Source: Kiritimatiellia bacterium | GTDB lineage: Bacteria > Verrucomicrobiota > Kiritimatiellia > CAIVKH01 | NCBI GenBank assembly: GCA_025054615.1 | Contig: JANWZO010000001.1 | Span: 143,499 to 207,498 of the forward strand | Direction: 5' to 3' | Length of the DNA: 64,000 nt | Shown here: piece after piece, positions 1-64,000 of the stretch | How positions within the stretch are numbered: position 1 is the first letter of the stretch | How the letters are laid out: each line of letters starts with the position of its first letter | Notes under the pieces: generated by a model | Told to the model about the DNA's origin: nothing | Seen by the model: the letters and a program-made list of their open reading frames with translations, nothing else | The model's database searches: none | Made by a program: the position numbers and the translations under genes

Positions 1-416
1 ATGGGGCGCTCTTTGAGGCGCACTCCCGGCACATGGTGATCATCAAGGACATCGAGATTTACAGTCTCTGCGAACACCACCTTTTGCCGTTTTTCGGCCG
101 ATGCCACATTGGATACATTCCGCGAGACAAGGTAATCGGCGTCAGCAAACTCGCTCGTCTTGCCGACATGTTTGCGCGCCGCCTTCAGATCCAGGAGCGG
201 TTAACACAGCAAATCGCCAACGCGATCATGGACGTGTTGAAGCCCCTCGGGGTCGGGGTGGTCATCGAGGCGCAGCACTTGTGCATGATGATGCGCGGAG
301 TGGAAAAGCAGAACTCCTTCATGATCACCTCCGCCGTTCTTGGCTGTTTTCAGGATTCGCTGCCGACGCGAACGGAATTCTTCAATCTTCTCGGGCGACC
401 GTCGCTCCACGGCTAG
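1..416 (+). CDS. folE: GTP cyclohydrolase I (FolE), 5' end truncated by the window edge
   Basis: The frame is open from window position 3. The translation ...[40 protein letters not shown]...QERLTQQIA matches the conserved FolE catalytic core (CEHH, LSKL, QERLT). Confidence 0.9.
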
Positions 417-450
417 CCCATCACCGCATTCCAACTTGCGGGATTTTTGA

Positions 451-1110
451 TCAGGAGGCGGCGCGGACCGCAGCCAGCGCGGCCCTCGCATTCTGGATTG
501 CCAACACGGACCGCTCGGCTTGAACCAGTAGATCGACCGAGTCGCGGAGATGTTCCGCCAGAGACAGAAGCCGATCATTTTCTGAACGCATCTCGAGAAG
601 TTCCTGCTTGCGCAACAGGGAGAGGGCGGAGGTGGGCATGACCCGGAACGACAGGGTTGCGAGTCCACTGTATTCTGACTCTGGCGGCTCTGAGCCGGTC
701 GCCAGCGCGATCAGACGGCGGTGTAAGTAAAATACTTGATTGGCGACCGATTCATCCCATTCGGTCGAGAGATCCTCATACGGGGCGATGAGCGCTGTCG
801 GATACGGCACGGGCTCGTCGGCCGGCTCGATCGCGCAGCGCTGTTTCCCAATGGCAATCAAATCCATTCGCCCATCGTCATAGGTGCGTAGCAGGGTCGC
901 GATACGCATCACGCAGCCCACTTTTCGCCAATCGCTTCCATCTGAGCAAACGATGACAAATTCGCCTGGCAGCCCTTCGGATTCCCTGGCGCGACAATGC
1001 GCGATCATGGATTTGTAGCGCGGCTCAAATATGTGCAGCGGAACGGCCTCGCCGGGACAGACCGCGAGTGAAAGAGGAAATGCGGGCAGAATGCGCTCCG
1101 ACTGTACCAT
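451..1110 (-). CDS. Lon N-terminal (LON substrate-binding) domain protein, no ATPase/protease domain
   Basis: 219 aa with LPAFPLSLAVCPGEAVPLHIFEPRYKSMI, the typical Lon-N motif of stand-alone LON-domain proteins. Confidence 0.7.
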   Translation of the reverse strand: MVQSERILPAFPLSLAVCPGEAVPLHIFEPRYKSMIAHCRARESEGLPGEFVIVCSDGSDWRKVGCVMRIATLLRTYDDGRMDLIAIGKQRCAIEPADEPVPYPTALIAPYEDLSTEWDESVANQVFYLHRRLIALATGSEPPESEYSGLATLSFRVMPTSALSLLRKQELLEMRSENDRLLSLAEHLRDSVDLLVQAERSVLAIQNARAALAAVRAAS

Positions 1111-1142
1111 GCTGAAGACTTTTCGCCTGCTTTGCTCCCGCC

Positions 1143-2318
1143 TTACAGCGAGCCGCCGGCCACATGCAGATCAGCGGAAGGTCGCACGACCACCGGGCAG
1201 CCGACGGCTACCATTTCCAGCAATTTTCTTGCGTTCCAGTTGGCAAGGCGGAAGCAGCCATGCGACTCGGTCTTGCCGATCTCTTCTGGAAAGGGCGTGC
1301 CGTGGATTCCGTAGCCGGGCCGGTCCAGGCCGAGCCATACGACGCCGACCGGATTGTTGGGTCCTGGCGGAAGGACCAGACGCCGGTCAATGCCCGCCGC
1401 GAGCGGATCATCGGCGAATAGCTGCGGATCAAATGTGTAATTCGGCATTTCGGCAGCGTTGATGATTTGCAGCTCGCCGACCGGCCGCTTTTCCGCGCGC
1501 TTCCCGATCGAACAGGGGAACCGGGCAATCAATCGATTTTCGGCGTCGTAGACGCGCAGGACCTTCTCCGACAACACAATTTCTACGCGTGATCCGGTGG
1601 CACGCTTGTAGGGGCGAACCTTGGGCACGCGGATGATCGTTCCGGCGGGCGGATTTGGCCAGTCAAGGCCAGGGTTCAGCTCCCGAATGAACCGCTCGCT
1701 GGCGTGATAACGCTCCGCGATAAGCTCCAGGATGGTCTCATGTCCGTGCAGATCGAGGGCGGCTCGCGCCCGCCAATCCCGCGGAAACGGGCGCAGAATT
1801 GAATAATCCGCATAGGACACCGTGTGCTGCCCAAAGGCCTCCTCATCCGGCGGCGCACGGCGGAGGATCTCCTGATCGATCTCTCCTGTGATCGGAAGTC
1901 CGGAGGCGCGCAGCCATTCGCGAAGGGCGGCGCGGGAATTCGGACCCCATCGTCCGTCGATCGCGCCCGGTGAAAAATTGTCCCGGTCCAGCATGATTTG
2001 GACCCGCGCCACATCGAGGGGCGAAAGGACAGGTGGCGGAGCGACATCCGCCGGTCCGGGCGGAGGCGGGCCCGGCTCGAAGGGTGAGGGCGGACGGGCA
2101 AATGCGAGAGGCGGGACTTCGAGTTGCGGCGCCGCAATGGCCGACTCTGCTGCAGGCGGCGGCATTGCTTCTCGGATCGGCGCATCTTCCGCCGGCGGCA
2201 CGTTAGCAGGAAGGGAAGGCGTGCCCGCAGGCGCACCAGCGCGCTGGAAAGCGGCGCAACCGACTCCGCAAAACGTGGCCACCACTGCCAACGTCAAAAT
2301 CCCCGCGAAACGAACCAT
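1143..2318 (-). CDS. L,D-transpeptidase with a peptidoglycan-binding domain and a proline-rich linker
   Basis: YkuD catalytic motif HGTPFPEEIGKTESHGCFRL. PG_binding_1-like segment RVQIMLDRDNFSPGAIDGRWGPNSRAALREWL. Signal/TM MVRFAGILTLAVVATFCG. The track ORF extends to 2384 using an upstream alternative start. Confidence 0.8.
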   Translation of the reverse strand: MVRFAGILTLAVVATFCGVGCAAFQRAGAPAGTPSLPANVPPAEDAPIREAMPPPAAESAIAAPQLEVPPLAFARPPSPFEPGPPPPGPADVAPPPVLSPLDVARVQIMLDRDNFSPGAIDGRWGPNSRAALREWLRASGLPITGEIDQEILRRAPPDEEAFGQHTVSYADYSILRPFPRDWRARAALDLHGHETILELIAERYHASERFIRELNPGLDWPNPPAGTIIRVPKVRPYKRATGSRVEIVLSEKVLRVYDAENRLIARFPCSIGKRAEKRPVGELQIINAAEMPNYTFDPQLFADDPLAAGIDRRLVLPPGPNNPVGVVWLGLDRPGYGIHGTPFPEEIGKTESHGCFRLANWNARKLLEMVAVGCPVVVRPSADLHVAGGSL

Positions 2319-2365
2319 ATTCCACTGCCAATGCGCGCCATACAAGGCGGGCGGTTTTCGTTTGT

Positions 2366-5053
2366 TCAGTAATCCCTGCGCCATTTGAGTCCGATGCTTT
2401 CCCGCATTCGTGGGCTGCTTTCCGTCGTTAATATAAGCGACGGAGTCAATTCCACTTCTACTGTAATCAGATCGGCCGCCCCGTTGAAACTTTTCTCGCC
2501 CCCCACATAAATGTGCCGGCCAACGTATTTCCCCACGCTGATGGCCGAAATCGCGTCGCTTGATTCGCTCTGCACCAGCTCCAACTGGTCGACGCGCAGC
2601 GCAGACTGTCCCCTCTCCAACACATCCAAGGTCCCACCGCGGCCGCGGAGCACATTAAGACCGTGCGCCAGGCGGACTGCCTGAAGCGGCGAAATGGCGT
2701 CCGTCGAACGCGCAAAGAGCAGCCGTGAGAGAATCTCCTCCACGGGATAAGGGGGATCCGATTCAAGATTCAATTCCGGCGACTCCACCGGGCCCACAGC
2801 ATAGAGGCGCGCGAACATGTCGCCTGCCCGACTCACCGCAGCGACATCCAAATAAGGGTCCGGCGGATGGCGCCCATCGAGGGAAATCACGGCCCTCTCC
2901 AAAGAAAATCGGCGGCCCATGAACAGGAAAAAGCCCCGTTCGACCGTCGCCGCCCCTCGGATTTGCGGGGCGTCTGCGGTGCCACCCAGCGTCAAGTCGG
3001 CGCGCCACGTGGAATCCAGACCACGACCTTGCACGCGGATCCCCTCTCCTTGAAGCGCTAGGTCGAGCCGAATCGAGGACAGAAGGCCTGAAGGCATAGT
3101 CGAGCGTTCCGCAGAAAGGCCGTCTTCAACGATGGGCAACCGTGCCAAGGGCGGCGGGCTTGGTTTCAAACGGATATCTGCCTCTGCGATCCGCAACAGG
3201 CCAGTTACGACAGGTGAAAGCGCCGAGCCCTTCGCAAACAGCCTGCCATCCACGCGAACAAGGCTTCCATGGTTTTTCCACACGAGGATTCGCGAAATGG
3301 AGGCTTCAGCATCGATCGGAAAGCCGTCTGCGCCCGACAGCAGGATGCTGCCCTCCATGGATAAGCGCCCCCCCGTGCCATCAACGGCGACAAATCGGCG
3401 AATTTCAAGCCCGTCGCGATTTCCCTCGAGGTCGATTTCGATGTCCTTCAGTTCGGTTCCGCTGTCCGCAAAGGATATGCGGCCTCCTCGAAGAGTAGCG
3501 CTTCCAGCGATGGCGGGGCGAGGCCAGCCGCCGGAAACCCTCAAATCGGCCGTCACCAGTCCGGCCAGTTCTGTCCCGCGCAAATCCGCAAACCTTCCGA
3601 TCTCTTCAAGGCGCATCGCCATCTGGAGTCGGCCGGAGAGCGGATTTTCCGGATCTGGTTCAAACAGTCCCCCCGCGGTCCGCCGCATGGGCACTTCCAT
3701 AGCCAGGGTGATTGGCCGCTCCGTCCAACCATGCCATTCCGCTGTCGCCAAAGCCACGACGCCGGACATGGACGCGTTCACTCGTGCCGACGCCGGTTTC
3801 GGTTGAAATTCGCCGAACGATCTCAACTGAATTCCGTCTGCCTGAACATCCAAACGCACCACAGGACTGCTGACGGAGCCAGTCCATCGCCCGTTAGCCC
3901 GGCACGCGCCCTGAACGAACCAGGCCGAGAGCGGAGTCGAGCCGATGTCCGGTGCCGACGCCGAAAATTCGGCCTCGATCCCATCTCGGGTCCAGGTTCC
4001 GGACGATTCCGCCTGCAGCCCCTGCCATGATGCCCCCTGCACATCCCAGGTCCATCCGCCCTGGCTGAAGCCAAGAATCGTTCGTCCCGTGATGGTCAGC
4101 TCTGCTCCGAGAAATTCTGCAGAAGCATGGTGAATTCGTGCGACAAACCCGGTGATCATGTCACCCCGCACGGTGGCGCGAATGATTGAATTGGAAAGCG
4201 AGCCGACTTGAATGCCCTCACCCTCCACCTCCGCTTCCACCATCCAAGACTCCTTGCGAAAGATCCGGCCCGAGATTCGACCTTCTGCACCGGCCAGCTC
4301 ATCTGCAAGGGTCGCAACCAAAGGCGATCCTGAGATCGCGATGTCGGCATCGAGACCGCGCTCCGTTCCCCACTCGCCCCACAATTCCAGCGACAGGCCG
4401 GTCGCCGTCGCATGAACGCGATCCAAAACCACACGGCCGCGGCCGCCCCGCGCAAACGCGCGGAGGCTGATCTCTTCGCCTCGCCAAACAGCTAGGCCTT
4501 CCGCCTCGAGGTCCCATCGCCCCGCTGAATAAGCGCCCCGACCTTTCGTAGAGAAGTCAATCCGTTCGCCCATCGCGCGGGCAGACACCATGCCCTCACG
4601 GATTTCTGCGTCTTCAATGCGAATCTCCCAACCGCCAAGCCATTCAGACCCAGCATTGTCTTCATCTCCCCCATCGCGCGAGAGAGGGCGCCGGATCAGA
4701 ATAAAACGGTTTGCGGCGAGCTGATCGAAGTGGAGCGCGCGAATAGCGAGCAGCCAGGGATCGATTTTCCACTCCACATCGCGGGCCTCCATCCAAGCGC
4801 CACCGGCATCGACCAAAACCAGCTCTCGGAGACATCCCTCGAAAGGAAGACGTCCGGAAAGGCCACGAATCACCGCCACCCCCTTGACCCTGCCTGAGAT
4901 CCATGCCTCAAGCCGGCCGTGTCCAAAATCTGTTCGAAACAACAGATAAAATCCCGCCACAAGTCCGACGACCAAAAAGACAATTGACGCCAGCCACGCG
5001 ACGAGCGCAACGCGAACGCATCGAAGCAGAGGATTCCCTGGGTGTCGACGCAT
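2366..5053 (-). CDS. tamB: Translocation and assembly module subunit TamB (DUF490 family)
   Basis: 895 aa. N-terminal membrane anchor VALVAWLASIVFLVVGLVAGFYLLF. The C-terminus ...KYVGRHIYVGGEKSFNGAADLITVEVELTPSLILTTESS...GLKWRRDY is typical of DUF490. It lies immediately downstream of an Omp85-family gene with a 1-nt overlap (TGATG). Confidence 0.8.
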   Translation of the reverse strand: MRRHPGNPLLRCVRVALVAWLASIVFLVVGLVAGFYLLFRTDFGHGRLEAWISGRVKGVAVIRGLSGRLPFEGCLRELVLVDAGGAWMEARDVEWKIDPWLLAIRALHFDQLAANRFILIRRPLSRDGGDEDNAGSEWLGGWEIRIEDAEIREGMVSARAMGERIDFSTKGRGAYSAGRWDLEAEGLAVWRGEEISLRAFARGGRGRVVLDRVHATATGLSLELWGEWGTERGLDADIAISGSPLVATLADELAGAEGRISGRIFRKESWMVEAEVEGEGIQVGSLSNSIIRATVRGDMITGFVARIHHASAEFLGAELTITGRTILGFSQGGWTWDVQGASWQGLQAESSGTWTRDGIEAEFSASAPDIGSTPLSAWFVQGACRANGRWTGSVSSPVVRLDVQADGIQLRSFGEFQPKPASARVNASMSGVVALATAEWHGWTERPITLAMEVPMRRTAGGLFEPDPENPLSGRLQMAMRLEEIGRFADLRGTELAGLVTADLRVSGGWPRPAIAGSATLRGGRISFADSGTELKDIEIDLEGNRDGLEIRRFVAVDGTGGRLSMEGSILLSGADGFPIDAEASISRILVWKNHGSLVRVDGRLFAKGSALSPVVTGLLRIAEADIRLKPSPPPLARLPIVEDGLSAERSTMPSGLLSSIRLDLALQGEGIRVQGRGLDSTWRADLTLGGTADAPQIRGAATVERGFFLFMGRRFSLERAVISLDGRHPPDPYLDVAAVSRAGDMFARLYAVGPVESPELNLESDPPYPVEEILSRLLFARSTDAISPLQAVRLAHGLNVLRGRGGTLDVLERGQSALRVDQLELVQSESSDAISAISVGKYVGRHIYVGGEKSFNGAADLITVEVELTPSLILTTESSPRMRESIGLKWRRDY

Positions 5054-6816
5054 CAGAAGGCCTGCCCCAGACTCAGATAGAACTGGAAAGGTTTGTCGAT
5101 CCCTTCCCGCCGTTGCAAGGGAAACGCCACGTCCGCTCGCAAGGGTCCCACAGGTGTGAAATAGCGGACCCCGATCCCAGCCCCCCAGCGAAATGCCTCA
5201 TCGAAATCGGGGATAGGATGCTCATAGGCCGTTCCGCCGTCGAGAAACACAACGCCCCCGAATTGTTCATGCAACTGCGCCCGGACCTCGGCGGAAACTT
5301 CCAGCACCGACCGGCCCCCGACGGGTTTCCCATCCTGCAGCGGGCCCAACGATTGGAAGGCATAACCGCGCACGGAACCTCCGCCTCCGGCGTAAAAGCG
5401 TTCGTCGGCGGGAATGCGCGCCGAAGCCGCGCCCACAATGGATCCGGCGAGGGCGCGGCCGGCGAACACCCAGGACCGGTCCCGAACGAGGGGCTGGTAG
5501 CGGTGGACGGCCGCGGAGGACTTGAAGAAACCGCGATTTTTCCGCTCCAGATCAAAAAAAGGCTCCGCTGCGGCAAACAGCCGGAAGCCGCTCCTCGGGT
5601 CCAGCACGAAGCGGCTTGTGTTCCATTCCATACTCGCGGGGACGGACGCGAACACGTAATTTTCCTCCTCATCGAACTGGCCCACCTCGCTGAGTCGGAA
5701 GGCCAAACCACTGCGAATCCAAAGGCGCTGCCGCCACTCCCGCTCCAGCTCCGCCGCTGCGCGTGCGTTGCGACTCCCGAACGCCTCGGTTTCCTCCTCT
5801 GCCGCACGGGCCGACAGAACCAGGCGCTGTCGCGGCCGCAGAAACTGCAAGAGAGCCAGCCGGCCTTCTGCCGCGACCACGCGTTCGCCCAGATCCGCTG
5901 CCAACCGGAGGCGCTCGGCCCGGCCCTCGAGATTTCGATGCTCCCATTCGAAGCGGCTTCGGGCGCCTTCGTCCGTCGAGTAATGTACTCCGGCCTCAAT
6001 CGTGCGCGGACGCCGTTCCCGAATGGCCAGCACGAGCGGAAGCCGTCCGCTTTCATCGACCTGTTCTGCATGGGTTAGCGATACGGATGAAAACAGGCCC
6101 AGTCTGACCAGGCGCGTGCGGATCTCCTCGAGGCAGACCGGATCATACGGGGCGCCCGGCTCCAAACCCACTTCCGCTCGCACGAACGATTCACTCAAAC
6201 GGACAAGTCCCGTGATGCTCAGCTCGCCCCAGTAGGCTTTGGGGCCAGGATCCAGTTTCAACCGAACACGAAGGAGGGCCTTCTCGTGGTCGGGTTCATA
6301 GATTCGGCGTTTGAAGGCGGCAAAGGGATGGCCACGCCCGCGAACCCATTCCAGCCAAATTCGCTCCGCAGCCAACAGCGCATCAGCACGCGCAGGCATT
6401 CCGGTTGCCCATCCCATCTCACGGGGCGGTCGCGCGAGCGACGCATCCGGCACTTCAAGCGCTACGCTTCCAAGCCGGTATCGTGGTCCGGCGCGAATTT
6501 GGAATACAACTCTCCGCGGGGTGGACGATTCGAGTGCAACCTCGGCTTGTGCGCCGTAATAACCGGCAGAACGGAGGACATCCCGCAGCGCGGGAAGGTC
6601 CTGACGTGCGCGCCAGAGTAACAGTCCGTCTGTCGGCGGAGGTCGGTCCCGGAGTTGATAGGTCTCGCTGTGGGCACGGAGGATCCTGAGCAGACCCCGT
6701 TCCGGAACACCGTCGAACCGAACCTGATAGGGCGTCGATTCCCCGGCGAGGCAGACGGCGCCGAACCAGATGGTTAGCGCGCATCCCAACGACGAAAACT
6801 CAATTTTCCGCCGCAC
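5053..6816 (-). CDS. tamA: Omp85-family outer membrane protein TamA (POTRA + bacterial surface antigen barrel)
   Basis: 587 aa with a signal peptide, POTRA-like repeats and a C-terminal surface-antigen barrel ending ...FQFYLSLGQAF (terminal aromatic). GTG start. Operon with tamB. Confidence 0.75.
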   Translation of the reverse strand: MRRKIEFSSLGCALTIWFGAVCLAGESTPYQVRFDGVPERGLLRILRAHSETYQLRDRPPPTDGLLLWRARQDLPALRDVLRSAGYYGAQAEVALESSTPRRVVFQIRAGPRYRLGSVALEVPDASLARPPREMGWATGMPARADALLAAERIWLEWVRGRGHPFAAFKRRIYEPDHEKALLRVRLKLDPGPKAYWGELSITGLVRLSESFVRAEVGLEPGAPYDPVCLEEIRTRLVRLGLFSSVSLTHAEQVDESGRLPLVLAIRERRPRTIEAGVHYSTDEGARSRFEWEHRNLEGRAERLRLAADLGERVVAAEGRLALLQFLRPRQRLVLSARAAEEETEAFGSRNARAAAELEREWRQRLWIRSGLAFRLSEVGQFDEEENYVFASVPASMEWNTSRFVLDPRSGFRLFAAAEPFFDLERKNRGFFKSSAAVHRYQPLVRDRSWVFAGRALAGSIVGAASARIPADERFYAGGGGSVRGYAFQSLGPLQDGKPVGGRSVLEVSAEVRAQLHEQFGGVVFLDGGTAYEHPIPDFDEAFRWGAGIGVRYFTPVGPLRADVAFPLQRREGIDKPFQFYLSLGQAF

Positions 6817-6916
6817 GAGAAAACGTTATCGCGGCTCGCCATCATTACGAAAAGTCGATTTGCAGCGGAAATGACTTTCTCCGAAGGCGATAACAGCGGT
6901 ATGCTGCCTTATCATC

Positions 6917-7336
6917 ATGCGGTGGTTGGCACGGTTGTTAGGGCGAAGTCCCCGCCATTTGAAAGCCGGGAAATGGGGAGAATCGGTCGCGGCCCGCCTG
7001 CTGCGCAAGAAGGGCTATCGCATCGTCGCCCGTCGTTTGATCATCCAGCGAGCGGAAATTGACCTGATCGCCAAGCGAGATGGAACGCTCGTTTTTGTCG
7101 AGGTCAAAACCCGAGCAGAAGAGCGGTTCGGGCGGCCGGCCTCTGCGGTCGGGCGACTGAAAAAGCGCCGAATCACCCGCGCAGCTCTTGAGTACCTAAG
7201 ACATCTTCGCAGCCGACCGGATTACGTAAGGTTCGACATCATAGAAGTGATTGGTCGACCGGACGGAGGCCACCCGGTGGCGCGGCATGTCGAAAATGCG
7301 TTCACTCTCTCGGCAGGTGCGCGGCTGCCATGGTAG
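6917..7336 (+). CDS. yraN: YraN family (UPF0102) endonuclease-like protein
   Basis: GESVAARLLRKKGYRIVARRL...AEIDLIAKRDGTLVFVEVKTR...RFDIIEV matches the conserved YraN architecture. The exact start is uncertain. Confidence 0.7.
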   Translation: MRWLARLLGRSPRHLKAGKWGESVAARLLRKKGYRIVARRLIIQRAEIDLIAKRDGTLVFVEVKTRAEERFGRPASAVGRLKKRRITRAALEYLRHLRSRPDYVRFDIIEVIGRPDGGHPVARHVENAFTLSAGARLPW

Positions 7337-8364
7337 ATCGGACGCTTGCGGCGATGCTGGGAGAGGCGTTCGTCGCGGCGGCAGTCATGGCCCAGCCTGC
7401 CGACTGGGAGTCGCTTTGGGAACGCGGCTTGGATGAGGCCGACCGGCATCTCTCGGCATTTGGGTACGAGATTGACCGCGATGCATTTAGGCGAATTCCC
7501 AACGCATTTGAACTTGGGGAATTTCTCTCCGGCGTCGAGGAACGCCTCGATGCCGGATCGCTGGAAGACCTCGCGTGGATTCGCCCCGAAGTTGAGGCTG
7601 CGACCTCATGGTTGGAGGGGTTCCCCGAAATGCAGCCCTACGTCAGCCGTCTGCGGCAAATTTTGGACTATTTGTTTGTCGCAGAAGTCGCATTGGGGGG
7701 TCCTCCGCGCGAACTTCCCACACCGCAGCCGCGTCCGAAAACACCGCCGCTTCTGCGGTTACCCGAGCCGCCCCGTCGCCTCGACGAGGCGACTCGTCGC
7801 CAGGCCGAGCAGCGAGCGAGATCACCTGAAATCTGGCGCGCACGTCTGGCAGGGCGGAAGCCGCCTCCGCGGGCAGCCGAACTCGTACCGTCTTTGAAGA
7901 AAATTTTTGAACAGGAAGGGCTGCCGGCGGCTCTGGTTTGGATTGCCGAAGTTGAATCGGGATTCGACCCGAGGGCGCGCAGTCCCGCGGGAGCCGTCGG
8001 CCTGTTCCAATTCATGCCCGTCACTGCGCGACGATTTGGCCTGAATACCGACCCACCGGACGACCGCTTCCATCCCGCCCGAAGCGCGAAGGCCGCGGCC
8101 GCCTACCTTAGGGAGTTGCACCGCCGATTCGGCTCGTGGCCCCTTGCGGTGGCCGGTTACAACGCCGGTGAGGGGCGCGTCCTGAAAGCCTTGCGCGCCC
8201 GAAATGGAGCAACCGGCTTCGACGAAATCGCCGATCTTCTGCCGCTGGAAACCCAGATGTATGTGCCAAAAGTTAGAGCGGTGATCGACTTGCGGGAAGG
8301 TTTGGACTTGGTAAACCTCCCAGGGCCACGCCCGAAATCGGCCCATCCACGAAACGGCATTTGA
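7330..8364 (+). CDS. Lytic transglycosylase (SLT domain)
   Basis: SLT catalytic region LVWIAEVESGFDPRARSPAGAVGLFQFMPVTARRFGL...AGYNAGEGRV. Confidence 0.85.
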   Translation: MVDRTLAAMLGEAFVAAAVMAQPADWESLWERGLDEADRHLSAFGYEIDRDAFRRIPNAFELGEFLSGVEERLDAGSLEDLAWIRPEVEAATSWLEGFPEMQPYVSRLRQILDYLFVAEVALGGPPRELPTPQPRPKTPPLLRLPEPPRRLDEATRRQAEQRARSPEIWRARLAGRKPPPRAAELVPSLKKIFEQEGLPAALVWIAEVESGFDPRARSPAGAVGLFQFMPVTARRFGLNTDPPDDRFHPARSAKAAAAYLRELHRRFGSWPLAVAGYNAGEGRVLKALRARNGATGFDEIADLLPLETQMYVPKVRAVIDLREGLDLVNLPGPRPKSAHPRNGI

Positions 8365-8427
8365 CCGTGATCCTTGCCGATCGGGCCGAATTCGGGCCGT
8401 TCGGCCGCACAGTAATTGGTTGTCGAT

Positions 8428-8904
8428 TCATGGAGCAGCGAGATACCAGCGATAAATCAGATGATTCGCGGCCAGCGCGTACAGGGAAGCAAACACATCG
8501 TCGGCGACTATCCCGAGTCCACCGCTAAGCCTCTGTAGACGAAAGGCCGGCCAGAGTTTGACGATGTCGAAAAACCGATGCGTGACGAAGGCAATCCCCA
8601 TCATGGTCCAGCCCTCCGGCTGGCCCGCGACCGGCAATCCGATTAGGCAGATGGGATAGGTCAGGTATTCATCCGCCACACAGGGTTTGGGGTCTTTCAC
8701 ACGCAATTTGTTTTCGACGGCCTGGCAAACGGGTATGGCGATGAGGGCGAAGAGCAGAGCCGCCATCACCTGACCCTCGATGCCGAAGGTGGAGTTGACC
8801 CACCACGCAAGGGGAAGGCCCAATAGGGATCCGACCGTACCGGGCGCCAGGGGAAAATAGCCGAGGCCGAATCCTGCGCCGATCCAGGCAAGCAAAGCTT
8901 TCAT
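8428..8904 (-). CDS. pgpA: Phosphatidylglycerophosphatase A
   Basis: 158 aa with GFGLGYFPLAPGTVGSLLGLPLA, DEY and DDVFASLYA motifs characteristic of PgpA. Confidence 0.85.
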   Translation of the reverse strand: MKALLAWIGAGFGLGYFPLAPGTVGSLLGLPLAWWVNSTFGIEGQVMAALLFALIAIPVCQAVENKLRVKDPKPCVADEYLTYPICLIGLPVAGQPEGWTMMGIAFVTHRFFDIVKLWPAFRLQRLSGGLGIVADDVFASLYALAANHLIYRWYLAAP

Positions 8905-10502
8905 AGCTCGTCTCCGAGCGCAAATTCATACTCGATGCGGCCCGGCCCGGGCAGCGCCCACACTTCCAGCTTGCGCTGCGGCGCAATGGCGTCGATCCAG
9001 CCTTTCGCCGCGTTCAGCCGCTCGCGGAATGGAAGCGAACCGGTCGGGTTCTCGATCAACAATTTCAGTGACCACGCCGTGATGGCCAATCGGGCCATTT
9101 TCGCACCCTCAGTTAGATCAAATCCCAGATACGCGCCCGCATTCCGCTTATGCATCCGCCCAAGAGCAGCGGACAAAGAGGTTTGATCAACGTCATGATC
9201 AGCGGCCGACCGGCTCTCCCGAAGCAACGCGAGAAGCGCTCCCGCATTGCTCGAAAAAACGACGGACCGCCCGAGGACCGCAAACGCGAGCCGCTCGTTC
9301 ATTTCAGCCGCCGCATAGGCCGAACGGCCGGTCGATTCAATCGCGTACACGCGCTGCGTCCCCACCGAGATGGGGTGGAGAACGAGCCCCCAAGGCGTGG
9401 CCGCATTAATCCGGTCAAGCGCCGCCTGAACATCCGCAACCACGGAGTCCGGGGTCTCCGTTGAGAAGCCGCCGACCAGCGTAGGCAGTCGAACCGCGCG
9501 GTAACGGCCGCTGAAGGGGCCGCCGAGGAGTGCGAAGCCCGCGGCGCCGGTGGATGAGCTTCCAAACAACGCTGCGAACTCCCGACCAAGGAGGTTGTTA
9601 GAAGCCTTGGCGAGCCAGGCAGCCGCCAATGGGCGCCCGGCCACGAGAACAGCAGTCGGCCGTTCGCCCAGCAAAGCCGCCAACTCCTTAAGATCGGACG
9701 AATCCGTAGCAACCGCTGCAGGCCAGCCGCCAGGCACAGCCACCTTTCCACGAAAGCCGCCATTCGGCCGAAAATCCATGGCAAAACGGATGAAGGATCC
9801 GCCATCCTGGCCGTTACCGATGCGGACCCACCCCCAGTCGGGAATTCCCTCATCCGGCGGTGTTCGCGGAGCCGCCGTATCTGCAAGCGAAGGGGCCAGT
9901 CCATCCACGCAGGCGAGCACATCTTCGATCCCGATCGCATCGGCGGCAATGCAGCCCACAACCATCCCTTCCACGATCGAGAAGGTGATTCGCTCGCCTC
10001 CCTTGAGACCCTTGGGAGTCCAGACCCAGACACGCCAGCCGTTTCGAGCGCTCGCCGGTTTAAGGGTCGGGTCATCTACGGACTTCAGGCTCCATCGCAG
10101 CCGCTGGCTCCTGCCGCCAAGCCACGCAGCGAAGACCCATGCCGGGCGGCCGGTTAGCGGCATCGAAGGCACATAGGCCAAAATGAGCTCATCCTGTCCG
10201 AGCCAGTCGATGACGCGCCGGATTTCTGGAGAGACGATCAGGGCCTCCCAGTCCTCGGTCTCTACCCCCATCGCGCCGGCCAAACTTTTGAGCAGGCGAT
10301 TTTCGGAGAGAACGTCCCAGCGTCCAGCCAGTCGCTGGTGCGCCGTGACCCAGGTGGCGTCGGCAGGGACGGCATTCCAAGGGCCCCTGACCGTCCTTGG
10401 AACATGGAACGCCCACCAGAGCGCCGCTCCAGCGGCCCCAAAGGCAAGGAGCCAGAAGGCGAGCCGCCTTGCGTTCACTCGTCGCGCAGCGAGCCTACCC
10501 AT
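8901..10502 (-). CDS. Hypothetical membrane-anchored protein (533 aa), co-transcribed with pgpA
   Basis: Long coherent ORF with an N-terminal TM helix (LAFWLLAFGAAGAALWWAF). Its stop overlaps the pgpA start by 4 nt. No recognizable catalytic motif. Confidence 0.5.
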   Translation of the reverse strand: MGRLAARRVNARRLAFWLLAFGAAGAALWWAFHVPRTVRGPWNAVPADATWVTAHQRLAGRWDVLSENRLLKSLAGAMGVETEDWEALIVSPEIRRVIDWLGQDELILAYVPSMPLTGRPAWVFAAWLGGRSQRLRWSLKSVDDPTLKPASARNGWRVWVWTPKGLKGGERITFSIVEGMVVGCIAADAIGIEDVLACVDGLAPSLADTAAPRTPPDEGIPDWGWVRIGNGQDGGSFIRFAMDFRPNGGFRGKVAVPGGWPAAVATDSSDLKELAALLGERPTAVLVAGRPLAAAWLAKASNNLLGREFAALFGSSSTGAAGFALLGGPFSGRYRAVRLPTLVGGFSTETPDSVVADVQAALDRINAATPWGLVLHPISVGTQRVYAIESTGRSAYAAAEMNERLAFAVLGRSVVFSSNAGALLALLRESRSAADHDVDQTSLSAALGRMHKRNAGAYLGFDLTEGAKMARLAITAWSLKLLIENPTGSLPFRERLNAAKGWIDAIAPQRKLEVWALPGPGRIEYEFALGDEL

Positions 10503-11392
10503 TCGTAGACCGTCCTAATACCCTGCTCCACAAAGAAGTCTCGAATGCCTTGAATCACCTGAATCGCCGTGTCCGGGTTTACAAACGTCGCGGTGCCGAC
10601 GGCCACGGCGCGGGCGCCGACCATCATGAACTCGAGGGCATCCTGCGCCGTCACGATCCCCCCCATGCCAATCACGGGAATCCGTACGGCTTTGGCTGCG
10701 AGCCAGACCAATCGGAGCGCAATCGGCTTAATGGCCGGACCGGTCAAACCGCCGGTCTTGTTCGCGAGCTTGAAGCCGCGCGTCCGGATATCCACCGCCA
10801 TGCCGGGAAAGGAATTGATGAGGGAAATGGCGTCCGCGCCGCTCGCCTCTGCGCAACGCGCGAACTCCCCGATATCCGCCACATTCGGCGCCAGCTTGGG
10901 AATCAGCGGAAGTTTCGTCGCCGCGCGGATTGCCGTCACCACCCGTTCAAACATGAGAAGGTCGGTGCCGAACATGGCGCTTCCTTCCTTGATGTTCGGG
11001 CACGAGACATTGACCTCGAGTCCTGCAATGCCGGGAACGCGGTCGAGTCGCGCCGCCACTTCCGCATATTCCTCCACGGTTTTGCCCCAGATATTGACGA
11101 TGACCGGCACATCATAGCGGCGCAGAAAGGGCATATAATCCCGCACGAACCCTTCGACGCCAGGGCCGGGCAACCCAATCGCGTTCAACAGGCCGCTTGC
11201 GGTCTCGGCCGTGCGAGGCGTGGGATTTCCCTTGGTGGGATTGAGGCAAATTCCCTTTACGACAACCGCACCGAGCTCATTCAGATCCACGAGGTCGGCA
11301 TATTCCGGCCCATACCCGAAGGTGCCCGAGGCGGTCATGACCGGATTTCGCATACGGATGCCGGCGATTTCGACGGAAAGGTCCGGCATCAT
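10475..11392 (-). CDS. pyrD: Dihydroorotate dehydrogenase catalytic subunit (class 1B)
   Basis: MMPDLSVEIAGIRMRNPVMTASGTFGYG...NPTPR...GLEVNVSCPN...IGMGGI. The start (ATGATG) overlaps the pyrK stop (ATGA). The track ORF extends upstream to 11554 with no support. Confidence 0.9.
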   Translation of the reverse strand: MMPDLSVEIAGIRMRNPVMTASGTFGYGPEYADLVDLNELGAVVVKGICLNPTKGNPTPRTAETASGLLNAIGLPGPGVEGFVRDYMPFLRRYDVPVIVNIWGKTVEEYAEVAARLDRVPGIAGLEVNVSCPNIKEGSAMFGTDLLMFERVVTAIRAATKLPLIPKLAPNVADIGEFARCAEASGADAISLINSFPGMAVDIRTRGFKLANKTGGLTGPAIKPIALRLVWLAAKAVRIPVIGMGGIVTAQDALEFMMVGARAVAVGTATFVNPDTAIQVIQGIRDFFVEQGIRTVYEWVGSLRDE

Positions 11393-12177
11393 TCGACTTC
11401 CTCCCAGAGCACGTCGCGTACGTTGAAGACAGGGCCTTCTCGGCACGCCCTCGCCCAGCTCCAGCCGTTGTCTCCGCGAACTTTTAGCACGCAAGTAAGG
11501 CAAGCGCCGACGCCGCAGCCCATATTGTTGTCCACAGAAGTCCACGCCTCCCAACCTCTCTCGAGCGCTCGCTGGGCAACCGCTTTGAGCATGCCGCCGG
11601 GCCCACAGGCGAACAGTTCAGGCCGGACCTGACGACCCGAGGCGACCCACCAGTCGTCCAGCGCATCGGTGACAATCCCTTTCCGCCCCAGGCTGCCGTC
11701 CTCCGTGGTAATTTGAACCGACCAGCCCTGCGCCTCAAATTCCCCAACGCACAAGATGTCTTTCGCGCTCCGTCCCCCGAAAAACGCAATACCCTTTGTC
11801 GGCGCCGAGCGAGCGGTCATATACAAGGCTGCCATGCCGTAGCCGCCGGCGACAATGACGGGAAATCGGCCAGGGTCCGGGTCGGGAAACCCTCGGCCCA
11901 GCGGGCCGAGAATGCTGAGCGATTCGCCCGGCTTGAGGTACTGAAGCGTTCTCGTCCCCCTGCCGACGTCCTTGTATAGGATGGCAAGGCGCTCGCCCTC
12001 CGTCCAAAACACGCTGAAAGGCCTCCGCAGGAGGCATTCTTCCAGATGAGGCACCTTGACGTGGATGAATTGGCCCGGCCTGACACAGGGCGCGATGTCA
12101 GGTGCGAGCATGACCAGCAAATAATACCCTCCTTGGATGGGGATGTGCTGATGGACGGTCGCCAATTCAATTTGCAT
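11389..12177 (-). CDS. pyrK: Dihydroorotate dehydrogenase electron-transfer subunit
   Basis: FAD/NAD-binding fold with the C-terminal 2Fe-2S motif NNMGCGVGACLTCV. ATG at 12177 is the likely start; the track extends to 12291. Confidence 0.85.
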   Translation of the reverse strand: MQIELATVHQHIPIQGGYYLLVMLAPDIAPCVRPGQFIHVKVPHLEECLLRRPFSVFWTEGERLAILYKDVGRGTRTLQYLKPGESLSILGPLGRGFPDPDPGRFPVIVAGGYGMAALYMTARSAPTKGIAFFGGRSAKDILCVGEFEAQGWSVQITTEDGSLGRKGIVTDALDDWWVASGRQVRPELFACGPGGMLKAVAQRALERGWEAWTSVDNNMGCGVGACLTCVLKVRGDNGWSWARACREGPVFNVRDVLWEEVE

Positions 12178-12332
12178 AGATCGCCATATATACATTCGAT
12201 TCGAGGCCGGTTCCACTTGGAACCGATGCTGCCAGGCGCGAATTCCGATTCTGGGAACACCCTCACGATGCTTAGCGGTGTTTCGCGGCATGCGGGCCCG
12301 CAGCCATGGCGCATAACGCCTTGGAGCGAAGC

Positions 12333-15300
12333 TCAGGGAGCTGGCGCTGAGGGCTTTTCCTCAGCCGCTCGAACTTCCCGGCTCGTCAAAAACGCCTGTC
12401 GTTCATCCAGCTCTGCGCGAACGCGGGCCGCGGCATTCGAGTTGCCCACGGCCAGATAGCTTTGTTCCAGCGCCTCCAAAAGCTCGTTGGCGACGCGCGG
12501 GGCTAATGAGCGGGTTCGCTCGAAGCTCTCGATCGCCAGATCGTGACGGCCAAGATCGGCGGCAATCCGGCCGCGGGTTGCCCATAAAATCGGCTCTTGG
12601 GGGGCAATCCGGCAGGCCTGCTCGGTTTTTTCTAGCGCCTCCTCCAGGCGGCCCAGTTCGCGAAGCGTCCACGCCCAATCATTGAAAATTTGCGGCGCCT
12701 TGCCGCGTTCCGCGGCTCTGGCGAAGGCATCGGCGGCCAACAGCCAGCGCGAACGCTTCGTCATGGCGATCGCAATCGCGTACCATCCGAGCGGATTTTC
12801 CGGGTCGATCGCGAGCAGGGAACGTGCCCGGGCTTCGATGTCCTCCGGTTCGCGAACCGGCAGCTCGACGCTGAGGAGCAGTTCCAACGGAAGCCTCGCG
12901 CCCGGCTGGACGGCATGGGCCCGTTCCAAATAACGCAGCGCGGCGGCCCGATCTCTGTTGTTCATGGCCGACTCGGCCAGGTAGAGCAAGCCGGGCACAT
13001 AAACGCTCGATGCCTGCTCGAGCACGGCCATCGCCGCGCGCCATTCCTCGAGGCGACGCCCCGATGCCAAGGCTAGCGCCCGCAATAGCGCCGCCTCAGG
13101 ATTGAGCGGATCTCGCTTGAGGACCTCTTCCGCACTCCGCGCCGCCTCCTCCCATTTTTGCTGCGCCAACATCAGCCGAGCGGCCTCGAGAGCCACGTCG
13201 TTCGTGGCCGCCCCGGACGCCTTGAACCGCTCGAGCGTGTGAGAGGCTTCGGCAAATCTGCCCTCGCGGGTTTGAATACGGAGCAACGCGCGCAGGTGAG
13301 GCAGCGATTGCGGATTCTCGGCCAACTGTTTTTCGAGTTCCTCTCTCACTCCCTCCACGTCCCCCATCGCGGCCGCGCGGAGCGTCTCGCTCAAGCGAGC
13401 GGCCGGTGAATCGGCGACAGTCGCCTGTTCACGGGCGAGCTCGAGCGCCCGACCCGGATATCCGAGCGCTGCCCATTCGGCGGATTCTAGGGCAGCGGCT
13501 TCCTTCAGAATGGTCCTACCGTATTGAGACCGAATCGCAACCATCATCGCGCCTTGAGGATAGCCCGCCATGCCGCGCCGGATTGCCTCGATGTCCTCTT
13601 CGGGGACCGATTCGCCCGCAAGCCGACGCAGCTCAGTGAGGTTGATCCGTGCGGCGAGATGGTCGGGCTGAAGCGAGAGCGCCCACTCAAAAGCTTCCTT
13701 TGCCGCGTTGGTTTCGCCGGCGGCAAACAAATCGACGCCAATTTCGTTGCTCCATCTCGCCCCCGCGCTCACGGTCCAAGCCCGAATTCGCGCCAACCCC
13801 ATGGACAAGGGACCCTTCAACGGGGGGAGATCCGTATCTCGTTGAATGCCCTCCAGCGCGCGCTTCAATTCGTCCGCGTCCGGGCCGGGTTCCCGAACAA
13901 TACGGGCATACAACCCTTCCCGGCGAATTCGACTGGGGCTGTTCAAGGGCGGCGGATAAATGGTCAACAAGACCGGCGGGCGTCCAGCGGACTCCTCCCG
14001 GGAGATCCAATCGCGGAGCATGGTGTCGGCGCCGACGGCAAGGACCCACTCCGGGTCGGCGAAATCATGGCGGGCCTGCAGAAAACGCAGATAGGCCGGG
14101 CTCGTAAGGGCTCCGGCATTCAACAACCGGACGTCGCGCCGGCCGTCGCGGGCTGCGATACGAATCGCATCGTCGAATGCGCCGTCTGAAACGATCCAAC
14201 CGCCTTCGGTCGCTGATTCGAGCACGCGGTCCGTCAGAGCGGCAAACGCCACCGCGTTCGCCCGAACTGAGCGCGGCGCGTTTTGCCATCCCGCGTATAA
14301 GATGGCTGCAACGGCCAGCACGACCGGCGCCAAAGCGACGGGGCGGATTTGCGCTGGCGGAGAACCTAGGGATCTTCGACGCTGAGGGTAACCGAGCCAG
14401 ATAAAAGCGATGCCCATCAAACGGCCAAACCAGAGTGCGGCAGCGGCGTAGGGTGTCAACAGCGCCATCTCGGTCTGCGCGACGCGATTGGGTGCGCCGG
14501 GAAGCTCAAAGAGGATCACCAGAGCAAGACCCGGCAGGACCGCGAATCGTAGCAGGGACAATCCGATTTCGCTCGCTTGGTCGCTTTTGACCTGGATGCC
14601 CCGGCTAAATACGGCCGGCAGCGGCAGAAGGGCGAGCAGGAAAATAACGAGCCAGCCCTGTCGTGGAATTGCACGCGGTCCGGCGGCCATGTATTCAGCT
14701 CGGAACAACGTGAACACGTCCTGAAACGACTTGACCTCCCGCCACGCCGCCACGTCGCTCCAATAATAAAGCGCCAACGCGGCCAGAAGCACGAAAACCC
14801 CCGCCAGCGAGCAGGCCACGGACGCCGTCACTGTGCGGACATTCAATTGCCGGCGCACAGCCAGAACCACAAAGGCAAATGCGGCAAAAAGCGGCGCCGC
14901 AATAGCGATTGTCGCTGACTCGATGGCTCCCACCGACAGGAGCGCCGCGCAGAGATAAAGCGCGCCTAGTTGGTTATGCAGGTAGTATCGCTGAAAGGCC
15001 CACCAGGCCGCCAACAACAGCGGGAGGGCCAAGGCGTCTGGTTGCGGCATTAGGTAGAACGCCTGAGCCGACGACGATGCGCATAAAAACAGGGCCGCCA
15101 AAACAGCCGCCACGGCCCGCGCCGCGGAGTCGTCCTTCATACCTCTCGACGAATCCTCCAGCAGTTCCCGATACGGCAGGTCCATCAGGATCCTCGCCAG
15201 TAAGTAGACGGACACCGCAGCGCACAGAACCTGCAGAGCCACCGCGGCTAGAGAGATGGGTAGAAATGTAAGGACCGTTGAGGCCTGGATCAGAGCGCCC

Positions 15301-15452
15301 CATAGCGGTGTGCTCAGCAACCGAAAGGGGTCAAGGCCCGCATAGCCGGCCAATGCTGATGAGGAAAATCCTGGGACTGGCCGCGTAAGGATGTGAAAAG
15401 AAAAAGCGATCAGCGCGAGAACGCACAAAATCAGAGGGGTTCGCCGGATCAT
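12333..15452 (-). CDS. Multipass membrane protein with GT-C-like fold (TMTC/DUF2723-like) and C-terminal TPR repeats
   Basis: ~1040 aa. The N-terminal ~560 aa is strongly hydrophobic with more than 10 predicted TM helices. The C-terminal ~450 aa is TPR-like (repeated A/L-rich 34-mers, for example AIAMTKRSRWLLAADAFARAAERG). The probable ATG start MIRRTPLIL is at 15452; the track TTG start is at 15515. Confidence 0.6.
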   Translation of the reverse strand: MIRRTPLILCVLALIAFSFHILTRPVPGFSSSALAGYAGLDPFRLLSTPLWGALIQASTVLTFLPISLAAVALQVLCAAVSVYLLARILMDLPYRELLEDSSRGMKDDSAARAVAAVLAALFLCASSSAQAFYLMPQPDALALPLLLAAWWAFQRYYLHNQLGALYLCAALLSVGAIESATIAIAAPLFAAFAFVVLAVRRQLNVRTVTASVACSLAGVFVLLAALALYYWSDVAAWREVKSFQDVFTLFRAEYMAAGPRAIPRQGWLVIFLLALLPLPAVFSRGIQVKSDQASEIGLSLLRFAVLPGLALVILFELPGAPNRVAQTEMALLTPYAAAALWFGRLMGIAFIWLGYPQRRRSLGSPPAQIRPVALAPVVLAVAAILYAGWQNAPRSVRANAVAFAALTDRVLESATEGGWIVSDGAFDDAIRIAARDGRRDVRLLNAGALTSPAYLRFLQARHDFADPEWVLAVGADTMLRDWISREESAGRPPVLLTIYPPPLNSPSRIRREGLYARIVREPGPDADELKRALEGIQRDTDLPPLKGPLSMGLARIRAWTVSAGARWSNEIGVDLFAAGETNAAKEAFEWALSLQPDHLAARINLTELRRLAGESVPEEDIEAIRRGMAGYPQGAMMVAIRSQYGRTILKEAAALESAEWAALGYPGRALELAREQATVADSPAARLSETLRAAAMGDVEGVREELEKQLAENPQSLPHLRALLRIQTREGRFAEASHTLERFKASGAATNDVALEAARLMLAQQKWEEAARSAEEVLKRDPLNPEAALLRALALASGRRLEEWRAAMAVLEQASSVYVPGLLYLAESAMNNRDRAAALRYLERAHAVQPGARLPLELLLSVELPVREPEDIEARARSLLAIDPENPLGWYAIAIAMTKRSRWLLAADAFARAAERGKAPQIFNDWAWTLRELGRLEEALEKTEQACRIAPQEPILWATRGRIAADLGRHDLAIESFERTRSLAPRVANELLEALEQSYLAVGNSNAAARVRAELDERQAFLTSREVRAAEEKPSAPAP

Positions 15453-15467
15453 AACCGTCAAAGATAC

Positions 15468-15508
15468 AAAAAAAGCCCTGCATCTGTCGACGGGGCTTTT
15501 TTTGATTA
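15468..15508. terminator. Bidirectional rho-independent terminator hairpin between the PEP-CTERM gene and the TPR gene
   Basis: A7-GCCCtgcatctgtcgacgGGGC-T7: a GC stem flanked by an A-run and a T-run, so it works on either strand. It lies 13 nt downstream of the PEP-CTERM protein stop. Confidence 0.6.
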
Positions 15509-15520
15509 AGATCAACCGAA

Positions 15521-16348
15521 TTATTTGCGGCGAATCGTCCGAACAACAACCCCAAGAACGCCCAAAGCCGCCAATGCCACGGTCGATGGCTCTGGAACAA
15601 TCGACATCGAATTAATGAAGAAAATGAATTCAGCTCCCAGATCGATGCCGTATATTTGAGCCACGAATGCGCGGGCTCCTGCGCTGATTGTACCGCTCCA
15701 ATTCGTTGTAGCGCCGTCCCGGCGCGTCAGACTTGCCGTGTAATCGTAACCCGTGGAACCAATCGTGATTTTGAGGTTGAGACCTTCCGTCCCATGACCA
15801 ATACCCAGTCCTAGTCCGGAGTTGGAGGCGTCGGTGACGCGATATTGCGAATCGCCGCCGTTGAAATAGACGGTCAGGACCGGATTAGTCGCTCCGTCCA
15901 ACAGTGCGACAGAGGCTTGAAAACGTGGATAAAGGACACCTGTATCAAAATCTACCGAGAAGGTCTGACCAGGCTCGAGTTCAGGGTTCGTTCCCGTAAA
16001 GGGTCGAATGGCTATTGCATCAGATATATCGCCCCACATTCCCCAGGAAACTGGGCGATTGGAAGGATCCTGTGTATCAATATCATTGTCGCCCGCAACG
16101 CCTCCTGTCCATCCGTCATCCGTCAAATCACCATTCGTCACCGAGGTCCACATGAAATGACCTGCAATCATCCCGAATGTTGACAACTGCCAAGGTCCGA
16201 ATCCTGTCCCGCCGTTCGAACCATTCGTCCACGTCAATGAGAAGTAAGCAGGATCACCAGCGTGGTCCGAGGCCAAATTCGCGGCGCTAGCTGTCAGGCC
16301 CATTGCTAAAGTGCAGGAAAGTACTGCTATGCGAATCACATGTTTCAT
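15521..16348 (-). CDS. PEP-CTERM sorting-domain protein (exosortase substrate)
   Basis: Signal peptide MKHVIRIAVLSCTLAMGLTASAAN. The C-terminus reads ...SIVPEPSTVALAALGVLGVVVRTIRRK, which is the PEP motif followed by a TM helix and a basic tail. Confidence 0.85.
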   Translation of the reverse strand: MKHVIRIAVLSCTLAMGLTASAANLASDHAGDPAYFSLTWTNGSNGGTGFGPWQLSTFGMIAGHFMWTSVTNGDLTDDGWTGGVAGDNDIDTQDPSNRPVSWGMWGDISDAIAIRPFTGTNPELEPGQTFSVDFDTGVLYPRFQASVALLDGATNPVLTVYFNGGDSQYRVTDASNSGLGLGIGHGTEGLNLKITIGSTGYDYTASLTRRDGATTNWSGTISAGARAFVAQIYGIDLGAEFIFFINSMSIVPEPSTVALAALGVLGVVVRTIRRK

Positions 16349-16403
16349 TGTTTTAGATCCTTCCCCTACTTATCATGAATGAGCCTATCCAATGATGCTC
16401 TAC

Positions 16404-16419
16404 AAACAAACGTTTGTTT
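16404..16419. promoter_or_regulatory. 16-bp perfect palindrome AAACAAACGTTTGTTT in the divergent promoter region (candidate operator)
   Basis: Read directly from the sequence at 16404-16419. It is a perfectly self-complementary AT-rich 16-mer in a 65% GC genome, between the divergently transcribed PEP-CTERM protein and epimerase genes. Confidence 0.5.
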
Positions 16420-16582
16420 CGTAAAGAGGGATTTTTTTGACAATTTTTGTGGATAGAACAAAAGAAGCCCGTCAGCCTGCACACCACGAGAGAGGCGACG
16501 AGTACCCCGAGGAGCCATACCGCGAAAAAAGCCTTGGAGGCAAAGATTCGTGGGTTATGCTTCCGGGCCAGAAATTTTCCCC

Positions 16583-17662
16583 ATGGCAGTTGCGGTCATT
16601 ACCGGTTCTTCCGGACTTATTGGCTCCGAAAGCGTACTCGCCTTTGCGAGGCGGGGACTGGACGTGGTCGGCATCGAAAATGACATGCGTCGCTACTTTT
16701 TCGGTCCGGAAGCCTCCACCCGCCGCGTATCCGAACGGCTGAAGGCCGAATGCCCTTCGTTTCGCGAGGAAAATGTGGACATTCGCGATGAAGCGGCTAT
16801 CGAACAAATCTTTGCCCGATACGGGCGATCGATTGCTGTGGTCGTCCACACGGCAGCGCAGCCGTCGCACGATTGGGCGGCACGAGAGCCCAAGACCGAC
16901 TTTGGCGTTAACGCCGTAGGCACGTTGAATTTGCTGGAAGCGGCACGGCGATATTGCCCCGACGCGGTCTTTATTTTCACGTCCACCAACAAGGTGTATG
17001 GCGATGCGCCGAATCGGCTCCCCCTCGTGGAAAAAGAGACCCGATGGGAAGTGGAGGCATCGCACCCCTACCATGCCCACGGCATTGACGAATCGATGTC
17101 GATCGACCAGTGCCTGCACTCCTTGTTCGGCGCGTCAAAAGTCGCAGCGGATATTCTTGTTCAGGAGTATGGCCGGTATTTCGGGATGAAGACCTGCGTG
17201 TTCCGCGGCGGTTGCCTGACCGGTCCGCGCCACGCCGGAGCCGAATTGCACGGATTTCTCGCATACATGATGAAATGCGCGGTGACCGGGCGCACGTACC
17301 GCATCTACGGATACCGCGGCAAGCAGGTGCGAGATAACATCCACAGCGCGGATTTAATCGCCGCATTCTTGCGCGTCTTCGAGCAACCGCGCGCGGGCGA
17401 GGTTTACAACATCGGCGGCGGGCGGGCGAGCCATTGTTCGATGATGGAGGCTATCGCGCTGTGCGAACAGATTGCGGGCCGGCCGATGAACACGGTTTAC
17501 GTGGAATCAAACCGCATCGGCGACCATATTTGGTACGTGAGTGACCTCCGCAAATTTCAATCGCACTACCCGGGATGGCGGATCGAGCGCGATGTGCCGA
17601 GCATTTTGAGGGAGATTTACGAGGAGAACCACGAGGCTTGGCTTTCAGAGGCTCAGCCGTAA
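16583..17662 (+). CDS. NAD-dependent epimerase/dehydratase family protein (CDP-paratose 2-epimerase-like)
   Basis: Rossmann motif [12 protein letters not shown] and the SDR catalytic motif YGASK. ATG at 16583 ([11 protein letters not shown]). Confidence 0.75.
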
Positions 17663-18456
17663 CGCTCTTCCGCCGGCGTTGCGTGTGGGAACGGTTCCGG
17701 GCACCAAAGGCCGGTTGCTTGAGCGGCGACCAACACCGCGTAGGCCGGATTCAGCAGAACATAACGACGCCAGAGCCTCCGCGGATTCTGCGCCAGCCGA
17801 TGAAGCCACTGAAGGCCGGCCCGTTGCATCCATTCAGGGGCTTCCCGTGCGAAGCCGGCGTGGAATTCGAACGCGGCGCCCACGGCGATCATCGGCAGTT
17901 TCACCAGCCGCCGCATCTCATAGACGAACACTTCCTGTCGGGGGCAGCCCAGGCCGACAAAAACGATTCGGGCTCCGGAATCGCGGATGGTTTCCGCGAG
18001 CCGGTCCCGCTCGTCGGGCGTGAGCCTGCGAAACGCCGACGGTTTCGCTCCGACCACCAACAATCCCTTGAATCGGTCCGCCAAATTCTCGGTCAGCCGG
18101 GCCAGCACATCCGCGCGGCTGCCGAACAAGAAGATGGGAAGGGACTCGCGCGCAGCGGCTGCACAGACCTCGAGCATGAGCCGGGGCCCGTACACGCGAT
18201 CTCGAAGATGAGCCCGGTGCAGCCAGTTCAAGGCCCAGCGTACAGGCTGACCGTCGGGAGTGACGATGTCCAACTCATTGAGTCGGCGGCGGTGGGCGGG
18301 GTCCATCGCACCCGTCATCACGCCGTGCACAGCCAGGGCCGTGACTCCGAGCGGTTCGCGGGCTTGGGCAGCGGCGAGAATCCGGCGGACGGCCGACTCG
18401 TAGTCGATCACGTCCACCAGTACGCCGAGTACGTTTCGTTTTCCCGTGTCGATCAT
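17653..18456 (-). CDS. WecB/TagA/CpsF family glycosyltransferase
   Basis: 267 aa. The motifs [15 protein letters not shown]...[10 protein letters not shown]...[10 protein letters not shown] are typical of the WecG/TagA N-acetylmannosaminyltransferase family. Convergent 10-nt overlap with the epimerase gene. Confidence 0.75.
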
Positions 18457-18525
18457 CCGCCAATTGATTTTGTGTTTTTTGTCACCCGCTGTGATAAAAG
18501 GAGGTTGTTTGTCTAATCAATTCTG

Positions 18526-19515
18526 ATGATGAAGTCAGTTCGGCAAACCGGTTTCATGACGCTAGGCCTGCTGGCAGCGGGGACGGTCTTCGTGCTGGCG
18601 TGGGGCATTTTTTTCCATTTCCGCGGCGTCACGGATGTCGGCTACATCGTGTCGAAGCCGAATCCTTCCATTTTTTACTGGCTGTATGACCGGTGGTGGC
18701 TAAATGATTTTGTCGTCACTTCGTACGCGATCAACTTTCTGGCGCCGATCTTGGCGGCCTTTCTGGCTTGGCGGCGGCGTACCGCGCTCCGCGACGCGCC
18801 TCGCCGAATCGGGTGGGCGGGGCTGGTTTTGTTTACGGCGCTGCTTGCGCTCCATGTATTGGGCGCGAGGGCGCAGCAGACGAGAATCAGCATCCTCGCG
18901 ATGGTCTGGCTGCCGTGGGCGGCGGCCTTTTTCGCCTGGGGTCCGGCGGTGGCTCGTTTGTTGGCGTATCCTTTCCTGATGGCATCCTGGATCATGCCCG
19001 TCAATTTTTTTGATGCCGCGATGAATCCGTTGCGCGTCGCGGCCGCACACGCGGCGGCCGGCCTTGCGGCGGGAATCGGCTTTCCCGCAACGGCAGTGGG
19101 ATCCGCCATCGTCGAGTCCGAATCGCAATTGTGGGTGATCAACCTCTCCGACTCGACGAGCGGCATTTACGCGCTGTCCGCTCTGGCGATGTTCACCATG
19201 TTGGCGGCGGATTATGTGAAGCCATTGCGTCGCGCCGTTTGGACGGTCGTGTTGACGCCGGTATTCTTTTGGCTCGCCAACACGGGACGCGGGTTTTTGG
19301 CTGTCTTCGTGGCCGAGGTATTCGGCCCAAACGCCGCGAACACGTTGAATGTCCACTACCCGGCCGTGGGGCTCATCGGCTTCTATGTTGCGGCCCAGGC
19401 CGCGTGGCTTCGTTTGAGCGGTCTCGACTGGGGATCGGTCAGGCGCCGGTTTTTGGAACCGCATGAGGCTAGAACAAGGGGACCATGGCGGCCGTCTTCG
19501 GGAGACACGCTGTGA
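18526..19515 (+). CDS. Exosortase (EpsH/XrtA family)
   Basis: 329-aa polytopic membrane protein with the exosortase-like topology. It is followed directly by an EpsI-family gene and sits in a locus with a PEP-CTERM protein. AAGGAGG lies upstream. Confidence 0.7.
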   Translation: MMKSVRQTGFMTLGLLAAGTVFVLAWGIFFHFRGVTDVGYIVSKPNPSIFYWLYDRWWLNDFVVTSYAINFLAPILAAFLAWRRRTALRDAPRRIGWAGLVLFTALLALHVLGARAQQTRISILAMVWLPWAAAFFAWGPAVARLLAYPFLMASWIMPVNFFDAAMNPLRVAAAHAAAGLAAGIGFPATAVGSAIVESESQLWVINLSDSTSGIYALSALAMFTMLAADYVKPLRRAVWTVVLTPVFFWLANTGRGFLAVFVAEVFGPNAANTLNVHYPAVGLIGFYVAAQAAWLRLSGLDWGSVRRRFLEPHEARTRGPWRPSSGDTL

Positions 19516-20309
19516 AGCCGTCCGCGGCGTTGTGGATTTGCACCGCAATTCTGGCGGCACTCTTTGCGGCGCAGCCGCACCTGACCAAGGTCACATTCAT
19601 TGACGAGCCGCCCGTTCCGACGTCCCTTCCGGAACAGGTGGGCGCATGGCAGGGCCGACGACTGGTCAATTGCCAGGCGCAGGATCACGATGAGCCCCTT
19701 TTCGAGGATGAGGTGGGTCCGGAAGGCCGCTGCCCCATCTGCGGAGGCGTGGTCGGCCCGATGACTTCGACCGAAAGATATTTGCTTCCGCCCGATACTC
19801 GGATTGACAAGAGAATCTACCGACGCCGACGGGATGCCGCAGCAGATGCCATCAGCGCGGCGATCGTATTCAGCGGAATTCACCGGGCCAGCATTCATCG
19901 TCCAGAAGTTTGTCTGGTGGGCGATGGCTCTACTGCTGAAATCATACGGACCGAAACGCGGCGAATCCCCTTGGCGAAGGGGCAGGCGCTTGGCGTCTCG
20001 CTCCTGACGGTGCGCCAATTCGGCACTGGGCCTGATGGAAAACCTGTGAACCGCCTGAGCTATTTTGCGTATTGGTTTATCGGCCGCGGACGGGAAACCC
20101 CGTCCCATGTTGAGCGATTGGTCTGGATGGGGCTCGAGCGGATTCGCGGCCGCGCTTATCCATGGGCCTACGTTTCCATATCAGCCGCGCTCCGATCGGA
20201 AGGGGACTCGGCAGCCCTTCGGCGGCTCGACGAGTTCGCGCGGGCGCTGCATGGGGCGCTCCACGCCTTGTCCAGCCCGGGGCCGGTAGAATCCGCATCA
20301 GTTCCGTGA
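19485..20309 (+). CDS. EpsI family exosortase-associated protein
   Basis: N-terminal TM segment (AALWICTAILAALFAA) followed by a periplasmic domain. It overlaps the exosortase stop, the canonical XrtA-EpsI arrangement. Confidence 0.6.
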   Translation: MAAVFGRHAVKPSAALWICTAILAALFAAQPHLTKVTFIDEPPVPTSLPEQVGAWQGRRLVNCQAQDHDEPLFEDEVGPEGRCPICGGVVGPMTSTERYLLPPDTRIDKRIYRRRRDAAADAISAAIVFSGIHRASIHRPEVCLVGDGSTAEIIRTETRRIPLAKGQALGVSLLTVRQFGTGPDGKPVNRLSYFAYWFIGRGRETPSHVERLVWMGLERIRGRAYPWAYVSISAALRSEGDSAALRRLDEFARALHGALHALSSPGPVESASVP

Positions 20310-20395
20310 GTCGGCCTCTCTCAACTTCATTCCCGTATCTCCGACGGGCTGCATTAAATGCCTCGGTTTTGGGATTGGTTGAGGCATCGGGTCTA

Positions 20396-21718
20396 ATGCT
20401 GTCGCTGCTGGCTGGTGGTTGCATTCGGCACTATCTGAAAGGTGACCCGATGCTGGCAAGCTGGATGCTCTACCTTCTCGGAGCGTGGGTCGTTGGCGCA
20501 TATGTGGCCAAACTGCTGCCGGGCTGGGGCCTTGGGCCCGTGGAAGAATTGCGGAGGACCTTCTTTTTACTTTTGACCGTTTTTGCGGGCACCACCGCGA
20601 TGCTGTTCTGGGGGAAGGCCGCAGAGGCAACCAGCCGGTTCACACTTACCTTGGGATTTCTGCTCAGTATCATCGTCGTGCCCTCACTGCGTACCGAGAT
20701 TAAACGCATCCTGTTGAGGCGCGAGGCTTGGGGCGTGCCGGTGGTGATTTACGGCAAACTGGAAGCGGTCCGAAAAGCGGTCCATGCGCTTCGCGAAGAG
20801 CGAGGGCTTGGCTATCATCCCGCCGGCGTGTTTTTGGACGAACCCGACCCGCTGCCGCGGCGGATGGAAGACCTCGAGGTCCTAGGGTCGGTGGATCAAT
20901 TTACGACGTCGGCGCCGATCGCCATTCTTGCGGCGAATGGGTTGTCACCCCAGCGGGTGACGGACTTGATGGATGGGCCCCTTGCGAACTACCGGCGCGT
21001 GGTCATCGTTCCAGATATGACCGAATCGCCGACGCTTTGGGTCAGGCCGAGGGATTTCATGGGTCTCCTCGGAATCGAGATACCGTGCAATTTGCTCGAT
21101 CCCCTCGCGCGTGTGCTAAAACGGACGCTGGACCTTTCCATCGTGATACTCACCGCACCTCTCTGGGTTCCGATCAGTGTGCTTTTGAGCCTTCTTATCT
21201 GGCTTGAGGACCGGAAATCGCCGATTTTCCGCCAGGAACGGATTGGCATCGGAGGCCGCGTTTTTTACGCCCTGAAGTTCCGCACGATGCACCCGGATGC
21301 GGAACGCATCCTGCGGGAACGGCTCGAGGCCGATCCCCGCCTGCGTGCGGAGTGGGAAGCCAACTTCAAGCTTAAAAATGACCCCCGCATCACTCGCATG
21401 GGTCGATTTTTGCGCGCAACGTCATTAGACGAACTTCCTCAGTTCATCAATGTTCTCCGAGGGGAAATGTCGCTGGTGGGGCCCAGGCCCCTGCCGCGGT
21501 ATCACCATGAAGCCCTCCCTGAACGAGCGCGCCAGCTTCGAGAGCGTGTCCGTCCTGGCATCACGGGGCTTTGGCAGGTCTCCGGGCGGAGTGAAGCTGG
21601 CCATGCGGCGATGCCGCGGTGGGACACGTATTACGTTCGAAATTGGTCTATCTGGTTGGACATCGTCATTCTTGTCCGTACGATTCGGGCGGTGCTTTCC
21701 CAACACGGGGCCTACTGA
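20396..21718 (+). CDS. Exopolysaccharide polyprenyl-phosphate glycosyl-1-phosphate transferase (bacterial sugar transferase, WbaP/EpsB-like)
   Basis: The C-terminal domain IFRQERIGIGGRVFYALKFRTMHPDAE...RMGRFLRATSLDELPQFINVLRGEMSLVGPRPL is the hallmark Bac_transf motif. Four N-terminal TM helices. ATG at 20396; the track ORF starts at 20162, overlapping epsI. Confidence 0.85.
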   Translation: MLSLLAGGCIRHYLKGDPMLASWMLYLLGAWVVGAYVAKLLPGWGLGPVEELRRTFFLLLTVFAGTTAMLFWGKAAEATSRFTLTLGFLLSIIVVPSLRTEIKRILLRREAWGVPVVIYGKLEAVRKAVHALREERGLGYHPAGVFLDEPDPLPRRMEDLEVLGSVDQFTTSAPIAILAANGLSPQRVTDLMDGPLANYRRVVIVPDMTESPTLWVRPRDFMGLLGIEIPCNLLDPLARVLKRTLDLSIVILTAPLWVPISVLLSLLIWLEDRKSPIFRQERIGIGGRVFYALKFRTMHPDAERILRERLEADPRLRAEWEANFKLKNDPRITRMGRFLRATSLDELPQFINVLRGEMSLVGPRPLPRYHHEALPERARQLRERVRPGITGLWQVSGRSEAGHAAMPRWDTYYVRNWSIWLDIVILVRTIRAVLSQHGAY

Positions 21719-21725
21719 AGTTGGC

Positions 21726-24146
21726 ATGCCTCCTCTCTTGATCCAGAGAAGGATCCGGCAGTTCCGCGCTCACGAATTCGCCCGCCGGTTCCTACCCGCA
21801 TTCAATAGACTAGTGGCGGGATCCGCCGTGTGGGCCGGCCTGGGTTGTCGTGTTTTCGCACAGGGACCACACGAAATCGCGCTGATCATCAATCAGAACC
21901 ATCCGGACTCTCTGGAAATTGCGCACCACTATGCCCAAATCCGGCAGATACCCTCGGCGAACCTCATCTATTTGGATGTGCCCCGAGATCTGGGCGGCGT
22001 TCGAGCCGAAATTTCTCCTGAATTGTTCCTGCAGGCGATCCTTGAACCCGTTCGGCAGGAAATCGCCCGCCGTAATTTGGAGGACCACATTCTCGCCTGG
22101 GTCTATTCTGCAGGGTTTCCTGTTCGTGTACTGGTCGACCCGCCAATCTCTATCAACGGCGCGACCTTCGTCCGAGGCCAGTTCCCATCCGGCGAGGTGG
22201 TGAAGACAGGCCACTATCTCTCGCCCTTCTGGCGCGGATTCGACAACCCCGGCGGGTCTTCGTTGCCGTCGGGATCACTCCAGGATTTCGCTGCAGCCTT
22301 CCGAGACGCCATGCCCATGCCATCCGCCACGCTGGCCTACACCGCCAATCGAGGATTGACGGTTGAGGAAACCATCGACAGCCTTCGGCGTTCGGCCGCT
22401 GCGGACGGAACGTTTCCGCGCGATCCGTTTTATTACCACTTGAGTGAAAATGTGCGTTGCACAGCCCGGCGCTGGCAATTCGAGGGGGCAGCACGGGAAT
22501 TAGCCCAAATGGGCATATCCGCAGTGATATCCTCAAATGAACCAGCCGTGAACCAGCCTTTGTCAGGACTGTTGGTGGGCATCGCATACACCGACAAACC
22601 CTGGGGCCGTCTGCAACCCGGCAGCCTTGTCGACAACCTGACCAGTTTTGGCGCGGAGTTTCACCACCAGGATCAGGTGCGTCTTACGCACTGGCTTCGG
22701 AACGGCGCTTCTTTCGCCTCGGGCACCGTGATCGAGCCATACTCGGCCTGGCCGAAATTCGCGCATGCACGCCTTTTCGTCCACTACGCGCGCGGGTGCA
22801 CCGCGCTCGAAAGTTACCTGCAGGCGTTGCGCAGCCCTCTTCAGCAATATCTGGTGGGCGATCCGCTCGCGCGCCCGTGGGCACGGCCAATCCCGCTAAC
22901 GCTGATCAATCTCGAGGAGTCTGGGCAGCCGTTGCGGGGTGAAGTCTCATTCCTCGCCTCCTCTCTGGCCGCGGAACCAGGGATGGTCTATGTCTTTCTC
23001 TTGGACGGCCGAAGTCTCCCTACGCCCGGCAATACAGCGGGAATCCGGCTCGACACTCGAAATTTTGACGACGGCTGGCATGAGCTGCGAGCAATCGCAT
23101 ATTCGCCCGGACCCATCCGTCGACAAGGTCATGCGAGGCTTGGCTTTCTCATTGGAAACTTGGGGCGGTCCGCGAATCTGCGGCTAACCGCGACCGATAA
23201 GCAGGTGGACATCGATCGACCTTTCTCTGTTGCTGTTTCCGCGTCGGCGGGGGCCACCGGAATTTCCATTCGCGCGCATGAACGAATCATTTGGAGCGGA
23301 ACCGCTTCCACCCAGGAACAAATTGTGGTGCTGAATGCGGCGCGGATTGGGGCCGGTCCCGTTCCGTTGCAGGCCGTGGCGCATTTTCCTGACGGGAGCG
23401 CGGTACGGAGTCCTCCGCAGATCGTTCAATTCAAGAGCCTCAACCGGCCGCCCTCGCCGCCTCAGATCGTTTCGGTTGAGGACAAGCCGGGCGAACGCCG
23501 ATTTCGGATCGTTTCAGAAGATCCGGATGGAGATGAGGTTTCGGTCGACTGGTTCTCCGACCGGTTGGCGCACCCGCCACGTCCGGTAGTCCCGGATTCC
23601 GACGGAGGCTGGACTCTTTCCGGCACGGGGCGAGTTGTGGTTGCCAACATACCGACCCTGGCCGACGCGGACGTGCGCGAATTGGTCTTCCAAATGCGAA
23701 CAACCGATGTCCGGCATGATACGGGTCCTCTGGTGGGCGGTATCGCCTGGTCACTGAAGAACGATACCGAATACACATATTTCGGCTGGCATTGGCATTG
23801 GAACGCTTGGGCGATTGGGCGCTTCAAAGATGGCTCTTTTCACCCCATCCATGCGAGGGGGGTACCACGGCCGCCGCGAGGGCATGAAGTGATCTCCCTC
23901 TGCAACACGCCTACCGGGCTGCTGATTAAAGTTGACAATCGGGAGTTCGGATTCATCGCCGGAGAACGGATCCGGGGGCCGTTCGGGCTGGTCGGCGGTC
24001 CGATCCCGTGGACGCTCACGGCGCTGCGAGTTGCTGAGTCGAACGAGGCATCCCCGCCGCGTAAAGGAATGTGGCTTCGCGCGTCTGACGGGATCGCGGA
24101 GACATGGGCGCCGGCGTCCACACCTGCAATGACGCCATCGCGCTAG
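21726..24146 (+). CDS. Secreted hypothetical protein (806 aa), last gene of the exosortase locus
   Basis: ATG at 21726 lies 5 nt after the sugar-transferase stop. Signal-like N-terminus ...LVAGSAVWAGLGCRVFAQGP. No catalytic motif recognized. Confidence 0.55.
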   Translation: MPPLLIQRRIRQFRAHEFARRFLPAFNRLVAGSAVWAGLGCRVFAQGPHEIALIINQNHPDSLEIAHHYAQIRQIPSANLIYLDVPRDLGGVRAEISPELFLQAILEPVRQEIARRNLEDHILAWVYSAGFPVRVLVDPPISINGATFVRGQFPSGEVVKTGHYLSPFWRGFDNPGGSSLPSGSLQDFAAAFRDAMPMPSATLAYTANRGLTVEETIDSLRRSAAADGTFPRDPFYYHLSENVRCTARRWQFEGAARELAQMGISAVISSNEPAVNQPLSGLLVGIAYTDKPWGRLQPGSLVDNLTSFGAEFHHQDQVRLTHWLRNGASFASGTVIEPYSAWPKFAHARLFVHYARGCTALESYLQALRSPLQQYLVGDPLARPWARPIPLTLINLEESGQPLRGEVSFLASSLAAEPGMVYVFLLDGRSLPTPGNTAGIRLDTRNFDDGWHELRAIAYSPGPIRRQGHARLGFLIGNLGRSANLRLTATDKQVDIDRPFSVAVSASAGATGISIRAHERIIWSGTASTQEQIVVLNAARIGAGPVPLQAVAHFPDGSAVRSPPQIVQFKSLNRPPSPPQIVSVEDKPGERRFRIVSEDPDGDEVSVDWFSDRLAHPPRPVVPDSDGGWTLSGTGRVVVANIPTLADADVRELVFQMRTTDVRHDTGPLVGGIAWSLKNDTEYTYFGWHWHWNAWAIGRFKDGSFHPIHARGVPRPPRGHEVISLCNTPTGLLIKVDNREFGFIAGERIRGPFGLVGGPIPWTLTALRVAESNEASPPRKGMWLRASDGIAETWAPASTPAMTPSR

Positions 24147-24414
24147 CGGCTAGCGCCCAAACCGATTGCGGCGGGATCTCTCTGCCGACCGGCCATTTCC
24201 CTAAAGCTTTTCTATCCCGTAATTGAGTATAAGCCGAAAGCACGACGACTGGACTAGCGCAGCAACCCCTGGATTAGAAACGTGACGCGCGGATTCTCCA
24301 TGCCAAATGGCGTGCTGCGAAAGAGATCGGGCTGTCTGCTTGGTTCTAATAGAGGCCGTTAAGGACGATGGCTACCCACAGAGTCTCATCCCAATTCTTT
24401 TGGCGCAGCCCCCC

Positions 24415-27400
24415 CTACGGATTGAAGTTCTTGCCGGGTATCGAATAGTAGAGCCGATTGGTCCAGTACATCATACCCGGATTGCGACGGATGATGATGA
24501 CGACGTCGTCCGGCCGGATTCTGAAGTTGGCCACCGTTGGCGGCGATGAGAATTCATTCGTATTGTACGCAGCGAGATTCCACGTTGTCCCGTCCGACCT
24601 GAGATGCCATCGGACCCGCGGATGCGTCAGCGATGCGATGCCATTGCTGACGCTCAATATTCGGATTTCATCCGCGAAGGCCACAAAGTTGTGGCCCACC
24701 ATACCGGATCCGCGGAACAACGCGCCCGTGAGGCTTACATGGATTGGATAATTCCAGTTCAACACGTGGAATAGATTGCTGCCGCTACCCGATGCCCCTT
24801 GAATGGCGATGACCTGTTGTTGCGTCATCACGCGGCCTACGATCGGCAGGTGGATCGTCGGCGATCCAACCGGCAATTCGATCATAAAGCCCTGATGAGT
24901 CGGGAAGACCATGTCATTAGCCACCGCACCCCAATCGCCTGTCCAACGCAACCAGGTGCCACCGCTGCTGCCGCCGTACAACCCGACGGTATTGGTCACG
25001 AAGTTGTAGGATCCGGTGCCTCGTTGCGGGCTGAACCAATGGATCTTGGTCGCCGTCGCGTAGGTTGTGCCGGCCGGCACACGGTTGGTTCCGAAGACAT
25101 AGGCAACCGTTGCCGTATCGGGTACGAAGAACGTGCCATACCAGTTTTCGCCGGGCACCAGGCGGATGGGCTTCGTCACGTACACCTCCCGGCTCCCGCG
25201 GCGCAACGCGTTGGTCGGTTGCCAAGCGTCTTGAAGCGAGACGCGATAGAACCGCATCGTGGCGCCGAGCTCCTCCGGCGGGACGCGGTAATGGTTGGTC
25301 GGGCTGAAGCCGCCTTCATCAATGAGCATGTTGCCGCCGGCTACATTATTGGTAATTCGATCGAGCCATTTCCACGCGTTGCTGAGCGAGTCACTGAAGT
25401 TCAGGGCATCGACGAACAATTCGTCGTACACCCGATTTGTGGAAGCAATCCAAGCCAGGCGCACCCCATTTGTGCCCGGGCTGAACACTCTGGAGATGCC
25501 CTGCGTGACCTGGAAGTTCACGGTCAGGCCGGTCACGACCACTTCAGGGCTGAGGTTCCCAGCCGCATCGCGGGCTCGGATGCGCACGCGATGAAGGGCA
25601 TCGAAGTTCAAATTCGAAATGATGATCGAAGAGGTATTGTTGGAACCAAGGTTCGGGATTTGCGCCTTGGTGATCACCGTGGTGCTGATGGGATTGAATG
25701 AACCATCAAGTTCATGAACGGTGATGATGTACGTGTCCCACGGTGAAAGCGGCGTATTATCGGAGGTCCGCCATCCGGCCGCGATGTGGCTGTTCGTGTG
25801 GCCGGGCGTCCACTGGACTTTGATTTCCGTAGTCTCGTCGACCAGCGGATCATCGGTCACATTGGTCGCATTGGCCACCGGGAGCGGAGGATTGGTGTCG
25901 ATCCGCAAACGGAAGGCGACCACGCTGCCCATCGCCCGATCCTGTGAGGAAGCAGACGGACGATCGAGATCGTTATCAATCGCGAAGATAAAGCCTGTGA
26001 TGGTGCCCTGCTGATGCAGCAAGCTGACCACCTGGCTGGTCTGGTTGCCTGGCACGTTGAAGCCGTGGTTGGTGGCCGTTGGCGGGGTTGTGCCTATCGC
26101 GGGCGCGACGATGCGATACTCATCAATGCCATGATAATCATCCGTGGCGTGATCCCAACGAATCGTGACCGATGTGAGGTTCGTCCATCCCAAGGAATTG
26201 GTATCAGCAAGGAATCCACTTTGGAGGACGATGAAATTGTCGATATAGATCCCAGGCGAGCCATCCGTGCCTACGCGCACCAAGCGCAGCGTAGTGATGC
26301 CCGGCCAATCAATATTCCATACCTCTGACTGATAATCCGCAGAGTCAACCTCATTTGTGCCGGCGCTGGCCCAATTCGTCCCATCCCAGAACAGGAGTTC
26401 GAGGTGACGAACCGCGCCGGTACTGGACAGCCGGGCATCCACCATAACCTTGCCCACATCGGTTCGCGCCGGTGTTTGCAGGTACTGGCCGACCCCTGTC
26501 GCTGCGAAGCCACCTTTCCGGACTCCGCCAGCCGCATCCCCAAGATTTACATAGGTGGTGCCGAACCAAACACCTGTACCCAGACCATTGGTCACGACAT
26601 TTGTCCAGAGCGTACCCGAGGCAAGAAATGCGGGCCATCCCTCAGAGGTCTCAAAGGATGTGAACAAAACCGCCTCGTCGCTGAAAGAATTGTCGACCTG
26701 GAGGCTCGTCATGGACGGGCCTTTCACGTCGTCGTCATAAACCCGGATCCAGCCGTAGGACAGCGCGGCGTTGATGCTCACATCGTTGGTGCGGTCATTG
26801 TCCGAATCCTGCAGATTCACACGGACCAGGCTTCGTTTGGCCATCGTGAACAACGTGTTGTTGATAAGCTGATTAATCTGCGACTCGGTGAAGAATCCGT
26901 TCGTGAACGAGAAGATGTTGGTCTGAACGACACCCGGCGCGTTGTTGGAGGTGGAGAGCGAGGCGTTCCAACCAATGATGGTATTGGTCACGATCGGCGT
27001 AGTGAGCCGGATTTCGAAATTGATCCCGTCATTGGTGCCACCAGAGGTTGCACGGCGGATTCCCGAGCCGAGATCCATGGCCCCGAAGGCGAATTGTAGG
27101 CCTTTAGAGCCGCTGAGGGCGAGCTCTTCATCCGTCACGGCAAATGTGGAATTCGTACTGGTTCCCTCGCGCCGCGGATAGGTCCCGCGAATTTCCGTAT
27201 CTCCGCTGCCCAGCGGGAAGAGATTGGTGAGTATGAAGAATGGGCGGGCGACAGAGCCGGTGTAGATAATGTCCGCCATCAGCGGACCGTCCGTATCATC
27301 GTCGATCAGGCGGATGTATCCGGCCAACAGATTCGACGCAATCATTTGGTCATTCACTCGATCTGCATCGTTGTCCGGCATGGTCACAGTGACGGCAAGA

Positions 27401-30400
27401 TCCTGCCCTTGCGCCCCGGAGCCGTCACCGCCCCACATATCGGAGACGCGCTGCCACGTGAACAGCGAGGCGGCAAACGACCACGTGCTGGTGGCATTAG
27501 CGTTGGTCCCGATCGCGGAGCTCCAGGAGGCTTCATAATCCGCGAAGTTGTTGGTTGCGACGAAGGGGATCGAGAGGGTTGCGTTGGTTGAGGCTGGACC
27601 ATGGGGCGAGCGCTGCAACCCGCTGTGCTGATCGTAAATATTAACCATCACGCGCATTCCGGCGCCAGTCAGCACGCCGTCTTCAATGAAATACCGGTCA
27701 AGCGAACCAACGGTTTGAGCCGGCGCAATCAAGGAATTCGTGAATACCCTCAACGGTTTGGCCCCAAGGAGCGGCGCGTTCGTGTCGTCGTCATACGCAT
27801 AAAATTGCAACGGCCAGTTGATCGTCATTGCGCGATTGGTCGGCACCACCGCCCACGAGGGGCCCAGGGCCGCGGGCACCGTGGGAGCGCCGGCCGGTGC
27901 ATTTTCGCCGGAAACCGTAACGAAATAATTCACGGTGAAATCGAGGTTGGTGACGTTGAATGCAGCTTTGTGGAAGGTGGTCACCGACGCAAAGCCGTTG
28001 TAGCCGATATACCCCTCGAAAACTTTGTCGAGATTGAATGGATTGGTGGCAGCTCCGATGGCAAGCGGATCCCAGTTCGGATTCACGCGGGCCTGGTGCG
28101 AACCGATATTGAGGTTGGTGGCGACTGTGTTGGTTAGGAACAATCCTCCGAGGCGGGCCTCCCACCGAACCGCAAAATCGATCAGATTTGTGGAGGCGAG
28201 CTCCGCATCGCTCAGATTGGTGACCACCAAGTTATAAACAGAGGGTCCGTAGTTCGTGCCGATATAGACCAGCGCCGGCAGGGGACCATAATCGTCATGC
28301 CATCCCTGAGGCACTCCCCACGTGGTCTCTTCCCAGCTCGGCGTGATCCGGATGCTGTCGAAGGTAACAATCTGGTTGTTGTCACTGGCCACCAGTTGGA
28401 TGCCGTCAATTTTCTCAATTACGACATTCGTCATTTCGACGATCCACGCCGCCTCCTTTTCGGGCACGGCGTGCATGAGCTGATTGGTCGTATACGCGCG
28501 AGCTTTGAGCGTATCCTGCTCGAAGTCGTATTCTAAGACGATCAGGTAGTCGACTCCCGCGTTGATTTCGTATCCCGGATTGGTTCCATCCAGCCGGTTG
28601 GTGCGAATTTGCGACCCATACTGGATCGATAGCCGCCGCTGTTCGACGCCGTAGGCTTTGCCAACGAAGGCCGTAACGGCGCTTCCGTTGAGCAGATTCA
28701 CGCCCAGGTAGTTGGTGCCAACGAGCGTGTGGTTGTTATTGATCTTGAAGCCCATGACAAACTTGCCGCTGGTGAAGGGCGCAAAATTCCGGCGGGCGGC
28801 GCGCTGGCCGGAGGTGTCTTCTGATGTATTGCCAAGATCGATAAAGCCGCTGCGCGTCGGGGCCGGGTAATCCGGCGGATAATTGCCGAATTGCGGGAAG
28901 TTGCCAGGTCCGGTCTCCACCAGCCCGCCAGTCGTGATCCATGCATTTGTCCAGCCAGTGCCTCCGCTCAATCCGGACAGATTGACGAAGGATCCATAGT
29001 CAAACCCCTCGTAGATGATGCCTTGCGCGAGCGTAGCGACGCTCCGCGGGTTGTTGCTGGCGGTCACAGTGAGATAGTCAATCCCGCTGCCTGCACCGTT
29101 GTATTCAAACACCCGGAAATGCCAAGTGACGCCGGGCGCGAGCCCCACTACCTCCACGCATGTAGCCGTGCCGACGGAGACCACGAAATTGCCGTCGCCC
29201 AGGTGGGATCCTGACCCGAAATTCGTACTGGCCGTGTACGACGTTCCATCCACTGGGAACTGATTGACCGCATTCGTGCCGCGCACGACAACCACACGGC
29301 CCTGACCGTTACCCGGCGAGAAGCACAACTCAACCCGACTTGTTCCCACCGATTGGAATACAATGTTGCTGGCTTGGAGAGTCGGCTGCGCACACAGCGT
29401 CTCCGCGGATGCGGTAACCACGGTAGACGTGAAGTAGTTGTAGGTCTGAGGGGCGGATCCGTTCCAACGGAACGAGAAGATGCGGAAATGATAGAGTGTG
29501 CAGGTGAGCAAATTCGTGTGAAGGGCATTGCTCACGGTGCCCGGCGTAGCGATAAAGGCAGTAAAGCCGCCGACAAGTTGGCCGTTGGTATACCCCACTC
29601 CATCCTGCGGCAGCGCCGTCACCGGATTCGTGCCATAGAGCAGCAGATATCCGCTCGGGGCCGGCGTTCCGGATGCAATCGTCCACGTATTGCTAATTGA
29701 ATAGGGCGAATCCGGATAGGCCATGAGGTTCGTCGCATTCCCGAACGGCTCAAGGGAAAGGGTCCATTGCTGGCCGGTGGCGAAGCCGGGCGCCGTGTAG
29801 TAGTTCGGAGACGGCGTTCCACCCATGTTGTATTCGAAGACCGCAAAGTGATACAGCGTCTCCGGATTTAGTCCGGTCACGTGCACGTTCGTGCCGATGC
29901 CGTTGTAAATGATGCGGTTGCCACCGAAATCGGGCGCGTTGGTGAAATTCGCGCTGGATGCGTAGGAAACGCCATCGGTGGGAACAAAGGTCACCGGCGC
30001 ACTTTCGCGGGCGACCACGATTCGATACGCGCCATTCCCCGGAATCCATCCGGCCGTCATTGACGTGGTCGACACGTTGTAGAAGTGCATGCCTGACGCA
30101 TGGACGTTCGGCTCATTGGTGAACTGATTGAGGAGTCCCGGCCAGGACGAGGCCACGCGGATTTCGTCAAAGCAGAAGTTCCCTTCATCCTTGGCCGCGA
30201 CGCGTATGCCGTTGATCATGCCAATAGCCACCGTCGGCGTGCCCGTGACGTACCAATTCGGCTCGGTCAGCGGAAGGGCGCCGCCATACAGCGCAAATCC
30301 GTAGAAGCGGTTCGAATTGAAGTCGTACATTCCCACGTAGAAATATCCAGGGTCGCCAACGCCATTGACGCCAAAGCTGCTGAGCTTCATGCCGCCATTC

Positions 30401-33400
30401 GGCCCAAGATCGATTCCAAAGTTCGCGTTGTTGAAGACCTTCCCGGCGAACGCGACCTCGGCAGCATTGCTCATGAAGGAAATGCCATTGAACCCGTCGG
30501 CATTGCCGTCGGTCTTCCGAACCGCTACCGCCATGAAGATCTTGCCCGTCGTAAACGGATTGAAATACCGGAAGGCTTGGAGCTCGGTTCCGGCCGTATT
30601 GCCGCAGGCCTTGTTGCCGGCCGCGGCCGGATAGTTGGTGGGCACGTAAAGGTTGCCCGGATCGATGCTGAAGCCAACGTCCGGATTGTTGTTCCAGGCG
30701 TTCGTCCAGCCGGTGCCACCAATCATATTTTCCAGCGAGCCGGAACTGTTGGTGAATTGATCGACAATCTCGCCGGGCTGGTAGCCGAACACGCGCAAGG
30801 CCACAATATTGGTCCGCGTACCATTCGTCTGGTTGCCCACAAATAGCACGCGAGCCGTGTAGACGCCTGGCGCGAGCATGGACGGATCAACGGTATAGGT
30901 GTGCGACGTGACTGCGCCGTTGCCCAGCAGGATGATGTTTGAGGCAGGCGACACGGTCAGCCAGCCTGACGGCCCCACGAAAACGGTTTGTAGGCTGTAA
31001 ATCAACGCGCCGTTCCCAACATTTGTCGCAAATGTGTTGGGCCAAGGACTCGGTGCCGTGATTACGCCAAAGGTGGACGTGACCGAATGAATCGCCGGCG
31101 CAATCGCGAGCCCGGCCAGATTGGGCCCGACAATGACCGTGAACGGAATATCATTGGTCGCCACCAACTGGTCATGAATACCCCAGTCATTGTCGTTGTC
31201 GGCCACAACGACGCGAGCAGTCCAGATGCCCGTATCGTTGGTGGTCACCGATGGGATCGCCACCGCGCCGTTTGATACCGTTCCGTCGGTGAATACCAAC
31301 GCCCCGCCGTCCGTGAATTGCAGGAAATCAAATACTTTCGTCAGCCGTACGGTGCCGGTCGGGTCAATAAGCTGGAAGTAAGGCGAATTGTTCGGGGTAT
31401 TCGTGCTCGTGCCGTTCACATTGACGCCGCTTTCCACATCCCGCACGCGACCCGTAATCCACCAGCCGAAACCGTATTGAAGCTCATCGACGCGGACGGT
31501 ATTCACGCCGGTCACGCCGCGGATGCCAAAGAAGGAAAACTCCGGAGGCGTGGTGTCGTCGTCGCGGACGACCAGCAAACCGTGTTGTTGACCCGGATGG
31601 GATAGCTGGTCGCCGGGTCGGTCGTCATCGGCGTCGCGCCAGGTCAACACGACCGGATTCGTCCCCAGACCAAAAGCCGTGTTATTCACCAGCGCCGACA
31701 CCACGGACGCACTGAACGCATTCGTAAAGGTCCACGCGTTGGTGGAGGCCGTTGTGGTGTTTGTGAAATGGGTGCTCAAGACCGGATCCCAGTTGGCTGT
31801 GTTGCTGACTATTGCCGACCCGATAGAGAGATGGCTGTGGTACAGCGGGTCCGCTCCGACACCGCGGCTCAACCCGGAACCGGCGTCACTCGCCCCGAAG
31901 AAGAAGGTCAACGGCGAAGTCGGCGCAATCACATTCGCCAGGTAATGGTCAAAAAGAATGTACGTGATATTCGTTCCGCTGGAGCCCCCGACCGAGCCAA
32001 CAGCGTTGTTGTTGGAGCTGACGTGCATGAAATGCGATGCCGAGCTGTGAGGGGACTGAATGGTGTTCGCCACCGGCGGATTCGTGTCATCATCAAAAAC
32101 CACAAACGTTTGCACCGTGCCATTCGACAATGTCACGTGATTGTACCGCCACACTCCGTTCGAGGTGGCTGCGCTCCACCTCATGGTGTACACCCCAAGG
32201 ACGACGTCATTATAGGCGACGGCCGGCTGGACATGGTTGGACGATTGCAGCGACCGGCCGGCATCCGAATACAGGAAATTCGTGAAGGGCTGATCGTTGA
32301 TGACTATCGTGCCGAGCGGATTGAGGAAGTCATAGTCCGGATTGGTCGCGCTATTCGTCATGCCAAACAGACTGTAAAGCCAGAGTTGGACAGGATATGA
32401 ACCCGTGCGTAGCGCTGCGTCGGTGATTCCATTCGTCGCCCCAACGAGGTAATTCGTGGCATGCGGTGGACGGAGGTTGAAGAGGTCTTCGTAGGTCGGG
32501 GCAATTCTGACCTCGTCAAAATAGACATGGCCGACGCCGGATGGATTTGTCGCGCCGGAAATCAGGCGAATGCCGTCGATGTAGGTAGGTGCGTGGACCG
32601 CCGGAACTATATAGGTTGCGTCCCAAGTGATCGGTTCGCCGGTGGGGATGGAAGAGGATTGGTAGACCCCGATAACAGAAAGCTCTCGCGTGGCGAAATC
32701 GTACCGGCCCAGGACTGCATGGGTGTTGTTGGTGCCAGTGGACACGTAATAAGCAGATGATGCGCCTGCATAACCGGCCTGAATGCTCTCCACGCGGAGA
32801 TTTGTCGTCCCGCCACCCTTACCGACAAACAGATAGGGAGTGTTACCCTGCGCCAAATGAACGCCTGCAAAGTTAAGAAGATTATTGCTCTGCATCTGGA
32901 GCAGGAAGGCCACGTAGATGCGCCCTGTACTCGTGGCTGGGAATGGGCGATATAATTCGGCGACCTCCCCAACGCCCGGGTCAAATACCCAGAGCTTATT
33001 CGCTCCGTTGGTTGGATAGTTCAACGGCGCCGGGAGGCTTTGCGAGTGCCCAAGGAAATTATTGGTGCTCGTGATCGCGAACCAGTTGCCGGTGAATCCA
33101 ATACCCCGATGCTGCGCCACATAATTAATAAGGACGCTGTTCGTGTACGGGAACGGGTCGACAATCACCGAATCCACGTACGGCGGCGTATTTGTCGAGG
33201 CGGCCGTCGGCGTCGAGTAGTAGTTATTGTTGACCGCATAGATGCGGTAATGGTGCGTGGCGTTTGTCCGGACTGCGTGCTCAAGGCTCTGCAGTGTTCC
33301 GGTGTAGATCACCGTCCCGCCGCCGATCGTTGAACCGATCGAATACGACGTGCCGTTGACCGGGTCGGCCGTGGGCGCGCTGTCTTGGCGGTACACCAGC

Positions 33401-36400
33401 AAAACGGGCAGGGCCGAGCTCCACGCCAACCGGATAAATTCCGGTCCATCGGGGATCGCCGAGAGAAAAGAGGGAGGAGGTATGTTGCTGACTGTTATCG
33501 TCACCGGCACGCTAATCGGGCCGTTTGTCGCATTGCCCGAAATGACATTTGTGGCGACGAAGGTCCCCGCGTTGGTCAGGGATCCGCCCTGAAGAACAAC
33601 GTTGATGGTCGTTTGATCACACGCCGGATTCGTGCCCGCCCCAGGCGCAATCGCCAACCAATTCTGGAGACCCGCTCCATAGTTCGTGCTAATCGACCAG
33701 ATCAAATTGGTGAAACCCGTATTGATAATCGTAAGTTGCTGGGTAATCGACACATTGTCGCCCAGCATCGCAGAAAACGACATGGAGGTCGGACTGACCG
33801 CGATAGCAGGCGCTCCGGTGAACGCCCACAATTGGCACCAATTCCGAGCCACGCGGATTTCATCGAACCACGCGTTGCTTTGCACGCCGCCGCTGTAGGC
33901 GCCCACGGAGAATGCGAAACCGTCGATGAATGACGGCGCATACGCCGCGGGGACGATGTAGTTGGTGCTCCAGAGCGCGGGCTCAGTGAAGGGGATCGTC
34001 CCTGTCCGATAGATGCCGAGAATCGCCATCTCGCGGGTCTCAAAGTTATAGCGGCCGACCACGGTGTGAATATCGTTTGTGCCTGTCGTCACGAAATAGG
34101 TCGATATGCTTCCGCTGTGTGTGATGCTTTCCTGCACACCCAGATGCGAGGAGCCGCCAGGTACGCCATAGTAGAGAATCCGATTGGTACCGGACATTAG
34201 GTGCACGCCCGCATAACGCAACGATCCGACCGTTTGAAGGCGGAACGTGTACGCAAGGTAGATCCGCCCTGTGCTAAACGTGTACCCGAATGGGCGTGAG
34301 CGGATAGCCGTTCCATTGGTGCCGGGGGCGGGAAGGAACAGAGAATTGCCGCGGCCGCCGGGATGATTGGTGGGGTAGGCCAACGTGACATTCGTGATGT
34401 GGTAGGCGCCAGCCAGAGAACTGGTGGACGACCACGCGCCGCCCCAGCCCGTGCCGCCGTTGAGCAAGCCCAGCGGAACGCCGTTCGTGTAGCTGAACTG
34501 GTCGATGATCAGCACGTCGAAGCCCGGCGTATTTGTCGACGCGGAGACTGCCGTTGAATAGAAGTTGTTCGAACTGACCGAGTAAAGGGCGTAGAAGTTG
34601 GTGGACAGCGCGGGCACCACGTGCTCCAGGGACGTCGCCGGGCCTTTGTAAATGACCAGGGAGGATCCGCCGATCGTGTCGCCCGGATTATACGCTGTTC
34701 CCTGAACAGGTGCCGCCGGCGCAGCCCCGTTGCGGTAGACGAGCATCACGTTGAAATTCGAATGGTTATTCCAGTTGAGGCGCACCATCTGCGGCCCATC
34801 GGCTACAGCGGTGAGATTCGAAGGCGGGGCGGGATAGACATTGAGCGTAATCACAACATCAACCGGACCGTTCGTCGCATGACCGGCAATCCGATTCGTT
34901 GCGACAAAAGTCCCAACATTCGTCACGCTCGCCATGTTGAGGGAGGCGGTTACTACCTGAGCGCTCGATGTGTACACCACCATCGAGGTGTGGCTCAGCG
35001 ACACCCACCCGCTCAATCCATTCCCGTAAGAAAGCGTGTTCGTCGCGAACAAGTTCGCTCGGCCAATGTTCGTCACAACAAAGGTCGATGCCGTGGGTGA
35101 TCCGCCCCAGACCACGTTCCACACAATCGACGTGGGCGCGACCCCGATCCCGCCAAATCCCCAAAGCTGATCCCAACTGGGCGCGTAGAAAATTTCGTCT
35201 ACTGCCGTATTGCTGACAGAAACCCCTCCGATGCCCTCCAGGTAGATCTGCAACTGGTCAATATCCACGGGCGCATTTGCGACGGGATTCGTGAATGTTG
35301 CATGCCAAGTAGCCGGTTCAGACAGCGGTATCGTGTCTGTCCAGTGGTAGGCATAGAGTGACGCTACACGCGACGTAATGTTGTACCGGCCCACCACGGT
35401 ATACACATCGCCAGTGCCCGTACCTGTGGATACCGAAGACGTCACTCCCGCCCATGTCTGCTCTGCGAAAATCCCAAATTGGTACGTCCCGGGAGCAACA
35501 CCGAAGAAAACACCTCGCCCAAGATAGAAATCCCGGATGGTCATGCCGACGCGGCGATTTGGGCCAAAGGACTCGGTTCGGAACGTGTAGGCGAGATACA
35601 CGGTTCCCGTGTTGAAAATGTAGTCGGCTTCGATATTGCGCGTCCATATTGCATTCGTGGTGCTGTCGGGCAGCAGGCGGAACATGTTCGCCGCCGGCCC
35701 AGGGTGCCGTGTCGGAACCGGAAGGGACCCGTTCGTTACAACCCAAGTACTCAGGTTCCAAGCGCCGTTCCAACCAGTGCCCCCGTTCAGTCCTGCTAGG
35801 TACGTCATGCCATTCGTGTAACTGGCCTGCTCGACAACGGGGGAGCGGAACGGCGGCGTTACGGCCGAGACGAGGACTCCTGTGGAGTAAAACGCGCCAT
35901 TCGCCGAGTAAATGGCGTAGTAATTCAAGCTTGCCGCATTGACCACGTGCTCGAGCGAGGTCGCCGCTCCGCGGAAGGCTACAAAAGAGCCGGGGACGAT
36001 TTCATCGCCAGCGGAATAGTAGACGCCCTGTGCCGGAGCTGCTGGCGGGGCATTATAGCGATGGACCACCATCACCTCGAGACCGGGGTGATTCGACCAC
36101 GCCAACCGCACCATCTGCGGGCCATCCGGGGTGGCGGATGCGCTCGCCACAGGTGGCAGGTTTGACACATTCAAGGTATAGACGACGCGGATCGGGCTGT
36201 TCTCCGCATTCGCGGAGACCGTATTTGTCGCGATGAACGTGCCCGTATTCGTGACGCCAGCTGCCACGACAGCTCCGGTAAACACGCGGGTTTGAGCCGC
36301 GCCCACCGCGGCCGTAACCGGGCTAATCGACAGCCATCCACTGAGGCCCGCACCGTACGAGACGGTGTTAGTTACGTGCAGCGTTGCATAACCCAGATTT

Positions 36401-39400
36401 GTGACCACAAATATTCCTGACGTCGCCGTACCGCCTATAAAGGTGTTGATCACGATCGACGTCGGCCCAACCCCCATCGTCATCCGCTCCCACAGTTGAC
36501 CCCAGCTCTGCGCAACGCGGATTTCGTCGAGCCATGTATTCCCCAAAGACAGGCCTCCAAATCCGCCCATGTTGATTGACAATCCATCAATGCTTCCCGG
36601 TGCATTGGCCGCCGGGACGGTGTATGACGCATCCCACGTCGCTGGTTCGATCGCCGGAATTGTCGTCGTCTTGAAATACCCCAGAATATTCATCTCCCGC
36701 GTCGCAAAGTCATACCGACCGACCACTGTGTAAATGTCGCCCGTCCCCGTATTGATCACGTAGGAGGAATTTTGCCCGCCAAACGAAACGCTTTCCTCCA
36801 CCCCCAGAACCGTTTGCCCGCCCCGCAATCCGTAGTACAACCGCCCTGCTCCGTTCGACGTCAATTGCAGCCCAAGGTACCGGCCCGTGCCCACCGCCCC
36901 AGCTCGGAACGTATACGCCAGATAAAGTCGGCCTGTGCTATAGGCCGCTCCAAACGGTCGGTTCCTCGTCACATCCACATTGGCCGCCGGCGCCGGCACA
37001 TATAACGCATTCGCCGCCGCCCCAGGATGCCCGCTCGGCACCTCCAGACTCCCGTTCGTCACAATCCACGATCCCCCGCCACTACCCCACGCTCCACCCC
37101 ACCCAACACCGCCGTTCAATCCGGTCAGGCTCACCCCGTTCGTGTAGCTGGCCTGGTCTGTGATCAACACCTGAAACACCGGCGTCGTCGCCCCAGCGCT
37201 CACCCCAGGCGAGTAATAGTTGTTATTGATCGAATAAAACGCGTAGAAATTCGTCGACCCCGCCGGAACCACGTGCTCCAACGCCGATCCCGCCCCCTTG
37301 TAGATCACCAGCGAACTGCCTCCGATCGTGTCCCCAGCATTGTAGGATGTCCCCTGCGCAGGCGCTGCCGGCGCCGCCCCATTCCGGTACACGATCAACA
37401 CGTCAAAACTCGGGTGCTTCGTCCAGCTCAACCGCACCATCTGCGGCCCGTCCGCCACCGCAGACTGCGCCGAGGGATTCGGAATGTTCGTGATCGTCCA
37501 CGTCACGGAAATCGTCTGGGGACTGTTCGTCGTAAACGAATCGCCCGTGACGGTGATCGTCGCATTCGATACGCCGGCTTGAAGGCCGGCTATCAGTTGC
37601 ACGTGAACGGTGTGAATATTGCCGGCGCCCGGCGCCGCCGTGTTCGCCGTGTTGCTCACCGACAACCAACTGGCATTTGTCGCAAATGAGTAGGTTAGAG
37701 TCTCCAGACCGATGTTCGACACGCTAAACGACTGGAAAGAAGGAGACGGCAGTGACCCGAGCATCGAGGTAAATGCGATCGTGCCCGGATGGTTGGAAAT
37801 GCCGCTCCCCGCGCCCGTTCCCTGTATCGCGAAATTGTACGGATTCTTGCCCGTCGACGAACTGTTGGTGAACAAAACCTCCGCTGTGCGCAAGCCAATA
37901 GCCGACGGATCAAACTGCACCTGGAAGGTGGCCGTTGCGCCCGCAGCGATTTGCGTGGGAGGCTGGGTGACGACCGTAAAATCGGACGCGTGAGTCCCGA
38001 CAATCACCACATTGCTGATGGCGAGGGGACGATTTCCGGTGTTGGTGATGGTAAAGGTTCGGGTGAGGGTCGCACCCGACACACCAACGAGACCGAAATC
38101 GGTGTGATCCGCAGTGGACGGCGTCGAATCTCCGTCTGCAATGACCTGCCCATTACCCAGCACATCCAGGTTGTACGTGACTCCCGTGCCCGCGATCCGG
38201 AATGTGTAAGGTGATTTGCCGGCTACGGTGTTGGTGAACGTCAGATCCGTCCACCGCTCGCCGTCGGCGCTTGGGTCGAATTCAATCGTGATGTTCGTCG
38301 ATCCGCCCGCTGGCAGAGTCGCTGGCGGCTGATTGATGACCGTAAAGTCGGACGAATGCCCGCCAGAGAAACTAATTCCCCCTAGACCGATCGCCGCAGT
38401 ACCCGAATTCGTGATGGTAAAGACCCGCTGAAATGTGCCGCCATCCGTAACGACGTCGCCAAAGAGCGTGTGATCCGCAAACGACGGCGTGGTATCGCCG
38501 TTCACAATGAGGGTGTTGTTGCCGTAAACCTCCACATCGCCCGCCAGTCCTCCGCTCGTGAAGACAAGAAACAAGTTGCCGCCGCTGTTGGTCACCGAAA
38601 AAGCGCCCCCTCCCAAGGACGGCGAAAATCCGGTCGTGTTGACAACAAATCGGTTGGTTGCAAAACCACTAATCGATCCCGCATTTACGATGCGCCATGA
38701 GTAATTCGTGGAGCTGTCCCAACCCGTCGGGTTCCCATGAAGATAAATCACGAAGGGGTTGTCGACCGTTGAGTTAACCGTGACCGATCCGCTTCCACTC
38801 CCAACAACAATCTGATCCCACTCCGTACCCGGAGTGCCCGACACATTCGAAATATCAACTCGCATTCCGCCATTGGTTTGCAACGTAAGGTTGCCTGAAT
38901 TCAAATTGGCCCGGTCCCCTATGGTATTTCCCGGATCAACAAGACCGAAAACAGTCAAGGCGCCCACCGTCCCCGTTCCCCGCAATGTTCCGACTCCCAT
39001 GATCGTGTGCGCCGAGTTTGCCGATGAACCGCGAACGACCAGGACGCCATTGCTGATCGTGGTCGACCCACTGTAGGTATTGATGCTGTGCACGGTCGCC
39101 GTCCCAGTGCCGTCCTTGATCAACGGATTTGCGCCGATGTTCAGCGGCGTATTCCACTCTACTTCGCCCGCCCCGGCGAGGGTCAATCCAAACGCCGAAG
39201 TAATTGCAGTGCTGTTGGAAACATGGAGCCTTCCGGCATCTGAGCTGATCCTCGTCGCCGATGAGAAGAAGATGCGGCCCGTCAACGTATTGTCGCCGCT
39301 GATATTTCGCAGGGCGCCGCCGCTGTTAATGCCCGCCCCCGCCAAATAGATCCGCTCTCCCAGCGTAAAACCTCCGGCCACTTCCAGCGCCGCTTCCATC

Positions 39401-41595
39401 CCCGTTCCGGGCCAGACAAACGTCGCTTGGTTGTCGCTGTCGTTGGTATTGCCCAGGCTCATCGGCCCAAGTGCGCGGACCACACCCTGCGTGATGTACA
39501 GGCGCCCGGCAAATGTGTTCACACTCTCCATCACGAACCGACCGGGGCCCGACTTAATCAGAACGTTAGCGGCCGCCCCCGCAAAAATTTCGGCTGAGTT
39601 GGTCAGATTGACATTCGCAGTAATTTCAATTCCCGCCTCGGTGTTTTCAGTAAGACGAATCGATTTGGGAAGCACCGTATCGGTGGCGCCTGTGTAGCGC
39701 AGGGTGCCCCGCGCCGTGGAAGGAAACACCGAAGAACCCATTCGAATGCCCGGCGATGTCGTGCGAGAACCCAGAGGTTGAGCGGCGGAGGCTGAACTGT
39801 CGATGTAATTTACCGAAACAACGCCGCCCTGGATGTCAAGCTGGCCGGTAAAGGTGTTGTTGCCGGCCAGTATTAATGTGCCCGCGCCGTTTTTGATAAA
39901 ATTCTCAGTTGAACTGGACGAAACTACTCCACTCAGCGTCAACTCCGTTCCGCTATCGACCCCGATCGCAGACGTGATCTGGTTCGTGATATTTCCGGAG
40001 AGTGTGTTGTTGCCGCTGATGTTTCGAATCACCCCGTTGCTGCCCACGCCAAAGCCCCGCGTAATCAGCGGCTCCGGCGAATTGATATTCCCCGTCACCT
40101 CCAATGTCGCCCCCGTTCGCACATCGGTTGAGGCTGCCGTCGTGCCCAGCGCGTTGTTGTGAGAAATTCGCAACACACCGCCGCTGACGACAATCGACCC
40201 GGATAGCGCATTGTTGTTCGTAAGCGTCAGACGGCCGTCTCCCCATTTGCGAAGCGTCTGCGATCCACCCATGACGCCGGAAACCAAAAGCTCGCCGCCG
40301 CCAGCGACTTCATACGTAATCTCACGATCGAGAGTATTCGACCCACTTAGCGTGATCGTACCGCTGGTATTCGCGGCCAACAGATTCCGATTTCCAGAGC
40401 TGCTGCGCGACCGGATCTGATTGGTGACCACCAGACCCGCATCCTGCAGAATCAACATGGCATTGCTGGTACCAGAAGCCGGGCCTATATCTATGACGCC
40501 GCGCACGTGCGCAACCGTGCCGGTTAACCGCACGGTTCCCTCATCGATGTACAAGCCGGTAATATCGTTAGACGCGCCGATCCGCAATTCGCCCAATCCA
40601 GCTTTCACCAGCCCGTTGCCTGCATCGTTGGTCATGCGGCCCTCGATGTTGGCCGTATGACCGGCTGGCACCGTGATAAGCCGCTGGGCGCTATTGAAAT
40701 TGACCGGCCCGCGAAACCGGAGGGTGCCGCCCGCGCCGTTTGAGAATGTAACCGAATTCGCCAGAAGCATTTCCCCTTCAAACGTCGCCATCCCGCTAGA
40801 GAGATTTGCGATGGTCCTATTCCCAGTACCCGATCGAACATGCAACCGGTTCGACACCACCACGCCGGATGTGCCCACCTCAAGACGCGCCGGCACGGAG
40901 CCCCCATCTGCACCGACAAAAATGGTATTAGTGTGGTCGAGACCTGTCGTAACATTGTAGCGCAACGCGCCCGCCAAAATCGCCATCGTGCCGCGGTTGG
41001 TCACCGACTCCGTGATCACAACGGTTGAATTTTGCTGGATGGCGACGGTTCCCGTGCTGCCGCCCAAATTTCGGATCGTCAGCGCTCGCCCGTTAGTGCC
41101 CCACACGTTGACATTAAACCCCTGTAAATCGAGACGGATGAGCTCGAGATCACCAGTGACCGGATTGACCTCGAAGTTGTTAAAACCGGCTTGAATCGGA
41201 AACAGAAGGGCGTGGGACGAAGTGGAATTATTCTCGATCTTCGGCACATTCCCGCCAAAGTCATAAAAAATGTTGACCGTCGTGCCTGTTGCGATTCGCG
41301 CGGATGTCGCGAGAGAATCAAAAAAGATTCGGTAACGAGCCGTCGCAGTCAGATTATTGGTCGTAATCAGCTTATGATTATTGTCAAAGCGAATAATTTC
41401 ACTACCGGTTGGTGCTTCGGTATACCCTCGCCACCAGTTATTATCGACCTGCCAATTGTTACCATCCGCGGGACCTGAATCTCCGCGCCAATAGTAGGTA
41501 ACCTGACCAAAGACGACCTGCCCCGCTACCATCCATGCACATAAACTTAAAAGTGCGCTTATTGCGCGCAGGCGTATCGCACGGCATGCCCTCAT
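24415..41595 (-). CDS. Giant secreted surface protein (~5727 aa) with a PATR beta-helix region and tandem FN3/LamG-like/Ig modules
   Basis: Single uninterrupted 17.2-kb ORF. ATG at 41595 is preceded by GAGGG 7 nt upstream. Signal peptide MRACRAIRLRAISALLSLCAWMVAGQVVFGQ. The N-terminal ~900 aa is rich in G-x-L/T-x-L/I-x-G-x-N-T-x-T/S-G repeats, the PATR type. The downstream architecture is repetitive and modular (see repeat features). Confidence 0.85.
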   Translation of the reverse strand: MRACRAIRLRAISALLSLCAWMVAGQVVFGQVTYYWRGDSGPADGNNWQVDNNWWRGYTEAPTGSEIIRFDNNHKLITTNNLTATARYRIFFDSLATSARIATGTTVNIFYDFGGNVPKIENNSTSSHALLFPIQAGFNNFEVNPVTGDLELIRLDLQGFNVNVWGTNGRALTIRNLGGSTGTVAIQQNSTVVITESVTNRGTMAILAGALRYNVTTGLDHTNTIFVGADGGSVPARLEVGTSGVVVSNRLHVRSGTGNRTIANLSSGMATFEGEMLLANSVTFSNGAGGTLRFRGPVNFNSAQRLITVPAGHTANIEGRMTNDAGNGLVKAGLGELRIGASNDITGLYIDEGTVRLTGTVAHVRGVIDIGPASGTSNAMLILQDAGLVVTNQIRSRSSSGNRNLLAANTSGTITLSGSNTLDREITYEVAGGGELLVSGVMGGSQTLRKWGDGRLTLTNNNALSGSIVVSGGVLRISHNNALGTTAASTDVRTGATLEVTGNINSPEPLITRGFGVGSNGVIRNISGNNTLSGNITNQITSAIGVDSGTELTLSGVVSSSSTENFIKNGAGTLILAGNNTFTGQLDIQGGVVSVNYIDSSASAAQPLGSRTTSPGIRMGSSVFPSTARGTLRYTGATDTVLPKSIRLTENTEAGIEITANVNLTNSAEIFAGAAANVLIKSGPGRFVMESVNTFAGRLYITQGVVRALGPMSLGNTNDSDNQATFVWPGTGMEAALEVAGGFTLGERIYLAGAGINSGGALRNISGDNTLTGRIFFSSATRISSDAGRLHVSNSTAITSAFGLTLAGAGEVEWNTPLNIGANPLIKDGTGTATVHSINTYSGSTTISNGVLVVRGSSANSAHTIMGVGTLRGTGTVGALTVFGLVDPGNTIGDRANLNSGNLTLQTNGGMRVDISNVSGTPGTEWDQIVVGSGSGSVTVNSTVDNPFVIYLHGNPTGWDSSTNYSWRIVNAGSISGFATNRFVVNTTGFSPSLGGGAFSVTNSGGNLFLVFTSGGLAGDVEVYGNNTLIVNGDTTPSFADHTLFGDVVTDGGTFQRVFTITNSGTAAIGLGGISFSGGHSSDFTVINQPPATLPAGGSTNITIEFDPSADGERWTDLTFTNTVAGKSPYTFRIAGTGVTYNLDVLGNGQVIADGDSTPSTADHTDFGLVGVSGATLTRTFTITNTGNRPLAISNVVIVGTHASDFTVVTQPPTQIAAGATATFQVQFDPSAIGLRTAEVLFTNSSSTGKNPYNFAIQGTGAGSGISNHPGTIAFTSMLGSLPSPSFQSFSVSNIGLETLTYSFATNASWLSVSNTANTAAPGAGNIHTVHVQLIAGLQAGVSNATITVTGDSFTTNSPQTISVTWTITNIPNPSAQSAVADGPQMVRLSWTKHPSFDVLIVYRNGAAPAAPAQGTSYNAGDTIGGSSLVIYKGAGSALEHVVPAGSTNFYAFYSINNNYYSPGVSAGATTPVFQVLITDQASYTNGVSLTGLNGGVGWGGAWGSGGGSWIVTNGSLEVPSGHPGAAANALYVPAPAANVDVTRNRPFGAAYSTGRLYLAYTFRAGAVGTGRYLGLQLTSNGAGRLYYGLRGGQTVLGVEESVSFGGQNSSYVINTGTGDIYTVVGRYDFATREMNILGYFKTTTIPAIEPATWDASYTVPAANAPGSIDGLSINMGGFGGLSLGNTWLDEIRVAQSWGQLWERMTMGVGPTSIVINTFIGGTATSGIFVVTNLGYATLHVTNTVSYGAGLSGWLSISPVTAAVGAAQTRVFTGAVVAAGVTNTGTFIATNTVSANAENSPIRVVYTLNVSNLPPVASASATPDGPQMVRLAWSNHPGLEVMVVHRYNAPPAAPAQGVYYSAGDEIVPGSFVAFRGAATSLEHVVNAASLNYYAIYSANGAFYSTGVLVSAVTPPFRSPVVEQASYTNGMTYLAGLNGGTGWNGAWNLSTWVVTNGSLPVPTRHPGPAANMFRLLPDSTTNAIWTRNIEADYIFNTGTVYLAYTFRTESFGPNRRVGMTIRDFYLGRGVFFGVAPGTYQFGIFAEQTWAGVTSSVSTGTGTGDVYTVVGRYNITSRVASLYAYHWTDTIPLSEPATWHATFTNPVANAPVDIDQLQIYLEGIGGVSVSNTAVDEIFYAPSWDQLWGFGGIGVAPTSIVWNVVWGGSPTASTFVVTNIGRANLFATNTLSYGNGLSGWVSLSHTSMVVYTSSAQVVTASLNMASVTNVGTFVATNRIAGHATNGPVDVVITLNVYPAPPSNLTAVADGPQMVRLNWNNHSNFNVMLVYRNGAAPAAPVQGTAYNPGDTIGGSSLVIYKGPATSLEHVVPALSTNFYALYSVSSNNFYSTAVSASTNTPGFDVLIIDQFSYTNGVPLGLLNGGTGWGGAWSSTSSLAGAYHITNVTLAYPTNHPGGRGNSLFLPAPGTNGTAIRSRPFGYTFSTGRIYLAYTFRLQTVGSLRYAGVHLMSGTNRILYYGVPGGSSHLGVQESITHSGSISTYFVTTGTNDIHTVVGRYNFETREMAILGIYRTGTIPFTEPALWSTNYIVPAAYAPSFIDGFAFSVGAYSGGVQSNAWFDEIRVARNWCQLWAFTGAPAIAVSPTSMSFSAMLGDNVSITQQLTIINTGFTNLIWSISTNYGAGLQNWLAIAPGAGTNPACDQTTINVVLQGGSLTNAGTFVATNVISGNATNGPISVPVTITVSNIPPPSFLSAIPDGPEFIRLAWSSALPVLLVYRQDSAPTADPVNGTSYSIGSTIGGGTVIYTGTLQSLEHAVRTNATHHYRIYAVNNNYYSTPTAASTNTPPYVDSVIVDPFPYTNSVLINYVAQHRGIGFTGNWFAITSTNNFLGHSQSLPAPLNYPTNGANKLWVFDPGVGEVAELYRPFPATSTGRIYVAFLLQMQSNNLLNFAGVHLAQGNTPYLFVGKGGGTTNLRVESIQAGYAGASSAYYVSTGTNNTHAVLGRYDFATRELSVIGVYQSSSIPTGEPITWDATYIVPAVHAPTYIDGIRLISGATNPSGVGHVYFDEVRIAPTYEDLFNLRPPHATNYLVGATNGITDAALRTGSYPVQLWLYSLFGMTNSATNPDYDFLNPLGTIVINDQPFTNFLYSDAGRSLQSSNHVQPAVAYNDVVLGVYTMRWSAATSNGVWRYNHVTLSNGTVQTFVVFDDDTNPPVANTIQSPHSSASHFMHVSSNNNAVGSVGGSSGTNITYILFDHYLANVIAPTSPLTFFFGASDAGSGLSRGVGADPLYHSHLSIGSAIVSNTANWDPVLSTHFTNTTTASTNAWTFTNAFSASVVSALVNNTAFGLGTNPVVLTWRDADDDRPGDQLSHPGQQHGLLVVRDDDTTPPEFSFFGIRGVTGVNTVRVDELQYGFGWWITGRVRDVESGVNVNGTSTNTPNNSPYFQLIDPTGTVRLTKVFDFLQFTDGGALVFTDGTVSNGAVAIPSVTTNDTGIWTARVVVADNDNDWGIHDQLVATNDIPFTVIVGPNLAGLAIAPAIHSVTSTFGVITAPSPWPNTFATNVGNGALIYSLQTVFVGPSGWLTVSPASNIILLGNGAVTSHTYTVDPSMLAPGVYTARVLFVGNQTNGTRTNIVALRVFGYQPGEIVDQFTNSSGSLENMIGGTGWTNAWNNNPDVGFSIDPGNLYVPTNYPAAAGNKACGNTAGTELQAFRYFNPFTTGKIFMAVAVRKTDGNADGFNGISFMSNAAEVAFAGKVFNNANFGIDLGPNGGMKLSSFGVNGVGDPGYFYVGMYDFNSNRFYGFALYGGALPLTEPNWYVTGTPTVAIGMINGIRVAAKDEGNFCFDEIRVASSWPGLLNQFTNEPNVHASGMHFYNVSTTSMTAGWIPGNGAYRIVVARESAPVTFVPTDGVSYASSANFTNAPDFGGNRIIYNGIGTNVHVTGLNPETLYHFAVFEYNMGGTPSPNYYTAPGFATGQQWTLSLEPFGNATNLMAYPDSPYSISNTWTIASGTPAPSGYLLLYGTNPVTALPQDGVGYTNGQLVGGFTAFIATPGTVSNALHTNLLTCTLYHFRIFSFRWNGSAPQTYNYFTSTVVTASAETLCAQPTLQASNIVFQSVGTSRVELCFSPGNGQGRVVVVRGTNAVNQFPVDGTSYTASTNFGSGSHLGDGNFVVSVGTATCVEVVGLAPGVTWHFRVFEYNGAGSGIDYLTVTASNNPRSVATLAQGIIYEGFDYGSFVNLSGLSGGTGWTNAWITTGGLVETGPGNFPQFGNYPPDYPAPTRSGFIDLGNTSEDTSGQRAARRNFAPFTSGKFVMGFKINNNHTLVGTNYLGVNLLNGSAVTAFVGKAYGVEQRRLSIQYGSQIRTNRLDGTNPGYEINAGVDYLIVLEYDFEQDTLKARAYTTNQLMHAVPEKEAAWIVEMTNVVIEKIDGIQLVASDNNQIVTFDSIRITPSWEETTWGVPQGWHDDYGPLPALVYIGTNYGPSVYNLVVTNLSDAELASTNLIDFAVRWEARLGGLFLTNTVATNLNIGSHQARVNPNWDPLAIGAATNPFNLDKVFEGYIGYNGFASVTTFHKAAFNVTNLDFTVNYFVTVSGENAPAGAPTVPAALGPSWAVVPTNRAMTINWPLQFYAYDDDTNAPLLGAKPLRVFTNSLIAPAQTVGSLDRYFIEDGVLTGAGMRVMVNIYDQHSGLQRSPHGPASTNATLSIPFVATNNFADYEASWSSAIGTNANATSTWSFAASLFTWQRVSDMWGGDGSGAQGQDLAVTVTMPDNDADRVNDQMIASNLLAGYIRLIDDDTDGPLMADIIYTGSVARPFFILTNLFPLGSGDTEIRGTYPRREGTSTNSTFAVTDEELALSGSKGLQFAFGAMDLGSGIRRATSGGTNDGINFEIRLTTPIVTNTIIGWNASLSTSNNAPGVVQTNIFSFTNGFFTESQINQLINNTLFTMAKRSLVRVNLQDSDNDRTNDVSINAALSYGWIRVYDDDVKGPSMTSLQVDNSFSDEAVLFTSFETSEGWPAFLASGTLWTNVVTNGLGTGVWFGTTYVNLGDAAGGVRKGGFAATGVGQYLQTPARTDVGKVMVDARLSSTGAVRHLELLFWDGTNWASAGTNEVDSADYQSEVWNIDWPGITTLRLVRVGTDGSPGIYIDNFIVLQSGFLADTNSLGWTNLTSVTIRWDHATDDYHGIDEYRIVAPAIGTTPPTATNHGFNVPGNQTSQVVSLLHQQGTITGFIFAIDNDLDRPSASSQDRAMGSVVAFRLRIDTNPPLPVANATNVTDDPLVDETTEIKVQWTPGHTNSHIAAGWRTSDNTPLSPWDTYIITVHELDGSFNPISTTVITKAQIPNLGSNNTSSIIISNLNFDALHRVRIRARDAAGNLSPEVVVTGLTVNFQVTQGISRVFSPGTNGVRLAWIASTNRVYDELFVDALNFSDSLSNAWKWLDRITNNVAGGNMLIDEGGFSPTNHYRVPPEELGATMRFYRVSLQDAWQPTNALRRGSREVYVTKPIRLVPGENWYGTFFVPDTATVAYVFGTNRVPAGTTYATATKIHWFSPQRGTGSYNFVTNTVGLYGGSSGGTWLRWTGDWGAVANDMVFPTHQGFMIELPVGSPTIHLPIVGRVMTQQQVIAIQGASGSGSNLFHVLNWNYPIHVSLTGALFRGSGMVGHNFVAFADEIRILSVSNGIASLTHPRVRWHLRSDGTTWNLAAYNTNEFSSPPTVANFRIRPDDVVIIIRRNPGMMYWTNRLYYSIPGKNFNP
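28329..30771 (-). repeat. Two additional diverged LamG/ConA-like domain copies plus FN3 pairs in the C-terminal half of the giant protein
   Basis: aa 3623-3840 (EIVDQFTNSSGSLENMIGGTGWTNAW...FDEIRVASSWPGL) and aa 4207-4437 (IIYEGFDYGSFVNLSGLSGGTGWTNAW...FDSIRITPSW). FN3-like domains at aa ~3850-3950 and ~4090-4190 (..YHFAVFEYN.. and ..WHFRVFEYN..). Confidence 0.6.
32472..37485 (-). repeat. Four tandem ~1.33-kb intragenic repeats, each encoding a ~442-aa module (FN3-like, LamG/ConA-like, Ig-like)
   Basis: Module starts at aa ~1385, 1827, 2268 and 2717 (nt ~37485, 36159, 34836, 33489). The modules share blocks such as ADGPQMVRL(S/A/N)W, YRNGAAPAAPxQGT.YN.GDTIGGSSLVIYKG, TGR(L/I)YLAYTFR, TVVGRY(D/N)F.TREM.ILG and DEIRVA..W.QLW. 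Confidence 0.85.
38640..41340 (-). repeat. PATR-like beta-strand repeat region (protein-level repeats; aa ~100-1000 of the giant protein)
   Basis: Recurrent units such as GAGTLILAGNNTFTGQLDIQGG, GDGRLTLTNNNALSGSIVVSGGVLRI and GGALRNISGDNTLTGRIFF. Confidence 0.6.
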
Positions 41596-42054
41596 CACAA
41601 AACCCTCGTTTAGCGCTTTACGATCCGCTTCCAACAAGCCCTGCCCATCAAGAATCTGTTAGAGAAATAACACAAAAATATTTGGACTGTAAACACCGTA
41701 CATCCATTTTCTATCGCATGGAAGGAGCCGGGGGGCGGTTCGCATTGGGTGCATTTATGAATTTGTCCAGCCCAACGGACCGTGCAGATCGCTGCAAGGA
41801 GGAACTACCAGCCGGAACCCGCCTCTTGGCCGGAGAGACCGACCGTCCTACGGATTCAGCCACCTTTTCGACAGATTCTGAAAATTCCAAGCGATGGAAC
41901 GGAGCGGACGGCAACTTTACAGACGATGGAAACATTCCCGTCCGGTACGAGCCGCTGCCCGCCACCGGTTACGATGGACTGCTGCACCTCTTCCTTTTAC
42001 CGGCCGGAACAGCGAGCCGTCAGGCTCTGGCACGGAAGGGCGAACCCCACCCGC

Positions 42055-44667
42055 TCAGGCGACCCGGAATGCGAGGTCGCCGCCGGGACCGACATCAGCG
42101 ATGACCCGGCTGCCCTCGGCAATGCGACCGTCGAGTATTTCCAACGCCAACGCGTCCAATACCTTGCGCTGAATCACACGCTTCAGCGGACGCGCGCCGA
42201 ATACGGGATCGTAGCCCTCGCGGGCCAGCAACTGCTTGGCTGCCGGAGTCAGCTCCAGTTCGATCTTCTGTTCCTCCAAATGCTTGCGCAACCGCGCAAG
42301 CTGGATATCCACGATTTCGGCGATCTGCTCCCGGGTGAGGCTGTGGAAAATGATGATTTCATCGATCCGGTTAAGGAACTCGGGCCGGAAGGAGGCGCGC
42401 AAGACTTCGTGGACCCGGGCTTCCATTTGCTCGTACGCCGGATCCTCCGGTTTGAGATCGGGGTGCTGCTGAAGCGTTTCCTGAATGATGGAGCCGCCAA
42501 GGTTGGAGGTCATAATGATGAGCGTATTCCGGAAATCGACTGTTCGGCCCTGCCCGTCGGTCAGCCGTCCATCGTCCAGAATTTGAAGGAGCACGTTGAA
42601 GACGTCCGGATGGGCCTTTTCGATCTCGTCAAAGAGCACGACGGAATAAGGTTTCCGCCGCACGTGTTCGGTCAGGTATCCGCCTTCCTCGTATCCCACA
42701 TAGCCGGGCGGCGCGCCGATGAGCCGACTGACCGAGTGTTTCTCCATGAATTCGGACATGTCGATCCGGACCATGGCGTGTTCGTCGTCGAACAGGAATT
42801 CCGCAAGCGCCCGGGCCAGCTCGGTCTTGCCGACCCCCGTGGGGCCGAGGAAGATGAACGAGCCGAGCGGGCGATTGGGGTCCTGCAGGCCGGACCGTGA
42901 ACGCCGGACGGCCCGTGAAACGGCGGAAACTGCCTCTTCCTGTCCCACCACCCGGCGGCGCAGGCGCTCCTCCATGTGTAACAATTTCTGTTTTTCAGTC
43001 TCGAGTAATCGGCTGACGGGAATGCGGGTCCAAAGAGACACAACCGTCGCAATGTCTTCAGCATCCACCTCCTCCTTGAGCATCCGCCGGTCCTTTTGAA
43101 GCTCGGCCAGCTTCGCCTGGGCCTCTTTGATCTGACGCTCCACACTAGGAATTTTCCCGTAGAGGATCTCCGCTGCTTTGCCAAGGTCATTGGCGCGCTT
43201 TGCGGCCTCTTCTTCGCCGCGAAGGAGCTCCAACGACTGGGTCAGGGATCGAATTTGTCCGATGAGTTCCTTCTCCTTTTCCCAATGGAGCATCATGCCG
43301 GATAGCTCCTCCTTCAACCGCGCGCGCTCGGCGTCGAGCTTCTCGAGGCGCTCCCGGGAAGCATCATCCTTCTCCTTTCGGAGAGCCTCTCGTTCGATAT
43401 CAAGCTGGAGGAGCTTGCGGCGAACCTCGTCAATCTCGACCGGCATACTGTCGATTTCCATTCGCAATCGGCTGGCCGCCTCGTCGACGAGGTCGATCGC
43501 CTTGTCCGGCAGGAACCGGTCGCTGATATAGCGGTGCGACAACGTAGCCGCGGCGACGAGGGCCGCGTCCTGAATCCGAACGCCATGGTGCGCCTCGTAG
43601 CGCTCGCGGAGGCCGCGGAGTATGGCAATCGTGTCTTCGACGCTGGGCTCGTTGACCAAAATCGGCTGGAACCGGCGCTCAAGAGCCGGATCTTTCTCGA
43701 TGTATTTCCGGTACTCGTCCAGCGTCGTTGCGCCGACGCAACGCAATTCCCCACGGGCCAGTGGCGGCTTGATCATATTCGAGGCGTCCACCGCGCCCTC
43801 GGCCTTGCCCGCTCCGACGAGCGTGTGCAGCTCATCGATAAACAGGATGATGCCGCCCGCAGCGTCCAGCACCTCCTTGATAAACGCTTTGAAGCGGTCT
43901 TCGAATTCTCCGCGGTATTTCGCGCCGGCTAGCATCGCGCCGAGGTCCATCGCGATGATTCGCTTGTTTTTGAGGCTTTCCGGGACGTCGCCAGCCACAA
44001 TTCGCTGCGCCAATCCCTCGGCGATCGCGGTCTTGCCCACGCCCGGCTCACCGATCAGGACGGGGTTATTCTTCGTCCGGCGAGACAGCACCTGAATCAC
44101 GCGCCGGATTTCCGTATCGCGCCCGATGACTGGATCCAGTTTGCCCTGGCGAGCTGCCTCTGTCAGGTCGCGGCCGTATTTCTTGAGTGCTTCATATTTG
44201 TCTTCGGGGTTTTGGTCCGTCACGCGCTGGCTGCCGCGAACGGCTTGCAGCGCCTTCAGTGCCGAGTCGTGAGTGACGCCCGCCGACTTGGCCAGACGCG
44301 CAAACGCCGAATCATTGGCGTCCAGGGCAGCGAGAAAAAGGTGCTCCGTGCTGACATAATCATCCTTCATCTGGGCCGCGAGGGCGAAAGCCCGCTGCAA
44401 AAGTTCTCGAAACCCGCGAGAGGGGTATCGGTCGATTGCGCCCTCAACTGTCGGCCGCTTCCTGAGTTCCTGATCCAACTGGGCGCGCAAACTGTCGGGC
44501 TTAGCGCCCAGCCGCTCCAGGAGTGGGCGGACAACGCCTTCAGGCTGTTCAAGAAGGGCCGACACCAAGTGGTCGACGTCCACTTCCGGGTGCCGCCACT
44601 CGTCAGCAATGCGCTGTGCGGCCTGCACAGCCTCCTGAGACTTAATGGTCAATTTGTCCAGTTGCAT
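42055..44667 (-). CDS. clpB: ATP-dependent chaperone ClpB
   Basis: 870 aa with the Clp N domain, two AAA+ modules (GEPGVGKT; GPTGVGKT) and a long middle coiled-coil. Confidence 0.95.
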
Positions 44668-44811
44668 GACTGTCGCTCCCGGCGCCCATTGTGCGCCAAA
44701 TTGTCTCTAAAAATACTACACGTAATTCTCACAAGCATTTGAAGATCAGATAGATTCGTAATATCCATCCGACCCTAAGTTTTTAGAGCAATCGGCGTGC
44801 CAATAGCCGGA

Positions 44812-45849
44812 TCAAACCAGCTTGGCTTCAAGAGCTTGAAGGCGTTTTTCGAGGGCGAGGAGGCGCTCGCGGAGCTCGGGCAGGCGGGCGAGCGCGGCGT
44901 GCTGGCGCGCCGCCTCCTTTTGAGGCGTTGCGGGGAAACCGATTACGTATGCTCCCGGCGGAATGTCTTTCGTCACGCCGGCCTGAGCGCCGATGATGGC
45001 CCCTTCTCCGATGGTCAAATGGCCCGCAATCCCCGCCTGGCCCGCGAGGATCGCCTTGGAGCCGATGCGCGTGCTGCCTGCGATCCCAACCTGCGCGACG
45101 ATAACGGCGTGGTCACCAATTACGACATTGTGAGCGATCTGGACGAGGTTGTCGATTTTCACGCCATTTCCGATGCGCGTCTTCCCGAATCGCGCGCGGT
45201 CGACGGTCACATTCGCGCCGATTTCCACGTCATCCCCGATGACCACAATGCCAATTTGCGGTTGTTTCGTCCGAGTGCCATCAGGGTTGACGTCGTATCC
45301 AAATCCATCGCTGCCGATCACGGTGCCATTGTGAAGCCAGACGCGGTTGCCGATGACGCAGTACTCGCGGATCGAAACATGCGGGTAGAGTCGGCAGTCC
45401 GCGCCGATCCTAACTCCTTGCCCGATGAAGCACTGTGCGCCAACGATCGTGCGGGGACCGATTTCCGCACCCGACTCGATGACGGCAAGAGGGCCGACAT
45501 GGACCCCTTCGCCCAACCTGGCATCGGGACTGACTACCGCCGAAGGGTGGATGCCCGGCGGGTAGGCCGGTTCCGGTCCGGCAAACCAGCGGGCCACCTC
45601 GGCAAAGGCACGCTCAGGTTTGTCAACCTTGATCAATGGACAGGGCGCCGGCGCGGCCCAATCCTTGGCTACGATCAGGGCGGATGCGCGCGTCACGGCC
45701 GCATCCGCTGCGTAGCGCTGCTGTGACACGAACGCGATCTCGCCGGGACCGGCGTCCCGCACGCCAGCGACGCCCCGGATAACAGCCGAGCCGTCTCCGA
45801 CCCATTCAGCGCCGAGTCTTTGCGCAATTTCGCTGACGGCCAGCTCCAT
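44812..45849 (-). CDS. lpxD: UDP-3-O-acylglucosamine N-acyltransferase
   Basis: 345 aa with an N-terminal LpxD domain and a left-handed beta-helix of hexapeptide repeats. Sits in the lpxD-skp-bamA cluster. Confidence 0.9.
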   Translation of the reverse strand: MELAVSEIAQRLGAEWVGDGSAVIRGVAGVRDAGPGEIAFVSQQRYAADAAVTRASALIVAKDWAAPAPCPLIKVDKPERAFAEVARWFAGPEPAYPPGIHPSAVVSPDARLGEGVHVGPLAVIESGAEIGPRTIVGAQCFIGQGVRIGADCRLYPHVSIREYCVIGNRVWLHNGTVIGSDGFGYDVNPDGTRTKQPQIGIVVIGDDVEIGANVTVDRARFGKTRIGNGVKIDNLVQIAHNVVIGDHAVIVAQVGIAGSTRIGSKAILAGQAGIAGHLTIGEGAIIGAQAGVTKDIPPGAYVIGFPATPQKEAARQHAALARLPELRERLLALEKRLQALEAKLV

Positions 45850-45865
45850 GAGTTGGCAACGGGCC

Positions 45866-46459
45866 CTATTTCTTTTCCGAGTTGAGGATATCGATCAGTT
45901 CTTGGGTAATGTCGAATTCCCGGTCGTAGAACAGGACGTTGGGGACCCCGTTCAAGTTGTCGCCGGAAATCTCGAGGACGGCAAGATATCCCTCTCTCTC
46001 CGCGTGAGACTTCAAAGCGTCCCTGATTTCGACCACGAGCTTGTCACGGATTCGCTTCAATTGCTCGGCCATCTGGCGCCGGCGACTTTCCTCAAACCGT
46101 CGAATCCGGCTTTCCATTTCACGCATTTCGATAAGCTTTTCCTCCGCTTCCGTCCGGCGGGCGGTGCGAACCTCATCGCTCAGCGCGGTGTCTTCGGATT
46201 CCTCCCGAGCCTGCCGGAAAGATTCCTGCAGCTCCTTGAAGCGATCGACCATTTTTCGAAGTTCTTCCTTCAACTCCGATTCCTGCTCCTTGAGCTGCCC
46301 CTCGGCGAGTTTCGTTTTGTAATACTCATCAAAGACCTTGTTCATGTCGACAAAGACGATCCGCCCCGCCTCGCCCTGCGCGGCAGCGGGGTATCGAGGT
46401 GCAGCCGCAAACAAAGCGGCGGCGGCAACAACAAGGGGGAGATGTAGCGTTCGGGTCAT
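45866..46459 (-). CDS. skp: OmpH/Skp family periplasmic chaperone
   Basis: Signal peptide followed by a coiled-coil K/E-rich body (KTKLAEGQLKEQESELKEELRK...), located between bamA and lpxD. The track ORF starts at 46474. Confidence 0.8.
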   Translation of the reverse strand: MTRTLHLPLVVAAAALFAAAPRYPAAAQGEAGRIVFVDMNKVFDEYYKTKLAEGQLKEQESELKEELRKMVDRFKELQESFRQAREESEDTALSDEVRTARRTEAEEKLIEMREMESRIRRFEESRRRQMAEQLKRIRDKLVVEIRDALKSHAEREGYLAVLEISGDNLNGVPNVLFYDREFDITQELIDILNSEKK

Positions 46460-46480
46460 AGGGGCTCCTCGCAAAGTGAC

Positions 46481-48832
46481 TCAAAGCGAATAACCAATCA
46501 TAAATTGAAAGCGGCCGGAGCGGCGCCGGTCATCCGGATCGGTTTCGATGGGCCAGGCATAATCGAACCGCAGGGGAAACGCAGGGAAATCGATCCGGAG
46601 GCCGACACCCCAGTCCGAATTGTAGGTGGAAAAATCCCACTCATACGGCTCCCGATACACGTAGCCGATGTCATAGAAAAGCGCAAAGCGCAGCTTTTCA
46701 TAGACAGGGATAGTGTACTCTGCCGCACCGAACCAGGCGGTCTGGCCGCCGATTGGATCTCGGTTTTCGTCTTTCGGGCCGACCCTCCGGAATTTGAACG
46801 CGCGCAGGGTGCGGGCGCCGCCGAGGTAGAGCCGTTCGAAAACCGGTACGTCCTCAGCGTCGCCGTGAGGCTCGACGACCGACGTCCACAGGCGAAGGTT
46901 GAACACGTGGTCGTACCACAGGGGCACGAAGGTGGACACCTGTGCCTCGACGTTGTACACGTCCACATCGCCTCCGAGGGGGCCTCCGGCGTACATGCCC
47001 CCGAGGCTTGAGCGCGTGCCGCGAGTGGGAATGAACGCGCTGTCCCGTGAATCGCGAACCACGGACGCATTCAGCGAGCTCTTGAGATAGTCACCGGCCT
47101 GCGATTGGAAAAACTCCGACGCATCCGCATCCACATTGTGGATCTTGATATTCTCAAGGCCGTAGGAAAGATTGAACCGCGTAAACGCATCCAGCGGCAC
47201 GCCGATCCCGACCTCGCCCCCGGTCTCCCGCTGTTCATAGACGCGGCTGAGGTAACTGCGGTTTCTCCGGTACAAATTAACAGTCAGCGCCAACCGCCGG
47301 TCAAACAGCCACGGCTCCGTGAAGGTCAGCTCGAGGTCATTCCGCTTCGTGCCGGCCGTCCCCCGGAGCCGCAACTTCTGTCCGCCCCCGACCGGCGGCC
47401 AGTTGAAGAGATCGAAATTCCCCTGCGACAACTCGGCAAACCCGATCAGATCATCCACGCTTGAGAAACCGGCGCCGATCAGGAACTGGCCGGTCCGGCG
47501 CTCCTCGACATTGATGGCCAGGTCGACGAGATTCGTGGTGGGTGTGTCGACCGGTTCCGCTGCGACGAGGTCGAAATAGCCGAGGTTTCTGAGGCGCAGC
47601 TCGGTGTTTCGGACGCGCACATCGTTGTAGACGTCCCCGGGCAGGACCGTCACTTCTCGGCGAATGACCTTGTCCTTCGTGCGCGTGTTTCCGCGAATCA
47701 CAACATCCCGCACCCGAACCGGCTCACCCTCTTCGCGCACCGCGATCTCGACATCGACAACCGGCTCCTCTTGGCGAGGTGAAACCGAGGATTGGATCTC
47801 GCTGCGGATGTAGCCCCGACTGCCATAGAAATCGCGAACCGCCTGGTGGGCGCGGTTGAGCGCCGTTTGGGTGGCGACATCATTCGGTCGATTCGTAACC
47901 GTGCGCCGGACGTCCTCGATCGGGAATTTTTTAGGGCCAACCACGCGAATCTCGCCGAATCGATACCGAGGCCCCGTCTCGACCGGGATGAGGATGTCGA
48001 TCTTCTTTTCTCCGACTCGTTCCAGGACCGGATCCCCGACTTTTGCGTCCAGGAAGCCGCGGTCGCGCAATTCGCGGCGAACCGTCTCAAGGTCCGCGTC
48101 CAGCTCGTCTGGCTTATAGGTGCCGGCTCCCGTCAGCCAGGAAAAGATGTTTGACTGCCGCTGTTTCATCGGGCGCCGCAGATCGTGACCCGTGACCGGA
48201 GGGCGGTCAAAAAACCAGGGAAAGATGGCGCGGGCGGCGCGCTCCGCGCGTCCGGGGTCCGGAAGATCACCGAACCGGATTCGGCGGATTCTCGCACGGG
48301 GCCCTTCTTTCACCTGAACGATCACATCGGCGGTTCCGGCAATCTCATCCTCGCGGATCGTCCACGAGAGGCTGGCATCCGGAAATAATTTCTTCTGATA
48401 GTGTTCCTGGACGGCCTTTGCCCTAAGCGCAAGTACAGCGTCGTCCACCAGGTCTCCTGGGCCGAGGGCAAGCAGTTCCCGAACCTTCGCATTGCCTATT
48501 TCGTCAGCCCCTTCAATTCGGATCAGGCGGATCCGTGGCTTGCTGCGCACCTGGTAGATCACAGCTACGCCGCCGGGCGCATCTTCCACATCCGCCGCCA
48601 CATACGCGAACCGGCCCGATTGCTGAAGTGCACGAACATCTCGCGCCAGCGCGGCGCGCGTAAGCTCATCGCCGACCTTGACACTAATGAAGGACCGGAC
48701 AACAGCCTCATCGACAGGCCCGCCTCCGCGCCGTTCAATGCGGATTTCGCGGATCTCCGCGCCGAAGGCGGGGGCGCCGGCGATCGCGCAGCCAACCCAC
48801 AAGGCCCAGAGTGCTGTGCCCCAGCGCTTCAA
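46481..48832 (-). CDS. bamA: Outer membrane protein assembly factor BamA
   Basis: 783 aa with a signal peptide, 5 POTRA domains and an Omp85 barrel ending ...RFQFMIGYSL. Initiates at TTG, overlapping the dnaB stop as TTGA. No in-frame ATG occurs within the signal peptide. Confidence 0.9.
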   Translation of the reverse strand: MKRWGTALWALWVGCAIAGAPAFGAEIREIRIERRGGGPVDEAVVRSFISVKVGDELTRAALARDVRALQQSGRFAYVAADVEDAPGGVAVIYQVRSKPRIRLIRIEGADEIGNAKVRELLALGPGDLVDDAVLALRAKAVQEHYQKKLFPDASLSWTIREDEIAGTADVIVQVKEGPRARIRRIRFGDLPDPGRAERAARAIFPWFFDRPPVTGHDLRRPMKQRQSNIFSWLTGAGTYKPDELDADLETVRRELRDRGFLDAKVGDPVLERVGEKKIDILIPVETGPRYRFGEIRVVGPKKFPIEDVRRTVTNRPNDVATQTALNRAHQAVRDFYGSRGYIRSEIQSSVSPRQEEPVVDVEIAVREEGEPVRVRDVVIRGNTRTKDKVIRREVTVLPGDVYNDVRVRNTELRLRNLGYFDLVAAEPVDTPTTNLVDLAINVEERRTGQFLIGAGFSSVDDLIGFAELSQGNFDLFNWPPVGGGQKLRLRGTAGTKRNDLELTFTEPWLFDRRLALTVNLYRRNRSYLSRVYEQRETGGEVGIGVPLDAFTRFNLSYGLENIKIHNVDADASEFFQSQAGDYLKSSLNASVVRDSRDSAFIPTRGTRSSLGGMYAGGPLGGDVDVYNVEAQVSTFVPLWYDHVFNLRLWTSVVEPHGDAEDVPVFERLYLGGARTLRAFKFRRVGPKDENRDPIGGQTAWFGAAEYTIPVYEKLRFALFYDIGYVYREPYEWDFSTYNSDWGVGLRIDFPAFPLRFDYAWPIETDPDDRRRSGRFQFMIGYSL

Positions 48833-50256
48833 AACTCTCCCGAACTGGGCCGGAACTCGCCCGCGGCGGTGTCGGTCTGCAAGCGGTTGGCGAACCGAGT
48901 CGTTTCTTCAAAAAAATTCAACCGTATTTCTCCCGTCGGGCCGTTACGATGCTTGGCAAAGTCGACGATGGCAAGCGTCTTGTCGCTCGCCTCGGGGTCC
49001 GACGGATATTTGCAAGGCCGCCTGAGCAACATCACGACGTCCGCATCCTGCTCAATGGAGCCCGAGTCGCGCAGGTCAGATAATTTCGGCACCGCGATTT
49101 TGTCGCGCGTTTCTGGCGCGCGGCTGAGCTGGCTGAGCACAACGACGGGGACATTCAACTCTTTCGCCATCGACTTGAGGGCCGCCGAGATGGCGGCCGT
49201 TTCGCGCTGGCGCCCCTCGCCGCTCTTTTGGGTATAATTCAGCATCTGGAGGTAATCGACCACGACCAGTTGGATGTCGTACTGCTTTTTCAGCCGCCGC
49301 GCCCGCGCGCGCAGTTCCACGACCTCCAAGTTCGCGGTGTCGTCGACAAACAGCCTTGCCTTCTGAAGGTCGGCAGCCGCGTGAACCAGGCGCTGATGCT
49401 CATCGGCGGGCAGAATCCCCTTGAGCAGCCGGTGGGAGGAGATCCCCGCGCGGGAACACAGCATGCGTTTGGCCAGCGCCTGCCGCGGCATCTCCAGGCT
49501 GAAGATCGCCACGGGCCTCGGCTGGTGGTCGCACACTTCGCCCATCGCGACGTATTCCGCGATGTTCATCGCCAACGACGTCTTGCCCATCGAAGGCCGC
49601 GCCGCAATGACGATCATGTCGGCCGGCTGGAAGCCCCCAGTAATACGGTCAATGTCGACGAAGCCCGTTGGAATCCCCGTGACGCCGGTCTTGGTCTCAA
49701 AGATGTGCTCGATGTGCACCATCGTCTCCTTGATCGCCTCCGACCAGGGGATGACGCTCCGGGCCTGATAGTGGGAGATGTCAAAGAGCTTTTGGGAAAA
49801 GTCGTCGAGCAGTACATCCGCATTTTCATCGCCAAGCCTGTAGCACGCCTCGATGGCTTCGTTGGACGTCTCGATAATGCGCCGGAGAATGTGTTTCTGC
49901 CGGACGATTTCGATGTAATATTCCAGCGCCGCGGACGTAGGCGTGGAGTCGATCAGGCCCTCGATATACGAAACGCCGCCAATCAGATTGAGCTTGTCCT
50001 GGTCGCGCAGCCGCTGGCCGACGGTGAGCAGATCCACCGGCCGGCCCTTCTCATGGAGGTCGAGAATGGCCTCGAAGATCGTTCGGTGCGCAGGGATATA
50101 GAAGGATTCGGCGCTGATCCGGCGTTCGAGCGACAGGTCGATCGCGCGCGCCGCGTCCACCATCATCGAGCCAAGCAGGCCGCGTTCCGCCTCTTCACTG
50201 TGCGGAGGAACCTGCCGGGCTCGCGACGCGGTTGCCGGATCGTCCGGCCTGGCCAT
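48829..50256 (-). CDS. dnaB: Replicative DNA helicase DnaB
   Basis: DnaB N domain plus the RecA-like Walker A GARPSMGKTSLAMNIA. The track ORF starts at 50271; MARPDD at 50256 is the likely start. Confidence 0.9.
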   Translation of the reverse strand: MARPDDPATASRARQVPPHSEEAERGLLGSMMVDAARAIDLSLERRISAESFYIPAHRTIFEAILDLHEKGRPVDLLTVGQRLRDQDKLNLIGGVSYIEGLIDSTPTSAALEYYIEIVRQKHILRRIIETSNEAIEACYRLGDENADVLLDDFSQKLFDISHYQARSVIPWSEAIKETMVHIEHIFETKTGVTGIPTGFVDIDRITGGFQPADMIVIAARPSMGKTSLAMNIAEYVAMGEVCDHQPRPVAIFSLEMPRQALAKRMLCSRAGISSHRLLKGILPADEHQRLVHAAADLQKARLFVDDTANLEVVELRARARRLKKQYDIQLVVVDYLQMLNYTQKSGEGRQRETAAISAALKSMAKELNVPVVVLSQLSRAPETRDKIAVPKLSDLRDSGSIEQDADVVMLLRRPCKYPSDPEASDKTLAIVDFAKHRNGPTGEIRLNFFEETTRFANRLQTDTAAGEFRPSSGEF

Positions 50257-50260
50257 CGGG

Positions 50261-50710
50261 CTACTCCGCAACCAAGGTCAGCTTCAATTCGGCGCGGATT
50301 TCCGGCATGAGCCGGATTTCGAGCTTGTGGGGGCCGAGCTCCTTGAGCGGATGCCCCATCATGATCTTGTGTTTGTCGACCGTGATGCCGTGTTTTCCCA
50401 AAGCAGCCGCAATATCGCCCGCGGTGACCGAGCCGAAAAGCCGACCTTCCGCGCCTGCGCGGACGGGAATGGTGAGTTCGAGGGCTTCAATTTTGGCCTT
50501 CGTCTCCTCCGCCTCCACACGCCTTGCCGCGCGCTTGGCCTCCGCGGCTGCGCGCCGTTTCTCCACCTGGCGGCGGGTGGCCGTCGTGACGGGGGCCGCG
50601 ATACTGCGGGGGATTAGGTAGTTCCGGGCATAGCCGTCGGCGACCTTCACAATGTCGCCGGTCAATCCCAATCCGTCGACATCCTCCATCAAAATGACTT
50701 CCGTTGCCAT
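50261..50710 (-). CDS. rplI: 50S ribosomal protein L9
   Basis: MATEVILMEDVDGLGLTGDIVKVADGYARNYLIP... Confidence 0.95.
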   Translation of the reverse strand: MATEVILMEDVDGLGLTGDIVKVADGYARNYLIPRSIAAPVTTATRRQVEKRRAAAEAKRAARRVEAEETKAKIEALELTIPVRAGAEGRLFGSVTAGDIAAALGKHGITVDKHKIMMGHPLKELGPHKLEIRLMPEIRAELKLTLVAE

Positions 50711-50724
50711 CTCGGAACCTCCCC

Positions 50725-50979
50725 TCAGGGCAGCAACCCCATCACGCGGGCGCGGCGGATGGCGGCCTGAAGCTGGCGCTGCTGGCGGGCCGTCGCGCCC
50801 GTCATGCGGCGGGGCATGATCTTTCCGCGCTCGGTCATGAATTTGCGTAGCAGTTCGCTGTCCTTGTAGTCGATCTGCGCGACGCCCTCGAGATACTTGG
50901 CGCCCTTCTTGAGCATTGGCTGCAGATCGCCGCCCGATTCCCGGGCCCGGTTTCGTTCGGTTCGATCAGATGATGACAT
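50725..50979 (-). CDS. rpsR: 30S ribosomal protein S18
   Basis: 84 aa ...[49 protein letters not shown]. Confidence 0.95.
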
Positions 50980-51004
50980 GGTCGGTCCTCTTCTCGTTCA
51001 TCTG

Positions 51005-51499
51005 CTAAAAGGGAAGGGAATCATCGTCGTTTTCCGGATCGTCGGAGTCGCCTTTCGGTCCCCGCGATGCGGCTGCGGGTTTCTCCGCAGAGGACTTGGC
51101 GATGCCCCCACGAACAGGCGGAACATCCTCCTCCGGCGCATCGCCAATCTCGTCGCGGCCCTGGCGGGAAGCAGGATCCAAAAACTGGACCGTCTCGGCA
51201 ATCACACTCAGCTTGGATCGCTTTTCGCCGTTTTTCTCCCATTGATCCAGTTTCAGTCTACCCTCAACGAAAATGAGTGAGCCCTTACGCAGGCAATCGC
51301 TGCAGATGTCGGCGGTCCTGCCCCACGCGGTCAGGTCGACAAAACACGTTTCCTCCCGCGCTTCCCCTTCAGCCGTCCGGTACCGCCGATTGACCGCAAG
51401 CCCCATCTCCGCCACGGAAGTCCCGGCTGGCGTCGATCGCTTCACCGGGTCTCGCGTCAGCCGGCCGATCAGGAATACCTTGTTCAAATAGGCGGACAT
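51005..51499 (-). CDS. ssb: Single-stranded DNA-binding protein
   Basis: OB fold LNKVFLIGRLTRDP and an acidic C-terminal tail ...DDDSLPF. Confidence 0.95.
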   Translation of the reverse strand: MSAYLNKVFLIGRLTRDPVKRSTPAGTSVAEMGLAVNRRYRTAEGEAREETCFVDLTAWGRTADICSDCLRKGSLIFVEGRLKLDQWEKNGEKRSKLSVIAETVQFLDPASRQGRDEIGDAPEEDVPPVRGGIAKSSAEKPAAASRGPKGDSDDPENDDDSLPF

Positions 51500-51505
51500 G
51501 TCACA

Positions 51506-51811
51506 TCAGGCGGCGGCACCGGCCGCTTCCGGGATTCGAATAATTTGGAATCGGAAAATCTCTTCGTTCAATTTGAACCGCATGCGCAGGGTGTCGACCT
51601 TCGATCCATCCAGACGGAATGTAACGACCATGTATTGCCCGGCATTGTGTTTTTTCAACGGCCGGGCAAAGGCGCGACGACCCAGGCGCGTCTTGGACTC
51701 AACTTTCCCGCCAAGTTTTTCAACCTCGGCCGACACTTTCTCGAGAGCGCTTTCCAGAGCCTCGTCGTTGAAGGACTCGGGAAAAATGATCATGGCCTCG
51801 TATCTGTTCAT
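51506..51811 (-). CDS. rpsF: 30S ribosomal protein S6
   Basis: MNRYEAMIIFPESFNDEALE..., part of the rpsF-ssb-rpsR-rplI cluster. Confidence 0.95.
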   Translation of the reverse strand: MNRYEAMIIFPESFNDEALESALEKVSAEVEKLGGKVESKTRLGRRAFARPLKKHNAGQYMVVTFRLDGSKVDTLRMRFKLNEEIFRFQIIRIPEAAGAAA

Positions 51812-51865
51812 TCTGTCCCTCTTTCCGCGTAAAAACTGATACTTTGCCAGGTCCCGTCGCCCGAT

Positions 51866-52423
51866 TCAATTAAATCTATTCATCGCCTGATCCCACCCTT
51901 CTCGAAGCGCCACTGCAATCGCGTCGGCGGCCCTTCGGATGGCCTCCTCAATCACCGGCCGCTCGGTGGAACCGAATCGGCCGAGTACGTGTTCAACCGT
52001 GTCGCGCTCCGCATCCCGCCCGATCCCGATCCGCACTCTCGGAAACGCTTCCGTGCCGAGATGGGCAATCAGGGATTTGAGCCCATTGTGCCCGCCGGCG
52101 CCGCCGCTTTTTCGGAGCCTCAAACGGCCGAGCGGCAGATCCACGTCGTCGACTGCCACAATCAGGTCGGCGGGCGCAATTCCTTTTTTCCGAACCAGCG
52201 GCGCCACGGCCTCGCCGCTCCGGTTCATGAACGTGGACGGTTTGAACAACAACAGGGCGCAACCTTCGAGCATGCCCTCCGCCAGCTCGCCGGTGAACCG
52301 CCAGCTCTTCCGGAACGAAAGCCCCAGCCGGCGGGCCAGTTCGTCGACGACGTCGAATCCCACATTGTGACGGGTACCTTCGTACTCGCGGCCGGGGTTG
52401 CCCAAACCGACAATCAGCTTCAT
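51866..52423 (-). CDS. pth: Peptidyl-tRNA hydrolase
   Basis: MKLIVGLGNPGREYEGTRHNVGF... Confidence 0.95.
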   Translation of the reverse strand: MKLIVGLGNPGREYEGTRHNVGFDVVDELARRLGLSFRKSWRFTGELAEGMLEGCALLLFKPSTFMNRSGEAVAPLVRKKGIAPADLIVAVDDVDLPLGRLRLRKSGGAGGHNGLKSLIAHLGTEAFPRVRIGIGRDAERDTVEHVLGRFGSTERPVIEEAIRRAADAIAVALREGWDQAMNRFN

Positions 52424-52482
52424 GTCCAGCATCGGAATGCCGGGGGCGCGGCGCGATCTCCGTCATGCCGCCGCGGCGCGGA

Positions 52483-53196
52483 CTATTTCTTCGCTTCCTT
52501 CGCGGGCGCGGCCTTCTCCTCTTTCTCCTTCTCTTTCTTCGGCGCCTCGCCTGCTGCCTGCTCTTCCTTCTTCTCCTTGATCACTTCCGGCTCGGCCGCC
52601 GCTGCCGCGGCCGCCGCGGCCGCAGGTGCCTCTTCCTGGCGAGGCGCGGACACGGCGACGATCGCAATGCTCCTGTCCGTGATCAGCGTATACTTGGCCG
52701 GATCGAGCTTCACATCGCCCGCCGTCAGGCTTTCGCCGATCTTCAGAGGCGAGACATCGACATCAAACGCCTCGACGATATCCATCGGCAGACATTCCAC
52801 TTCGATGCTGCGCACCAGATGTTCGAGGACGCCGCCTTGCTGCGAAACGCCGACGGGCGTCCCGACAAGGCGGACGGGGATCTCCAGCCGCAACTTCTCG
52901 GTCATGGAGATCTCGTGAAAGTCGGCATGCAGAATCTGGCCCGTGATGGGGTGCTGCTGCACTTCCTGAAGCAGGACCTTCTTGACCTCGACGCCCGGGA
53001 TTTCGAGGTCGATCATTACGTGCTCCGACGTATGACCGTGCACCGCGCGTCGAAACGCCTTCTCATCAACCGACACGATTACCGGCGCCTTGCCAACGCC
53101 ATACACGACGCCCGGAAATTTCCCAGCGCGTCGCAAGCGCCGTCCGGCGCCCGACCCCGTTTCTCGGCGAACTTCCGCCGTCAATTTGACTGCCAT
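52483..53196 (-). CDS. rplY: 50S ribosomal protein L25 (Ctc form) with an Ala/Lys/Glu-rich C-terminal tail
   Basis: N-terminus AVKLTAEVRRETGSGAGRRLRRAGKFPGVVYG. Low-complexity tail ...EAPAAAAAAAAAAEPEVIKEKKEEQAAGEAPKKEKEKEEKAAPAKEAKK. Confidence 0.9.
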   Translation of the reverse strand: MAVKLTAEVRRETGSGAGRRLRRAGKFPGVVYGVGKAPVIVSVDEKAFRRAVHGHTSEHVMIDLEIPGVEVKKVLLQEVQQHPITGQILHADFHEISMTEKLRLEIPVRLVGTPVGVSQQGGVLEHLVRSIEVECLPMDIVEAFDVDVSPLKIGESLTAGDVKLDPAKYTLITDRSIAIVAVSAPRQEEAPAAAAAAAAAAEPEVIKEKKEEQAAGEAPKKEKEKEEKAAPAKEAKK

Positions 53197-53240
53197 TACC
53201 ATTTTTTCTTCTCCGCGCCCTGTCGCCAGGGCATCACTGC

Positions 53241-54167
53241 CTACACTCGAAACAACGACGTAACCGACTGATTGTTGTGCACCCGCAGGATTGCCTCTCC
53301 CAGCAACTCCGCGACGGACAAGATGGTGACCTTGAACCCGTCGAAGGTGCGGGGCGGCACGCTGTCCGTCGTGATCAACTCCTCAATCGGAGACGCCTTG
53401 AGCCGCTCGACGCCAAGGTCCGTCAGCAGACAATGGGTGACGGCCGCTTTGACCGATATCGCGCCGTGCTGCTTCAGCAGCACTGCCGCGCTGGTCAGCG
53501 TTCCCGCCGTGGTTGTGAGATCGTCGACCAGCAGCGCATTCCTTCCACTGACATCGCCGACGATGCTGATTGCCTCCACCTCGGTGGCGCTCTTCCGCTG
53601 TTTACCCACGATCGCCAGGCCGGCGCCAAGCATGTTGGCGTACGCATAGGCCATTTTCAGCCCGCCCGGGTCTGGAGAAACGACCACGAGATCCTGAAGG
53701 TTCCTCTGCCGCAGGTGTTTGACGATCACGGGCGCCGCGTAGAGGTGGTCGACCGGAATGTCAAAAAAGCCCTGAATCTGCTGCGCATGGAAATCCATGG
53801 CGATCAGGCGATCGGCCCCTGCCGCGACGAGCAAATTCGCAATCAGCTTGGCCGTGATGGGCACGCGGGGCTGGTCCTTGCGGTCCTGTCGGCCATATCC
53901 GTAGAAGGGAATGACGGGTGTGATCCTTGCCGCCGACGCGCGCTTCGCCGCATCGATCATGATCAGCAGCTCCATGATATTCTCGTTCGGCGGCATGCAC
54001 GTCGGCTGGACGATGAACACATCCTGCCCGCGGATGTTCTCAACAATCTTGACAAAGATCTCCCCGTCCGGAAACCGGCTGATCTGCACACCGCCGAGCG
54101 GCTCGCCGATGTATTCGGCGATCGCCTTCGCCAGAGCCGGATGCGAATTGCCAGACAGTAATTTCAC
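53241..54167 (-). CDS. prs: Ribose-phosphate pyrophosphokinase
   Basis: MKLLSGNSHPALAKAIAEYIG... and the PRPP-binding loop VLLVDDLTTTAGT. Confidence 0.95.
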   Translation of the reverse strand: MKLLSGNSHPALAKAIAEYIGEPLGGVQISRFPDGEIFVKIVENIRGQDVFIVQPTCMPPNENIMELLIMIDAAKRASAARITPVIPFYGYGRQDRKDQPRVPITAKLIANLLVAAGADRLIAMDFHAQQIQGFFDIPVDHLYAAPVIVKHLRQRNLQDLVVVSPDPGGLKMAYAYANMLGAGLAIVGKQRKSATEVEAISIVGDVSGRNALLVDDLTTTAGTLTSAAVLLKQHGAISVKAAVTHCLLTDLGVERLKASPIEELITTDSVPPRTFDGFKVTILSVAELLGEAILRVHNNQSVTSLFRV

Positions 54168-54177
54168 AGTTCCGAGT

Positions 54178-54251
54178 TGGTTGCCCGACTAGGATTCGAA
54201 CCTAGACTCTGGCCTCCAAAGGGCCGTGTGCTGCCGTTACACCATCGGGCA
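54178..54251 (-). tRNA. tRNA-Gln (anticodon UUG), CCA encoded
   Basis: Minus-strand read UGCCCGAUGGUGUAACGGCAGCACACGGCCCUUUGGAGGCCAGAGUCUAGGUUCGAAUCCUAGUCGGGCAACCA. 7-bp acceptor stem, anticodon loop CUUUGGA, T-loop GGUUCGAAUCC. Confidence 0.85.
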
Positions 54252-54475
54252 ATTGGTCCGGACCATTTGTACCACAAATGGCCCTAGGTCACCCGACCTT
54301 TGACAAATCGCCCGGACGGACGCCCTGCCGGTTGCCCGGCGTCGGACGCAAGGGTCGGGAACCTAGGCCATGCATTCTAAACCGTCAAGCGTGAAAGCGC
54401 AAATCACGGCCTCGAGCGGGCCGGTCCGCGCAGGCCGATTTTCTCAGCCCGTCGGCGCGACCGGATTGGAGGCCC

Positions 54476-56005
54476 ATGCATCTCCGTGTAAGATCCGGAA
54501 TGTCAATGAAGGGGCCCTGCACCGCTATTGAACCTTCCGATGACGGACCTGTGCGGTCGCTTGTGCTGGCTGCCGATCCGGCCCGCCGCGAAGAACTCCG
54601 GCAAACTGCCCTCCGCGCCGGCGAGTCGGCGGCGGCTGCAACGGAATCGGAGGCGGCCCAACTCCTGGCATTCGGCGAATTCGAAGTCCTCATCGCCGAC
54701 GGATCGCACGGCGACGAAGCGATTTGCCTAGCGATCGATGTGGCGCACAGCCTGTTCCCCTGGCTCCGTGTCATTGTTTTGGCCGGGTCCGAATGGCAAG
54801 ACCAGGCTTTCGAGAATCACGCACTGCAGATTCTCCCGCATACAGCTTCGCCGGAAATGCTGCTCTGCGAGATCTTCCGCGCGGCTGAGTTGGCTCAAAG
54901 CCGGGCCCGAATCTCGGCGGGCGCCATACCGAACACCGCATGCGCCGCGCTGCACGCCTTTCGTCGTGCTATGGAATCGGCTTTCGACGAGCGCGGCGCA
55001 GAGCTGGCATTCGACCATTTCTTCGAAGGGCTGGCCACGTCTCTGCCCGCGGCCTTGGCCGCCGGCATTTGGTGGGGCGCAGAGGAATCGGCCCTGCACC
55101 TGAAGGCGCTTCAAAACGTATCCGCGCCATTTCTGGATGCGTTTGCAGCGCGCCTTTCCCGCCGAGCAACCGCCTTCTTCGGGCGTGCCGCTGACCGCAT
55201 TTCTGGCCCGGCAAATTTTGACAACGGGTCAAACGAGTCCCGCGCTCGAAGCCTGGCCGGCCCGACAGATCTGGTCGCTCCGCTCTTTCGGGGCCGTGAG
55301 CTGGCCGGACTGTTGGCCGTTACATCTGCACAGCCGTTTACATTCTCGGCCAGCGACGCGATCACGCTCCGCCACGCCGCGAATTACCTCGCCATCGCGA
55401 AATTCGCTAGGGTCCGGCTTCTCGATGCCACCGGCCGCGACCCGCTGACGGGTCTCCTGAATCGAACGGGTCTAAAGGAAGCCACGCGCCGCCTCTGGCT
55501 TCTGGCCAAACGACACGGCTGGCCGATCGGCGCGGTCATGATCGATATCGATGGTTTCAAACAAATCAACGACCAGTACGGCCACGCGGCGGGCGACGAC
55601 GCTTTGCGCGAACTGGCGGCGCTGATGACGCAAACCGCGAGGCGCAGCGACATTCTCGCAAGACTCGGCGGAGATGAACTGGTCGCGATCTTGCCTCACG
55701 CATCGACTCAGGACGCGCTGGCCTTCGCGCGCCGCTTGCAGAGATCAGTTCACGAGTTCGTATTCGGTCGAGAACGCTCAAACTCGATTCATCTTTCCTT
55801 ATCGATCGGCGTGGCCAGCAGCGGGGACGTTCCGGAGGACAACGCACCGCCGGAAGCGCTCCTCGAGCGGTCGGATCAGGCCCTGTACGCTGCCAAAGCG
55901 GCTGGGCCAGGATCCATCCGGAGCCATTCGGTCGATTCTCAGCCGAACACCGCTGACGGGCGCAAAGGCTGCGCCCGAAGGGAGCAGCGGCCGAAGAGGG
56001 CGTAA
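54476..56005 (+). CDS. GGDEF-domain protein with an N-terminal receiver-like domain (GGDEL variant active site, intact I-site)
   Basis: The GGDEF domain starts at RDPLTGLLNRTGLKE. I-site plus A-site RRSDILARLGGDEL. Receiver-like N-terminus VLIADGSHGDEA. Alternative ATG at 54506 (MKGPC). Confidence 0.8.
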   Translation: MHLRVRSGMSMKGPCTAIEPSDDGPVRSLVLAADPARREELRQTALRAGESAAAATESEAAQLLAFGEFEVLIADGSHGDEAICLAIDVAHSLFPWLRVIVLAGSEWQDQAFENHALQILPHTASPEMLLCEIFRAAELAQSRARISAGAIPNTACAALHAFRRAMESAFDERGAELAFDHFFEGLATSLPAALAAGIWWGAEESALHLKALQNVSAPFLDAFAARLSRRATAFFGRAADRISGPANFDNGSNESRARSLAGPTDLVAPLFRGRELAGLLAVTSAQPFTFSASDAITLRHAANYLAIAKFARVRLLDATGRDPLTGLLNRTGLKEATRRLWLLAKRHGWPIGAVMIDIDGFKQINDQYGHAAGDDALRELAALMTQTARRSDILARLGGDELVAILPHASTQDALAFARRLQRSVHEFVFGRERSNSIHLSLSIGVASSGDVPEDNAPPEALLERSDQALYAAKAAGPGSIRSHSVDSQPNTADGRKGCARREQRPKRA

Positions 56006-56077
56006 ATCGAGAAACTGCGGAGCGAGCGAAGTTAGCCCGATATCCCCGTGTGATCCTGCTGGCGCGCCGGCACGATC

Positions 56078-56350
56078 TTAGGATAGCGGCTTCTTAGGAT
56101 GCGTGATCAGCGGGAGAACTTTGGCGCGCTCAGCGTTAAGCTGAATGTAATGCTTCCATTTTTCGGGCACGCGCTGGGCGGGAAAAATCGCCTTGGTCGG
56201 GCATTCCGGCACGCACGCTCCGCAATCGATGCACTCCACCGGATCAATCACGAGCATTTGCTCATCCTCGTGAAAGCAATTTACGGGGCACACCGTCACA
56301 CAGACGGTGTTCTTGCAACCCACACAAGGCTCTGTCACAACATGCGGCAT
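56078..56350 (-). CDS. 4Fe-4S ferredoxin (FdxA-like)
   Basis: MPHVVTEPCVGCKNTVCVTVCPVNCF...CIDCGACVPECP cysteine clusters. The track ORF extends to 56386. Confidence 0.8.
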   Translation of the reverse strand: MPHVVTEPCVGCKNTVCVTVCPVNCFHEDEQMLVIDPVECIDCGACVPECPTKAIFPAQRVPEKWKHYIQLNAERAKVLPLITHPKKPLS

Positions 56351-56534
56351 TGCGGTCAATCTACCCGCGTGGGGCGAAATCGTCATCCATGCGACAAACC
56401 AGGACTCGCCCTAAAATCCAGAAGAGATCGTGTAATCGATCCTACTTCAACCGCTGAGCTTCACTCGGTCTCCCGGACCGGCGCAGATCGGCGGGAAAGG
56501 TGAGAAGCCAAGCCTCCGAGGGGCAAGCTCTCGC

Positions 56535-57851
56535 CTATGGGGACGGGCCAGCGGTCGGTTCTCCGGTTTCAACCTTGATCGGCTCTCCCGAGGTGGCGTG
56601 TACGGGCGCCTTCCCGCTGGGTCGAATGTAAATCTCCGTTCGGCGGTTGCGCTGCATGTTTTCCTCGGTGTCGTTCGGGGCGATCGGCCGCGTGAAACCG
56701 TATCCGACGGCCGTCAGCCGCGAGCGGTCGATCCCGCCAACTGTCGCGATGTAGTCCAACACCGCGCGCGCGCGCCGTTCGGACAGCCGCATGTTGTACG
56801 AATGGACCGACTTCGGCCGGCGATCGGCGTGCCCCTCAATTCGAGCCGTGGCGCCCGGATCGCGCTGCAACACTTTGATGATCACGTCCAAATCCTTGTG
56901 GTATTGCGGTCGAAGGTTGGCCTTGTCGTAGTCGAACTCGATCTGCAGCGTGAACAACATCAAATCGTCCGCCTTGTTGAGGGGATCGGTGTTGTCTTCG
57001 ATCACTTCATGGCCATCGGCTACGCCACCGGCATCCGTGTCGCGGTTGACCGGATTCGTTTTGTGGACAAGCACCTCGGCGCCATCGGTCAACCCGTCGT
57101 AATCGGTATCCGGATTTAGGGGATCTGTTTGATGGGTGCGAACTTCCTCAAAGTCGGACAATCCGTCGCTGTCCGTATCCGGATTGAACGGATCCGTTCC
57201 AAGGTTTGCTTCCTCGGAATCCAATAGGCCGTCTCCGTCGCTATCGATGTCCCCGCCAGTCACGGCATATACCGGCTTAACTGCGGTTCCCCATCGATAA
57301 TTCAGACCTGCAAAGACGTACTGATTGAACTCGGTGTCTTCGCCGACTACGGCCGACCGGTAATCGAGTCGCACCGACCACGCATCGTTGAAGTGGTAGA
57401 ACAAGCCGCCGCCGAGATTGACGAGAAATTCAGGCCGGCCGCCGGGTAACTCCTTCTCATAATACATCATGCCTAGGCCCGCCGACAAATAGGGGTCCCA
57501 TCGAAGGTTCCGGGTGCTGCGGAGGTGGAGCAACCCGTCGACGCCAAGTCTCAGGCCCCAAATATCCTCAGAGAGGAAATCGCGCGCCGGCGCGAGCTTC
57601 GTGTTGTCCTGCAGAGATGGGCCGTAGTCGACGGAGACCTCGGCCCCCACGAATTTGTTGAAATCATACCCGAGGCGAAGTCCAAGGAAGGTGCCATAAT
57701 CAAGCTGCTCATCACCCTCGTAGTGCATGTAGCCGGCTCCTGCGCCGACATACCAGGGGGCCTCTTCAAACAGGTCCCGCTCCTGGGCGCGCACGATATG
57801 ACAGCCTAACAACACAACAGCCGCCAAGAGAATCGATCGAAAGCATTTCAT
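56535..57851 (-). CDS. OmpA-family outer membrane protein with thrombospondin type-3 repeats
   Basis: Signal peptide [24 protein letters not shown] and an N-terminal beta-barrel. Repeated DxDxDGxxDxxE TSP3 units ([48 protein letters not shown]). The C-terminal OmpA_C domain has [12 protein letters not shown] and RRTEIYI. Confidence 0.85.
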
Positions 57852-57933
57852 GCTAATGCAAACTCCCAAAGCGCCCTCCGGGCGCAAGTTTTCCTTGCGG
57901 TATAGCACAGCAAACCCCGAATGCAAGCGCGGA

Positions 57934-58299
57934 TCAAATGTGAAGCAATCCCGTCAGCAGCGACACCAGCAGCAACAGGCAAAGACCCGTCAGCGTAATG
58001 GACATCCACGGCATCGGGCTTCGGTCGATTCGGCGACGATGCAGCTTGGCGGCCGTTGCCGCAACCGAGAGCGTCAGGGTCAGCAACAGTACGCCGAGAA
58101 AGGCCAGAAAATTCTCCCTGGCGTGGACCGTCTTAACGCCCGCCTTTCCTACCAGCGGCAGAATCATGCATAGAAACAGGAAACTGAGACCGGCTGCGAT
58201 GGTGAGGGCGGTCCCCGCCCCCGCAAACAGCGGGCTTACGCTCTGATGTGCGTGTCGGTCGCCAGATTCTGGACGGGCCATGTCTGATAATGCTCCCAT
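57934..58299 (-). CDS. Small hypothetical membrane protein
   Basis: ~120 aa with 3 predicted TM helices, immediately downstream of the lpxL-like gene. The start is uncertain (the track ORF extends to 58374, overlapping lpxL). Confidence 0.4.
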
Positions 58300-58304
58300 T
58301 TGAC

Positions 58305-59189
58305 TCAGGTTGTACCCGGACCGGCCGGCGCCGGCAAGGGCTGGGTCCGCCAACGCCGGTGCATCCAGATCCATTGGTCCGGATGCTGCCGTATAACATC
58401 TTCAATGATTCGCGTATAGCGTTGAGTCGCGTCCTGAATGGTTTCCGGCCTGCGGTCCGCCGGAGGATCCAGCGGCGGCAGAATTCGGACCCGATGCGAC
58501 CCATCCGGTTCCCGCACCATGAAAACCGGCAGAACCGGCGACTGCGCGTGCGCGGCGAGATAAGCGAGGCCGGGTGTTGTACACGCGGGCCGCCCGAAAA
58601 AATCCACGAATATGCCTTCGTCGCGCGTCATGTTCTGATCGAGGATAAATCCAAGGAATTCGCCGCGCTTGAGCGTGGCAAGACAGGCCCGATAGGACCC
58701 GTGCGCGGGAAGCAGCTTCAAACCGATTCGCGCTCTCGCCTCCTGCCAGTAGCGATTCGCCCCTGCGTTTTTCAGCTCCTTGGTGATAATCGTCAGCGGC
58801 ACGCGGCGCGCCGCCCAGGGACCGAGCAAGTCCCAGTTCCCCAGATGCGCCGTTAAAACCAGCACGCCCCGCCCACGCTCTCTTGCGCGCTCCACGTGCT
58901 CCATGCCGTCCGCGCGGACCATGGCATCCAGCTCCGCATCCCGACCGCCAAACCACCGAATCACCTCGACGTAATTGACCGCCAAATTCTGATAAACCCG
59001 CCGAAGCCGGCGCTTGAGATCCCGCCGCGATGCGCCGGGAAAGCAGCGCGCCATGTCCGCCAGGTTGGTCTCACGATGCTTGCGGAGGGCGGCGAAAGCG
59101 ATGAGGCCGACGCCGCGGCCGAAAGCTCGGGCGACACGCAGAGGCAGGGCGCATAAGATCCGCTCAACCCATTTCAGCATTCGGTACAT
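58305..59189 (-). CDS. Lipid A biosynthesis lauroyl/myristoyl acyltransferase (LpxL/HtrB family lysophospholipid acyltransferase)
   Basis: 294 aa with the HX4D motif (LTAHLGNWDL) and the LpxL-like layout. Confidence 0.75.
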   Translation of the reverse strand: MYRMLKWVERILCALPLRVARAFGRGVGLIAFAALRKHRETNLADMARCFPGASRRDLKRRLRRVYQNLAVNYVEVIRWFGGRDAELDAMVRADGMEHVERARERGRGVLVLTAHLGNWDLLGPWAARRVPLTIITKELKNAGANRYWQEARARIGLKLLPAHGSYRACLATLKRGEFLGFILDQNMTRDEGIFVDFFGRPACTTPGLAYLAAHAQSPVLPVFMVREPDGSHRVRILPPLDPPADRRPETIQDATQRYTRIIEDVIRQHPDQWIWMHRRWRTQPLPAPAGPGTT

Positions 59190-59344
59190 GACCGACTGCG
59201 AGTCTACTCACCGCCGGCCCATTGCGACATTGTTTTTGTTCCAGTCGACCCCCTCCGAAAACTGGCGCGACGATCGCCAGCGCACCAAGACCCGCAGAAC
59301 CAAGAATTGCCCAGGGATGGAATCGAACGAGGTGCCTAAACGCG

Positions 59345-59373
59345 GCGAGGGCGGCCGATAGGGCCGCCCTCGC
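59345..59373 (-). terminator. Strong hairpin (12-bp perfect GC-rich stem, 5-nt loop) 20 nt downstream of the nqrF stop
   Basis: GCGAGGGCGGCC-gatag-GGCCGCCCTCGC. On the transcribed strand it is followed by only a weak U tract (CCGCGUUU). A second small hairpin CGCATC-tccg-GATGCG is adjacent. Confidence 0.5.
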
Positions 59374-59393
59374 ATCTCCGGATGCGAGTAGAA

Positions 59394-60632
59394 TCAGAAC
59401 TCGTCGTAAGCGATCTGCTCTTTCTCGACGCCGAGGTCGTACAGCATCTTGTTCACGGCCGCGATCATCGGCGGCGGACCGCACAGATAGTACTCAATCT
59501 CCGTCGGATCGGGATGATTCTTCAGGTAATTTTCATAGACAACCTGATGGATGAAGCCTTTGTACCCGGTCCAATTGTCTTCAGGCAGCGGCTCGCTAAG
59601 AGCGACGTAAAACTTGAAGTTCGGATGTTCGCGCTCGATTTTGCGGAAGTCCTCCTCATAAAACATTTCGCGAAGCGACCGCGCTCCATACCAGTATGAA
59701 ACCTTGCGCTTCGTCTTCTTCGTGAGGAAGAGATCGAAGATGTGGCTCCGCAGCGGCGCCATGCCCGCGCCACCGCCGATGTACACCATCTCCTTGTCGG
59801 TATCCTTGGCAAAAAATTCGCCGAACGGACCGCTGATCCACACTTTGTCCCCGGGCTTCAAACTATAAATATAGCTCGATGCAATACCGGGCTTCACGCC
59901 GGGCATGTTCGGCGGGGGCGTGGCAATACGTACATTGAGCATCACAATATTACCCTCCGCAGGGTGATTGCCCATGGAATAAGCCCGGAAACAGGGCTCC
60001 TCATTTGTAACTTCCAGATCAAAGAGCTTCAGCTTCTCCCACGCATCCCGAAACTTCGGATCAATGTCGAAATCTCGGAATCGGATGTGATATTTCGGGA
60101 TGTCGATCTGAATATAGCCGCCAGCCTTGAAATTCAGATTAACGCCAGGCGGCAGATCCACGATGAGTTCCTTGATAAACGTCGCGACATTTCGGTTCGA
60201 TCGAACCGTTCCCTCAAATTTCTTAATTTCAAGCACCTCGGGTGGAACATGAATTTTCAGGTCATTCTTCACCTTGAGTTGGCAGGCCAATCGGGTGCCT
60301 TGCTTAGCCTGCTGCTTATTGATATGGCCCGTCTCGGTCGGCAGGAGAGAACCTCCACCCTCGAGAACCTGGCATTTGCACATCGCGCAGGTGCCGCCGC
60401 CTCCGCAAGCGGAGGGCAAAAAAATCTTCTGATCAGCCAGCACGCTTAGAAGCGACTTGCCCGGCGGCGCTTCAATCACCTTAGCCCCGTCGTTGATGTT
60501 GATCTTGACTAACCCGGCGGGAGCCAGTTTTTTCGACGCCCAAATGATACCGAGCACCAAAAAAAGCGTCAGGCCAGTGAAAACGGCCACACTTGCGGAG
60601 ACATAGGTAAGATCCATGACGGCGACTCCCAT
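59394..60632 (-). CDS. nqrF: Na+-translocating NADH:quinone oxidoreductase subunit F
   Basis: N-terminal TM, 2Fe-2S ferredoxin cysteines ([14 protein letters not shown]), FAD and NADH binding motifs ([13 protein letters not shown]). The alternative start MDLTYV is at 60617. Confidence 0.9.
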
Positions 60633-60667
60633 CTATCTAATTGTAAATCCCATTCGCGGCACAAACC

Positions 60668-61282
60668 TTACAATTTGATTCCGGCAAAACTCATAAATCC
60701 CAGCGCCATTAGGCCCGTCATGATCATGGTCATCCCGAGCCCTTTCAGCCCCTCCGGTATGTGGGAGTAGCGAAGCTTTTTGCGGACCGCGGCAAGTGCA
60801 ACGATCGCAAGCGCCCAGCCTACCCCCGACGAGACGCCGAAGACCGCCGCATGAGGCAAATCATAGCCCCGTTCATTCATGAGTAGCGAGCCGCCGAGAA
60901 TCGCGCAGTTCACGGCGATGAGCGGCAAAAAGATGCCGAGCGAGGTGTAAAGCTTTGGAAAATACTTGTCCAAGGTCATCTCGACGATCTGAACCATGAA
61001 GGCAATCGTGGAGATGAAGCAGATGAATGTAAGGAACGAGAGGTCCAGCGATTCAAATCCGGCAATTCCCGTCCACGCCAACGCGCCCGGCTCCAGAAAA
61101 TAGGTTTTGATAAACCAGTTGGTCGGCACCGTGATCGTCTGGACAAAGATCACGGCAAGGCCCAGGCCGGTAGCCGTCTCGACCTTCTTCGAGCAGGCGA
61201 GAAACGAGCACATCCCCAGGAAGAACGACAGAAGGATGTTCTCGACGAAAATGTTCTTGATGGCGAGATTGATCAGGTCCAT
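60668..61282 (-). CDS. nqrE: Na+-NQR subunit E
   Basis: 204-aa polytopic membrane protein in NqrE position and of NqrE size, with a conserved NqrE/RnfA-like sequence. Confidence 0.85.
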
Positions 61283-61291
61283 GGCGCCCCC

Positions 61292-61897
61292 CTATGCGGT
61301 CTCAAATTTCCGAATGATCTGGCGCTGCGCCCAGATGAGCAGCCCGAGGCAGAAAAACGCGCCTGGCGCTAGCAGCATCAACCCGTTGCCGATATATCCC
61401 TCGGGCAGCAGCCGGATGCCGTGCCACGTGCCAAAGCCGAGGATTTCGCGAATCGAGGCCACTGTGACCAGGACGGCGCTGTAGCCGAGGCCGTTCCCGA
61501 TGCCGTCCAGCAGCGAGGGCAGTGGTTTGTTCCCCAAAGCAAACGCCTCCAGGCGCCCGAGGACGATGCAGTTCGTGATGATCAGACCCACGAACACGCT
61601 GAGCTGGCGACTGATTTCAAAGACGTAGGCTTTCAAAATCTGGTCGGCCAAAATGACCAGTGTGGAAACGACAGCCAGTTCGATGATGATCCGGATGCGG
61701 GAGGGGATGAAATTTCGGATCAGCGAGATGATCAGGTTTGAAAACGCGGTCACGGTGGTGAGGCTGATGGACATCACCAGCGCCGTATCGACCTTCGTCG
61801 TGACGGCCAACGCTGAACATATGCCAAGAATCTGAATGGTAATCGGATTGTTGTCCGACAGCGGGTCGACGACGATCTTCTTCAATTTTGAGGCCAT
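61292..61897 (-). CDS. nqrD: Na+-NQR subunit D
   Basis: 201-aa membrane protein, NqrD/RnfE-like, in operon order. Confidence 0.85.
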
Positions 61898-61906
61898 GGC
61901 ACTCTC

Positions 61907-62638
61907 CTACGAGCGTCGAATCAACTTGAAATACTTTTCGTACAAATCAAGGTCCCGATTGATAAATTCGGTCACGCCCTTGCCGGTCAGCGTCGCGCCG
62001 CTAATGCCATCGACCGCGTGGTCATTCCCCTGGGGATAGCGGTCGGCGACCGTACCTTTGACGACTTCAAACGGGACGCGCTGGCCGTCCCGCCAGATCA
62101 CTTTGCCCTTGAAGTTGTTCTGGAACCAATCCTTCTCCACCTCGCCGCCCAGGCCCGGCGTCTCCCCGTGCTTGTAAAAGGTTACGCCGGCAATCGTGGC
62201 GAGATCCTTGTTCAGGGCAAGATAGCCGTAAATAGTCGACCAGAGGCCCTTGCCCGAGATCGGGATGGCATATTTGACAACCTCGCCATTTTCCTCATAG
62301 GTGTAGAGGGGCAGGCGCTTTCTGGCGGCAACATCCTTGGGATCAACATCCGCGCTGGTAAGACCTTCAATTGGCTGGCCCGTCTCGCCGTCAAGAATGA
62401 TCTCCCGAATTTTTTCCCTGAAAATCCGCTCGACCTCCGCGCTGCTGATCTGGCGGCCCTGCTCATCGCGAATCGCATAGCCAAATGCCTTTAGCACGTT
62501 GAGCTTGCGATCCATCTCCACATTGTACTCCTGCTTGGCCTTCAGCGCCGACGCCGCGGCAGACAGGACGAGACTGCACGCAAGGCAGACGGCGACCGCA
62601 AAGCCGACGACGTATCCGTCCCCCCTAGGCGTAGACAT
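61907..62638 (-). CDS. nqrC: Na+-NQR subunit C
   Basis: 243 aa with a single N-terminal TM and the FMN attachment motif region SGATLTGKGV. Confidence 0.85.
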   Translation of the reverse strand: MSTPRGDGYVVGFAVAVCLACSLVLSAAASALKAKQEYNVEMDRKLNVLKAFGYAIRDEQGRQISSAEVERIFREKIREIILDGETGQPIEGLTSADVDPKDVAARKRLPLYTYEENGEVVKYAIPISGKGLWSTIYGYLALNKDLATIAGVTFYKHGETPGLGGEVEKDWFQNNFKGKVIWRDGQRVPFEVVKGTVADRYPQGNDHAVDGISGATLTGKGVTEFINRDLDLYEKYFKLIRRS

Positions 62639-63851
62639 GGCGAGCCCTCCTCTTGATGTGCGCCTGCACCACGTAATGGTCGATCAGCGGCGCCATCACA
62701 TTCATGAACAAAATCGCCAGCATCACCGCCTCCGGATAAGCGGGGTTGGCGACACGAATCACCAGAATGAGGAAACCGATCAGGAAACCATAAATCCACT
62801 TGCCGGCGTTCGTCGCCGCCGCCGAAACCGGATCCGTCGCCATGAAAACAATCCCGAAGGCAAAGCTGCCGATCACCATGTGATACCAGAACGGCAGGTC
62901 GACCAATGGCTTCAGATTCGGGCTTCCAATCGCCTGCATCAGATACGACCCGAAAATCAACCCCAGCACGCCGCCTACCATGATCCGCCAAGATCCAATT
63001 CCGGACAGGACGAGAATCGCCGCTCCGATGAGGCAGGCAATAACGGACGTTTCGCCGATGCTGCCGGGCTCAAGGCCGATGAGCATTTTCTCAAAAGTAA
63101 AGCCGGCTTTCTCGAGCGTCTCAGTGATGGTCTCGCCCGCGTGAGGGACCATGCCGATGCCGAGCGGCGTGGCATAGGTAAAACCGTCCGGTCCGCTTAC
63201 CCAGACCTTGTCGCCGCTGATTTGCGCGGGATAGGCAAAATAGAGAAATGCGCGGGCGGTGAGCGCCGGATTGAGCACGTTGAACCCCGTACCGCCAAAA
63301 ATTTCCTTGCCGATCACGATGCCAAACGTGATGCCGAGCGCTACCTGCCAAAGCGGAATGGTTGGCGGCAGCGTCAGCGGAAACAACAGCCCGGAAACCA
63401 GAAACCCTTCGCTGATCGGGTGTTTCCGTACAATCGCGAAGAGAACCTCCCAAAAGCCGCCCACGGCATAGGACGTCAGAATAATCGGCAAGCAGATGGC
63501 CAGTCCCTTGAAAAAATGGTCCCAAAACGTCGCCCCCGCCACCTGGTGAGCCAGGTTGTGCTGATAGCCCGCATTGAAGATGCCGAACAAGGTCGCGGGG
63601 ATCAGCGCGAAAACCACCATGATCATCGTCCGCTTGAGGTCGAGCTGGTCGCGGACATGCGGCGGGCCGTGCGTCACTTCCGCCGGCGTCAGCAGGAACG
63701 TCTCATTGGCCTCATGCAGCGGATACAGCCGCTCGAACTTCCCGCCCGGCAAAAAAAGCGGGCGGATCTTCTCCAGGTGCTTCTCCAGAAACGCTTTCAC
63801 GTCAAATGCCCTCTTTTTCGATATCTTCCAATCCTTTCCGGATGATCCCAA
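62625..63851 (-). CDS. nqrB: Na+-NQR subunit B
   Basis: NqrB/RnfD-like polytopic protein with conserved HVRDQLDLKRTMIMV and FMN site SGATxT-like motifs. The start is ambiguous; a GTG at 63800 lies directly after the nqrA stop. Confidence 0.85.
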   Translation of the reverse strand: MGSSGKDWKISKKRAFDVKAFLEKHLEKIRPLFLPGGKFERLYPLHEANETFLLTPAEVTHGPPHVRDQLDLKRTMIMVVFALIPATLFGIFNAGYQHNLAHQVAGATFWDHFFKGLAICLPIILTSYAVGGFWEVLFAIVRKHPISEGFLVSGLLFPLTLPPTIPLWQVALGITFGIVIGKEIFGGTGFNVLNPALTARAFLYFAYPAQISGDKVWVSGPDGFTYATPLGIGMVPHAGETITETLEKAGFTFEKMLIGLEPGSIGETSVIACLIGAAILVLSGIGSWRIMVGGVLGLIFGSYLMQAIGSPNLKPLVDLPFWYHMVIGSFAFGIVFMATDPVSAAATNAGKWIYGFLIGFLILVIRVANPAYPEAVMLAILFMNVMAPLIDHYVVQAHIKRRARHVYA

Positions 63852-64000
63852 CTAAATCCATTTTTGACGGACATGCAAATGCGCAGACCGCATAATCCTC
63901 CGGCAGCGTTTCCAGAATCCCCAGTTTGATCGCCTCCTCCGTGTCGTTGGCGAGAACGGCGCGGACCACGTAATCCACCATGATATTCAGCGGCATGTAC
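63802..64000 (-). CDS. nqrA: Na+-NQR subunit A, 3' end only (5' part lies beyond the window)
   Basis: The C-terminal ...YAVCAFACPSKMDLVGIIRKGLEDIEKEGI matches the NqrA C-terminus (CxxCPSK). Confidence 0.8.
   Translation of the reverse strand, partial: YMPLNIMVDYVVRAVLANDTEEAIKLGILETLPEDYAVCAFACPSKMDLVGIIRKGLEDIEKEGI

Follow-up and report, generated by a model that had tools for sequence, protein, structure and literature searches.

A 64-kb stretch of DNA (64,000 nucleotides, hereafter referred to as the window) from a Kiritimatiellae MAG carries, with housekeeping genes on both sides, an island in which a PEP-CTERM gene lies close to homologs of an exosortase and of its partner EpsI. Does this island encode a self-contained protein sorting system, as proposed in a sequence-only reading of the DNA, or has the exosortase homolog taken on another role? 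All eight consecutive ORFs of that reading were found to be present, and their family-level names largely hold. The features of the island are as follows, with model scores given against the respective cut-offs:

12333–15515, minus strand: polytopic membrane protein with TPR repeats (1060 aa), with TPR Pfam matches in its C-terminal part
15521–16348, minus strand: PEP-CTERM protein (275 aa; PF07589, 27.3 against 20.7)
16349–16549: intergenic region of 201 bp between the divergent PEP-CTERM and SDR genes, putative promoter region
16550–17662, plus strand: SDR-family NAD-dependent sugar epimerase/dehydratase (PF01370, 135 bits)
17653–18456, minus strand: WecG/TagA/CpsF-family glycosyltransferase (PF03808, 187.5 against 27.4; TIGR00696, 159.6 against 69)
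18526–19515, plus strand: exosortase-family membrane protein without the catalytic cysteine (329 aa; PF09721, 70.8 against 25.7)
19485–20309, plus strand: EpsI-family partner (274 aa; PF11984, 53.5 against 26.1)
20306–21718, plus strand: WbaP-type polyprenyl-phosphate hexose-1-phosphate transferase (TIGR03022, TIGR03025, PF02397)
21726–24146, plus strand: TIGR03790-family secreted protein (806 aa, 777 aa in the NCBI call) with a signal sequence

Layout of the island and its lineage-specific genes

The genes had been described as two divergent blocks around a shared promoter at 16349–16582. The WecG/TagA gene (17653–18456) breaks this pattern, as its minus-strand orientation makes it converge with the SDR gene and diverge from the gene for the exosortase-like protein; the layout is (-,-)(+)(-)(+,+,+,+), which implies at least four transcription units. 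The intergenic region at 16349–16549 is locally AT-rich, and a TTGACA hexamer can be read at 16437–16442. A consensus scan gave no sigma-70-like site for the proposed promoter, and promoter and terminator matches across the whole region were no better than those in shuffled sequences. As previously stated, no Wzx, Wzy, Wza, PrsK or PrsR was found among the larger ORFs scanned for domains, nor was any histidine kinase or sigma-54 activator found among the scanned ORFs of the 64-kb window.

The PEP-CTERM protein has an N-terminal signal peptide (MKHVIRIAVLSCTLAMGLTASA) and a C-terminal sorting tail (VPEPSTVALAALGVLGVVVRTIRRK), and a six-frame tail scan of the 64 kb found no other PEP-CTERM ORF. 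Its gene is located 2.2 kb from the exosortase-like gene. The PEP-CTERM assignment thus stands, whereas it is unlikely that the protein is the substrate of a self-contained system; neither a homolog nor a PEP-CTERM tail was found in 37 related loci. A giant neighbouring protein of 5740 aa was also considered as an exosortase substrate and rejected, as it has no PEP-CTERM tail.

The adjacent 1060-aa protein comprises approximately 10 hydrophobic segments within residues 1–410 (by hydropathy), a linker, and a TPR array at residues ~590–1030. It had been labelled as a GT-C protein with TPRs, of which the TPR part is confirmed by Pfam while the GT-C part found no support: the N-terminal 570 aa gave no Pfam match at E ≤ 1, no match in a sequence search of the PDB, and one homolog in a database of 5.8 billion sequences, and the AF2 model of the domain was unusable (pLDDT 35.5). 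An identity as PrsT was rejected (TIGR02917, 74.4 against 312.2). In L001 and L007 (related loci are numbered with the prefix L), a gene pair encoding an unknown protein and a TPR protein is found downstream; it does not correspond to the PEP-CTERM/TPR pair of the window, as it shows no BLAST similarity to it and has no PEP-CTERM tail.

For the SDR protein, the earlier epimerase label is valid at the family level (SDR epimerase/dehydratase); its best NCBIfam matches were all under cut-off (dTDP-glucose 4,6-dehydratase, 116 against 365). Compared with the SDRs from the other loci encoding cysteine-less exosortase homologs, it reaches only 31–37 bits, and it is not orthologous to the SDR preceding the operon in these relatives. 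The second glycosyltransferase, previously assigned to WecB/TagA, passes the WecG/TagA/CpsF family cut-offs when the minus-strand translation is used; WecG homologs were found in L001 and L022, on the plus strand and upstream of the SDR gene. Outside the conserved module described below, the PEP-CTERM, TM-TPR, SDR and WecG genes are neighbours specific to the lineage.

The exosortase-like protein lacks cysteine

The 329-aa protein is homologous to the EpsH family of 8-TM proteins, with 183 bits obtained using an HMM built from 106 cysteine-bearing homologs. More specific models were not passed. The protein had been named XrtA, which is the nearest named type, but it scored 56.9 against the cut-off of 208 for TIGR03109; the exosortase model TIGR02602, by which the assignment was to be checked, gave 46.3 against a trusted cut-off of 105.55. 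The signature model TIGR04178 was likewise under its cut-off (21.1 against 23), and the protein fell under the trusted cut-offs of every named Xrt type.

Exosortases of the EpsH family share the invariant motifs C-x-G, N-x-x-R and H-x-x-x-G, with the cysteine of C-x-G as the proposed nucleophile (Haft 2006, PMC1569441), and Cys173 is required in the homologous archaeosortase ArtA (PMC9263693). The window protein shares with the family its homology (PF09721/TIGR02602), the N-x-x-R motif, a following EpsI gene and surrounding polysaccharide genes with a polyprenyl-phosphate sugar transferase beside it, but differs in having no cysteine among its 329 residues: T211-S-G replaces C-x-G, at an alignment position where 107 of 139 homologs have Cys. 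The HMM of cysteine-bearing homologs pairs its CSGlRSL with TSGIYAL of the window protein, and the active-site neighbourhood is changed from C-S-G-l-R-S to T-S-G-I-Y-A. Many of the N-terminal invariant residues of exosortases are kept, and the N-x-x-R motif is present as N252-T-G-R255, with R255 invariant across the clade of cysteine-less relatives. The third motif, H277-YPAV-G282, is one residue longer than H-x-x-x-G, with H277 aligned to the canonical histidine by the profile; in L001 this histidine is displaced, and the orthologs in L007, L008 and L010 lack it. T211 is not explained by a sequencing error: at least two positions separate its codon (ACG at 19156–19158) from TGY, and the protein encoded by an independent Logan assembly is identical. 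Literature searches returned no paper on cysteine-less exosortases or on TIGR03790.

These results bear on the reading of the island as a self-contained minimal XrtA/PEP-CTERM system, the missing export and regulatory parts of which would be encoded elsewhere in the genome. The adjacency of exosortase, EpsI, transferase and PEP-CTERM homologs fits this reading, as does the usual location of exosortase genes within EPS loci (PMC1569441). However, PrsK, PrsR and PrsT were not found among the scanned ORFs of the window, the priming transferase scored 151 against 393.35 for the XrtA-system transferase model TIGR03013, and the neighbouring substrate gene is not conserved in related loci. The HMM cut-offs (TIGR03109, TIGR02602 and TIGR04178) and the missing catalytic cysteine already contradict such a system, which we regard as very unlikely.

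A four-gene operon and its cysteine-less clade

A word-indexed search for homologs of the exosortase-like protein gave three matches only, and an exhaustive search of representatives was used instead; related loci were collected with a 7-sequence alignment of exosortase-like proteins. A metagenome DNA-motif scan with ADSTSGI[FY]AL returned 11 stretches, among which the only true relative was L042. The cysteine-less proteins form a monophyletic clade with long branches (clade B), found only in Kiritimatiellia/PVC MAGs. Over 12 independent cysteine-less loci, the conserved core comprises the genes for the exosortase-like protein, EpsI, the WbaP-type transferase and the TIGR03790 protein, and this order is seen in the window, L001, L007–L011, L022, L042 and L050/L051. 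The conserved unit is a translationally coupled four-gene operon at 18526–24146 on the plus strand, with a 31-nt overlap between the exosortase-like and EpsI genes and a GTGA overlap between the EpsI and transferase genes as signs of coupling.

The EpsI protein has one N-terminal TM anchor, a Cys-rich zinc-ribbon-like insert, and a SIHRPEVCL motif common to all related EpsI sequences. Its homology to EpsI is upheld by PF11984, while the more demanding assignment through TIGR02914 is not (32.1 against 42.8). In related loci with downstream sequence, the EpsI gene is the next one after the exosortase-family gene, except in L020 and L030, and in L011/L012 the exosortase-like and EpsI parts form a single fused protein. 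The label of priming transferase for the third gene was borne out by TIGR03025 (346.1 against 295.55), the WbaP model TIGR03022 (404.5 against 403) and PF02397 (206). The enzyme resembles the WbaP/EPS_sugtrans families in its Bac_transf catalytic domain and N-terminal TM segments; the XrtA-system model TIGR03013, as given above, was not passed. Its longest ORF runs from 20162, and the likely start is the GTG that overlaps the EpsI stop codon. Transferase orthologs follow EpsI in all clade-B loci (632–766 bits, and 498 in the frameshifted copy of L009).

The last protein of the operon had been described as having no recognizable function, which is an overstatement as it passes TIGR03790 (78.2 against 67), and its database homologs carry this family name at NCBI and JGI. 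It comprises a gingipain-like alpha/beta domain (~47–385), two Ig/Fn3-like modules and a C-terminal CBM66/ConA-like beta-sandwich. Invariant residues of the TIGR03790 domain include R244, R248, E337 and K344. The AF2 model (pLDDT 91.7, pTM 0.91) was compared to the PDB with Foldseek: the alpha/beta and Ig domains superpose on gingipain R (RgpB 1cvr/4ief, E 4e-8, TMt 0.47–0.51) and the C-terminal domain on CBM66 (4b1l, TMt 0.70). A profile search against the PDB matched the protein to a CBM66 levanase (4azz, E 8e-4) and to the X1/Fn3-like 3pdd, with no sequence match for the N-terminal domain. An assignment as gingipain, i.e. peptidase C25 of clan CD, was rejected, as the likeness is one of fold only: no invariant Cys was found in a 55-sequence alignment of the TIGR03790 family, and since the family alignment lacks an invariant Cys/His dyad, the protein does not qualify as a cysteine protease of the C25 type. 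The suggested co-occurrence of the 806-aa protein with the exosortase-like gene was found in every clade locus that is long enough, each time after the exosortase-like, EpsI and transferase genes; more distant TIGR03790 family members (L004–L006) are not near exosortase genes.

The related loci also include canonical exosortase-EpsI pairs from PVC bacteria (group A: L013–L021, L023–L031 and L035). At least four assemblies with a cysteine-less copy also carry such a canonical Cys/Arg/His pair:

ACE_NR_VERR3: L008 cysteine-less, L017 canonical
CALMUP01 contig 38: L011 cysteine-less, L016 canonical, ~23 kb apart
CALBHI01: L012 cysteine-less, L019 canonical
GCA_035327585.1: L002 cysteine-less, L023 canonical

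No cysteine-bearing exosortase is encoded within the 64-kb window itself. Group A resembles the cysteine-less clade in its phyla, in the motifs HW-GAKAQQTRLS, P-L-N-F-L-D and P-L-R, and in its EpsI type with a zinc-ribbon-like insert and SIHRPxxCL. In contrast to the cysteine-less clade, it keeps C-S-G-I-R-S, G-N-x-A-R-I and Y-H-D-Y-S-G, and the transferase and TIGR03790 pair is usually not found directly downstream. Identity is 64% within group A compared to 34% between group A and the cysteine-less clade, and the canonical paralogues pass both TIGR02602 (154–171) and TIGR04178 (70–77), whereas the clade-B copies fail TIGR02602.

Pairs of clade-B genes gave dN/dS values of 0.14–0.17, whereas the canonical pair of the same two MAGs, with a similar dS, gave 0.022. 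Purifying selection thus acts on the cysteine-less copy, though with an approximately six-fold relaxation compared to the canonical one. This relaxation, the lost catalytic residues, the long branches and the fragmented transferase and TIGR03790 genes downstream in L009 could mean that the gene stems from an exosortase duplication, has no function left and is decaying. On the other side, the dN/dS values are well under 1, the ORFs are intact although the loci are only 30–47% identical, 17 columns are invariant among 14 clade-B members, the genes strictly keep their order and their translational coupling, and the fused exosortase-like/EpsI forms have been maintained. A functionless relic is therefore hardly credible.

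A further alternative is that the protein is an active exosortase using Thr211 or Ser212 as nucleophile, with Arg255 and H277, so that the island would be a minimal but functional system for sorting the adjacent PEP-CTERM protein. The threonine is kept in the closest orthologs, i.e. in eight of the 12 distinct clade-B loci (window, L001, L007–L010, L022 and L042), and as Ser212, Asn252, Arg255 and H277 are retained as well, a non-canonical Thr/Ser chemistry is conceivable; purifying selection and the neighbouring PEP-CTERM gene are also in line with activity. Across clade B, however, the nucleophile column holds T, A, S, R or P, the last four in other operon-defined members, which leaves no conserved residue to replace the nucleophile, and the histidine of H-x-x-x-G is not conserved either, being absent from the three orthologs named above. 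The entire active-site neighbourhood is altered (R215, S216 and the Y/H/D/Y residues), canonical paralogues are encoded in the same genomes, and the other clade loci have no PEP-CTERM gene. To our knowledge, internal threonine nucleophiles in cysteine protease scaffolds are rare, which also speaks against this alternative. Overall, we consider an active variant unlikely.

A probable pseudo-exosortase module

The failed models (TIGR02602 and TIGR03109), the lost cysteine, the canonical pairs elsewhere in the genomes of relatives and the absence of PEP-CTERM genes from related loci together make it unlikely that the island is the self-contained sorting system that had been claimed. Judged from its genes, it is probably a pseudo-exosortase module tied to glycan priming. 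The explanation that we favour, with moderate confidence, is that the degenerate exosortase paralogue, EpsI, the WbaP-type transferase and the TIGR03790/Ig/CBM66-like protein make up a glycan-priming module in which the first two would have an adaptor role. The exosortase-like protein would have lost Cys-dependent transpeptidation and, with EpsI, may act as a non-catalytic membrane adaptor, by analogy with iRhoms in relation to rhomboids. Such an adaptor could link Und-P-sugar priming and the putatively glycan-binding periplasmic TIGR03790 protein to envelope polysaccharide assembly, and might bind PEP-CTERM tails or a lipid-linked glycan acceptor without cleavage. Processing of the neighbouring PEP-CTERM protein would then fall to a canonical exosortase whose gene lies outside the window.

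Several points count against this explanation. The adaptor mechanism is proposed by analogy, the PEP-CTERM gene lies close to the exosortase-like gene, and the retained Thr211, Ser212, Asn252, Arg255 and H277 make the Thr/Ser chemistry discussed above conceivable. With regard to the first, the likeness to iRhoms and Derlins consists in a polytopic intramembrane protease scaffold that has lost its nucleophile and is under selection beside active paralogues. Those proteins are however eukaryotic and of an unrelated fold, and client binding has been demonstrated for iRhoms while it is here only a prediction for the exosortase-like protein.

More tentatively, Kiritimatiellia and related PVC bacteria may keep a class of pseudo-exosortases which, together with EpsI, was recruited from protein sorting to glycan priming, so that adaptors would operate beside an active exosortase. 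Automatic annotation names such genes "exosortase" or "XrtA", and genomes would then be wrongly credited with a functional sorting enzyme. If the proposal is true, these proteins would be a bacterial counterpart of iRhom-type pseudo-proteases, and would offer a handle on what exosortases and EpsI bind. The combination of a nucleophile-less paralogue with EpsI and a priming transferase suggests that the exosortase scaffold is physically linked to the synthesis of lipid-linked glycans, and the cysteine-less paralogue could serve as a natural "trap" variant in the search for binding partners.

Gene content and setting of the island

The source of the window is a Kiritimatiellae MAG, and its 806-aa ORF was 100% identical to the NCBI protein NZ740_00785 (212,670-bp contig). 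The same exosortase-like protein sequence was also recovered from an independent Logan assembly (run SRR15826902). All eight ORFs that the sequence-only reading had placed in a PEP-CTERM/exosortase island were present:

12333–15515, minus strand: 1060-aa protein with a membrane domain and TPR array
15521–16348, minus strand: PEP-CTERM protein
16550–17662, plus strand: SDR epimerase/dehydratase
17653–18456, minus strand: WecG/TagA/CpsF glycosyltransferase
18526–19515, plus strand: exosortase-like protein (329 aa)
19485–20309, plus strand: EpsI
20306–21718, plus strand: WbaP-type priming transferase
21726–24146, plus strand: 806-aa TIGR03790 protein

The genes do not form two divergent blocks as had been proposed: the WecG gene lies on the minus strand, tail to tail with the SDR gene and head to head with the exosortase-like gene, which gives a layout of (-,-)(+)(-)(+,+,+,+). 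For a promoter shared between divergent genes, no confirmation was obtained.

Family searches upheld the SDR and WecG labels, and membership of the exosortase family (PF09721, 70.8 vs cut-off 25.7), the EpsI family (PF11984, 53.5 vs 26.1) and the WbaP-type priming transferases (TIGR03022, 404.5 vs 403; TIGR03025, 346 vs 295.55) was likewise supported. The PEP-CTERM protein scored 27.3 against a PF07589 cut-off of 20.7 and ended in VPEPSTVALAALGVLGVVVRTIRRK, the only such tail found within the 64 kb by a six-frame scan. In the 1060-aa protein the C-terminal TPR array is real, but the GT-C assignment was unsupported, as the membrane domain matched no detectable family. Assignment of this protein as PrsT was rejected (74 vs cut-off 312), and a weak match of residues 215–328 to the N-terminal transmembrane region of the XrtD model TIGR04152 (19.8 bits, E 3.5e-4) probably reflects hydrophobic bias. 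As had been noted, no Wzx, Wzy, Wza, PrsK or PrsR domains occurred in the larger window ORFs scanned. As first described, the island is ordinary.

No signs of mobility were found in its gene surroundings or GC content (~0.57–0.63, even throughout the window). Housekeeping genes surround it on both sides: PyrD/PyrK directly adjoin the island, those upstream encode SLT, TamB, an L,D-transpeptidase, a Lon-substrate-binding-domain protein and an Omp85/TamA-like protein, and those downstream ClpB, LpxD, Skp, BamA, DnaB, PRPP synthetase, a GGDEF protein, OmpA, LpxL and Nqr/Rnf subunits. Three further ORFs were observed in the window:

8901–10502, minus strand: 533-aa protein with an N-terminal membrane anchor, encoded between the SLT gene and pyrD; zero matches in a Pfam search
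24415–41637, minus strand: giant 5740-aa protein, convergent with the operon; it begins with a signal peptide, contains PATR (autotransporter passenger-associated) repeats as well as fn3 and DUF1573/HYDIN-like Ig domains, and has neither a PEP-CTERM tail nor a recognisable C-terminal anchor
54476–56005, plus strand: GAF-GGDEF diguanylate cyclase, encoded at a distance of 30 kb from the island, through which c-di-GMP might feed into the production of envelope polysaccharide

The missing nucleophile of the exosortase-like protein

The XrtA label did not hold: the exosortase-like protein fell well below all curated exosortase cut-offs, including those of the XrtA model (56.9 vs 208), the general exosortase model TIGR02602 (46.3 vs 105.55) and TIGR04178, the signature model (21.1 vs 23), and its 329 residues include no cysteine. 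Among 1.84 billion representatives an exhaustive HMMER search found 442 homologs, and in an alignment of 139 of the best matches the column of T211 held Cys in 107 sequences, within the motif A-D-P-C-S-G-[IL]-R-S, with N252 and R255 aligning with an N-x-x-R motif. An HMM built solely from 106 Cys-bearing homologs paired 'dVadaCSGlRSL' with 'NLSDSTSGIYAL' at high posterior probability. The T211 codon is ACG, making a sequencing slip from TGY implausible. In the EpsH family, C-x-G, N-x-x-R and H-x-x-x-G are the invariant, putatively catalytic motifs (Haft et al. 2006, PMC1569441), and in the homologous archaeosortase ArtA mutagenesis showed Cys173, Arg214 and Arg253 to be critical (reviewed in PMC9263693). 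Judged by its sequence, the window protein is an EpsH/exosortase homolog without the defining catalytic feature of the family, and as it also fails the curated cut-offs, annotation as an exosortase, let alone as XrtA, is not warranted. None of the NCBIfam models covers its Cys-less clade.

When one genome was scanned for each GTDB species, 30 related loci emerged, every one in a MAG of the Kiritimatiellia, Verrucomicrobiota, Lentisphaerae or another PVC lineage; together with loci from protein look-ups and one metagenome match, these sorted into three groups. Group A (19 loci, 64% identity within the group) comprises canonical exosortases retaining F-D-V-A-D-P-C-S-G-I-R-S-L, G-N-x-A-R-I and Y-H-D-Y-S-G, above cut-off for TIGR02602 (154–171 bits) and TIGR04178 (70–77 bits) and slightly below that for XrtA (154–179 vs 208). 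Group B, monophyletic with long branches and below the TIGR02602 cut-off, includes the window and loci L001/L002, L007–L012, L022, L042 and L050/L051. Group C is also Cys-less but forms a lineage of its own, marked by D-P-A-S-G-L-G, in which the exosortase-like gene and EpsI are followed by a different Bac_transf-type transferase (~143–156 bits to that of the window). Its exosortase-like genes are:

L032: 9983–10921
L033: 9617–10852
L034: 4357–5277
L036: 2420–3718

Fused Cys-less exosortase-like/EpsI proteins of ~570–590 aa, in which Arg or Pro replaces the former Cys, are encoded at L011 9947–11653 and L012 335–2041, and also occur among database homologs (P0123, P0125, P0127).

The main rival to loss of catalysis is an active enzyme with a Thr or Ser nucleophile. 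In its favour, the closest orthologs conserve Thr at the T211 position, S212, N252 and R255 are kept, and H277 is present in the window protein. Across group B the site reads D-[STP]-T-S-[GS], or holds R, A, S or P, and the conserved His is missing, H277 of the window not being shared by L007, L008 or L010. Because the former nucleophile column varies in this way, a conserved replacement nucleophile is unlikely within the group. We consider an active Thr/Ser enzyme improbable.

A conserved operon and its TIGR03790 protein

Every group-B locus with enough sequence showed the order exosortase-like gene, EpsI, WbaP-type transferase and TIGR03790 gene (~780–810 aa). The group-B transferases scored 632–766 bits against the window protein, and a frameshifted copy in L009 498 bits. 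In that locus (MAG FR_21, 11687–15494) frameshifts break the transferase into two ORFs and the TIGR03790 gene into three, through either an assembly error or real operon decay. The exosortase-like gene of the window runs 31 nt into EpsI, and the stop of EpsI and the GTG start of the transferase share GTGA, an arrangement consistent with translational coupling.

Upstream of the group-B operons lie an SDR gene and at times WecG and GT4 glycosyltransferase genes; the window SDR scored only 31–37 bits against those of other operons and is not orthologous, and the window WecG gene is inverted relative to theirs. No homologs of the PEP-CTERM and 1060-aa TPR proteins were found in any related locus, nor was a PEP-CTERM tail found in the 37 related loci fetched to that point, relaxed scan included, or by strict scan in 11 metagenome stretches (L042 among them). 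By this comparison of gene content, the conserved module is thus the four plus-strand genes from the exosortase-like gene to the TIGR03790 gene, with the PEP-CTERM 'substrate' a window-specific neighbour. The operon of relatives adjoins larger polysaccharide clusters (L050 1–8735, L001 1–5742, L007 1–5726) encoding GT4 glycosyltransferases, a heparinase II/III-like protein, a CapK-like AMP-binding enzyme, DUF362, ALGX/GDSL acyl-esterases and unannotated polytopic membrane proteins; these flanking genes are missing from the compact version in the window.

EpsI is intact in groups A, B and C, with one transmembrane anchor, a SIHRP[EQ]xCL motif and an insert that is rich in Cys and resembles a zinc ribbon (C-x4-[CH]...C-P-x-C-G). 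The insert, which precedes the conserved LLP-x-DT and SIHRP[EQ]xCL motifs, was seen in all PVC EpsI proteins examined (window, L001–L036), whether the partner was canonical or Cys-less.

To describe the 806-aa protein as lacking recognizable function was too strong, as it scored 78.2 against a TIGR03790 cut-off of 67. Its AF2 model (55 homologs; pLDDT 91.7, pTM 0.91) was compared to the PDB using Foldseek: the N-terminal alpha/beta domain plus the Ig domain were most similar to gingipain R (1cvr/4ief, E 4e-8, TMt 0.47–0.51) and the C-terminal beta-sandwich matched CBM66 (4b1l, TMt 0.70). An independent PDB profile search returned CBM66 levanase modules (E 8e-4) and Fn3-like X1 modules. A C25-type cysteine protease was rejected, because Cys is nowhere invariant in the family alignment; the polar residues that are invariant comprise N56, S62, R73, T147, R244, R248, T306, S307, E337, K344 and E362.

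The suggested co-occurrence with the exosortase-like gene proved strong for the subfamily of at least ~47% identity, whose gene always follows the transferase in group-B operons. The TIGR03790 protein is nevertheless tied more tightly to the priming transferase than to the exosortase. The gene of the 39% identical homolog P0022 follows a Bac_transf gene with no exosortase within 10 kb upstream, adjoining Wzy_C-TPR, Wza, Wzz-kinase and BBP2_2 genes, and in L031 and L037 the transferase–TIGR03790 pair lies upstream of a canonical exosortase. Distant members (L004–L006) have unrelated neighbours. Paralogues at L004 10001–12897 and L005 10001–11982, with no exosortase nearby, are directly followed by a small HAD/PNK3P (GmhB-like) phosphatase gene, which in two unrelated contexts hints at a sugar-phosphate-related role of the family.

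Selection and a proposed role

Four assemblies carry both a group-B and a group-A gene, and a fifth, CALGMT01, combines group A (L021) with group C (L036).

Assemblies with both Cys-less (group B) and canonical (group A) loci
ACE_NR_VERR3: B, L008; A, L017
CALMUP01 contig 38: B, L011; A, L016; ~23 kb between
CALBHI01: B, L012; A, L019
GCA_035327585.1: B, L002; A, L023

Group-B dN/dS (Nei-Gojobori) was 0.14 for L011/L012 (dS 0.48) and 0.17 for L008/L010, compared to 0.022 (dS 0.56) for the canonical pair L016/L019 from the same two MAGs as L011/L012. With 0.14–0.17 vs 0.022, the Cys-less gene is under purifying selection about six times looser than that on its canonical paralogue. The 14 clade members compared share seventeen invariant columns, including H110, Q118, R120, D163 and R255. 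Selection and invariant columns together argue against a decaying pseudogene and fit a protein with a changed job.

The data show homology to exosortases, loss of the Cys along with the active-site residues around it, an operon kept throughout the clade, canonical copies in some of the same assemblies, and purifying selection. We propose that the exosortase-like protein would no longer catalyse Cys-dependent transpeptidation and, together with EpsI, would serve as a non-catalytic membrane adaptor inside a glycan-priming module. The transferase would make Und-PP-hexose, and the TIGR03790/CBM66-like protein would bind or act on periplasmic glycan. The exosortase-like adaptor might retain PEP-CTERM tails or a lipid-linked acceptor for the active exosortase, and processing of the PEP-CTERM protein of the window would fall to a canonical exosortase encoded elsewhere in the genome. 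Full-text literature searches found no paper describing Cys-less exosortases or TIGR03790, and only passing mention of exosortases in Kiritimatiellia. A sortase paralogue that is degenerate yet under selection, and firmly coupled to a priming transferase, is a genuine oddity that can be tested.

Follow-up and report, generated by a model that had tools for sequence, protein, structure and literature searches.

The window, a 64,000-nucleotide stretch of DNA from a Kiritimatiellia bacterium, carries on its minus strand a gene for a large membrane protein with tetratricopeptide (TPR) repeats, preceded on the same strand by the gene for a secreted PEP-CTERM protein. The two genes are separated by a 68-nt spacer that contains a terminator-like hairpin. 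The features of the locus are the following.

12333..15452, minus strand: gene for the predicted TMEM260-like GT-C/Rossmann-like/TPR protein (ORF of 1039 aa, stop codon at 12333..12335).
14283..15452, minus strand: membrane domain, residues 1-390, 11 transmembrane helices (hydropathy, positive-inside pattern, AlphaFold model, and family-profile alignment to TMEM260).
13818..14282, minus strand: periplasmic Rossmann-like domain covering residues ~391-545, with helices flanking its five strands (AlphaFold model).
12357..13796, minus strand: TPR superhelix, residues ~553-1032, about 27 helices and ~13 repeats (Pfam TPR models and AlphaFold model).
15467..15504, minus strand: intrinsic-terminator-like hairpin (A7, GC stem, U7; folding ΔG of -21.4 kcal/mol, z = -3.3 against shuffled sequences).
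15521..16348, minus strand: gene for the 275-aa secreted PEP-CTERM protein, the proposed client; residues 251-275 form the sorting signal (27.3 bits with the Pfam PEP-CTERM model, cutoff 20.7).
18526..19515, plus strand: exosortase of the EpsH family (PF09721, E = 1.5e-19; best NCBIfam model XrtA, 56.9 bits against a cutoff of 208).
19485..20309, plus strand: gene for an EpsI-like (DUF3485) partner of the exosortase, with a 31-nt overlap between the two genes (PF11984, E = 3.4e-14).

The initial annotation had described the upstream gene as the only PEP-CTERM gene present, and this was confirmed both by the Pfam domain, which scored above its cutoff, and by a regular-expression search of the window ORFs, in which no other PEP-CTERM-like tail was found. 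The hairpin that it had placed between the two genes is equally borne out by the stem, the U-run, and the folding energy. A sigma-70-like promoter match is predicted at 15490..15461. The exosortase and EpsI/DUF3485 genes lie 3 kb away from the gene pair. The exosortase scores below the cutoffs of every named subtype and is presumed to process the PEP-CTERM protein. The pyrimidine genes pyrK and pyrD are located downstream of the TPR gene, and genes for a WecG/TagA-family glycosyltransferase and an NAD-dependent sugar epimerase/dehydratase occur in its neighborhood. A search of the window for a donor-synthesis gene returned none.

The longest form of the ORF begins at a TTG codon at 15515, and the ATG codon at 15452 gives the 1039-residue protein. 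The ATG appears to be the better start since the TTG would fall inside the terminator hairpin and since the orthologue at a related locus (L027) begins directly after its own hairpin. The AlphaFold model of the full-length protein was obtained with a pLDDT of 92.1 and a pTM of 0.88. The model helices, hydropathy, and positive-inside loops predict 11 transmembrane helices, with a cytoplasmic N-terminus and the C-terminal domains in the periplasm. The first periplasmic loop spans residues 21-65 (PGFSS...GLDPF...PLW), and a periplasmic amphipathic helix (residues 243-261) bears R251 and Y254. The N-terminal part had been annotated as a polytopic domain of about 560 residues. It is polytopic, but the membrane domain accounts for only ~390 residues and is followed by a soluble periplasmic β-α-β domain of ~150 residues (394-540), with strands at 419-422, 442-445, 494-496, 508-511, and 516-519 and helices on their flanks. 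The ~450 residues of TPR repeats were as annotated: Pfam TPR models cover residues ~565-1010 (TPR_2, E = 1.9e-20, and many others), in agreement with the helices of the model.

Searches with the protein itself did not reveal the origin of its membrane domain. Pfam and NCBIfam scans returned TPR matches and no GT-C model; PF11028 was not matched even at E ≤ 1, nor were the TMTC_DUF1736, PMT, PMT_2, and ArnT-type models. A search of PDB sequences with the N-terminal 560 residues found nothing, and the top 50 Foldseek hits of the full-length model were all TPR proteins, the TPR similarity swamping the search. Residues 194-307 gave 19.8 bits with the XrtD exosortase model (cutoff 400), a match dismissed as noise from hydrophobic segments.

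The family emerged from profile searches. A word-indexed homology search found a single relative (P0001), and an exhaustive profile search was needed for the others. The profile built from the window protein and P0001 retrieved 362 representative clusters, nearly all of ~1040-1060 residues and aligned over ~500 residues; P0022, P0054, P0072, and others were retrieved over this length at E = 1e-30 to 1e-41. The family is restricted to the PVC group. Eight of nine distant members matched PF11028 (TMEM260-like, formerly DUF2723, CAZy GT117) with 33-56 bits against a gathering cutoff of 24.2, and a weak precomputed match to the same model was present for P0007, which belongs to the clade of the window protein. 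PMT_2 remained below threshold in three of the nine relatives (14.7-24.4 bits against 26.1). Family profiles also matched the structure of human TMEM260, a protein O-mannosyltransferase encoded by a congenital heart and kidney disease gene (PDB 9rql_A, E = 3e-16), over TMEM260 residues 29-279. No PDB chain, TMEM260 included, was found with a profile of the window clade alone, and a profile restricted to the Rossmann-like domain gave no significant PDB match. Because the window protein matches no GT-C model and its own clade matches no PDB chain, its membership rests on transitive homology, which supports its identification as a divergent bacterial relative of TMEM260 with a GT-C-related membrane domain. 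DUF2723, one of the GT-C families that had been suggested, was thus the right one for the family, through its distant members and the TMEM260 match, although not for the window protein directly. The TMTC, PMT, or ArnT architecture that had been proposed was not recovered, the order of domains (GT-C, Rossmann-like, TPR) being that of TMEM260.

Related loci were retrieved with a five-sequence alignment. After exclusion of a false match limited to the TPR region (L024, Terriglobales), 29 loci were informative. In 17 of these, a PEP-CTERM gene preceded the family gene on the same strand, being its immediate neighbor in 12; the remaining 12 loci had none upstream. PEP-CTERM proteins are encoded by ~1% of ORFs in the background, giving a binomial p < 1e-11 if the loci are independent. 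The partners belong to several unrelated families with no detectable similarity outside the sorting tail. At L027, the partner is an orthologue of the window PEP-CTERM protein (51% identity) in the same position, so that the orthologous pair is conserved; genes for more distant homologues of this protein were not followed by a member of the family. The terminator is also conserved. An equivalent hairpin and U-run follow the PEP-CTERM stop codon in all eight other loci tested, and a hairpin and U-run follow the PEP-CTERM gene in eight of the nine PEP-CTERM-positive metagenome loci, L041 being the exception. Since the pair and its intervening terminator are kept in Verrucomicrobiota, Kiritimatiellia, and Lentisphaerae, the link to PEP-CTERM proteins is stronger than could be known from the window. 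In contrast, an association with exosortase loci was not found: no homologue of the window exosortase occurred within 10 kb of family genes at other loci, the sole match being at the false locus L024. The conserved linkage is therefore to genes for PEP-CTERM substrates and not to exosortase genes, exosortase proximity being observed in the window only.

PEP-CTERM/exosortase systems occur widely among environmental Gram-negative bacteria, and heavy glycosylation of exosortase substrates has been suspected since the system was first described. It is still treated as conjecture (PMC12188702). No enzyme modifying PEP-CTERM proteins is known in the literature searched. The proteins analyzed here share with TMEM260 family-level homology and a common domain order and topology, and their genes share a conserved partner and terminator. 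We propose that the gene product is a TMEM260-like enzyme that O-glycosylates PEP-CTERM proteins, in the first place the one encoded by its neighbor, and assign to this reading a probability of roughly one half. The relationship to TMEM260 and the position of the gene just after a PEP-CTERM gene in many related bacteria make the protein the strongest candidate to date for a modifying enzyme that has long been suspected. The initial annotation had proposed a protein glycosyltransferase acting on exosortase substrates; the GT-C relationship, established via PF11028 and TMEM260, and the pairing with PEP-CTERM genes largely sustain that proposal for a candidate enzyme, but the linkage to exosortases and a direct match to a GT-C model do not form part of its support.

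The predicted activity, donor sugar, acceptor, and timing relative to exosortase cleavage can be assembled as follows. The 11-helix GT-C module in the inner membrane would bind a polyprenyl-phosphate-linked sugar donor, the periplasmic Rossmann-like 'palm' would contribute a conserved aspartate (D427), and the long periplasmic TPR superhelix would grip an extended stretch of the client protein. The clients would be PEP-CTERM proteins, foremost the product of the gene immediately upstream, which would be exported by the Sec system and stay anchored in the inner membrane through their C-terminal helix until the exosortase cleaves them. Serine and threonine residues of the tethered proteins would be O-glycosylated before this cleavage. 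The strong terminator that follows the PEP-CTERM gene would permit bulk synthesis of the structural protein, while small amounts of the enzyme would come from read-through or from a weak promoter belonging to its own gene.

To what extent the active site is preserved was assessed from an alignment of 107 family members. D52, which is essential in human TMEM260 (D52A is inactive), aligns with family position 29, which is acidic in 50 of 107 members (Glu in 39, Asp in 11) and is Phe29 in the window protein. No histidine aligns with TMEM260 H67. Arg135 is present in 97 of 107 members and replaced by Met in the window protein, in which the family-typical H137 is Gln. The column of E178 contains Glu or Asp in 99 of 107. 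The FRAEY motif of the window protein (R251, Y254) corresponds to WRxQY in the family and to FLREEYG in TMEM260 once the MAFFT columns are shifted by one residue; the equivalent TMEM260 residues, R264 and Y267, bind the phosphate and the sugar of the donor. In the Rossmann-like domain, the family contains a G424-x-L-D427 motif (Gly in 100 and Asp in 98 of 107). G424 aligns with G440 of TMEM260 (residues 434-442, AIILLRGDL), and D427 falls two residues after the column of D441, the catalytic base of TMEM260. Near the start of the TPR region, Asn is found at positions 569 (106 of 107), 598 (103 of 107; His in the window protein), and 604 (107 of 107). Members lacking the acid at position 29 retain E178, D427, and N569/N598/N604 as strongly as those that have it, and there is no sign of decay among them. 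The catalytic competence of the window copy itself appears uncertain because of the Phe at the D52 position and the loss of the family-typical Arg135.

These substitutions raise the possibility that the protein is an inactive derivative of a TMEM260-like enzyme, in which the TPR groove and the membrane domain would hold PEP-CTERM proteins, chaperone them, or hand them to the exosortase or an export route without sugar transfer. The missing D52-type acid, R135, and H137 of the window copy are consistent with this, as are the lack of the position-29 acid in about half of the family and the expansion of the TPR to ~13 repeats from the five helices of TMEM260. The TPR of TMEM260 alone is also sufficient to bind an acceptor peptide (preprint 10.64898/2026.03.17.711096), and the TPR part scores best, though below threshold, with the NCBIfam model PrsT (TIGR02917), which describes a TPR protein of the XrtA/PEP-CTERM system. 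However, the PrsT scores, 75.2 bits for the window protein and 105-130 for its relatives, are far below the cutoff of 312 and typical of generic TPR similarity. Moreover, conservation is strong across the membrane module and the Rossmann-like domain, extending to polar residues at the membrane-periplasm interface (E178 and the Arg/Tyr pair of the periplasmic helix) and to D427, and it is equal in members lacking the position-29 acid; retention of these features would not be expected of a pure binding scaffold. Loss of catalysis is accordingly judged unlikely, at perhaps half the weight of O-glycosylation. A further reading, in which the PVC-specific family is a dedicated O-glycosyltransferase of exosortase substrates with a re-wired active site, the D52-type acid being dispensable and E178, R135, H137, and Asp427 taking over, is a tentative one that we hold slightly less probable than its negation.

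GT-C enzymes use many non-protein acceptors, and the protein could also be an active enzyme for an envelope glycan such as lipid A/LPS or a polysaccharide, in the manner of ArnT, Emb/Aft, and O-antigen-type enzymes; the link to PEP-CTERM genes would then reflect no more than the general association of exosortase systems with exopolysaccharide production. The WecG/TagA-family glycosyltransferase and sugar epimerase/dehydratase genes near the window gene could be viewed in this light, as could UbiA-family prenyltransferase genes just downstream of the family gene in five loci and a Bac_transf initiating sugar transferase upstream in L026. Apart from UbiA in those five loci, however, family genes had no recurrent sugar or polysaccharide neighbors, and homologues of the window EpsI, WecG, and epimerase were absent near family genes elsewhere save for one weak epimerase match in L008. 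The conserved immediate neighbor is a PEP-CTERM gene rather than a polysaccharide gene. In addition, protein O-mannosylation is the activity of the sole characterized relative with the exact GT-C, Rossmann-like, TPR order, and extended peptides are bound by its TPR; the TPR region of the family has conserved asparagines, as in peptide-binding TPR domains. A non-protein acceptor is therefore considered improbable. Finally, an incidental adjacency, with a function unrelated to exosortase substrates, might be suggested by the terminator between the two genes, by the 12 loci without an upstream PEP-CTERM gene, and by the unrelated pyrK and pyrD genes downstream, but is already disfavored to the point of being very improbable, since three PVC classes carry the pair, their PEP-CTERM partners coming from several families dissimilar outside the sorting tail, against a background of ~1% and the terminator itself belongs to the conserved arrangement.

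The conserved unit of PEP-CTERM gene, terminator, and TMEM260-like gene thus provides a concrete candidate enzyme-substrate pair and would also offer a bacterial model for TMEM260. Bacterial homologues of TMEM260 have been mentioned in passing only (PMC10214176). If O-glycosylation of PEP-CTERM proteins by this family is correct, the hypothesized modification would have its first assigned enzyme and bacterial GT117/TMEM260 homologues their first functional context.

Among known systems, PrsT is likewise a long TPR protein with a genetic link to PEP-CTERM/exosortase systems, and no other NCBIfam model scores higher on the TPR half, but it is a TPR-only lipoprotein devoid of GT-C and Rossmann-like domains, whereas the window protein has a membrane domain. 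TMTC1-4 (GT105) and the PMT/ArnT-type enzymes (GT39/GT83) share the general logic recognized in the initial annotation, a GT-C glycosyltransferase fused to, or working with, a non-cytoplasmic TPR domain, although the window protein does not match their models. TMTC proteins are not known to have a Rossmann-like domain separating their membrane module from the TPR.

The closest parallel is TMEM260 (GT117; PDB 9RQL/9RQM/9RQN), which comprises transmembrane helices (residues 24-415), a Rossmann-like domain (416-564), and a TPR domain (565-706) (preprint 10.64898/2026.03.17.711096). The window protein is too divergent for a direct match to PF11028 or TMEM260, has Phe in place of the essential aspartate and no equivalent of H67, and contains ~13 TPR repeats instead of a five-helix TPR domain. 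Its family has R135, H/D137, and E178 where TMEM260 has Ala, Glu, and Asn. As the organism is bacterial, a polyprenyl-phosphate sugar of bacterial type would replace Dol-P-Man as the donor, and PEP-CTERM proteins are proposed as clients in place of IPT domains. Nevertheless, TMEM260 and, by prediction, the window protein combine, in this order, an 11-helix GT-C domain whose first extracytoplasmic loop is structured, a non-cytoplasmic Rossmann-like domain, and a TPR domain, with profile homology across the GT-C module at the family level. The R-x-x-Y donor-binding motif is shared, the Gly-x-x-Asp motif of the family follows the first Rossmann-like strand and adjoins the position of the catalytic base, and the conserved TPR asparagines recall the asparagine ladder of TMEM260. 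The family shows that the 'wrist, palm, fingers' architecture of TMEM260 is older than metazoans.

The minus-strand ORF ending at 12333 and its TPR C-terminus, both proposed in the initial annotation, were confirmed. Translation from ATG 15452 gives a 1039-aa product, and numerous TPR models (TPR_2, E = 1.9e-20) hit its C-terminal ~450 residues. The alternative TTG start at 15515 would extend the product and crosses the terminator hairpin; this start is unsupported since the gene of the closest orthologue (locus L027) begins directly after its own hairpin. The immediate upstream neighbor on the same strand matches the Pfam PEP-CTERM domain and is, by regex search, the only PEP-CTERM-like ORF of the window, in agreement with the gene order noted initially. 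The 68-nt spacer between the two genes includes A7, a GC stem, and U7, and its folding energy (-21.4 kcal/mol, z = -3.3 relative to shuffled sequences) substantiates the predicted terminator-like hairpin. The hairpin loop and descending arm, just 5' of ATG 15452, overlap a sigma-70-like match (TCGACA, 18 nt, TATCTT) that might serve the GT-C/TPR gene as an internal promoter; such matches were no commoner in this region than in shuffled sequence.

12333..15452, minus strand: GT-C/TPR gene
15461..15490, minus strand: sigma-70-like promoter match
15521..16348, minus strand: PEP-CTERM gene (275 aa, signal-peptide-like N-terminus, Pfam PEP-CTERM domain above cutoff)
18526..20309, plus strand: exosortase and EpsI/DUF3485 genes (31-nt overlap)
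8901..10502, minus strand: 533-aa protein
21450..24146, plus strand: 898-aa ORF
24415..41637, minus strand: 5,740-aa single ORF

The exosortase and EpsI/DUF3485 genes are located on the opposite strand, 3 kb from the GT-C/TPR gene, beyond genes for a WecG-family glycosyltransferase and a sugar epimerase/dehydratase. The exosortase scored well under the curated cutoffs of all named subtypes (XrtA, 56.9 bits versus 208) and may therefore belong to an unclassified type. The 898-aa ORF, just 3' of this pair, matched nothing in Pfam, and the other loci examined lacked a homologue. The 5,740-aa ORF, which harbors PATR (passenger-associated transport) repeats in its N-terminal 1,000 residues, a weak fn3 match near its C-terminus, and no PEP-CTERM tail, probably encodes a giant surface adhesin. 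A pyrK-like gene and pyrD lie downstream from the GT-C/TPR gene. The 533-aa protein, without match in Pfam or NCBIfam, is conserved in locus L001 (710-2323, E = 8e-143), and its gene is syntenic with pyrD and PgpA in both places. The remaining genes are an ordinary chromosomal set (TamA/TamB, BamA, LpxD, DnaB, ClpB, and Nqr).

Searched alone, the N-terminal 560 residues of the window protein matched neither a GT-C family of Pfam or NCBIfam nor a PDB sequence, and a word-indexed search returned a single relative. An exhaustive HMMER search with a two-sequence profile retrieved 362 representative clusters, 273 of them at E <= 1e-10. Almost all of the 362 are 1,040-1,060 aa long and align with ~500 query residues, indicating a discrete family of fixed full-length architecture. 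Eight of nine distant members matched PF11028 ('Protein O-mannosyl-transferase TMEM260-like', formerly DUF2723) with 33-56 bits for a gathering score of 24.2, and family profiles matched residues 29-279 of human TMEM260 (chain 9rql_A, E = 3e-16). The expected relationship to GT-C enzymes thus held through these relatives, but the window protein itself did not match PF11028, PMT_2 reached only sub-threshold scores among the nine distant members, and the family is that of TMEM260 rather than TMTC, PMT, or ArnT. NCBIfam contains no model for this TMEM260-like PVC family.

An AlphaFold model based on a 107-sequence alignment (mean pLDDT 92.1, pTM 0.88), read together with hydropathy and positive-inside analysis, predicts 11 transmembrane helices in an N-in/C-out orientation. 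The presumed 560-aa polytopic domain is not a single unit in the model, which contains a 390-aa membrane module followed by a periplasmic domain of ~150 aa.

Residues 21-65: structured first periplasmic loop (model and hydropathy)
Residues 243-261: periplasmic amphipathic helix (model and hydropathy)
Residues 394-540: five-stranded beta-alpha domain (model)
Residues 553-1032: ~27 TPR-type helices (model)

Scanning of species-representative genomes provided 20 loci, 19 of them with a family gene; L024 (Terriglobales MAG) was rejected as a TPR-only false match. The family loci are mostly labelled Verrucomicrobiota, Kiritimatiellia, or Lentisphaerae/Victivallales, L016 and L017 having no phylum label. 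L020 (JAZDHO010000093.1), a 4.8-kb contig of a 'Chloroflexota' MAG carrying a typical PVC cassette (genes for a protein ending in KPYTWP, a PEP-CTERM protein, and the family protein), is probably mis-binned. With loci added from single-protein look-ups and one metagenome scan, context was counted in 29 non-redundant loci with a visible upstream region. A PEP-CTERM gene was present upstream, on the same strand and within 2 kb, in 17 of the 29 loci, as the immediate neighbor in 12 of the 17, versus a background of ~1% PEP-CTERM genes among the remaining ORFs there (binomial p < 1e-11 if loci are taken as independent, which is not fully the case). The partners form several groups without detectable similarity beyond the sorting tail, including a ~275-aa type (window and L027, 51% identity, E = 3e-66), a ~200-aa type marked by the motifs 'QLIWS' and 'YxRVFD' (L005, L006, L007, L018, and L020), and others. 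Of the window clade, the window, L027, and L025 carry the pair, and L001, L002, and L026 lack it. A strong GC hairpin and U-run directly followed the PEP-CTERM stop codon in 8/8 other loci tested and in most metagenome loci, indicating that the conserved unit consists of PEP-CTERM gene, terminator, and GT-C/TPR gene. The proposed link to the exosortase system therefore holds for the substrate genes but not for the sortase, since no homologue of the window exosortase occurs within 10 kb of a family gene elsewhere. No family gene follows the genes for more distant homologues of the window PEP-CTERM protein (31-43% identity); this one-way linkage would suit a single enzyme with many paralogous clients.

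In six loci of the main group, a secreted ~230-aa protein made of two ~100-aa repeats and ending in KPYTWP is encoded directly upstream from the PEP-CTERM gene; neither Pfam nor NCBIfam assigns it to a family, the window lacks it, and it may be a third cassette component. A response regulator gene also belongs to the upstream extension of the main-group cassette in four loci, and together with neighboring histidine kinase genes it suggests dedicated two-component regulation. UbiA-family prenyltransferase genes lie downstream from the family gene in five loci, abutting it in L016. UbiA-type enzymes produce the decaprenyl-phosphate-ribose donors of mycobacterial GT-C arabinosyltransferases, so the donor used by the family might not be a mannose lipid.

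L005:8313-9092, L006:8404-9102, L007:1186-1851, L009:1629-2474, L018:7020-7724, L020:2501-3217: KPYTWP protein
L006:7417-8085, L009:751-1419, L007:49-906, L005:5684-6421: NarL/LuxR-type response regulator
L003:4116-5945, L004:3823-5652 (homologue, L005:6375-8138): CHASE/HisKA_3 histidine kinase
L016:13072-13977, L015:3855-5465, L017:4325-5335, L008:16527-17711, L005:19286-20470: UbiA-family gene

In TMEM260, alanine substitution of D52, H67, R264, Y267, or D441 (the proposed general base, in the Rossmann-like domain) abolishes activity, and R355A or disruption of the TPR asparagine ladder lowers it. These residues were mapped with HMMER alignments, and conservation was counted among 107 members.

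D52 ('GGDSGE'): family position 29 ('PG[E/D]SA'; E 39/107, D 11/107, R 22/107); window Phe29, acid absent
H67: position 44, unconserved; window Arg44, no equivalent
R264 and Y267 ('FLREEY'): family 'WRxQY'; retained in window 'FRAEY' (R251, Y254), with a one-residue register shift relative to MAFFT columns
G440-D441 ('AIILLRGDL', 434-442): G424 in the G440 column and the invariant family Asp, D427 (98/107), two residues past the D441 column; both in window
TPR asparagine ladder: N569 (106/107), N598 (103/107), N604 (107/107); window N569, His598, N604

In addition, R135 (97/107) is Met in the window protein, position 137 (H or D) is Gln, and position 178 (E or D in 99/107) retains E178. E178, D427, and the TPR asparagines are equally conserved with or without the position-29 acid, indicating that the family overall is not decaying. 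Either the D52-type acid would be dispensable in this family or the function would differ from classical transfer. By alignment, the window copy lacks one residue essential in human TMEM260, and it is mainly the loss of both the position-29 acid and R135 in its subclade (window, P0001, and P0003) that calls for caution regarding its activity.

With homology, architecture, synteny, and terminator as observed, we propose by analogy with TMEM260 that the family comprises O-glycosyltransferases for PEP-CTERM clients (probability of about 0.5). As a hypothesis, the initial glycosyltransferase interpretation was correct for the most part, and the comparative context strengthens it. We infer the transfer reaction, its donor, acceptor, and timing: the membrane module would be the binding site of a polyprenyl-phosphate sugar, an extended stretch of a PEP-CTERM protein would be gripped by the TPR superhelix, and the Rossmann-like domain would offer Ser or Thr to an active site near D427. 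In the established model of these systems, PEP-CTERM proteins should stay anchored in the inner membrane through their C-terminal helix until exosortase cleaves them; this would bring them close to an inner-membrane enzyme whose other domains face the periplasm. Through the terminator, the structural protein would be expressed strongly and the enzyme weakly. A role as non-catalytic TPR chaperone or adaptor of PEP-CTERM proteins would be compatible with the altered position 29; the conserved D427 and E178 fit catalysis, and we regard this explanation as rather unlikely. A GT-C enzyme with a non-protein acceptor would fit the UbiA neighbors, and is still less probable given the coupling to PEP-CTERM genes. 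Incidental adjacency, for which the loci lacking the upstream PEP-CTERM gene would speak, is very improbable in view of the recurrent unit.

The cryo-EM structure of TMEM260 comprises 11 TMHs (24-415), a Rossmann-like domain (416-564), and TPR (565-706) (2026 preprint, 10.64898/2026.03.17.711096). The same succession is found in the model of the window protein, making TMEM260-like (CAZy GT117, the TMEM260 family; PMC10214176) the right label. TMEM260 founded GT117 and has been characterised as a metazoan protein O-mannosyltransferase, its bacterial homologues being only mentioned (PMC10214176); glycosylation of PEP-CTERM proteins is still described as a possibility (PMC12188702). Full-text literature searches returned no paper linking DUF2723 or TMEM260-like proteins to PEP-CTERM or exosortase. 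We therefore regard the family as a GT117-like subfamily that is specific to the PVC group, differs from TMEM260 by a greatly expanded TPR domain and an altered catalytic constellation, and is distinguished by its conserved genetic coupling to exosortase substrates.

Follow-up and report, generated by a model that had tools for sequence, protein, structure and literature searches.

The last ~370 residues of a giant protein encoded in the window (the whole stretch of 64,000 nucleotides analysed here) belong to a conserved, lineage-specific domain family that has not been described before. Judging from sequence features, the evidence is about evenly balanced on whether this protein is a Sec-exported adhesin of the cell surface or matrix, a non-enzymatic, β-rich fibre of ~600 kDa in which the C-terminal domain would be a candidate sorting or anchoring module.

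The gene and its product

The coding sequence is complete and lies on the minus strand at 24415..41595 (5,726 codons plus a stop at 24415-24417). The reading frame is uninterrupted and may start at a TTG (41637) or at an ATG (41595). A Shine-Dalgarno-like GAGGG, read from the sequence, is found 7 nt 5′ of the ATG (41603..41607, minus strand), and its presence speaks for translation from here rather than from Met22, the start given in the databases. From the ATG, the product has 5,726 aa and ends in ...YYSIPGKNFNP, in agreement with the C-terminus given by an earlier note on this DNA; the mature form has a computed mass of ~602 kDa and a computed pI of 5.4. Two NCBI records, MCS6770545.1 and MDW8457627.1, hold the same protein from Met22 onward with exact identity. 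They come from a Kiritimatiellae MAG (212,670-bp contig) under the title ‘choice-of-anchor D domain-containing protein [Kiritimatiellae bacterium]’, while close relatives are named ‘autotransporter-associated beta strand repeat-containing protein’ by NCBI.

The earlier note had reported a single uninterrupted ORF at this location, although without its strand, and had raised the possibility of a frameshift or an assembly break. One might suspect an artefact of assembly or a pseudogene under decay, as the source is a metagenome-assembled genome and internal repeats are prone to mis-assembly. The chance of finding 5,740 codons without a stop is, however, ~1e-81 given the base composition, and GC3 is uniform and coding-like (0.63-0.74 across all 500-codon blocks). 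Besides the two NCBI records with the identical product, dozens of collinear homologues of comparable length exist, and many assemblies carry related intact ORFs of 2,000-7,600 aa, which makes an artefact very unlikely. Furthermore, the repeat copies share only 35-61% protein identity and are thus too divergent for assembly collapse. No break was seen, and artefact or decay can for practical purposes be dismissed: the ORF is confirmed as a real, intact gene.

All labelled records of the family come from Kiritimatiellia/Kiritimatiellae or Verrucomicrobiota, and the window encodes diderm markers (BamA, Skp, LpxD, TamA/TamB, OmpA and an LpxL-like acyltransferase). Hence, the host is an uncultured diderm bacterium of the Kiritimatiellia (PVC group). 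In marine and gut habitats, Kiritimatiellia play an important part in the degradation of sulfated polysaccharides.

Domain architecture and the adjoining EPS locus

All features described below lie on the minus strand. Hydropathy and a basic n-region indicate a typical Sec-type signal peptide from the ATG at 41595, as had been proposed (aa 1-31, MRACRAIRLRAISALLSLCAWMVAGQVVFGQ; 41503..41595; putative cleavage site). The hydrophobic 19-mer that follows the n-region (KD 1.92) is the only segment of the giant protein above KD 1.9. A PATR (autotransporter-associated beta-strand repeat) β-helix comes next (aa ~32-1015; 38551..41502) and is recognised by both PF12951 (2.2e-27) and TIGR02601 (4.4e-23); internal repeats extend over aa 225-960, and a local HMM finds four units. 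The Ig-like domains of the earlier note turned out to be two choice-of-anchor D / HYDIN-type domains (aa 1016-1262; 37810..38550), matched in two stretches by NF012200 (1.2e-37; 128.7 bits against a curated cut-off of 45) and also by DUF1573 and HYDIN_VesB_CFA65-like_Ig at ~6e-14.

Self-BLAST then delimits four tandem modules of ~443 aa (aa 1264-3045; 32461..37806), with the 35-61% identity between copies mentioned above. Each is made of an Ig-like part, an FN3-like part and a β module of ~250 aa. The FN3-like part is linked to FN3 by hhalign only (93%, E 2.4e-7 against a true FN3 cluster), and the first part is weakly assigned as Ig-like, its match to choice-of-anchor D reaching 11% in hhalign. 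The tandem modules are followed by two domains of ~170-190 aa that end in DDD[TV]xxP (aa 3046-3545; 30961..32460; motifs at 3168 and 3345), a fifth copy of the ~250-aa module (30091..30963), three mutually similar FN3 domains (aa 3826-4172; 29080..30120), a sixth copy of the module (28306..29223) and three more DDD..P-terminated domains with internal repeats (aa 4431-5062; 26410..28305; motifs at aa 4602, 4765 and 4954). The fifth and sixth copies were delimited by alignment and by a local HMM, which finds six copies in all. Acidic DDD..P-terminated domains amount to five; aa 3046-3545 resemble aa 4742-5062 in self-comparison, and neither aa 3046-3545 nor aa 4431-5062 has a Pfam or NCBIfam match. 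A β-rich domain plus an FN3 domain (aa 5063-5360; 25516..26409), a region common to 59-112 of 150 other family representatives, lead into the C-terminal unit. Pfam fn3 (PF00041) recognises the first of the three FN3 domains (aa 3834-3930; 3.8e-10, 40.3 bits against a gathering cut-off of 25) and the last one (~aa 5267-5351; 7.7e-06, 26.5 bits), in support of the FN3 domains noted before.

Four tandem FN3/LamG/Ig modules and two further copies had been claimed. The copy number stands on self-comparison and the FN3-like part on hhalign; the LamG label is not supported. None of 20 copies of the ~250-aa module matched Laminin_G_3 even at E<=10, and the profile of the module against a bona fide Laminin_G_3 protein gave an hhalign probability of 0.35%. 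The module is like Laminin_G_3 and ConA-like lectins in size (~250 aa), β-rich character and a C-terminal DEIRV strand motif, but a relationship at the HMM or profile level is absent, and a lectin-like identity is not supported by these comparisons. Against the PDB, the module profiles gave nothing significant; a single sub-significant match was to the jelly-roll protein CIP1 (E 0.07).

The relatives of the module are found elsewhere: it shows homology to the domain that small PEP-CTERM proteins (~280 aa) carry as their passenger, with E values from 5.5e-17 to 2.7e-4. These stand-alone homologues (275-310 aa) consist of a signal peptide, the module domain and a VPEP-TM-RRR tail, and they share with the giant protein the motifs YEGFDY..G..L.G.NGG.GW..W ... 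DEIRVG. Unlike them, the giant protein lacks the PEP-CTERM tail, and its module is built into tandem repeats that also contain Ig-like and FN3-like domains. The 275-aa PEP-CTERM protein encoded in the window was also considered as a relative of the module and is unrelated. The kinship with small exosortase substrates ties the giant proteins to exosortase-associated matrix biology.

The giant gene has clpB on its 5′ side and, on its 3′ side, a convergent gene of an EPS locus (exosortase, EpsI, sugar transferase and PEP-CTERM protein). The exosortase system reported to lie close by thus belongs to a locus that adjoins the giant gene, with the exosortase ~5 kb off. One may therefore consider that the protein is released into the EPS matrix, for instance by a type II secretion system, as an unanchored scaffold of flocs or biofilms. 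Its six modules and its C-terminal domain would then attach to EPS produced by the adjoining locus. The abutting locus, the module shared with small PEP-CTERM proteins, which have been tied to EPS and flocculation (TIGRFAM/NCBIfam descriptions, e.g., PepA NF033554), and a GGDEF protein encoded within the window are all in line with this explanation. The giant gene is, however, convergent to the EPS operon and outside it, related loci lack this neighbourhood, the window contains no T2SS genes, and the module has no relationship to the PEP-CTERM protein encoded there. Altogether, release of an unanchored scaffold seems rather unlikely.

The C-terminal domain family

The conserved C-terminal unit (~370 aa, aa 5361-5726; 24418..25515) is made of a β-sandwich of ~90 aa, ending in ...MRFYRVS, and a core formed by the last 290 aa (24418..25287). 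A C-terminal domain of ~360 aa had been noted as uncharacterized. Its presence is upheld, and its orphan status is not: a profile search with the unit retrieved 320 clusters (50% identity) at E<=1e-3, of which 176 at E<=1e-30. This count comes from an exhaustive search of representatives; a word-indexed homologue search with the same profile gave 9 proteins. A contig scan found 5 close loci, and the family HMM matches the giant ORF from position 3 to 313 of 313, up to the last residue (E 4.6e-98). No Pfam or NCBIfam entry matches the domain, PDB sequence searches with it gave nothing significant, and literature searches retrieved no description of the domain or of the protein family; the architectures in a preprint on giant genes of Omnitrophota are unrelated to that of the giant protein. 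A relationship between the C-terminal domain and the ~250-aa module was considered and rejected (hhalign 0.1%).

In 137 of the 151 family representatives listed, the domain is the extreme end of the protein; a few members carry it internally, with 300-1,000 residues after it. The tail YSIPGKNFNP-COOH (24418..24447) is an instance of a family motif, Y-x-x-P-[TGN]-[KR]-x-[MFI]-x-P, matched by 126 of the 151 listed representatives, 130 of which end in Pro. The domain is also the conservation peak of the giant protein: aa 5401-5550 are matched by 144 of 150 relatives, whereas no more than 5-35 match within the N-terminal 1,200 aa. Domain-bearing proteins number in the hundreds and are large and surface-type (median ~2,600 residues), and their genes occur as several paralogues per genome, often in tandem arrays. 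At least three passenger architectures precede the domain. Local HMMs detected PATR plus the ~250-aa module in 32 members, the module only in 11, PATR only in 4 and neither in 36; other examples include SdrD_B/DUF11/SpaA/Gly_rich_2/CBM96 passengers and one record named phospholipase D-like.

Signals of known export and anchoring routes were sought at permissive thresholds, and the earlier statement that barrel, PEP-CTERM, LPXTG and T9SS signals are lacking is supported. An autotransporter barrel (PF03797 / TIGR01414) is absent according to Pfam/NCBIfam HMMs and to a fold search with the C-terminal model. No TPS (Haemagg_act) domain was matched by Pfam in aa 1-3000, PEP-CTERM (PF07589) did not match, and the T9SS Por_Secre_tail CTD (PF18962 / TIGR04183) had neither an HMM match at E<=5 nor a fold match. 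‘PEP’ occurs once, at aa 507, no hydrophobic segment exists beyond the signal peptide, and motif scans of the giant protein found zero LPxT[GAS] and zero GGxGxD motifs. No canonical C-terminal sorting domain was thus detected. The PATR repeats, typical of autotransporter passengers according to the TIGR02601 description, and the nearby exosortase might still suggest a substrate of a known pathway (autotransporter, two-partner, T1SS RTX, T9SS, PEP-CTERM/exosortase or sortase) whose signal has been missed; against the whole set of negative scans, this is very improbable. The Omp85 genes of the window resemble BamA and TamA and do not adjoin the giant gene, and no secretion or anchoring machinery linked to it was found within the window.

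The predicted structure of the C-terminal domain is confident and all-β, with short strands. A fold search against the PDB found no barrel and no other relative for the model, only weak echoes of galectins, CBM6, CUB, discoidin and jelly rolls. In the model, the conserved tail packs onto the folded domain (pLDDT 88 for the last block), which suggests that the tail may serve the structure of the domain instead of being freely available for recognition. These features are compatible with another function: the domain might be a distal ligand-binding ‘head’, lectin- or CBM-like, in a protein that has another means of attachment to the cell or none. The many conserved aromatics (W22, W49, W84, W112, Y14 and Y281) would fit a lectin-like head equally well, and so may the weak fold echoes and the folded tail predicted by the model. 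RTX adhesins bear ligand-binding domains near the C-terminus, which adds to the case. On the other side, an adhesin usually varies most at its ligand-binding tip, whereas conservation of the domain far exceeds that of the remaining protein across different passenger types. Moreover, no alternative anchor is present anywhere in the giant protein. We consider a ligand-binding head possible but on the doubtful side. Should it be true, the domain would represent a new lectin-like fold.

A candidate sorting module and its counterparts

The existence of a conserved, lineage-specific family at the end of the protein changes the meaning of the missing anchor: an undescribed anchor or sorting domain becomes more likely as the explanation. 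The reading that we favour, a surface adhesin with a C-terminal sorting or anchoring module, would then work as follows. The signal peptide would direct its export via Sec to the periplasm. Its fibre body (the ~1,000-aa PATR β-helix, Ig-like and FN3-like spacers, six modules homologous to an exosortase-substrate passenger and five acidic domains) may be displayed at the cell surface or in the matrix, where it would bind polysaccharide, particles or other cells; the homology to PEP-CTERM passengers, the adjoining EPS/exosortase locus and the adhesin-type domain set point to this role. The last ~370 aa, which close hundreds of large proteins with differing passengers and bear a Pro-terminated tail, might be recognised by a conserved component of the envelope that would let the protein cross the outer membrane or keep it there non-covalently. 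In function, the domain would thus be comparable to a T9SS CTD or to SLH-type anchors, but it is related to neither.

A more specific proposal, drawn by analogy, is that the unit functions as recognition domain in a so far undescribed, Kiritimatiellia-specific pathway of outer-membrane export or attachment, comparable to those served by the T9SS CTD or PEP-CTERM. In part of the family, a secreted TSP3-repeat protein of ~300 aa is encoded directly upstream of the cargo gene and might perhaps be a partner. A metagenome scan with an alignment of this candidate partner added a single true partner, located on a contig of 1.4 kb; the other loci were essentially unrelated, seeded on generic TSP3 repeats. 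Comparison of the window with related loci showed no conserved neighbours. We put forward such a dedicated pathway only tentatively. As for sorting or anchoring in general, all known passengers are adhesin-like, and descent from a single adhesin superfamily, rather than a sorting role, could account for the terminal position of the domain.

A sorting or anchoring role, if true, would amount to a new protein-sorting system and would make the surface proteome of the phylum predictable genome-wide. The conserved domain and its recognisable tail motif provide a testable handle, as they mark hundreds of large, surface-type proteins of Kiritimatiellia.

Comparison with known systems helps to place the family. 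Like Por_Secre_tail in the T9SS cargo of Bacteroidota, the C-terminal domain is a folded β domain that ends many differing large surface proteins, several per genome. The two are, however, unrelated in sequence and fold, they belong to different phyla, and the domain described here, with its 290-370 aa, has three to four times the size of the T9SS one (~80-100 aa); no T9SS genes were seen. Among diderm bacteria, giant fibrillar adhesins of the RTX type (e.g., LapA, SiiE, MpIBP) resemble the giant protein in mass (~600 kDa), repetitive β-sandwich stalk, acidic and probably Ca-binding linkers and the lack of enzymatic domains. In contrast to them, the giant protein has a Sec signal peptide and is devoid of RTX repeats, T1SS signal and recognised N-terminal retention module. 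Further counterparts are the barrel-less PATR proteins (TIGR02601/PF12951) of the PVC group. The giant protein is set apart by its end, a ~370-aa unit outside Pfam/NCBIfam with neither barrel nor PEP-CTERM, and shares with them the signal peptide, the long PATR β-helix and the β-sandwich spacers. As a clean, intact example, it bears on the question of how the many giant proteins of this kind leave the cells of PVC-group bacteria and stay attached to them.

Reading frame and setting of the giant gene

The giant reading frame, uninterrupted as the earlier note had described, lies on the minus strand and runs from a TTG at 41637 or an ATG at 41595 to the stop codon at 24415-24417. Given the base composition of the window, 5,740 stop-free codons have a probability of about 1e-81, and third-position GC stays at 0.63-0.74 in every 500-codon block, hence the frame is coding over its whole length. 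Translation from the ATG, which is preceded by GAGGG with a 7-nt spacing, yields 5,726 aa beginning with a Sec-type signal peptide (basic n-region plus a hydrophobic stretch, KD 1.92, the sole strongly hydrophobic segment of the protein). From Met22 on, the product is identical to P0010, its own database entry (NCBI MCS6770545.1 / MDW8457627.1), annotated as 'choice-of-anchor D domain-containing protein' in a Kiritimatiellae/Kiritimatiellia MAG on a 212,670-bp contig. The database start (NCBI/PGAP) at Met22 loses the signal peptide and lacks an SD (window 41532-41595, minus strand); for these reasons the ATG at 41595 is preferable, and the deposited start is probably wrong. One might suspect that so long an ORF is an assembly artefact or a pseudogene. 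However, its internal repeats share only 35-61% identity at the protein level, and collinear homologues 2,000-7,600 aa long number in the dozens, which makes this explanation very unlikely and effectively excludes it.

The window is core chromosome of a diderm, and NCBI assigns the class Kiritimatiellia to Kiritimatiellota (PVC group). On one flank are TamB and TamA (2366-6816, minus), L,D-transpeptidase, SLT, PgpA and PyrD/K, together with a TPR protein, a 275-aa PEP-CTERM protein and an EPS block made of epimerase, exosortase (18526-19515), EpsI (19485-20309), sugar transferase and a TIGR03790-family protein. The latter (21450-24146, plus; 898 aa, 78 bits against a cut-off of 67, no Pfam domain) ends the block, 270 bp from the stop of the convergent giant gene. 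Its listed ORF overlaps that of the sugar transferase by ~270 nt, so that its true start is probably later. Two ORFs had no Pfam or NCBIfam match, one of 313 aa shortly before the exosortase gene (17575-18516, plus) and another of 533 aa (8901-10502, minus). On the other side are ClpB, LpxD, Skp, BamA, DnaB, L9, SSB, Pth, L25, Prs and a GGDEF protein; the giant gene follows clpB on the same strand at a distance of 460 bp, and neither a consensus promoter nor a terminator is conspicuous. An OmpA protein with TSP3 repeats, an LpxL-like acyltransferase and Nqr subunits are also found in the window. Two outer-membrane biogenesis clusters, TamB-TamA and LpxD-Skp-BamA (44812-48832, minus), flank the region; these are housekeeping genes. 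Elsewhere, TamAB assists some autotransporter-type proteins.

Domain layout and the ~250-aa module

The signal peptide (aa 1-31), the PATR beta-helix and the Ig-like domains of the earlier note were all recovered. The beta-helix (aa ~32-1015) matches PF12951 (2.2e-27) and TIGR02601 (4.4e-23) and contains internal repeats; it is followed by two choice-of-anchor D / HYDIN-type Ig domains (aa 1016-1262; NF012200, 128.7 bits against a cut-off of 45). Four tandem modules of ~443 aa occupy aa 1264-3045, each with an Ig-like part, an FN3-like part and a ~250-aa beta module. The FN3-like part aligns with the true FN3 cluster of the protein (hhalign 93%, E 2.4e-7), while the Ig-like part shows weak matches only (BACON_2, E~0.06; Cep192_D6, E 0.005; choice-of-anchor D, hhalign 11%). 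Two more copies of the ~250-aa module, the fifth and the sixth, are found at aa 3545-3835 and 4125-4430, and three FN3 domains at aa 3826-4172 (Pfam 3.8e-10).

Five domains of ~170-190 aa (aa 3046-3545 and 4431-5062) have no match in Pfam or NCBIfam and end in DDD[TV]xxP (aa 3168, 3345, 4602, 4765 and 4954; nt ~26700-32100), with D-x-D-x-D-R-x-x-D motifs ~20 aa before. These ends are probably Ca-binding inter-domain junctions. A beta domain without assignment plus an FN3 domain (aa 5063-5360; FN3 7.7e-06) precede the conserved C-terminal unit (aa 5361-5726). The protein lacks enzymatic domains, is acidic (pI 5.4) and has an unusual composition, rich in G, T, N and S (~38% together). Lysine is very scarce (0.8%, against 3.9% for arginine), and so is cysteine (0.2%, eight residues in the mature protein).

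The four tandem and two further copies claimed by the earlier note are therefore real; their naming as LamG is not upheld at the sequence level. Single modules gave no match to Laminin_G_3 or any ConA-like family at Pfam E<=5, nor did any of 20 copies (window plus four related loci) at E<=10, and the hhalign probability against a genuine Laminin_G_3 protein of a related locus was 0.35%. Among PDB sequences, the module profile gave CIP1 alone, at a sub-significant E of 0.07. The same profile matches stand-alone proteins of 275-310 aa (E 5.5e-17 to 2.7e-4) made of a signal peptide, the module and a PEP-CTERM tail (VPEP, TM helix, Arg cluster), two of them with a precomputed PF07589 match. The module, for which Pfam has no model, is therefore an unannotated family that the giant protein shares with small exosortase substrates. 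P0168-P0180 are small PEP-CTERM proteins of ~280 aa made almost entirely of the module, several with degenerate tails (VPEA, VPEC).

The C-terminal domain family

Nine relatives, all ending in PGKN[FIV]NP, came from a word-indexed search with the 366 C-terminal residues. An exhaustive profile search over 1.84 billion cluster representatives raised the number to 320 at E<=1e-3, 260 at E<=1e-10 and 176 at E<=1e-30. The domain extends to the very end of the protein in 137 of 151 retrieved members and is internal or truncated in ten; proline is the last residue in 130, and the tail Y-x-x-P-[TGN]-[KR]-x-[MFI]-x-P-COOH fits 126. In a minority (P0099, P0100, P0104, P0113, P0123, P0129, P0134 and P0136) the domain is internal, followed by 300-1,000 more residues without the Pro-terminated tail. 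Among members that seem to be full-length, the median is 2,602 aa and the longest has 7,648 aa. Every labelled relative belongs to Kiritimatiellia/Kiritimatiellae or 'Verrucomicrobiota'.

No other segment of the giant protein is shared nearly as widely as this unit (150 relatives): aa 5401-5550 are matched by 144 of these, the middle modules by 30-50 and the N-terminal 1,200 aa by 5-35. The passengers of 83 full-length members vary: 32 combine PATR with the ~250-aa module, 11 have the module without PATR, 4 have PATR without the module, and 36 have neither. Within this last group, the members sampled contain SdrD_B, DUF11, SpaA, Gly_rich_2 or CBM96 domains. NCBI names in the family include 'SdrD B-like' and 'phospholipase D-like'. 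Related genomes harbor several genes of this kind, frequently in tandem (L008/L009, L005, L010, L014). Two or three lie head-to-tail in these loci (L008/L009: 1-9641, 10001-21547 and 21764-27601; L005: 71-10876 and from 11050; L014: 1084-14763 and from 15059), and the window has a single copy; in L008/L009, at least two end in the same domain. The domain is conserved, terminal and lineage-specific, has diverse passengers and, lacking a solved fold relative, is predicted to be a new fold.

In four unrelated metagenomic loci, six genes for secreted proteins of ~290-310 aa lie directly upstream of, and co-oriented with, a cargo gene (L010:5795-6685 and 19258-20142; L011:6514-7383 and 651-1583, minus; L012:5019-5921; L013:648-1508). 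Each protein consists of a conserved ~150-aa N-domain, TSP3-type Ca-binding repeats and a beta-sandwich ending in FxRV, with 30-46% pairwise identity, and the cargo carries the C-terminal domain in all four cases with a visible 3' end. Such proteins may be partners or chaperones of the cargo. No such neighbor accompanies the window gene, L014 or the second gene of L008; within the window, the sole match to the family involves the TSP3 repeats of the beta-barrel OmpA-like protein (56535-57926, minus). Weak resemblance to the Amuc_1099 pilus-like family, CglD and MtsD, below cut-offs, apparently resides in the TSP3 region.

Sorting, binding or matrix

At permissive thresholds, Pfam and NCBIfam models detected no autotransporter barrel, TPS domain, Por_Secre_tail, PEP-CTERM or other C-terminal sorting model; LPxTG and GGxGxD motifs were absent from the giant protein, and so was any hydrophobic segment beyond the signal peptide. 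The earlier note's view that no recognizable anchor exists is thus borne out, and a substrate of a known export or anchoring pathway is effectively excluded. Altogether, the gene is intact and encodes a Sec signal, a non-enzymatic set of adhesin-type domains and modules shared with PEP-CTERM proteins, with no known anchor.

By analogy, we infer a cell-surface or matrix adhesin whose C-terminal unit would be its sorting or anchoring module, in view of its strictly terminal position, conserved last residues, promiscuity of passengers, multiple paralogues per genome and a conservation that exceeds that of the passenger; such traits are hallmarks of known C-terminal sorting and anchoring domains (T9SS CTD, PEP-CTERM, SLH). 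Several points speak against this: the tail looks structural in the models, the passengers are all adhesin-like, and no secretion or anchoring machinery is linked to the giant gene. The chief rival takes the domain for a conserved lectin-like binding head; another one views the protein as an unanchored scaffold of the EPS matrix. That the domain belongs to a new lineage-specific sorting or attachment pathway is, in our estimate, a rather unlikely possibility.

Giant modular beta-rich surface proteins are an already known kind, and this one is itself deposited, auto-annotated and uncharacterised. The novelty lies in the C-terminal domain family, its tail motif and the absence of a solved fold relative, and in the re-assignment of the 'LamG' module.
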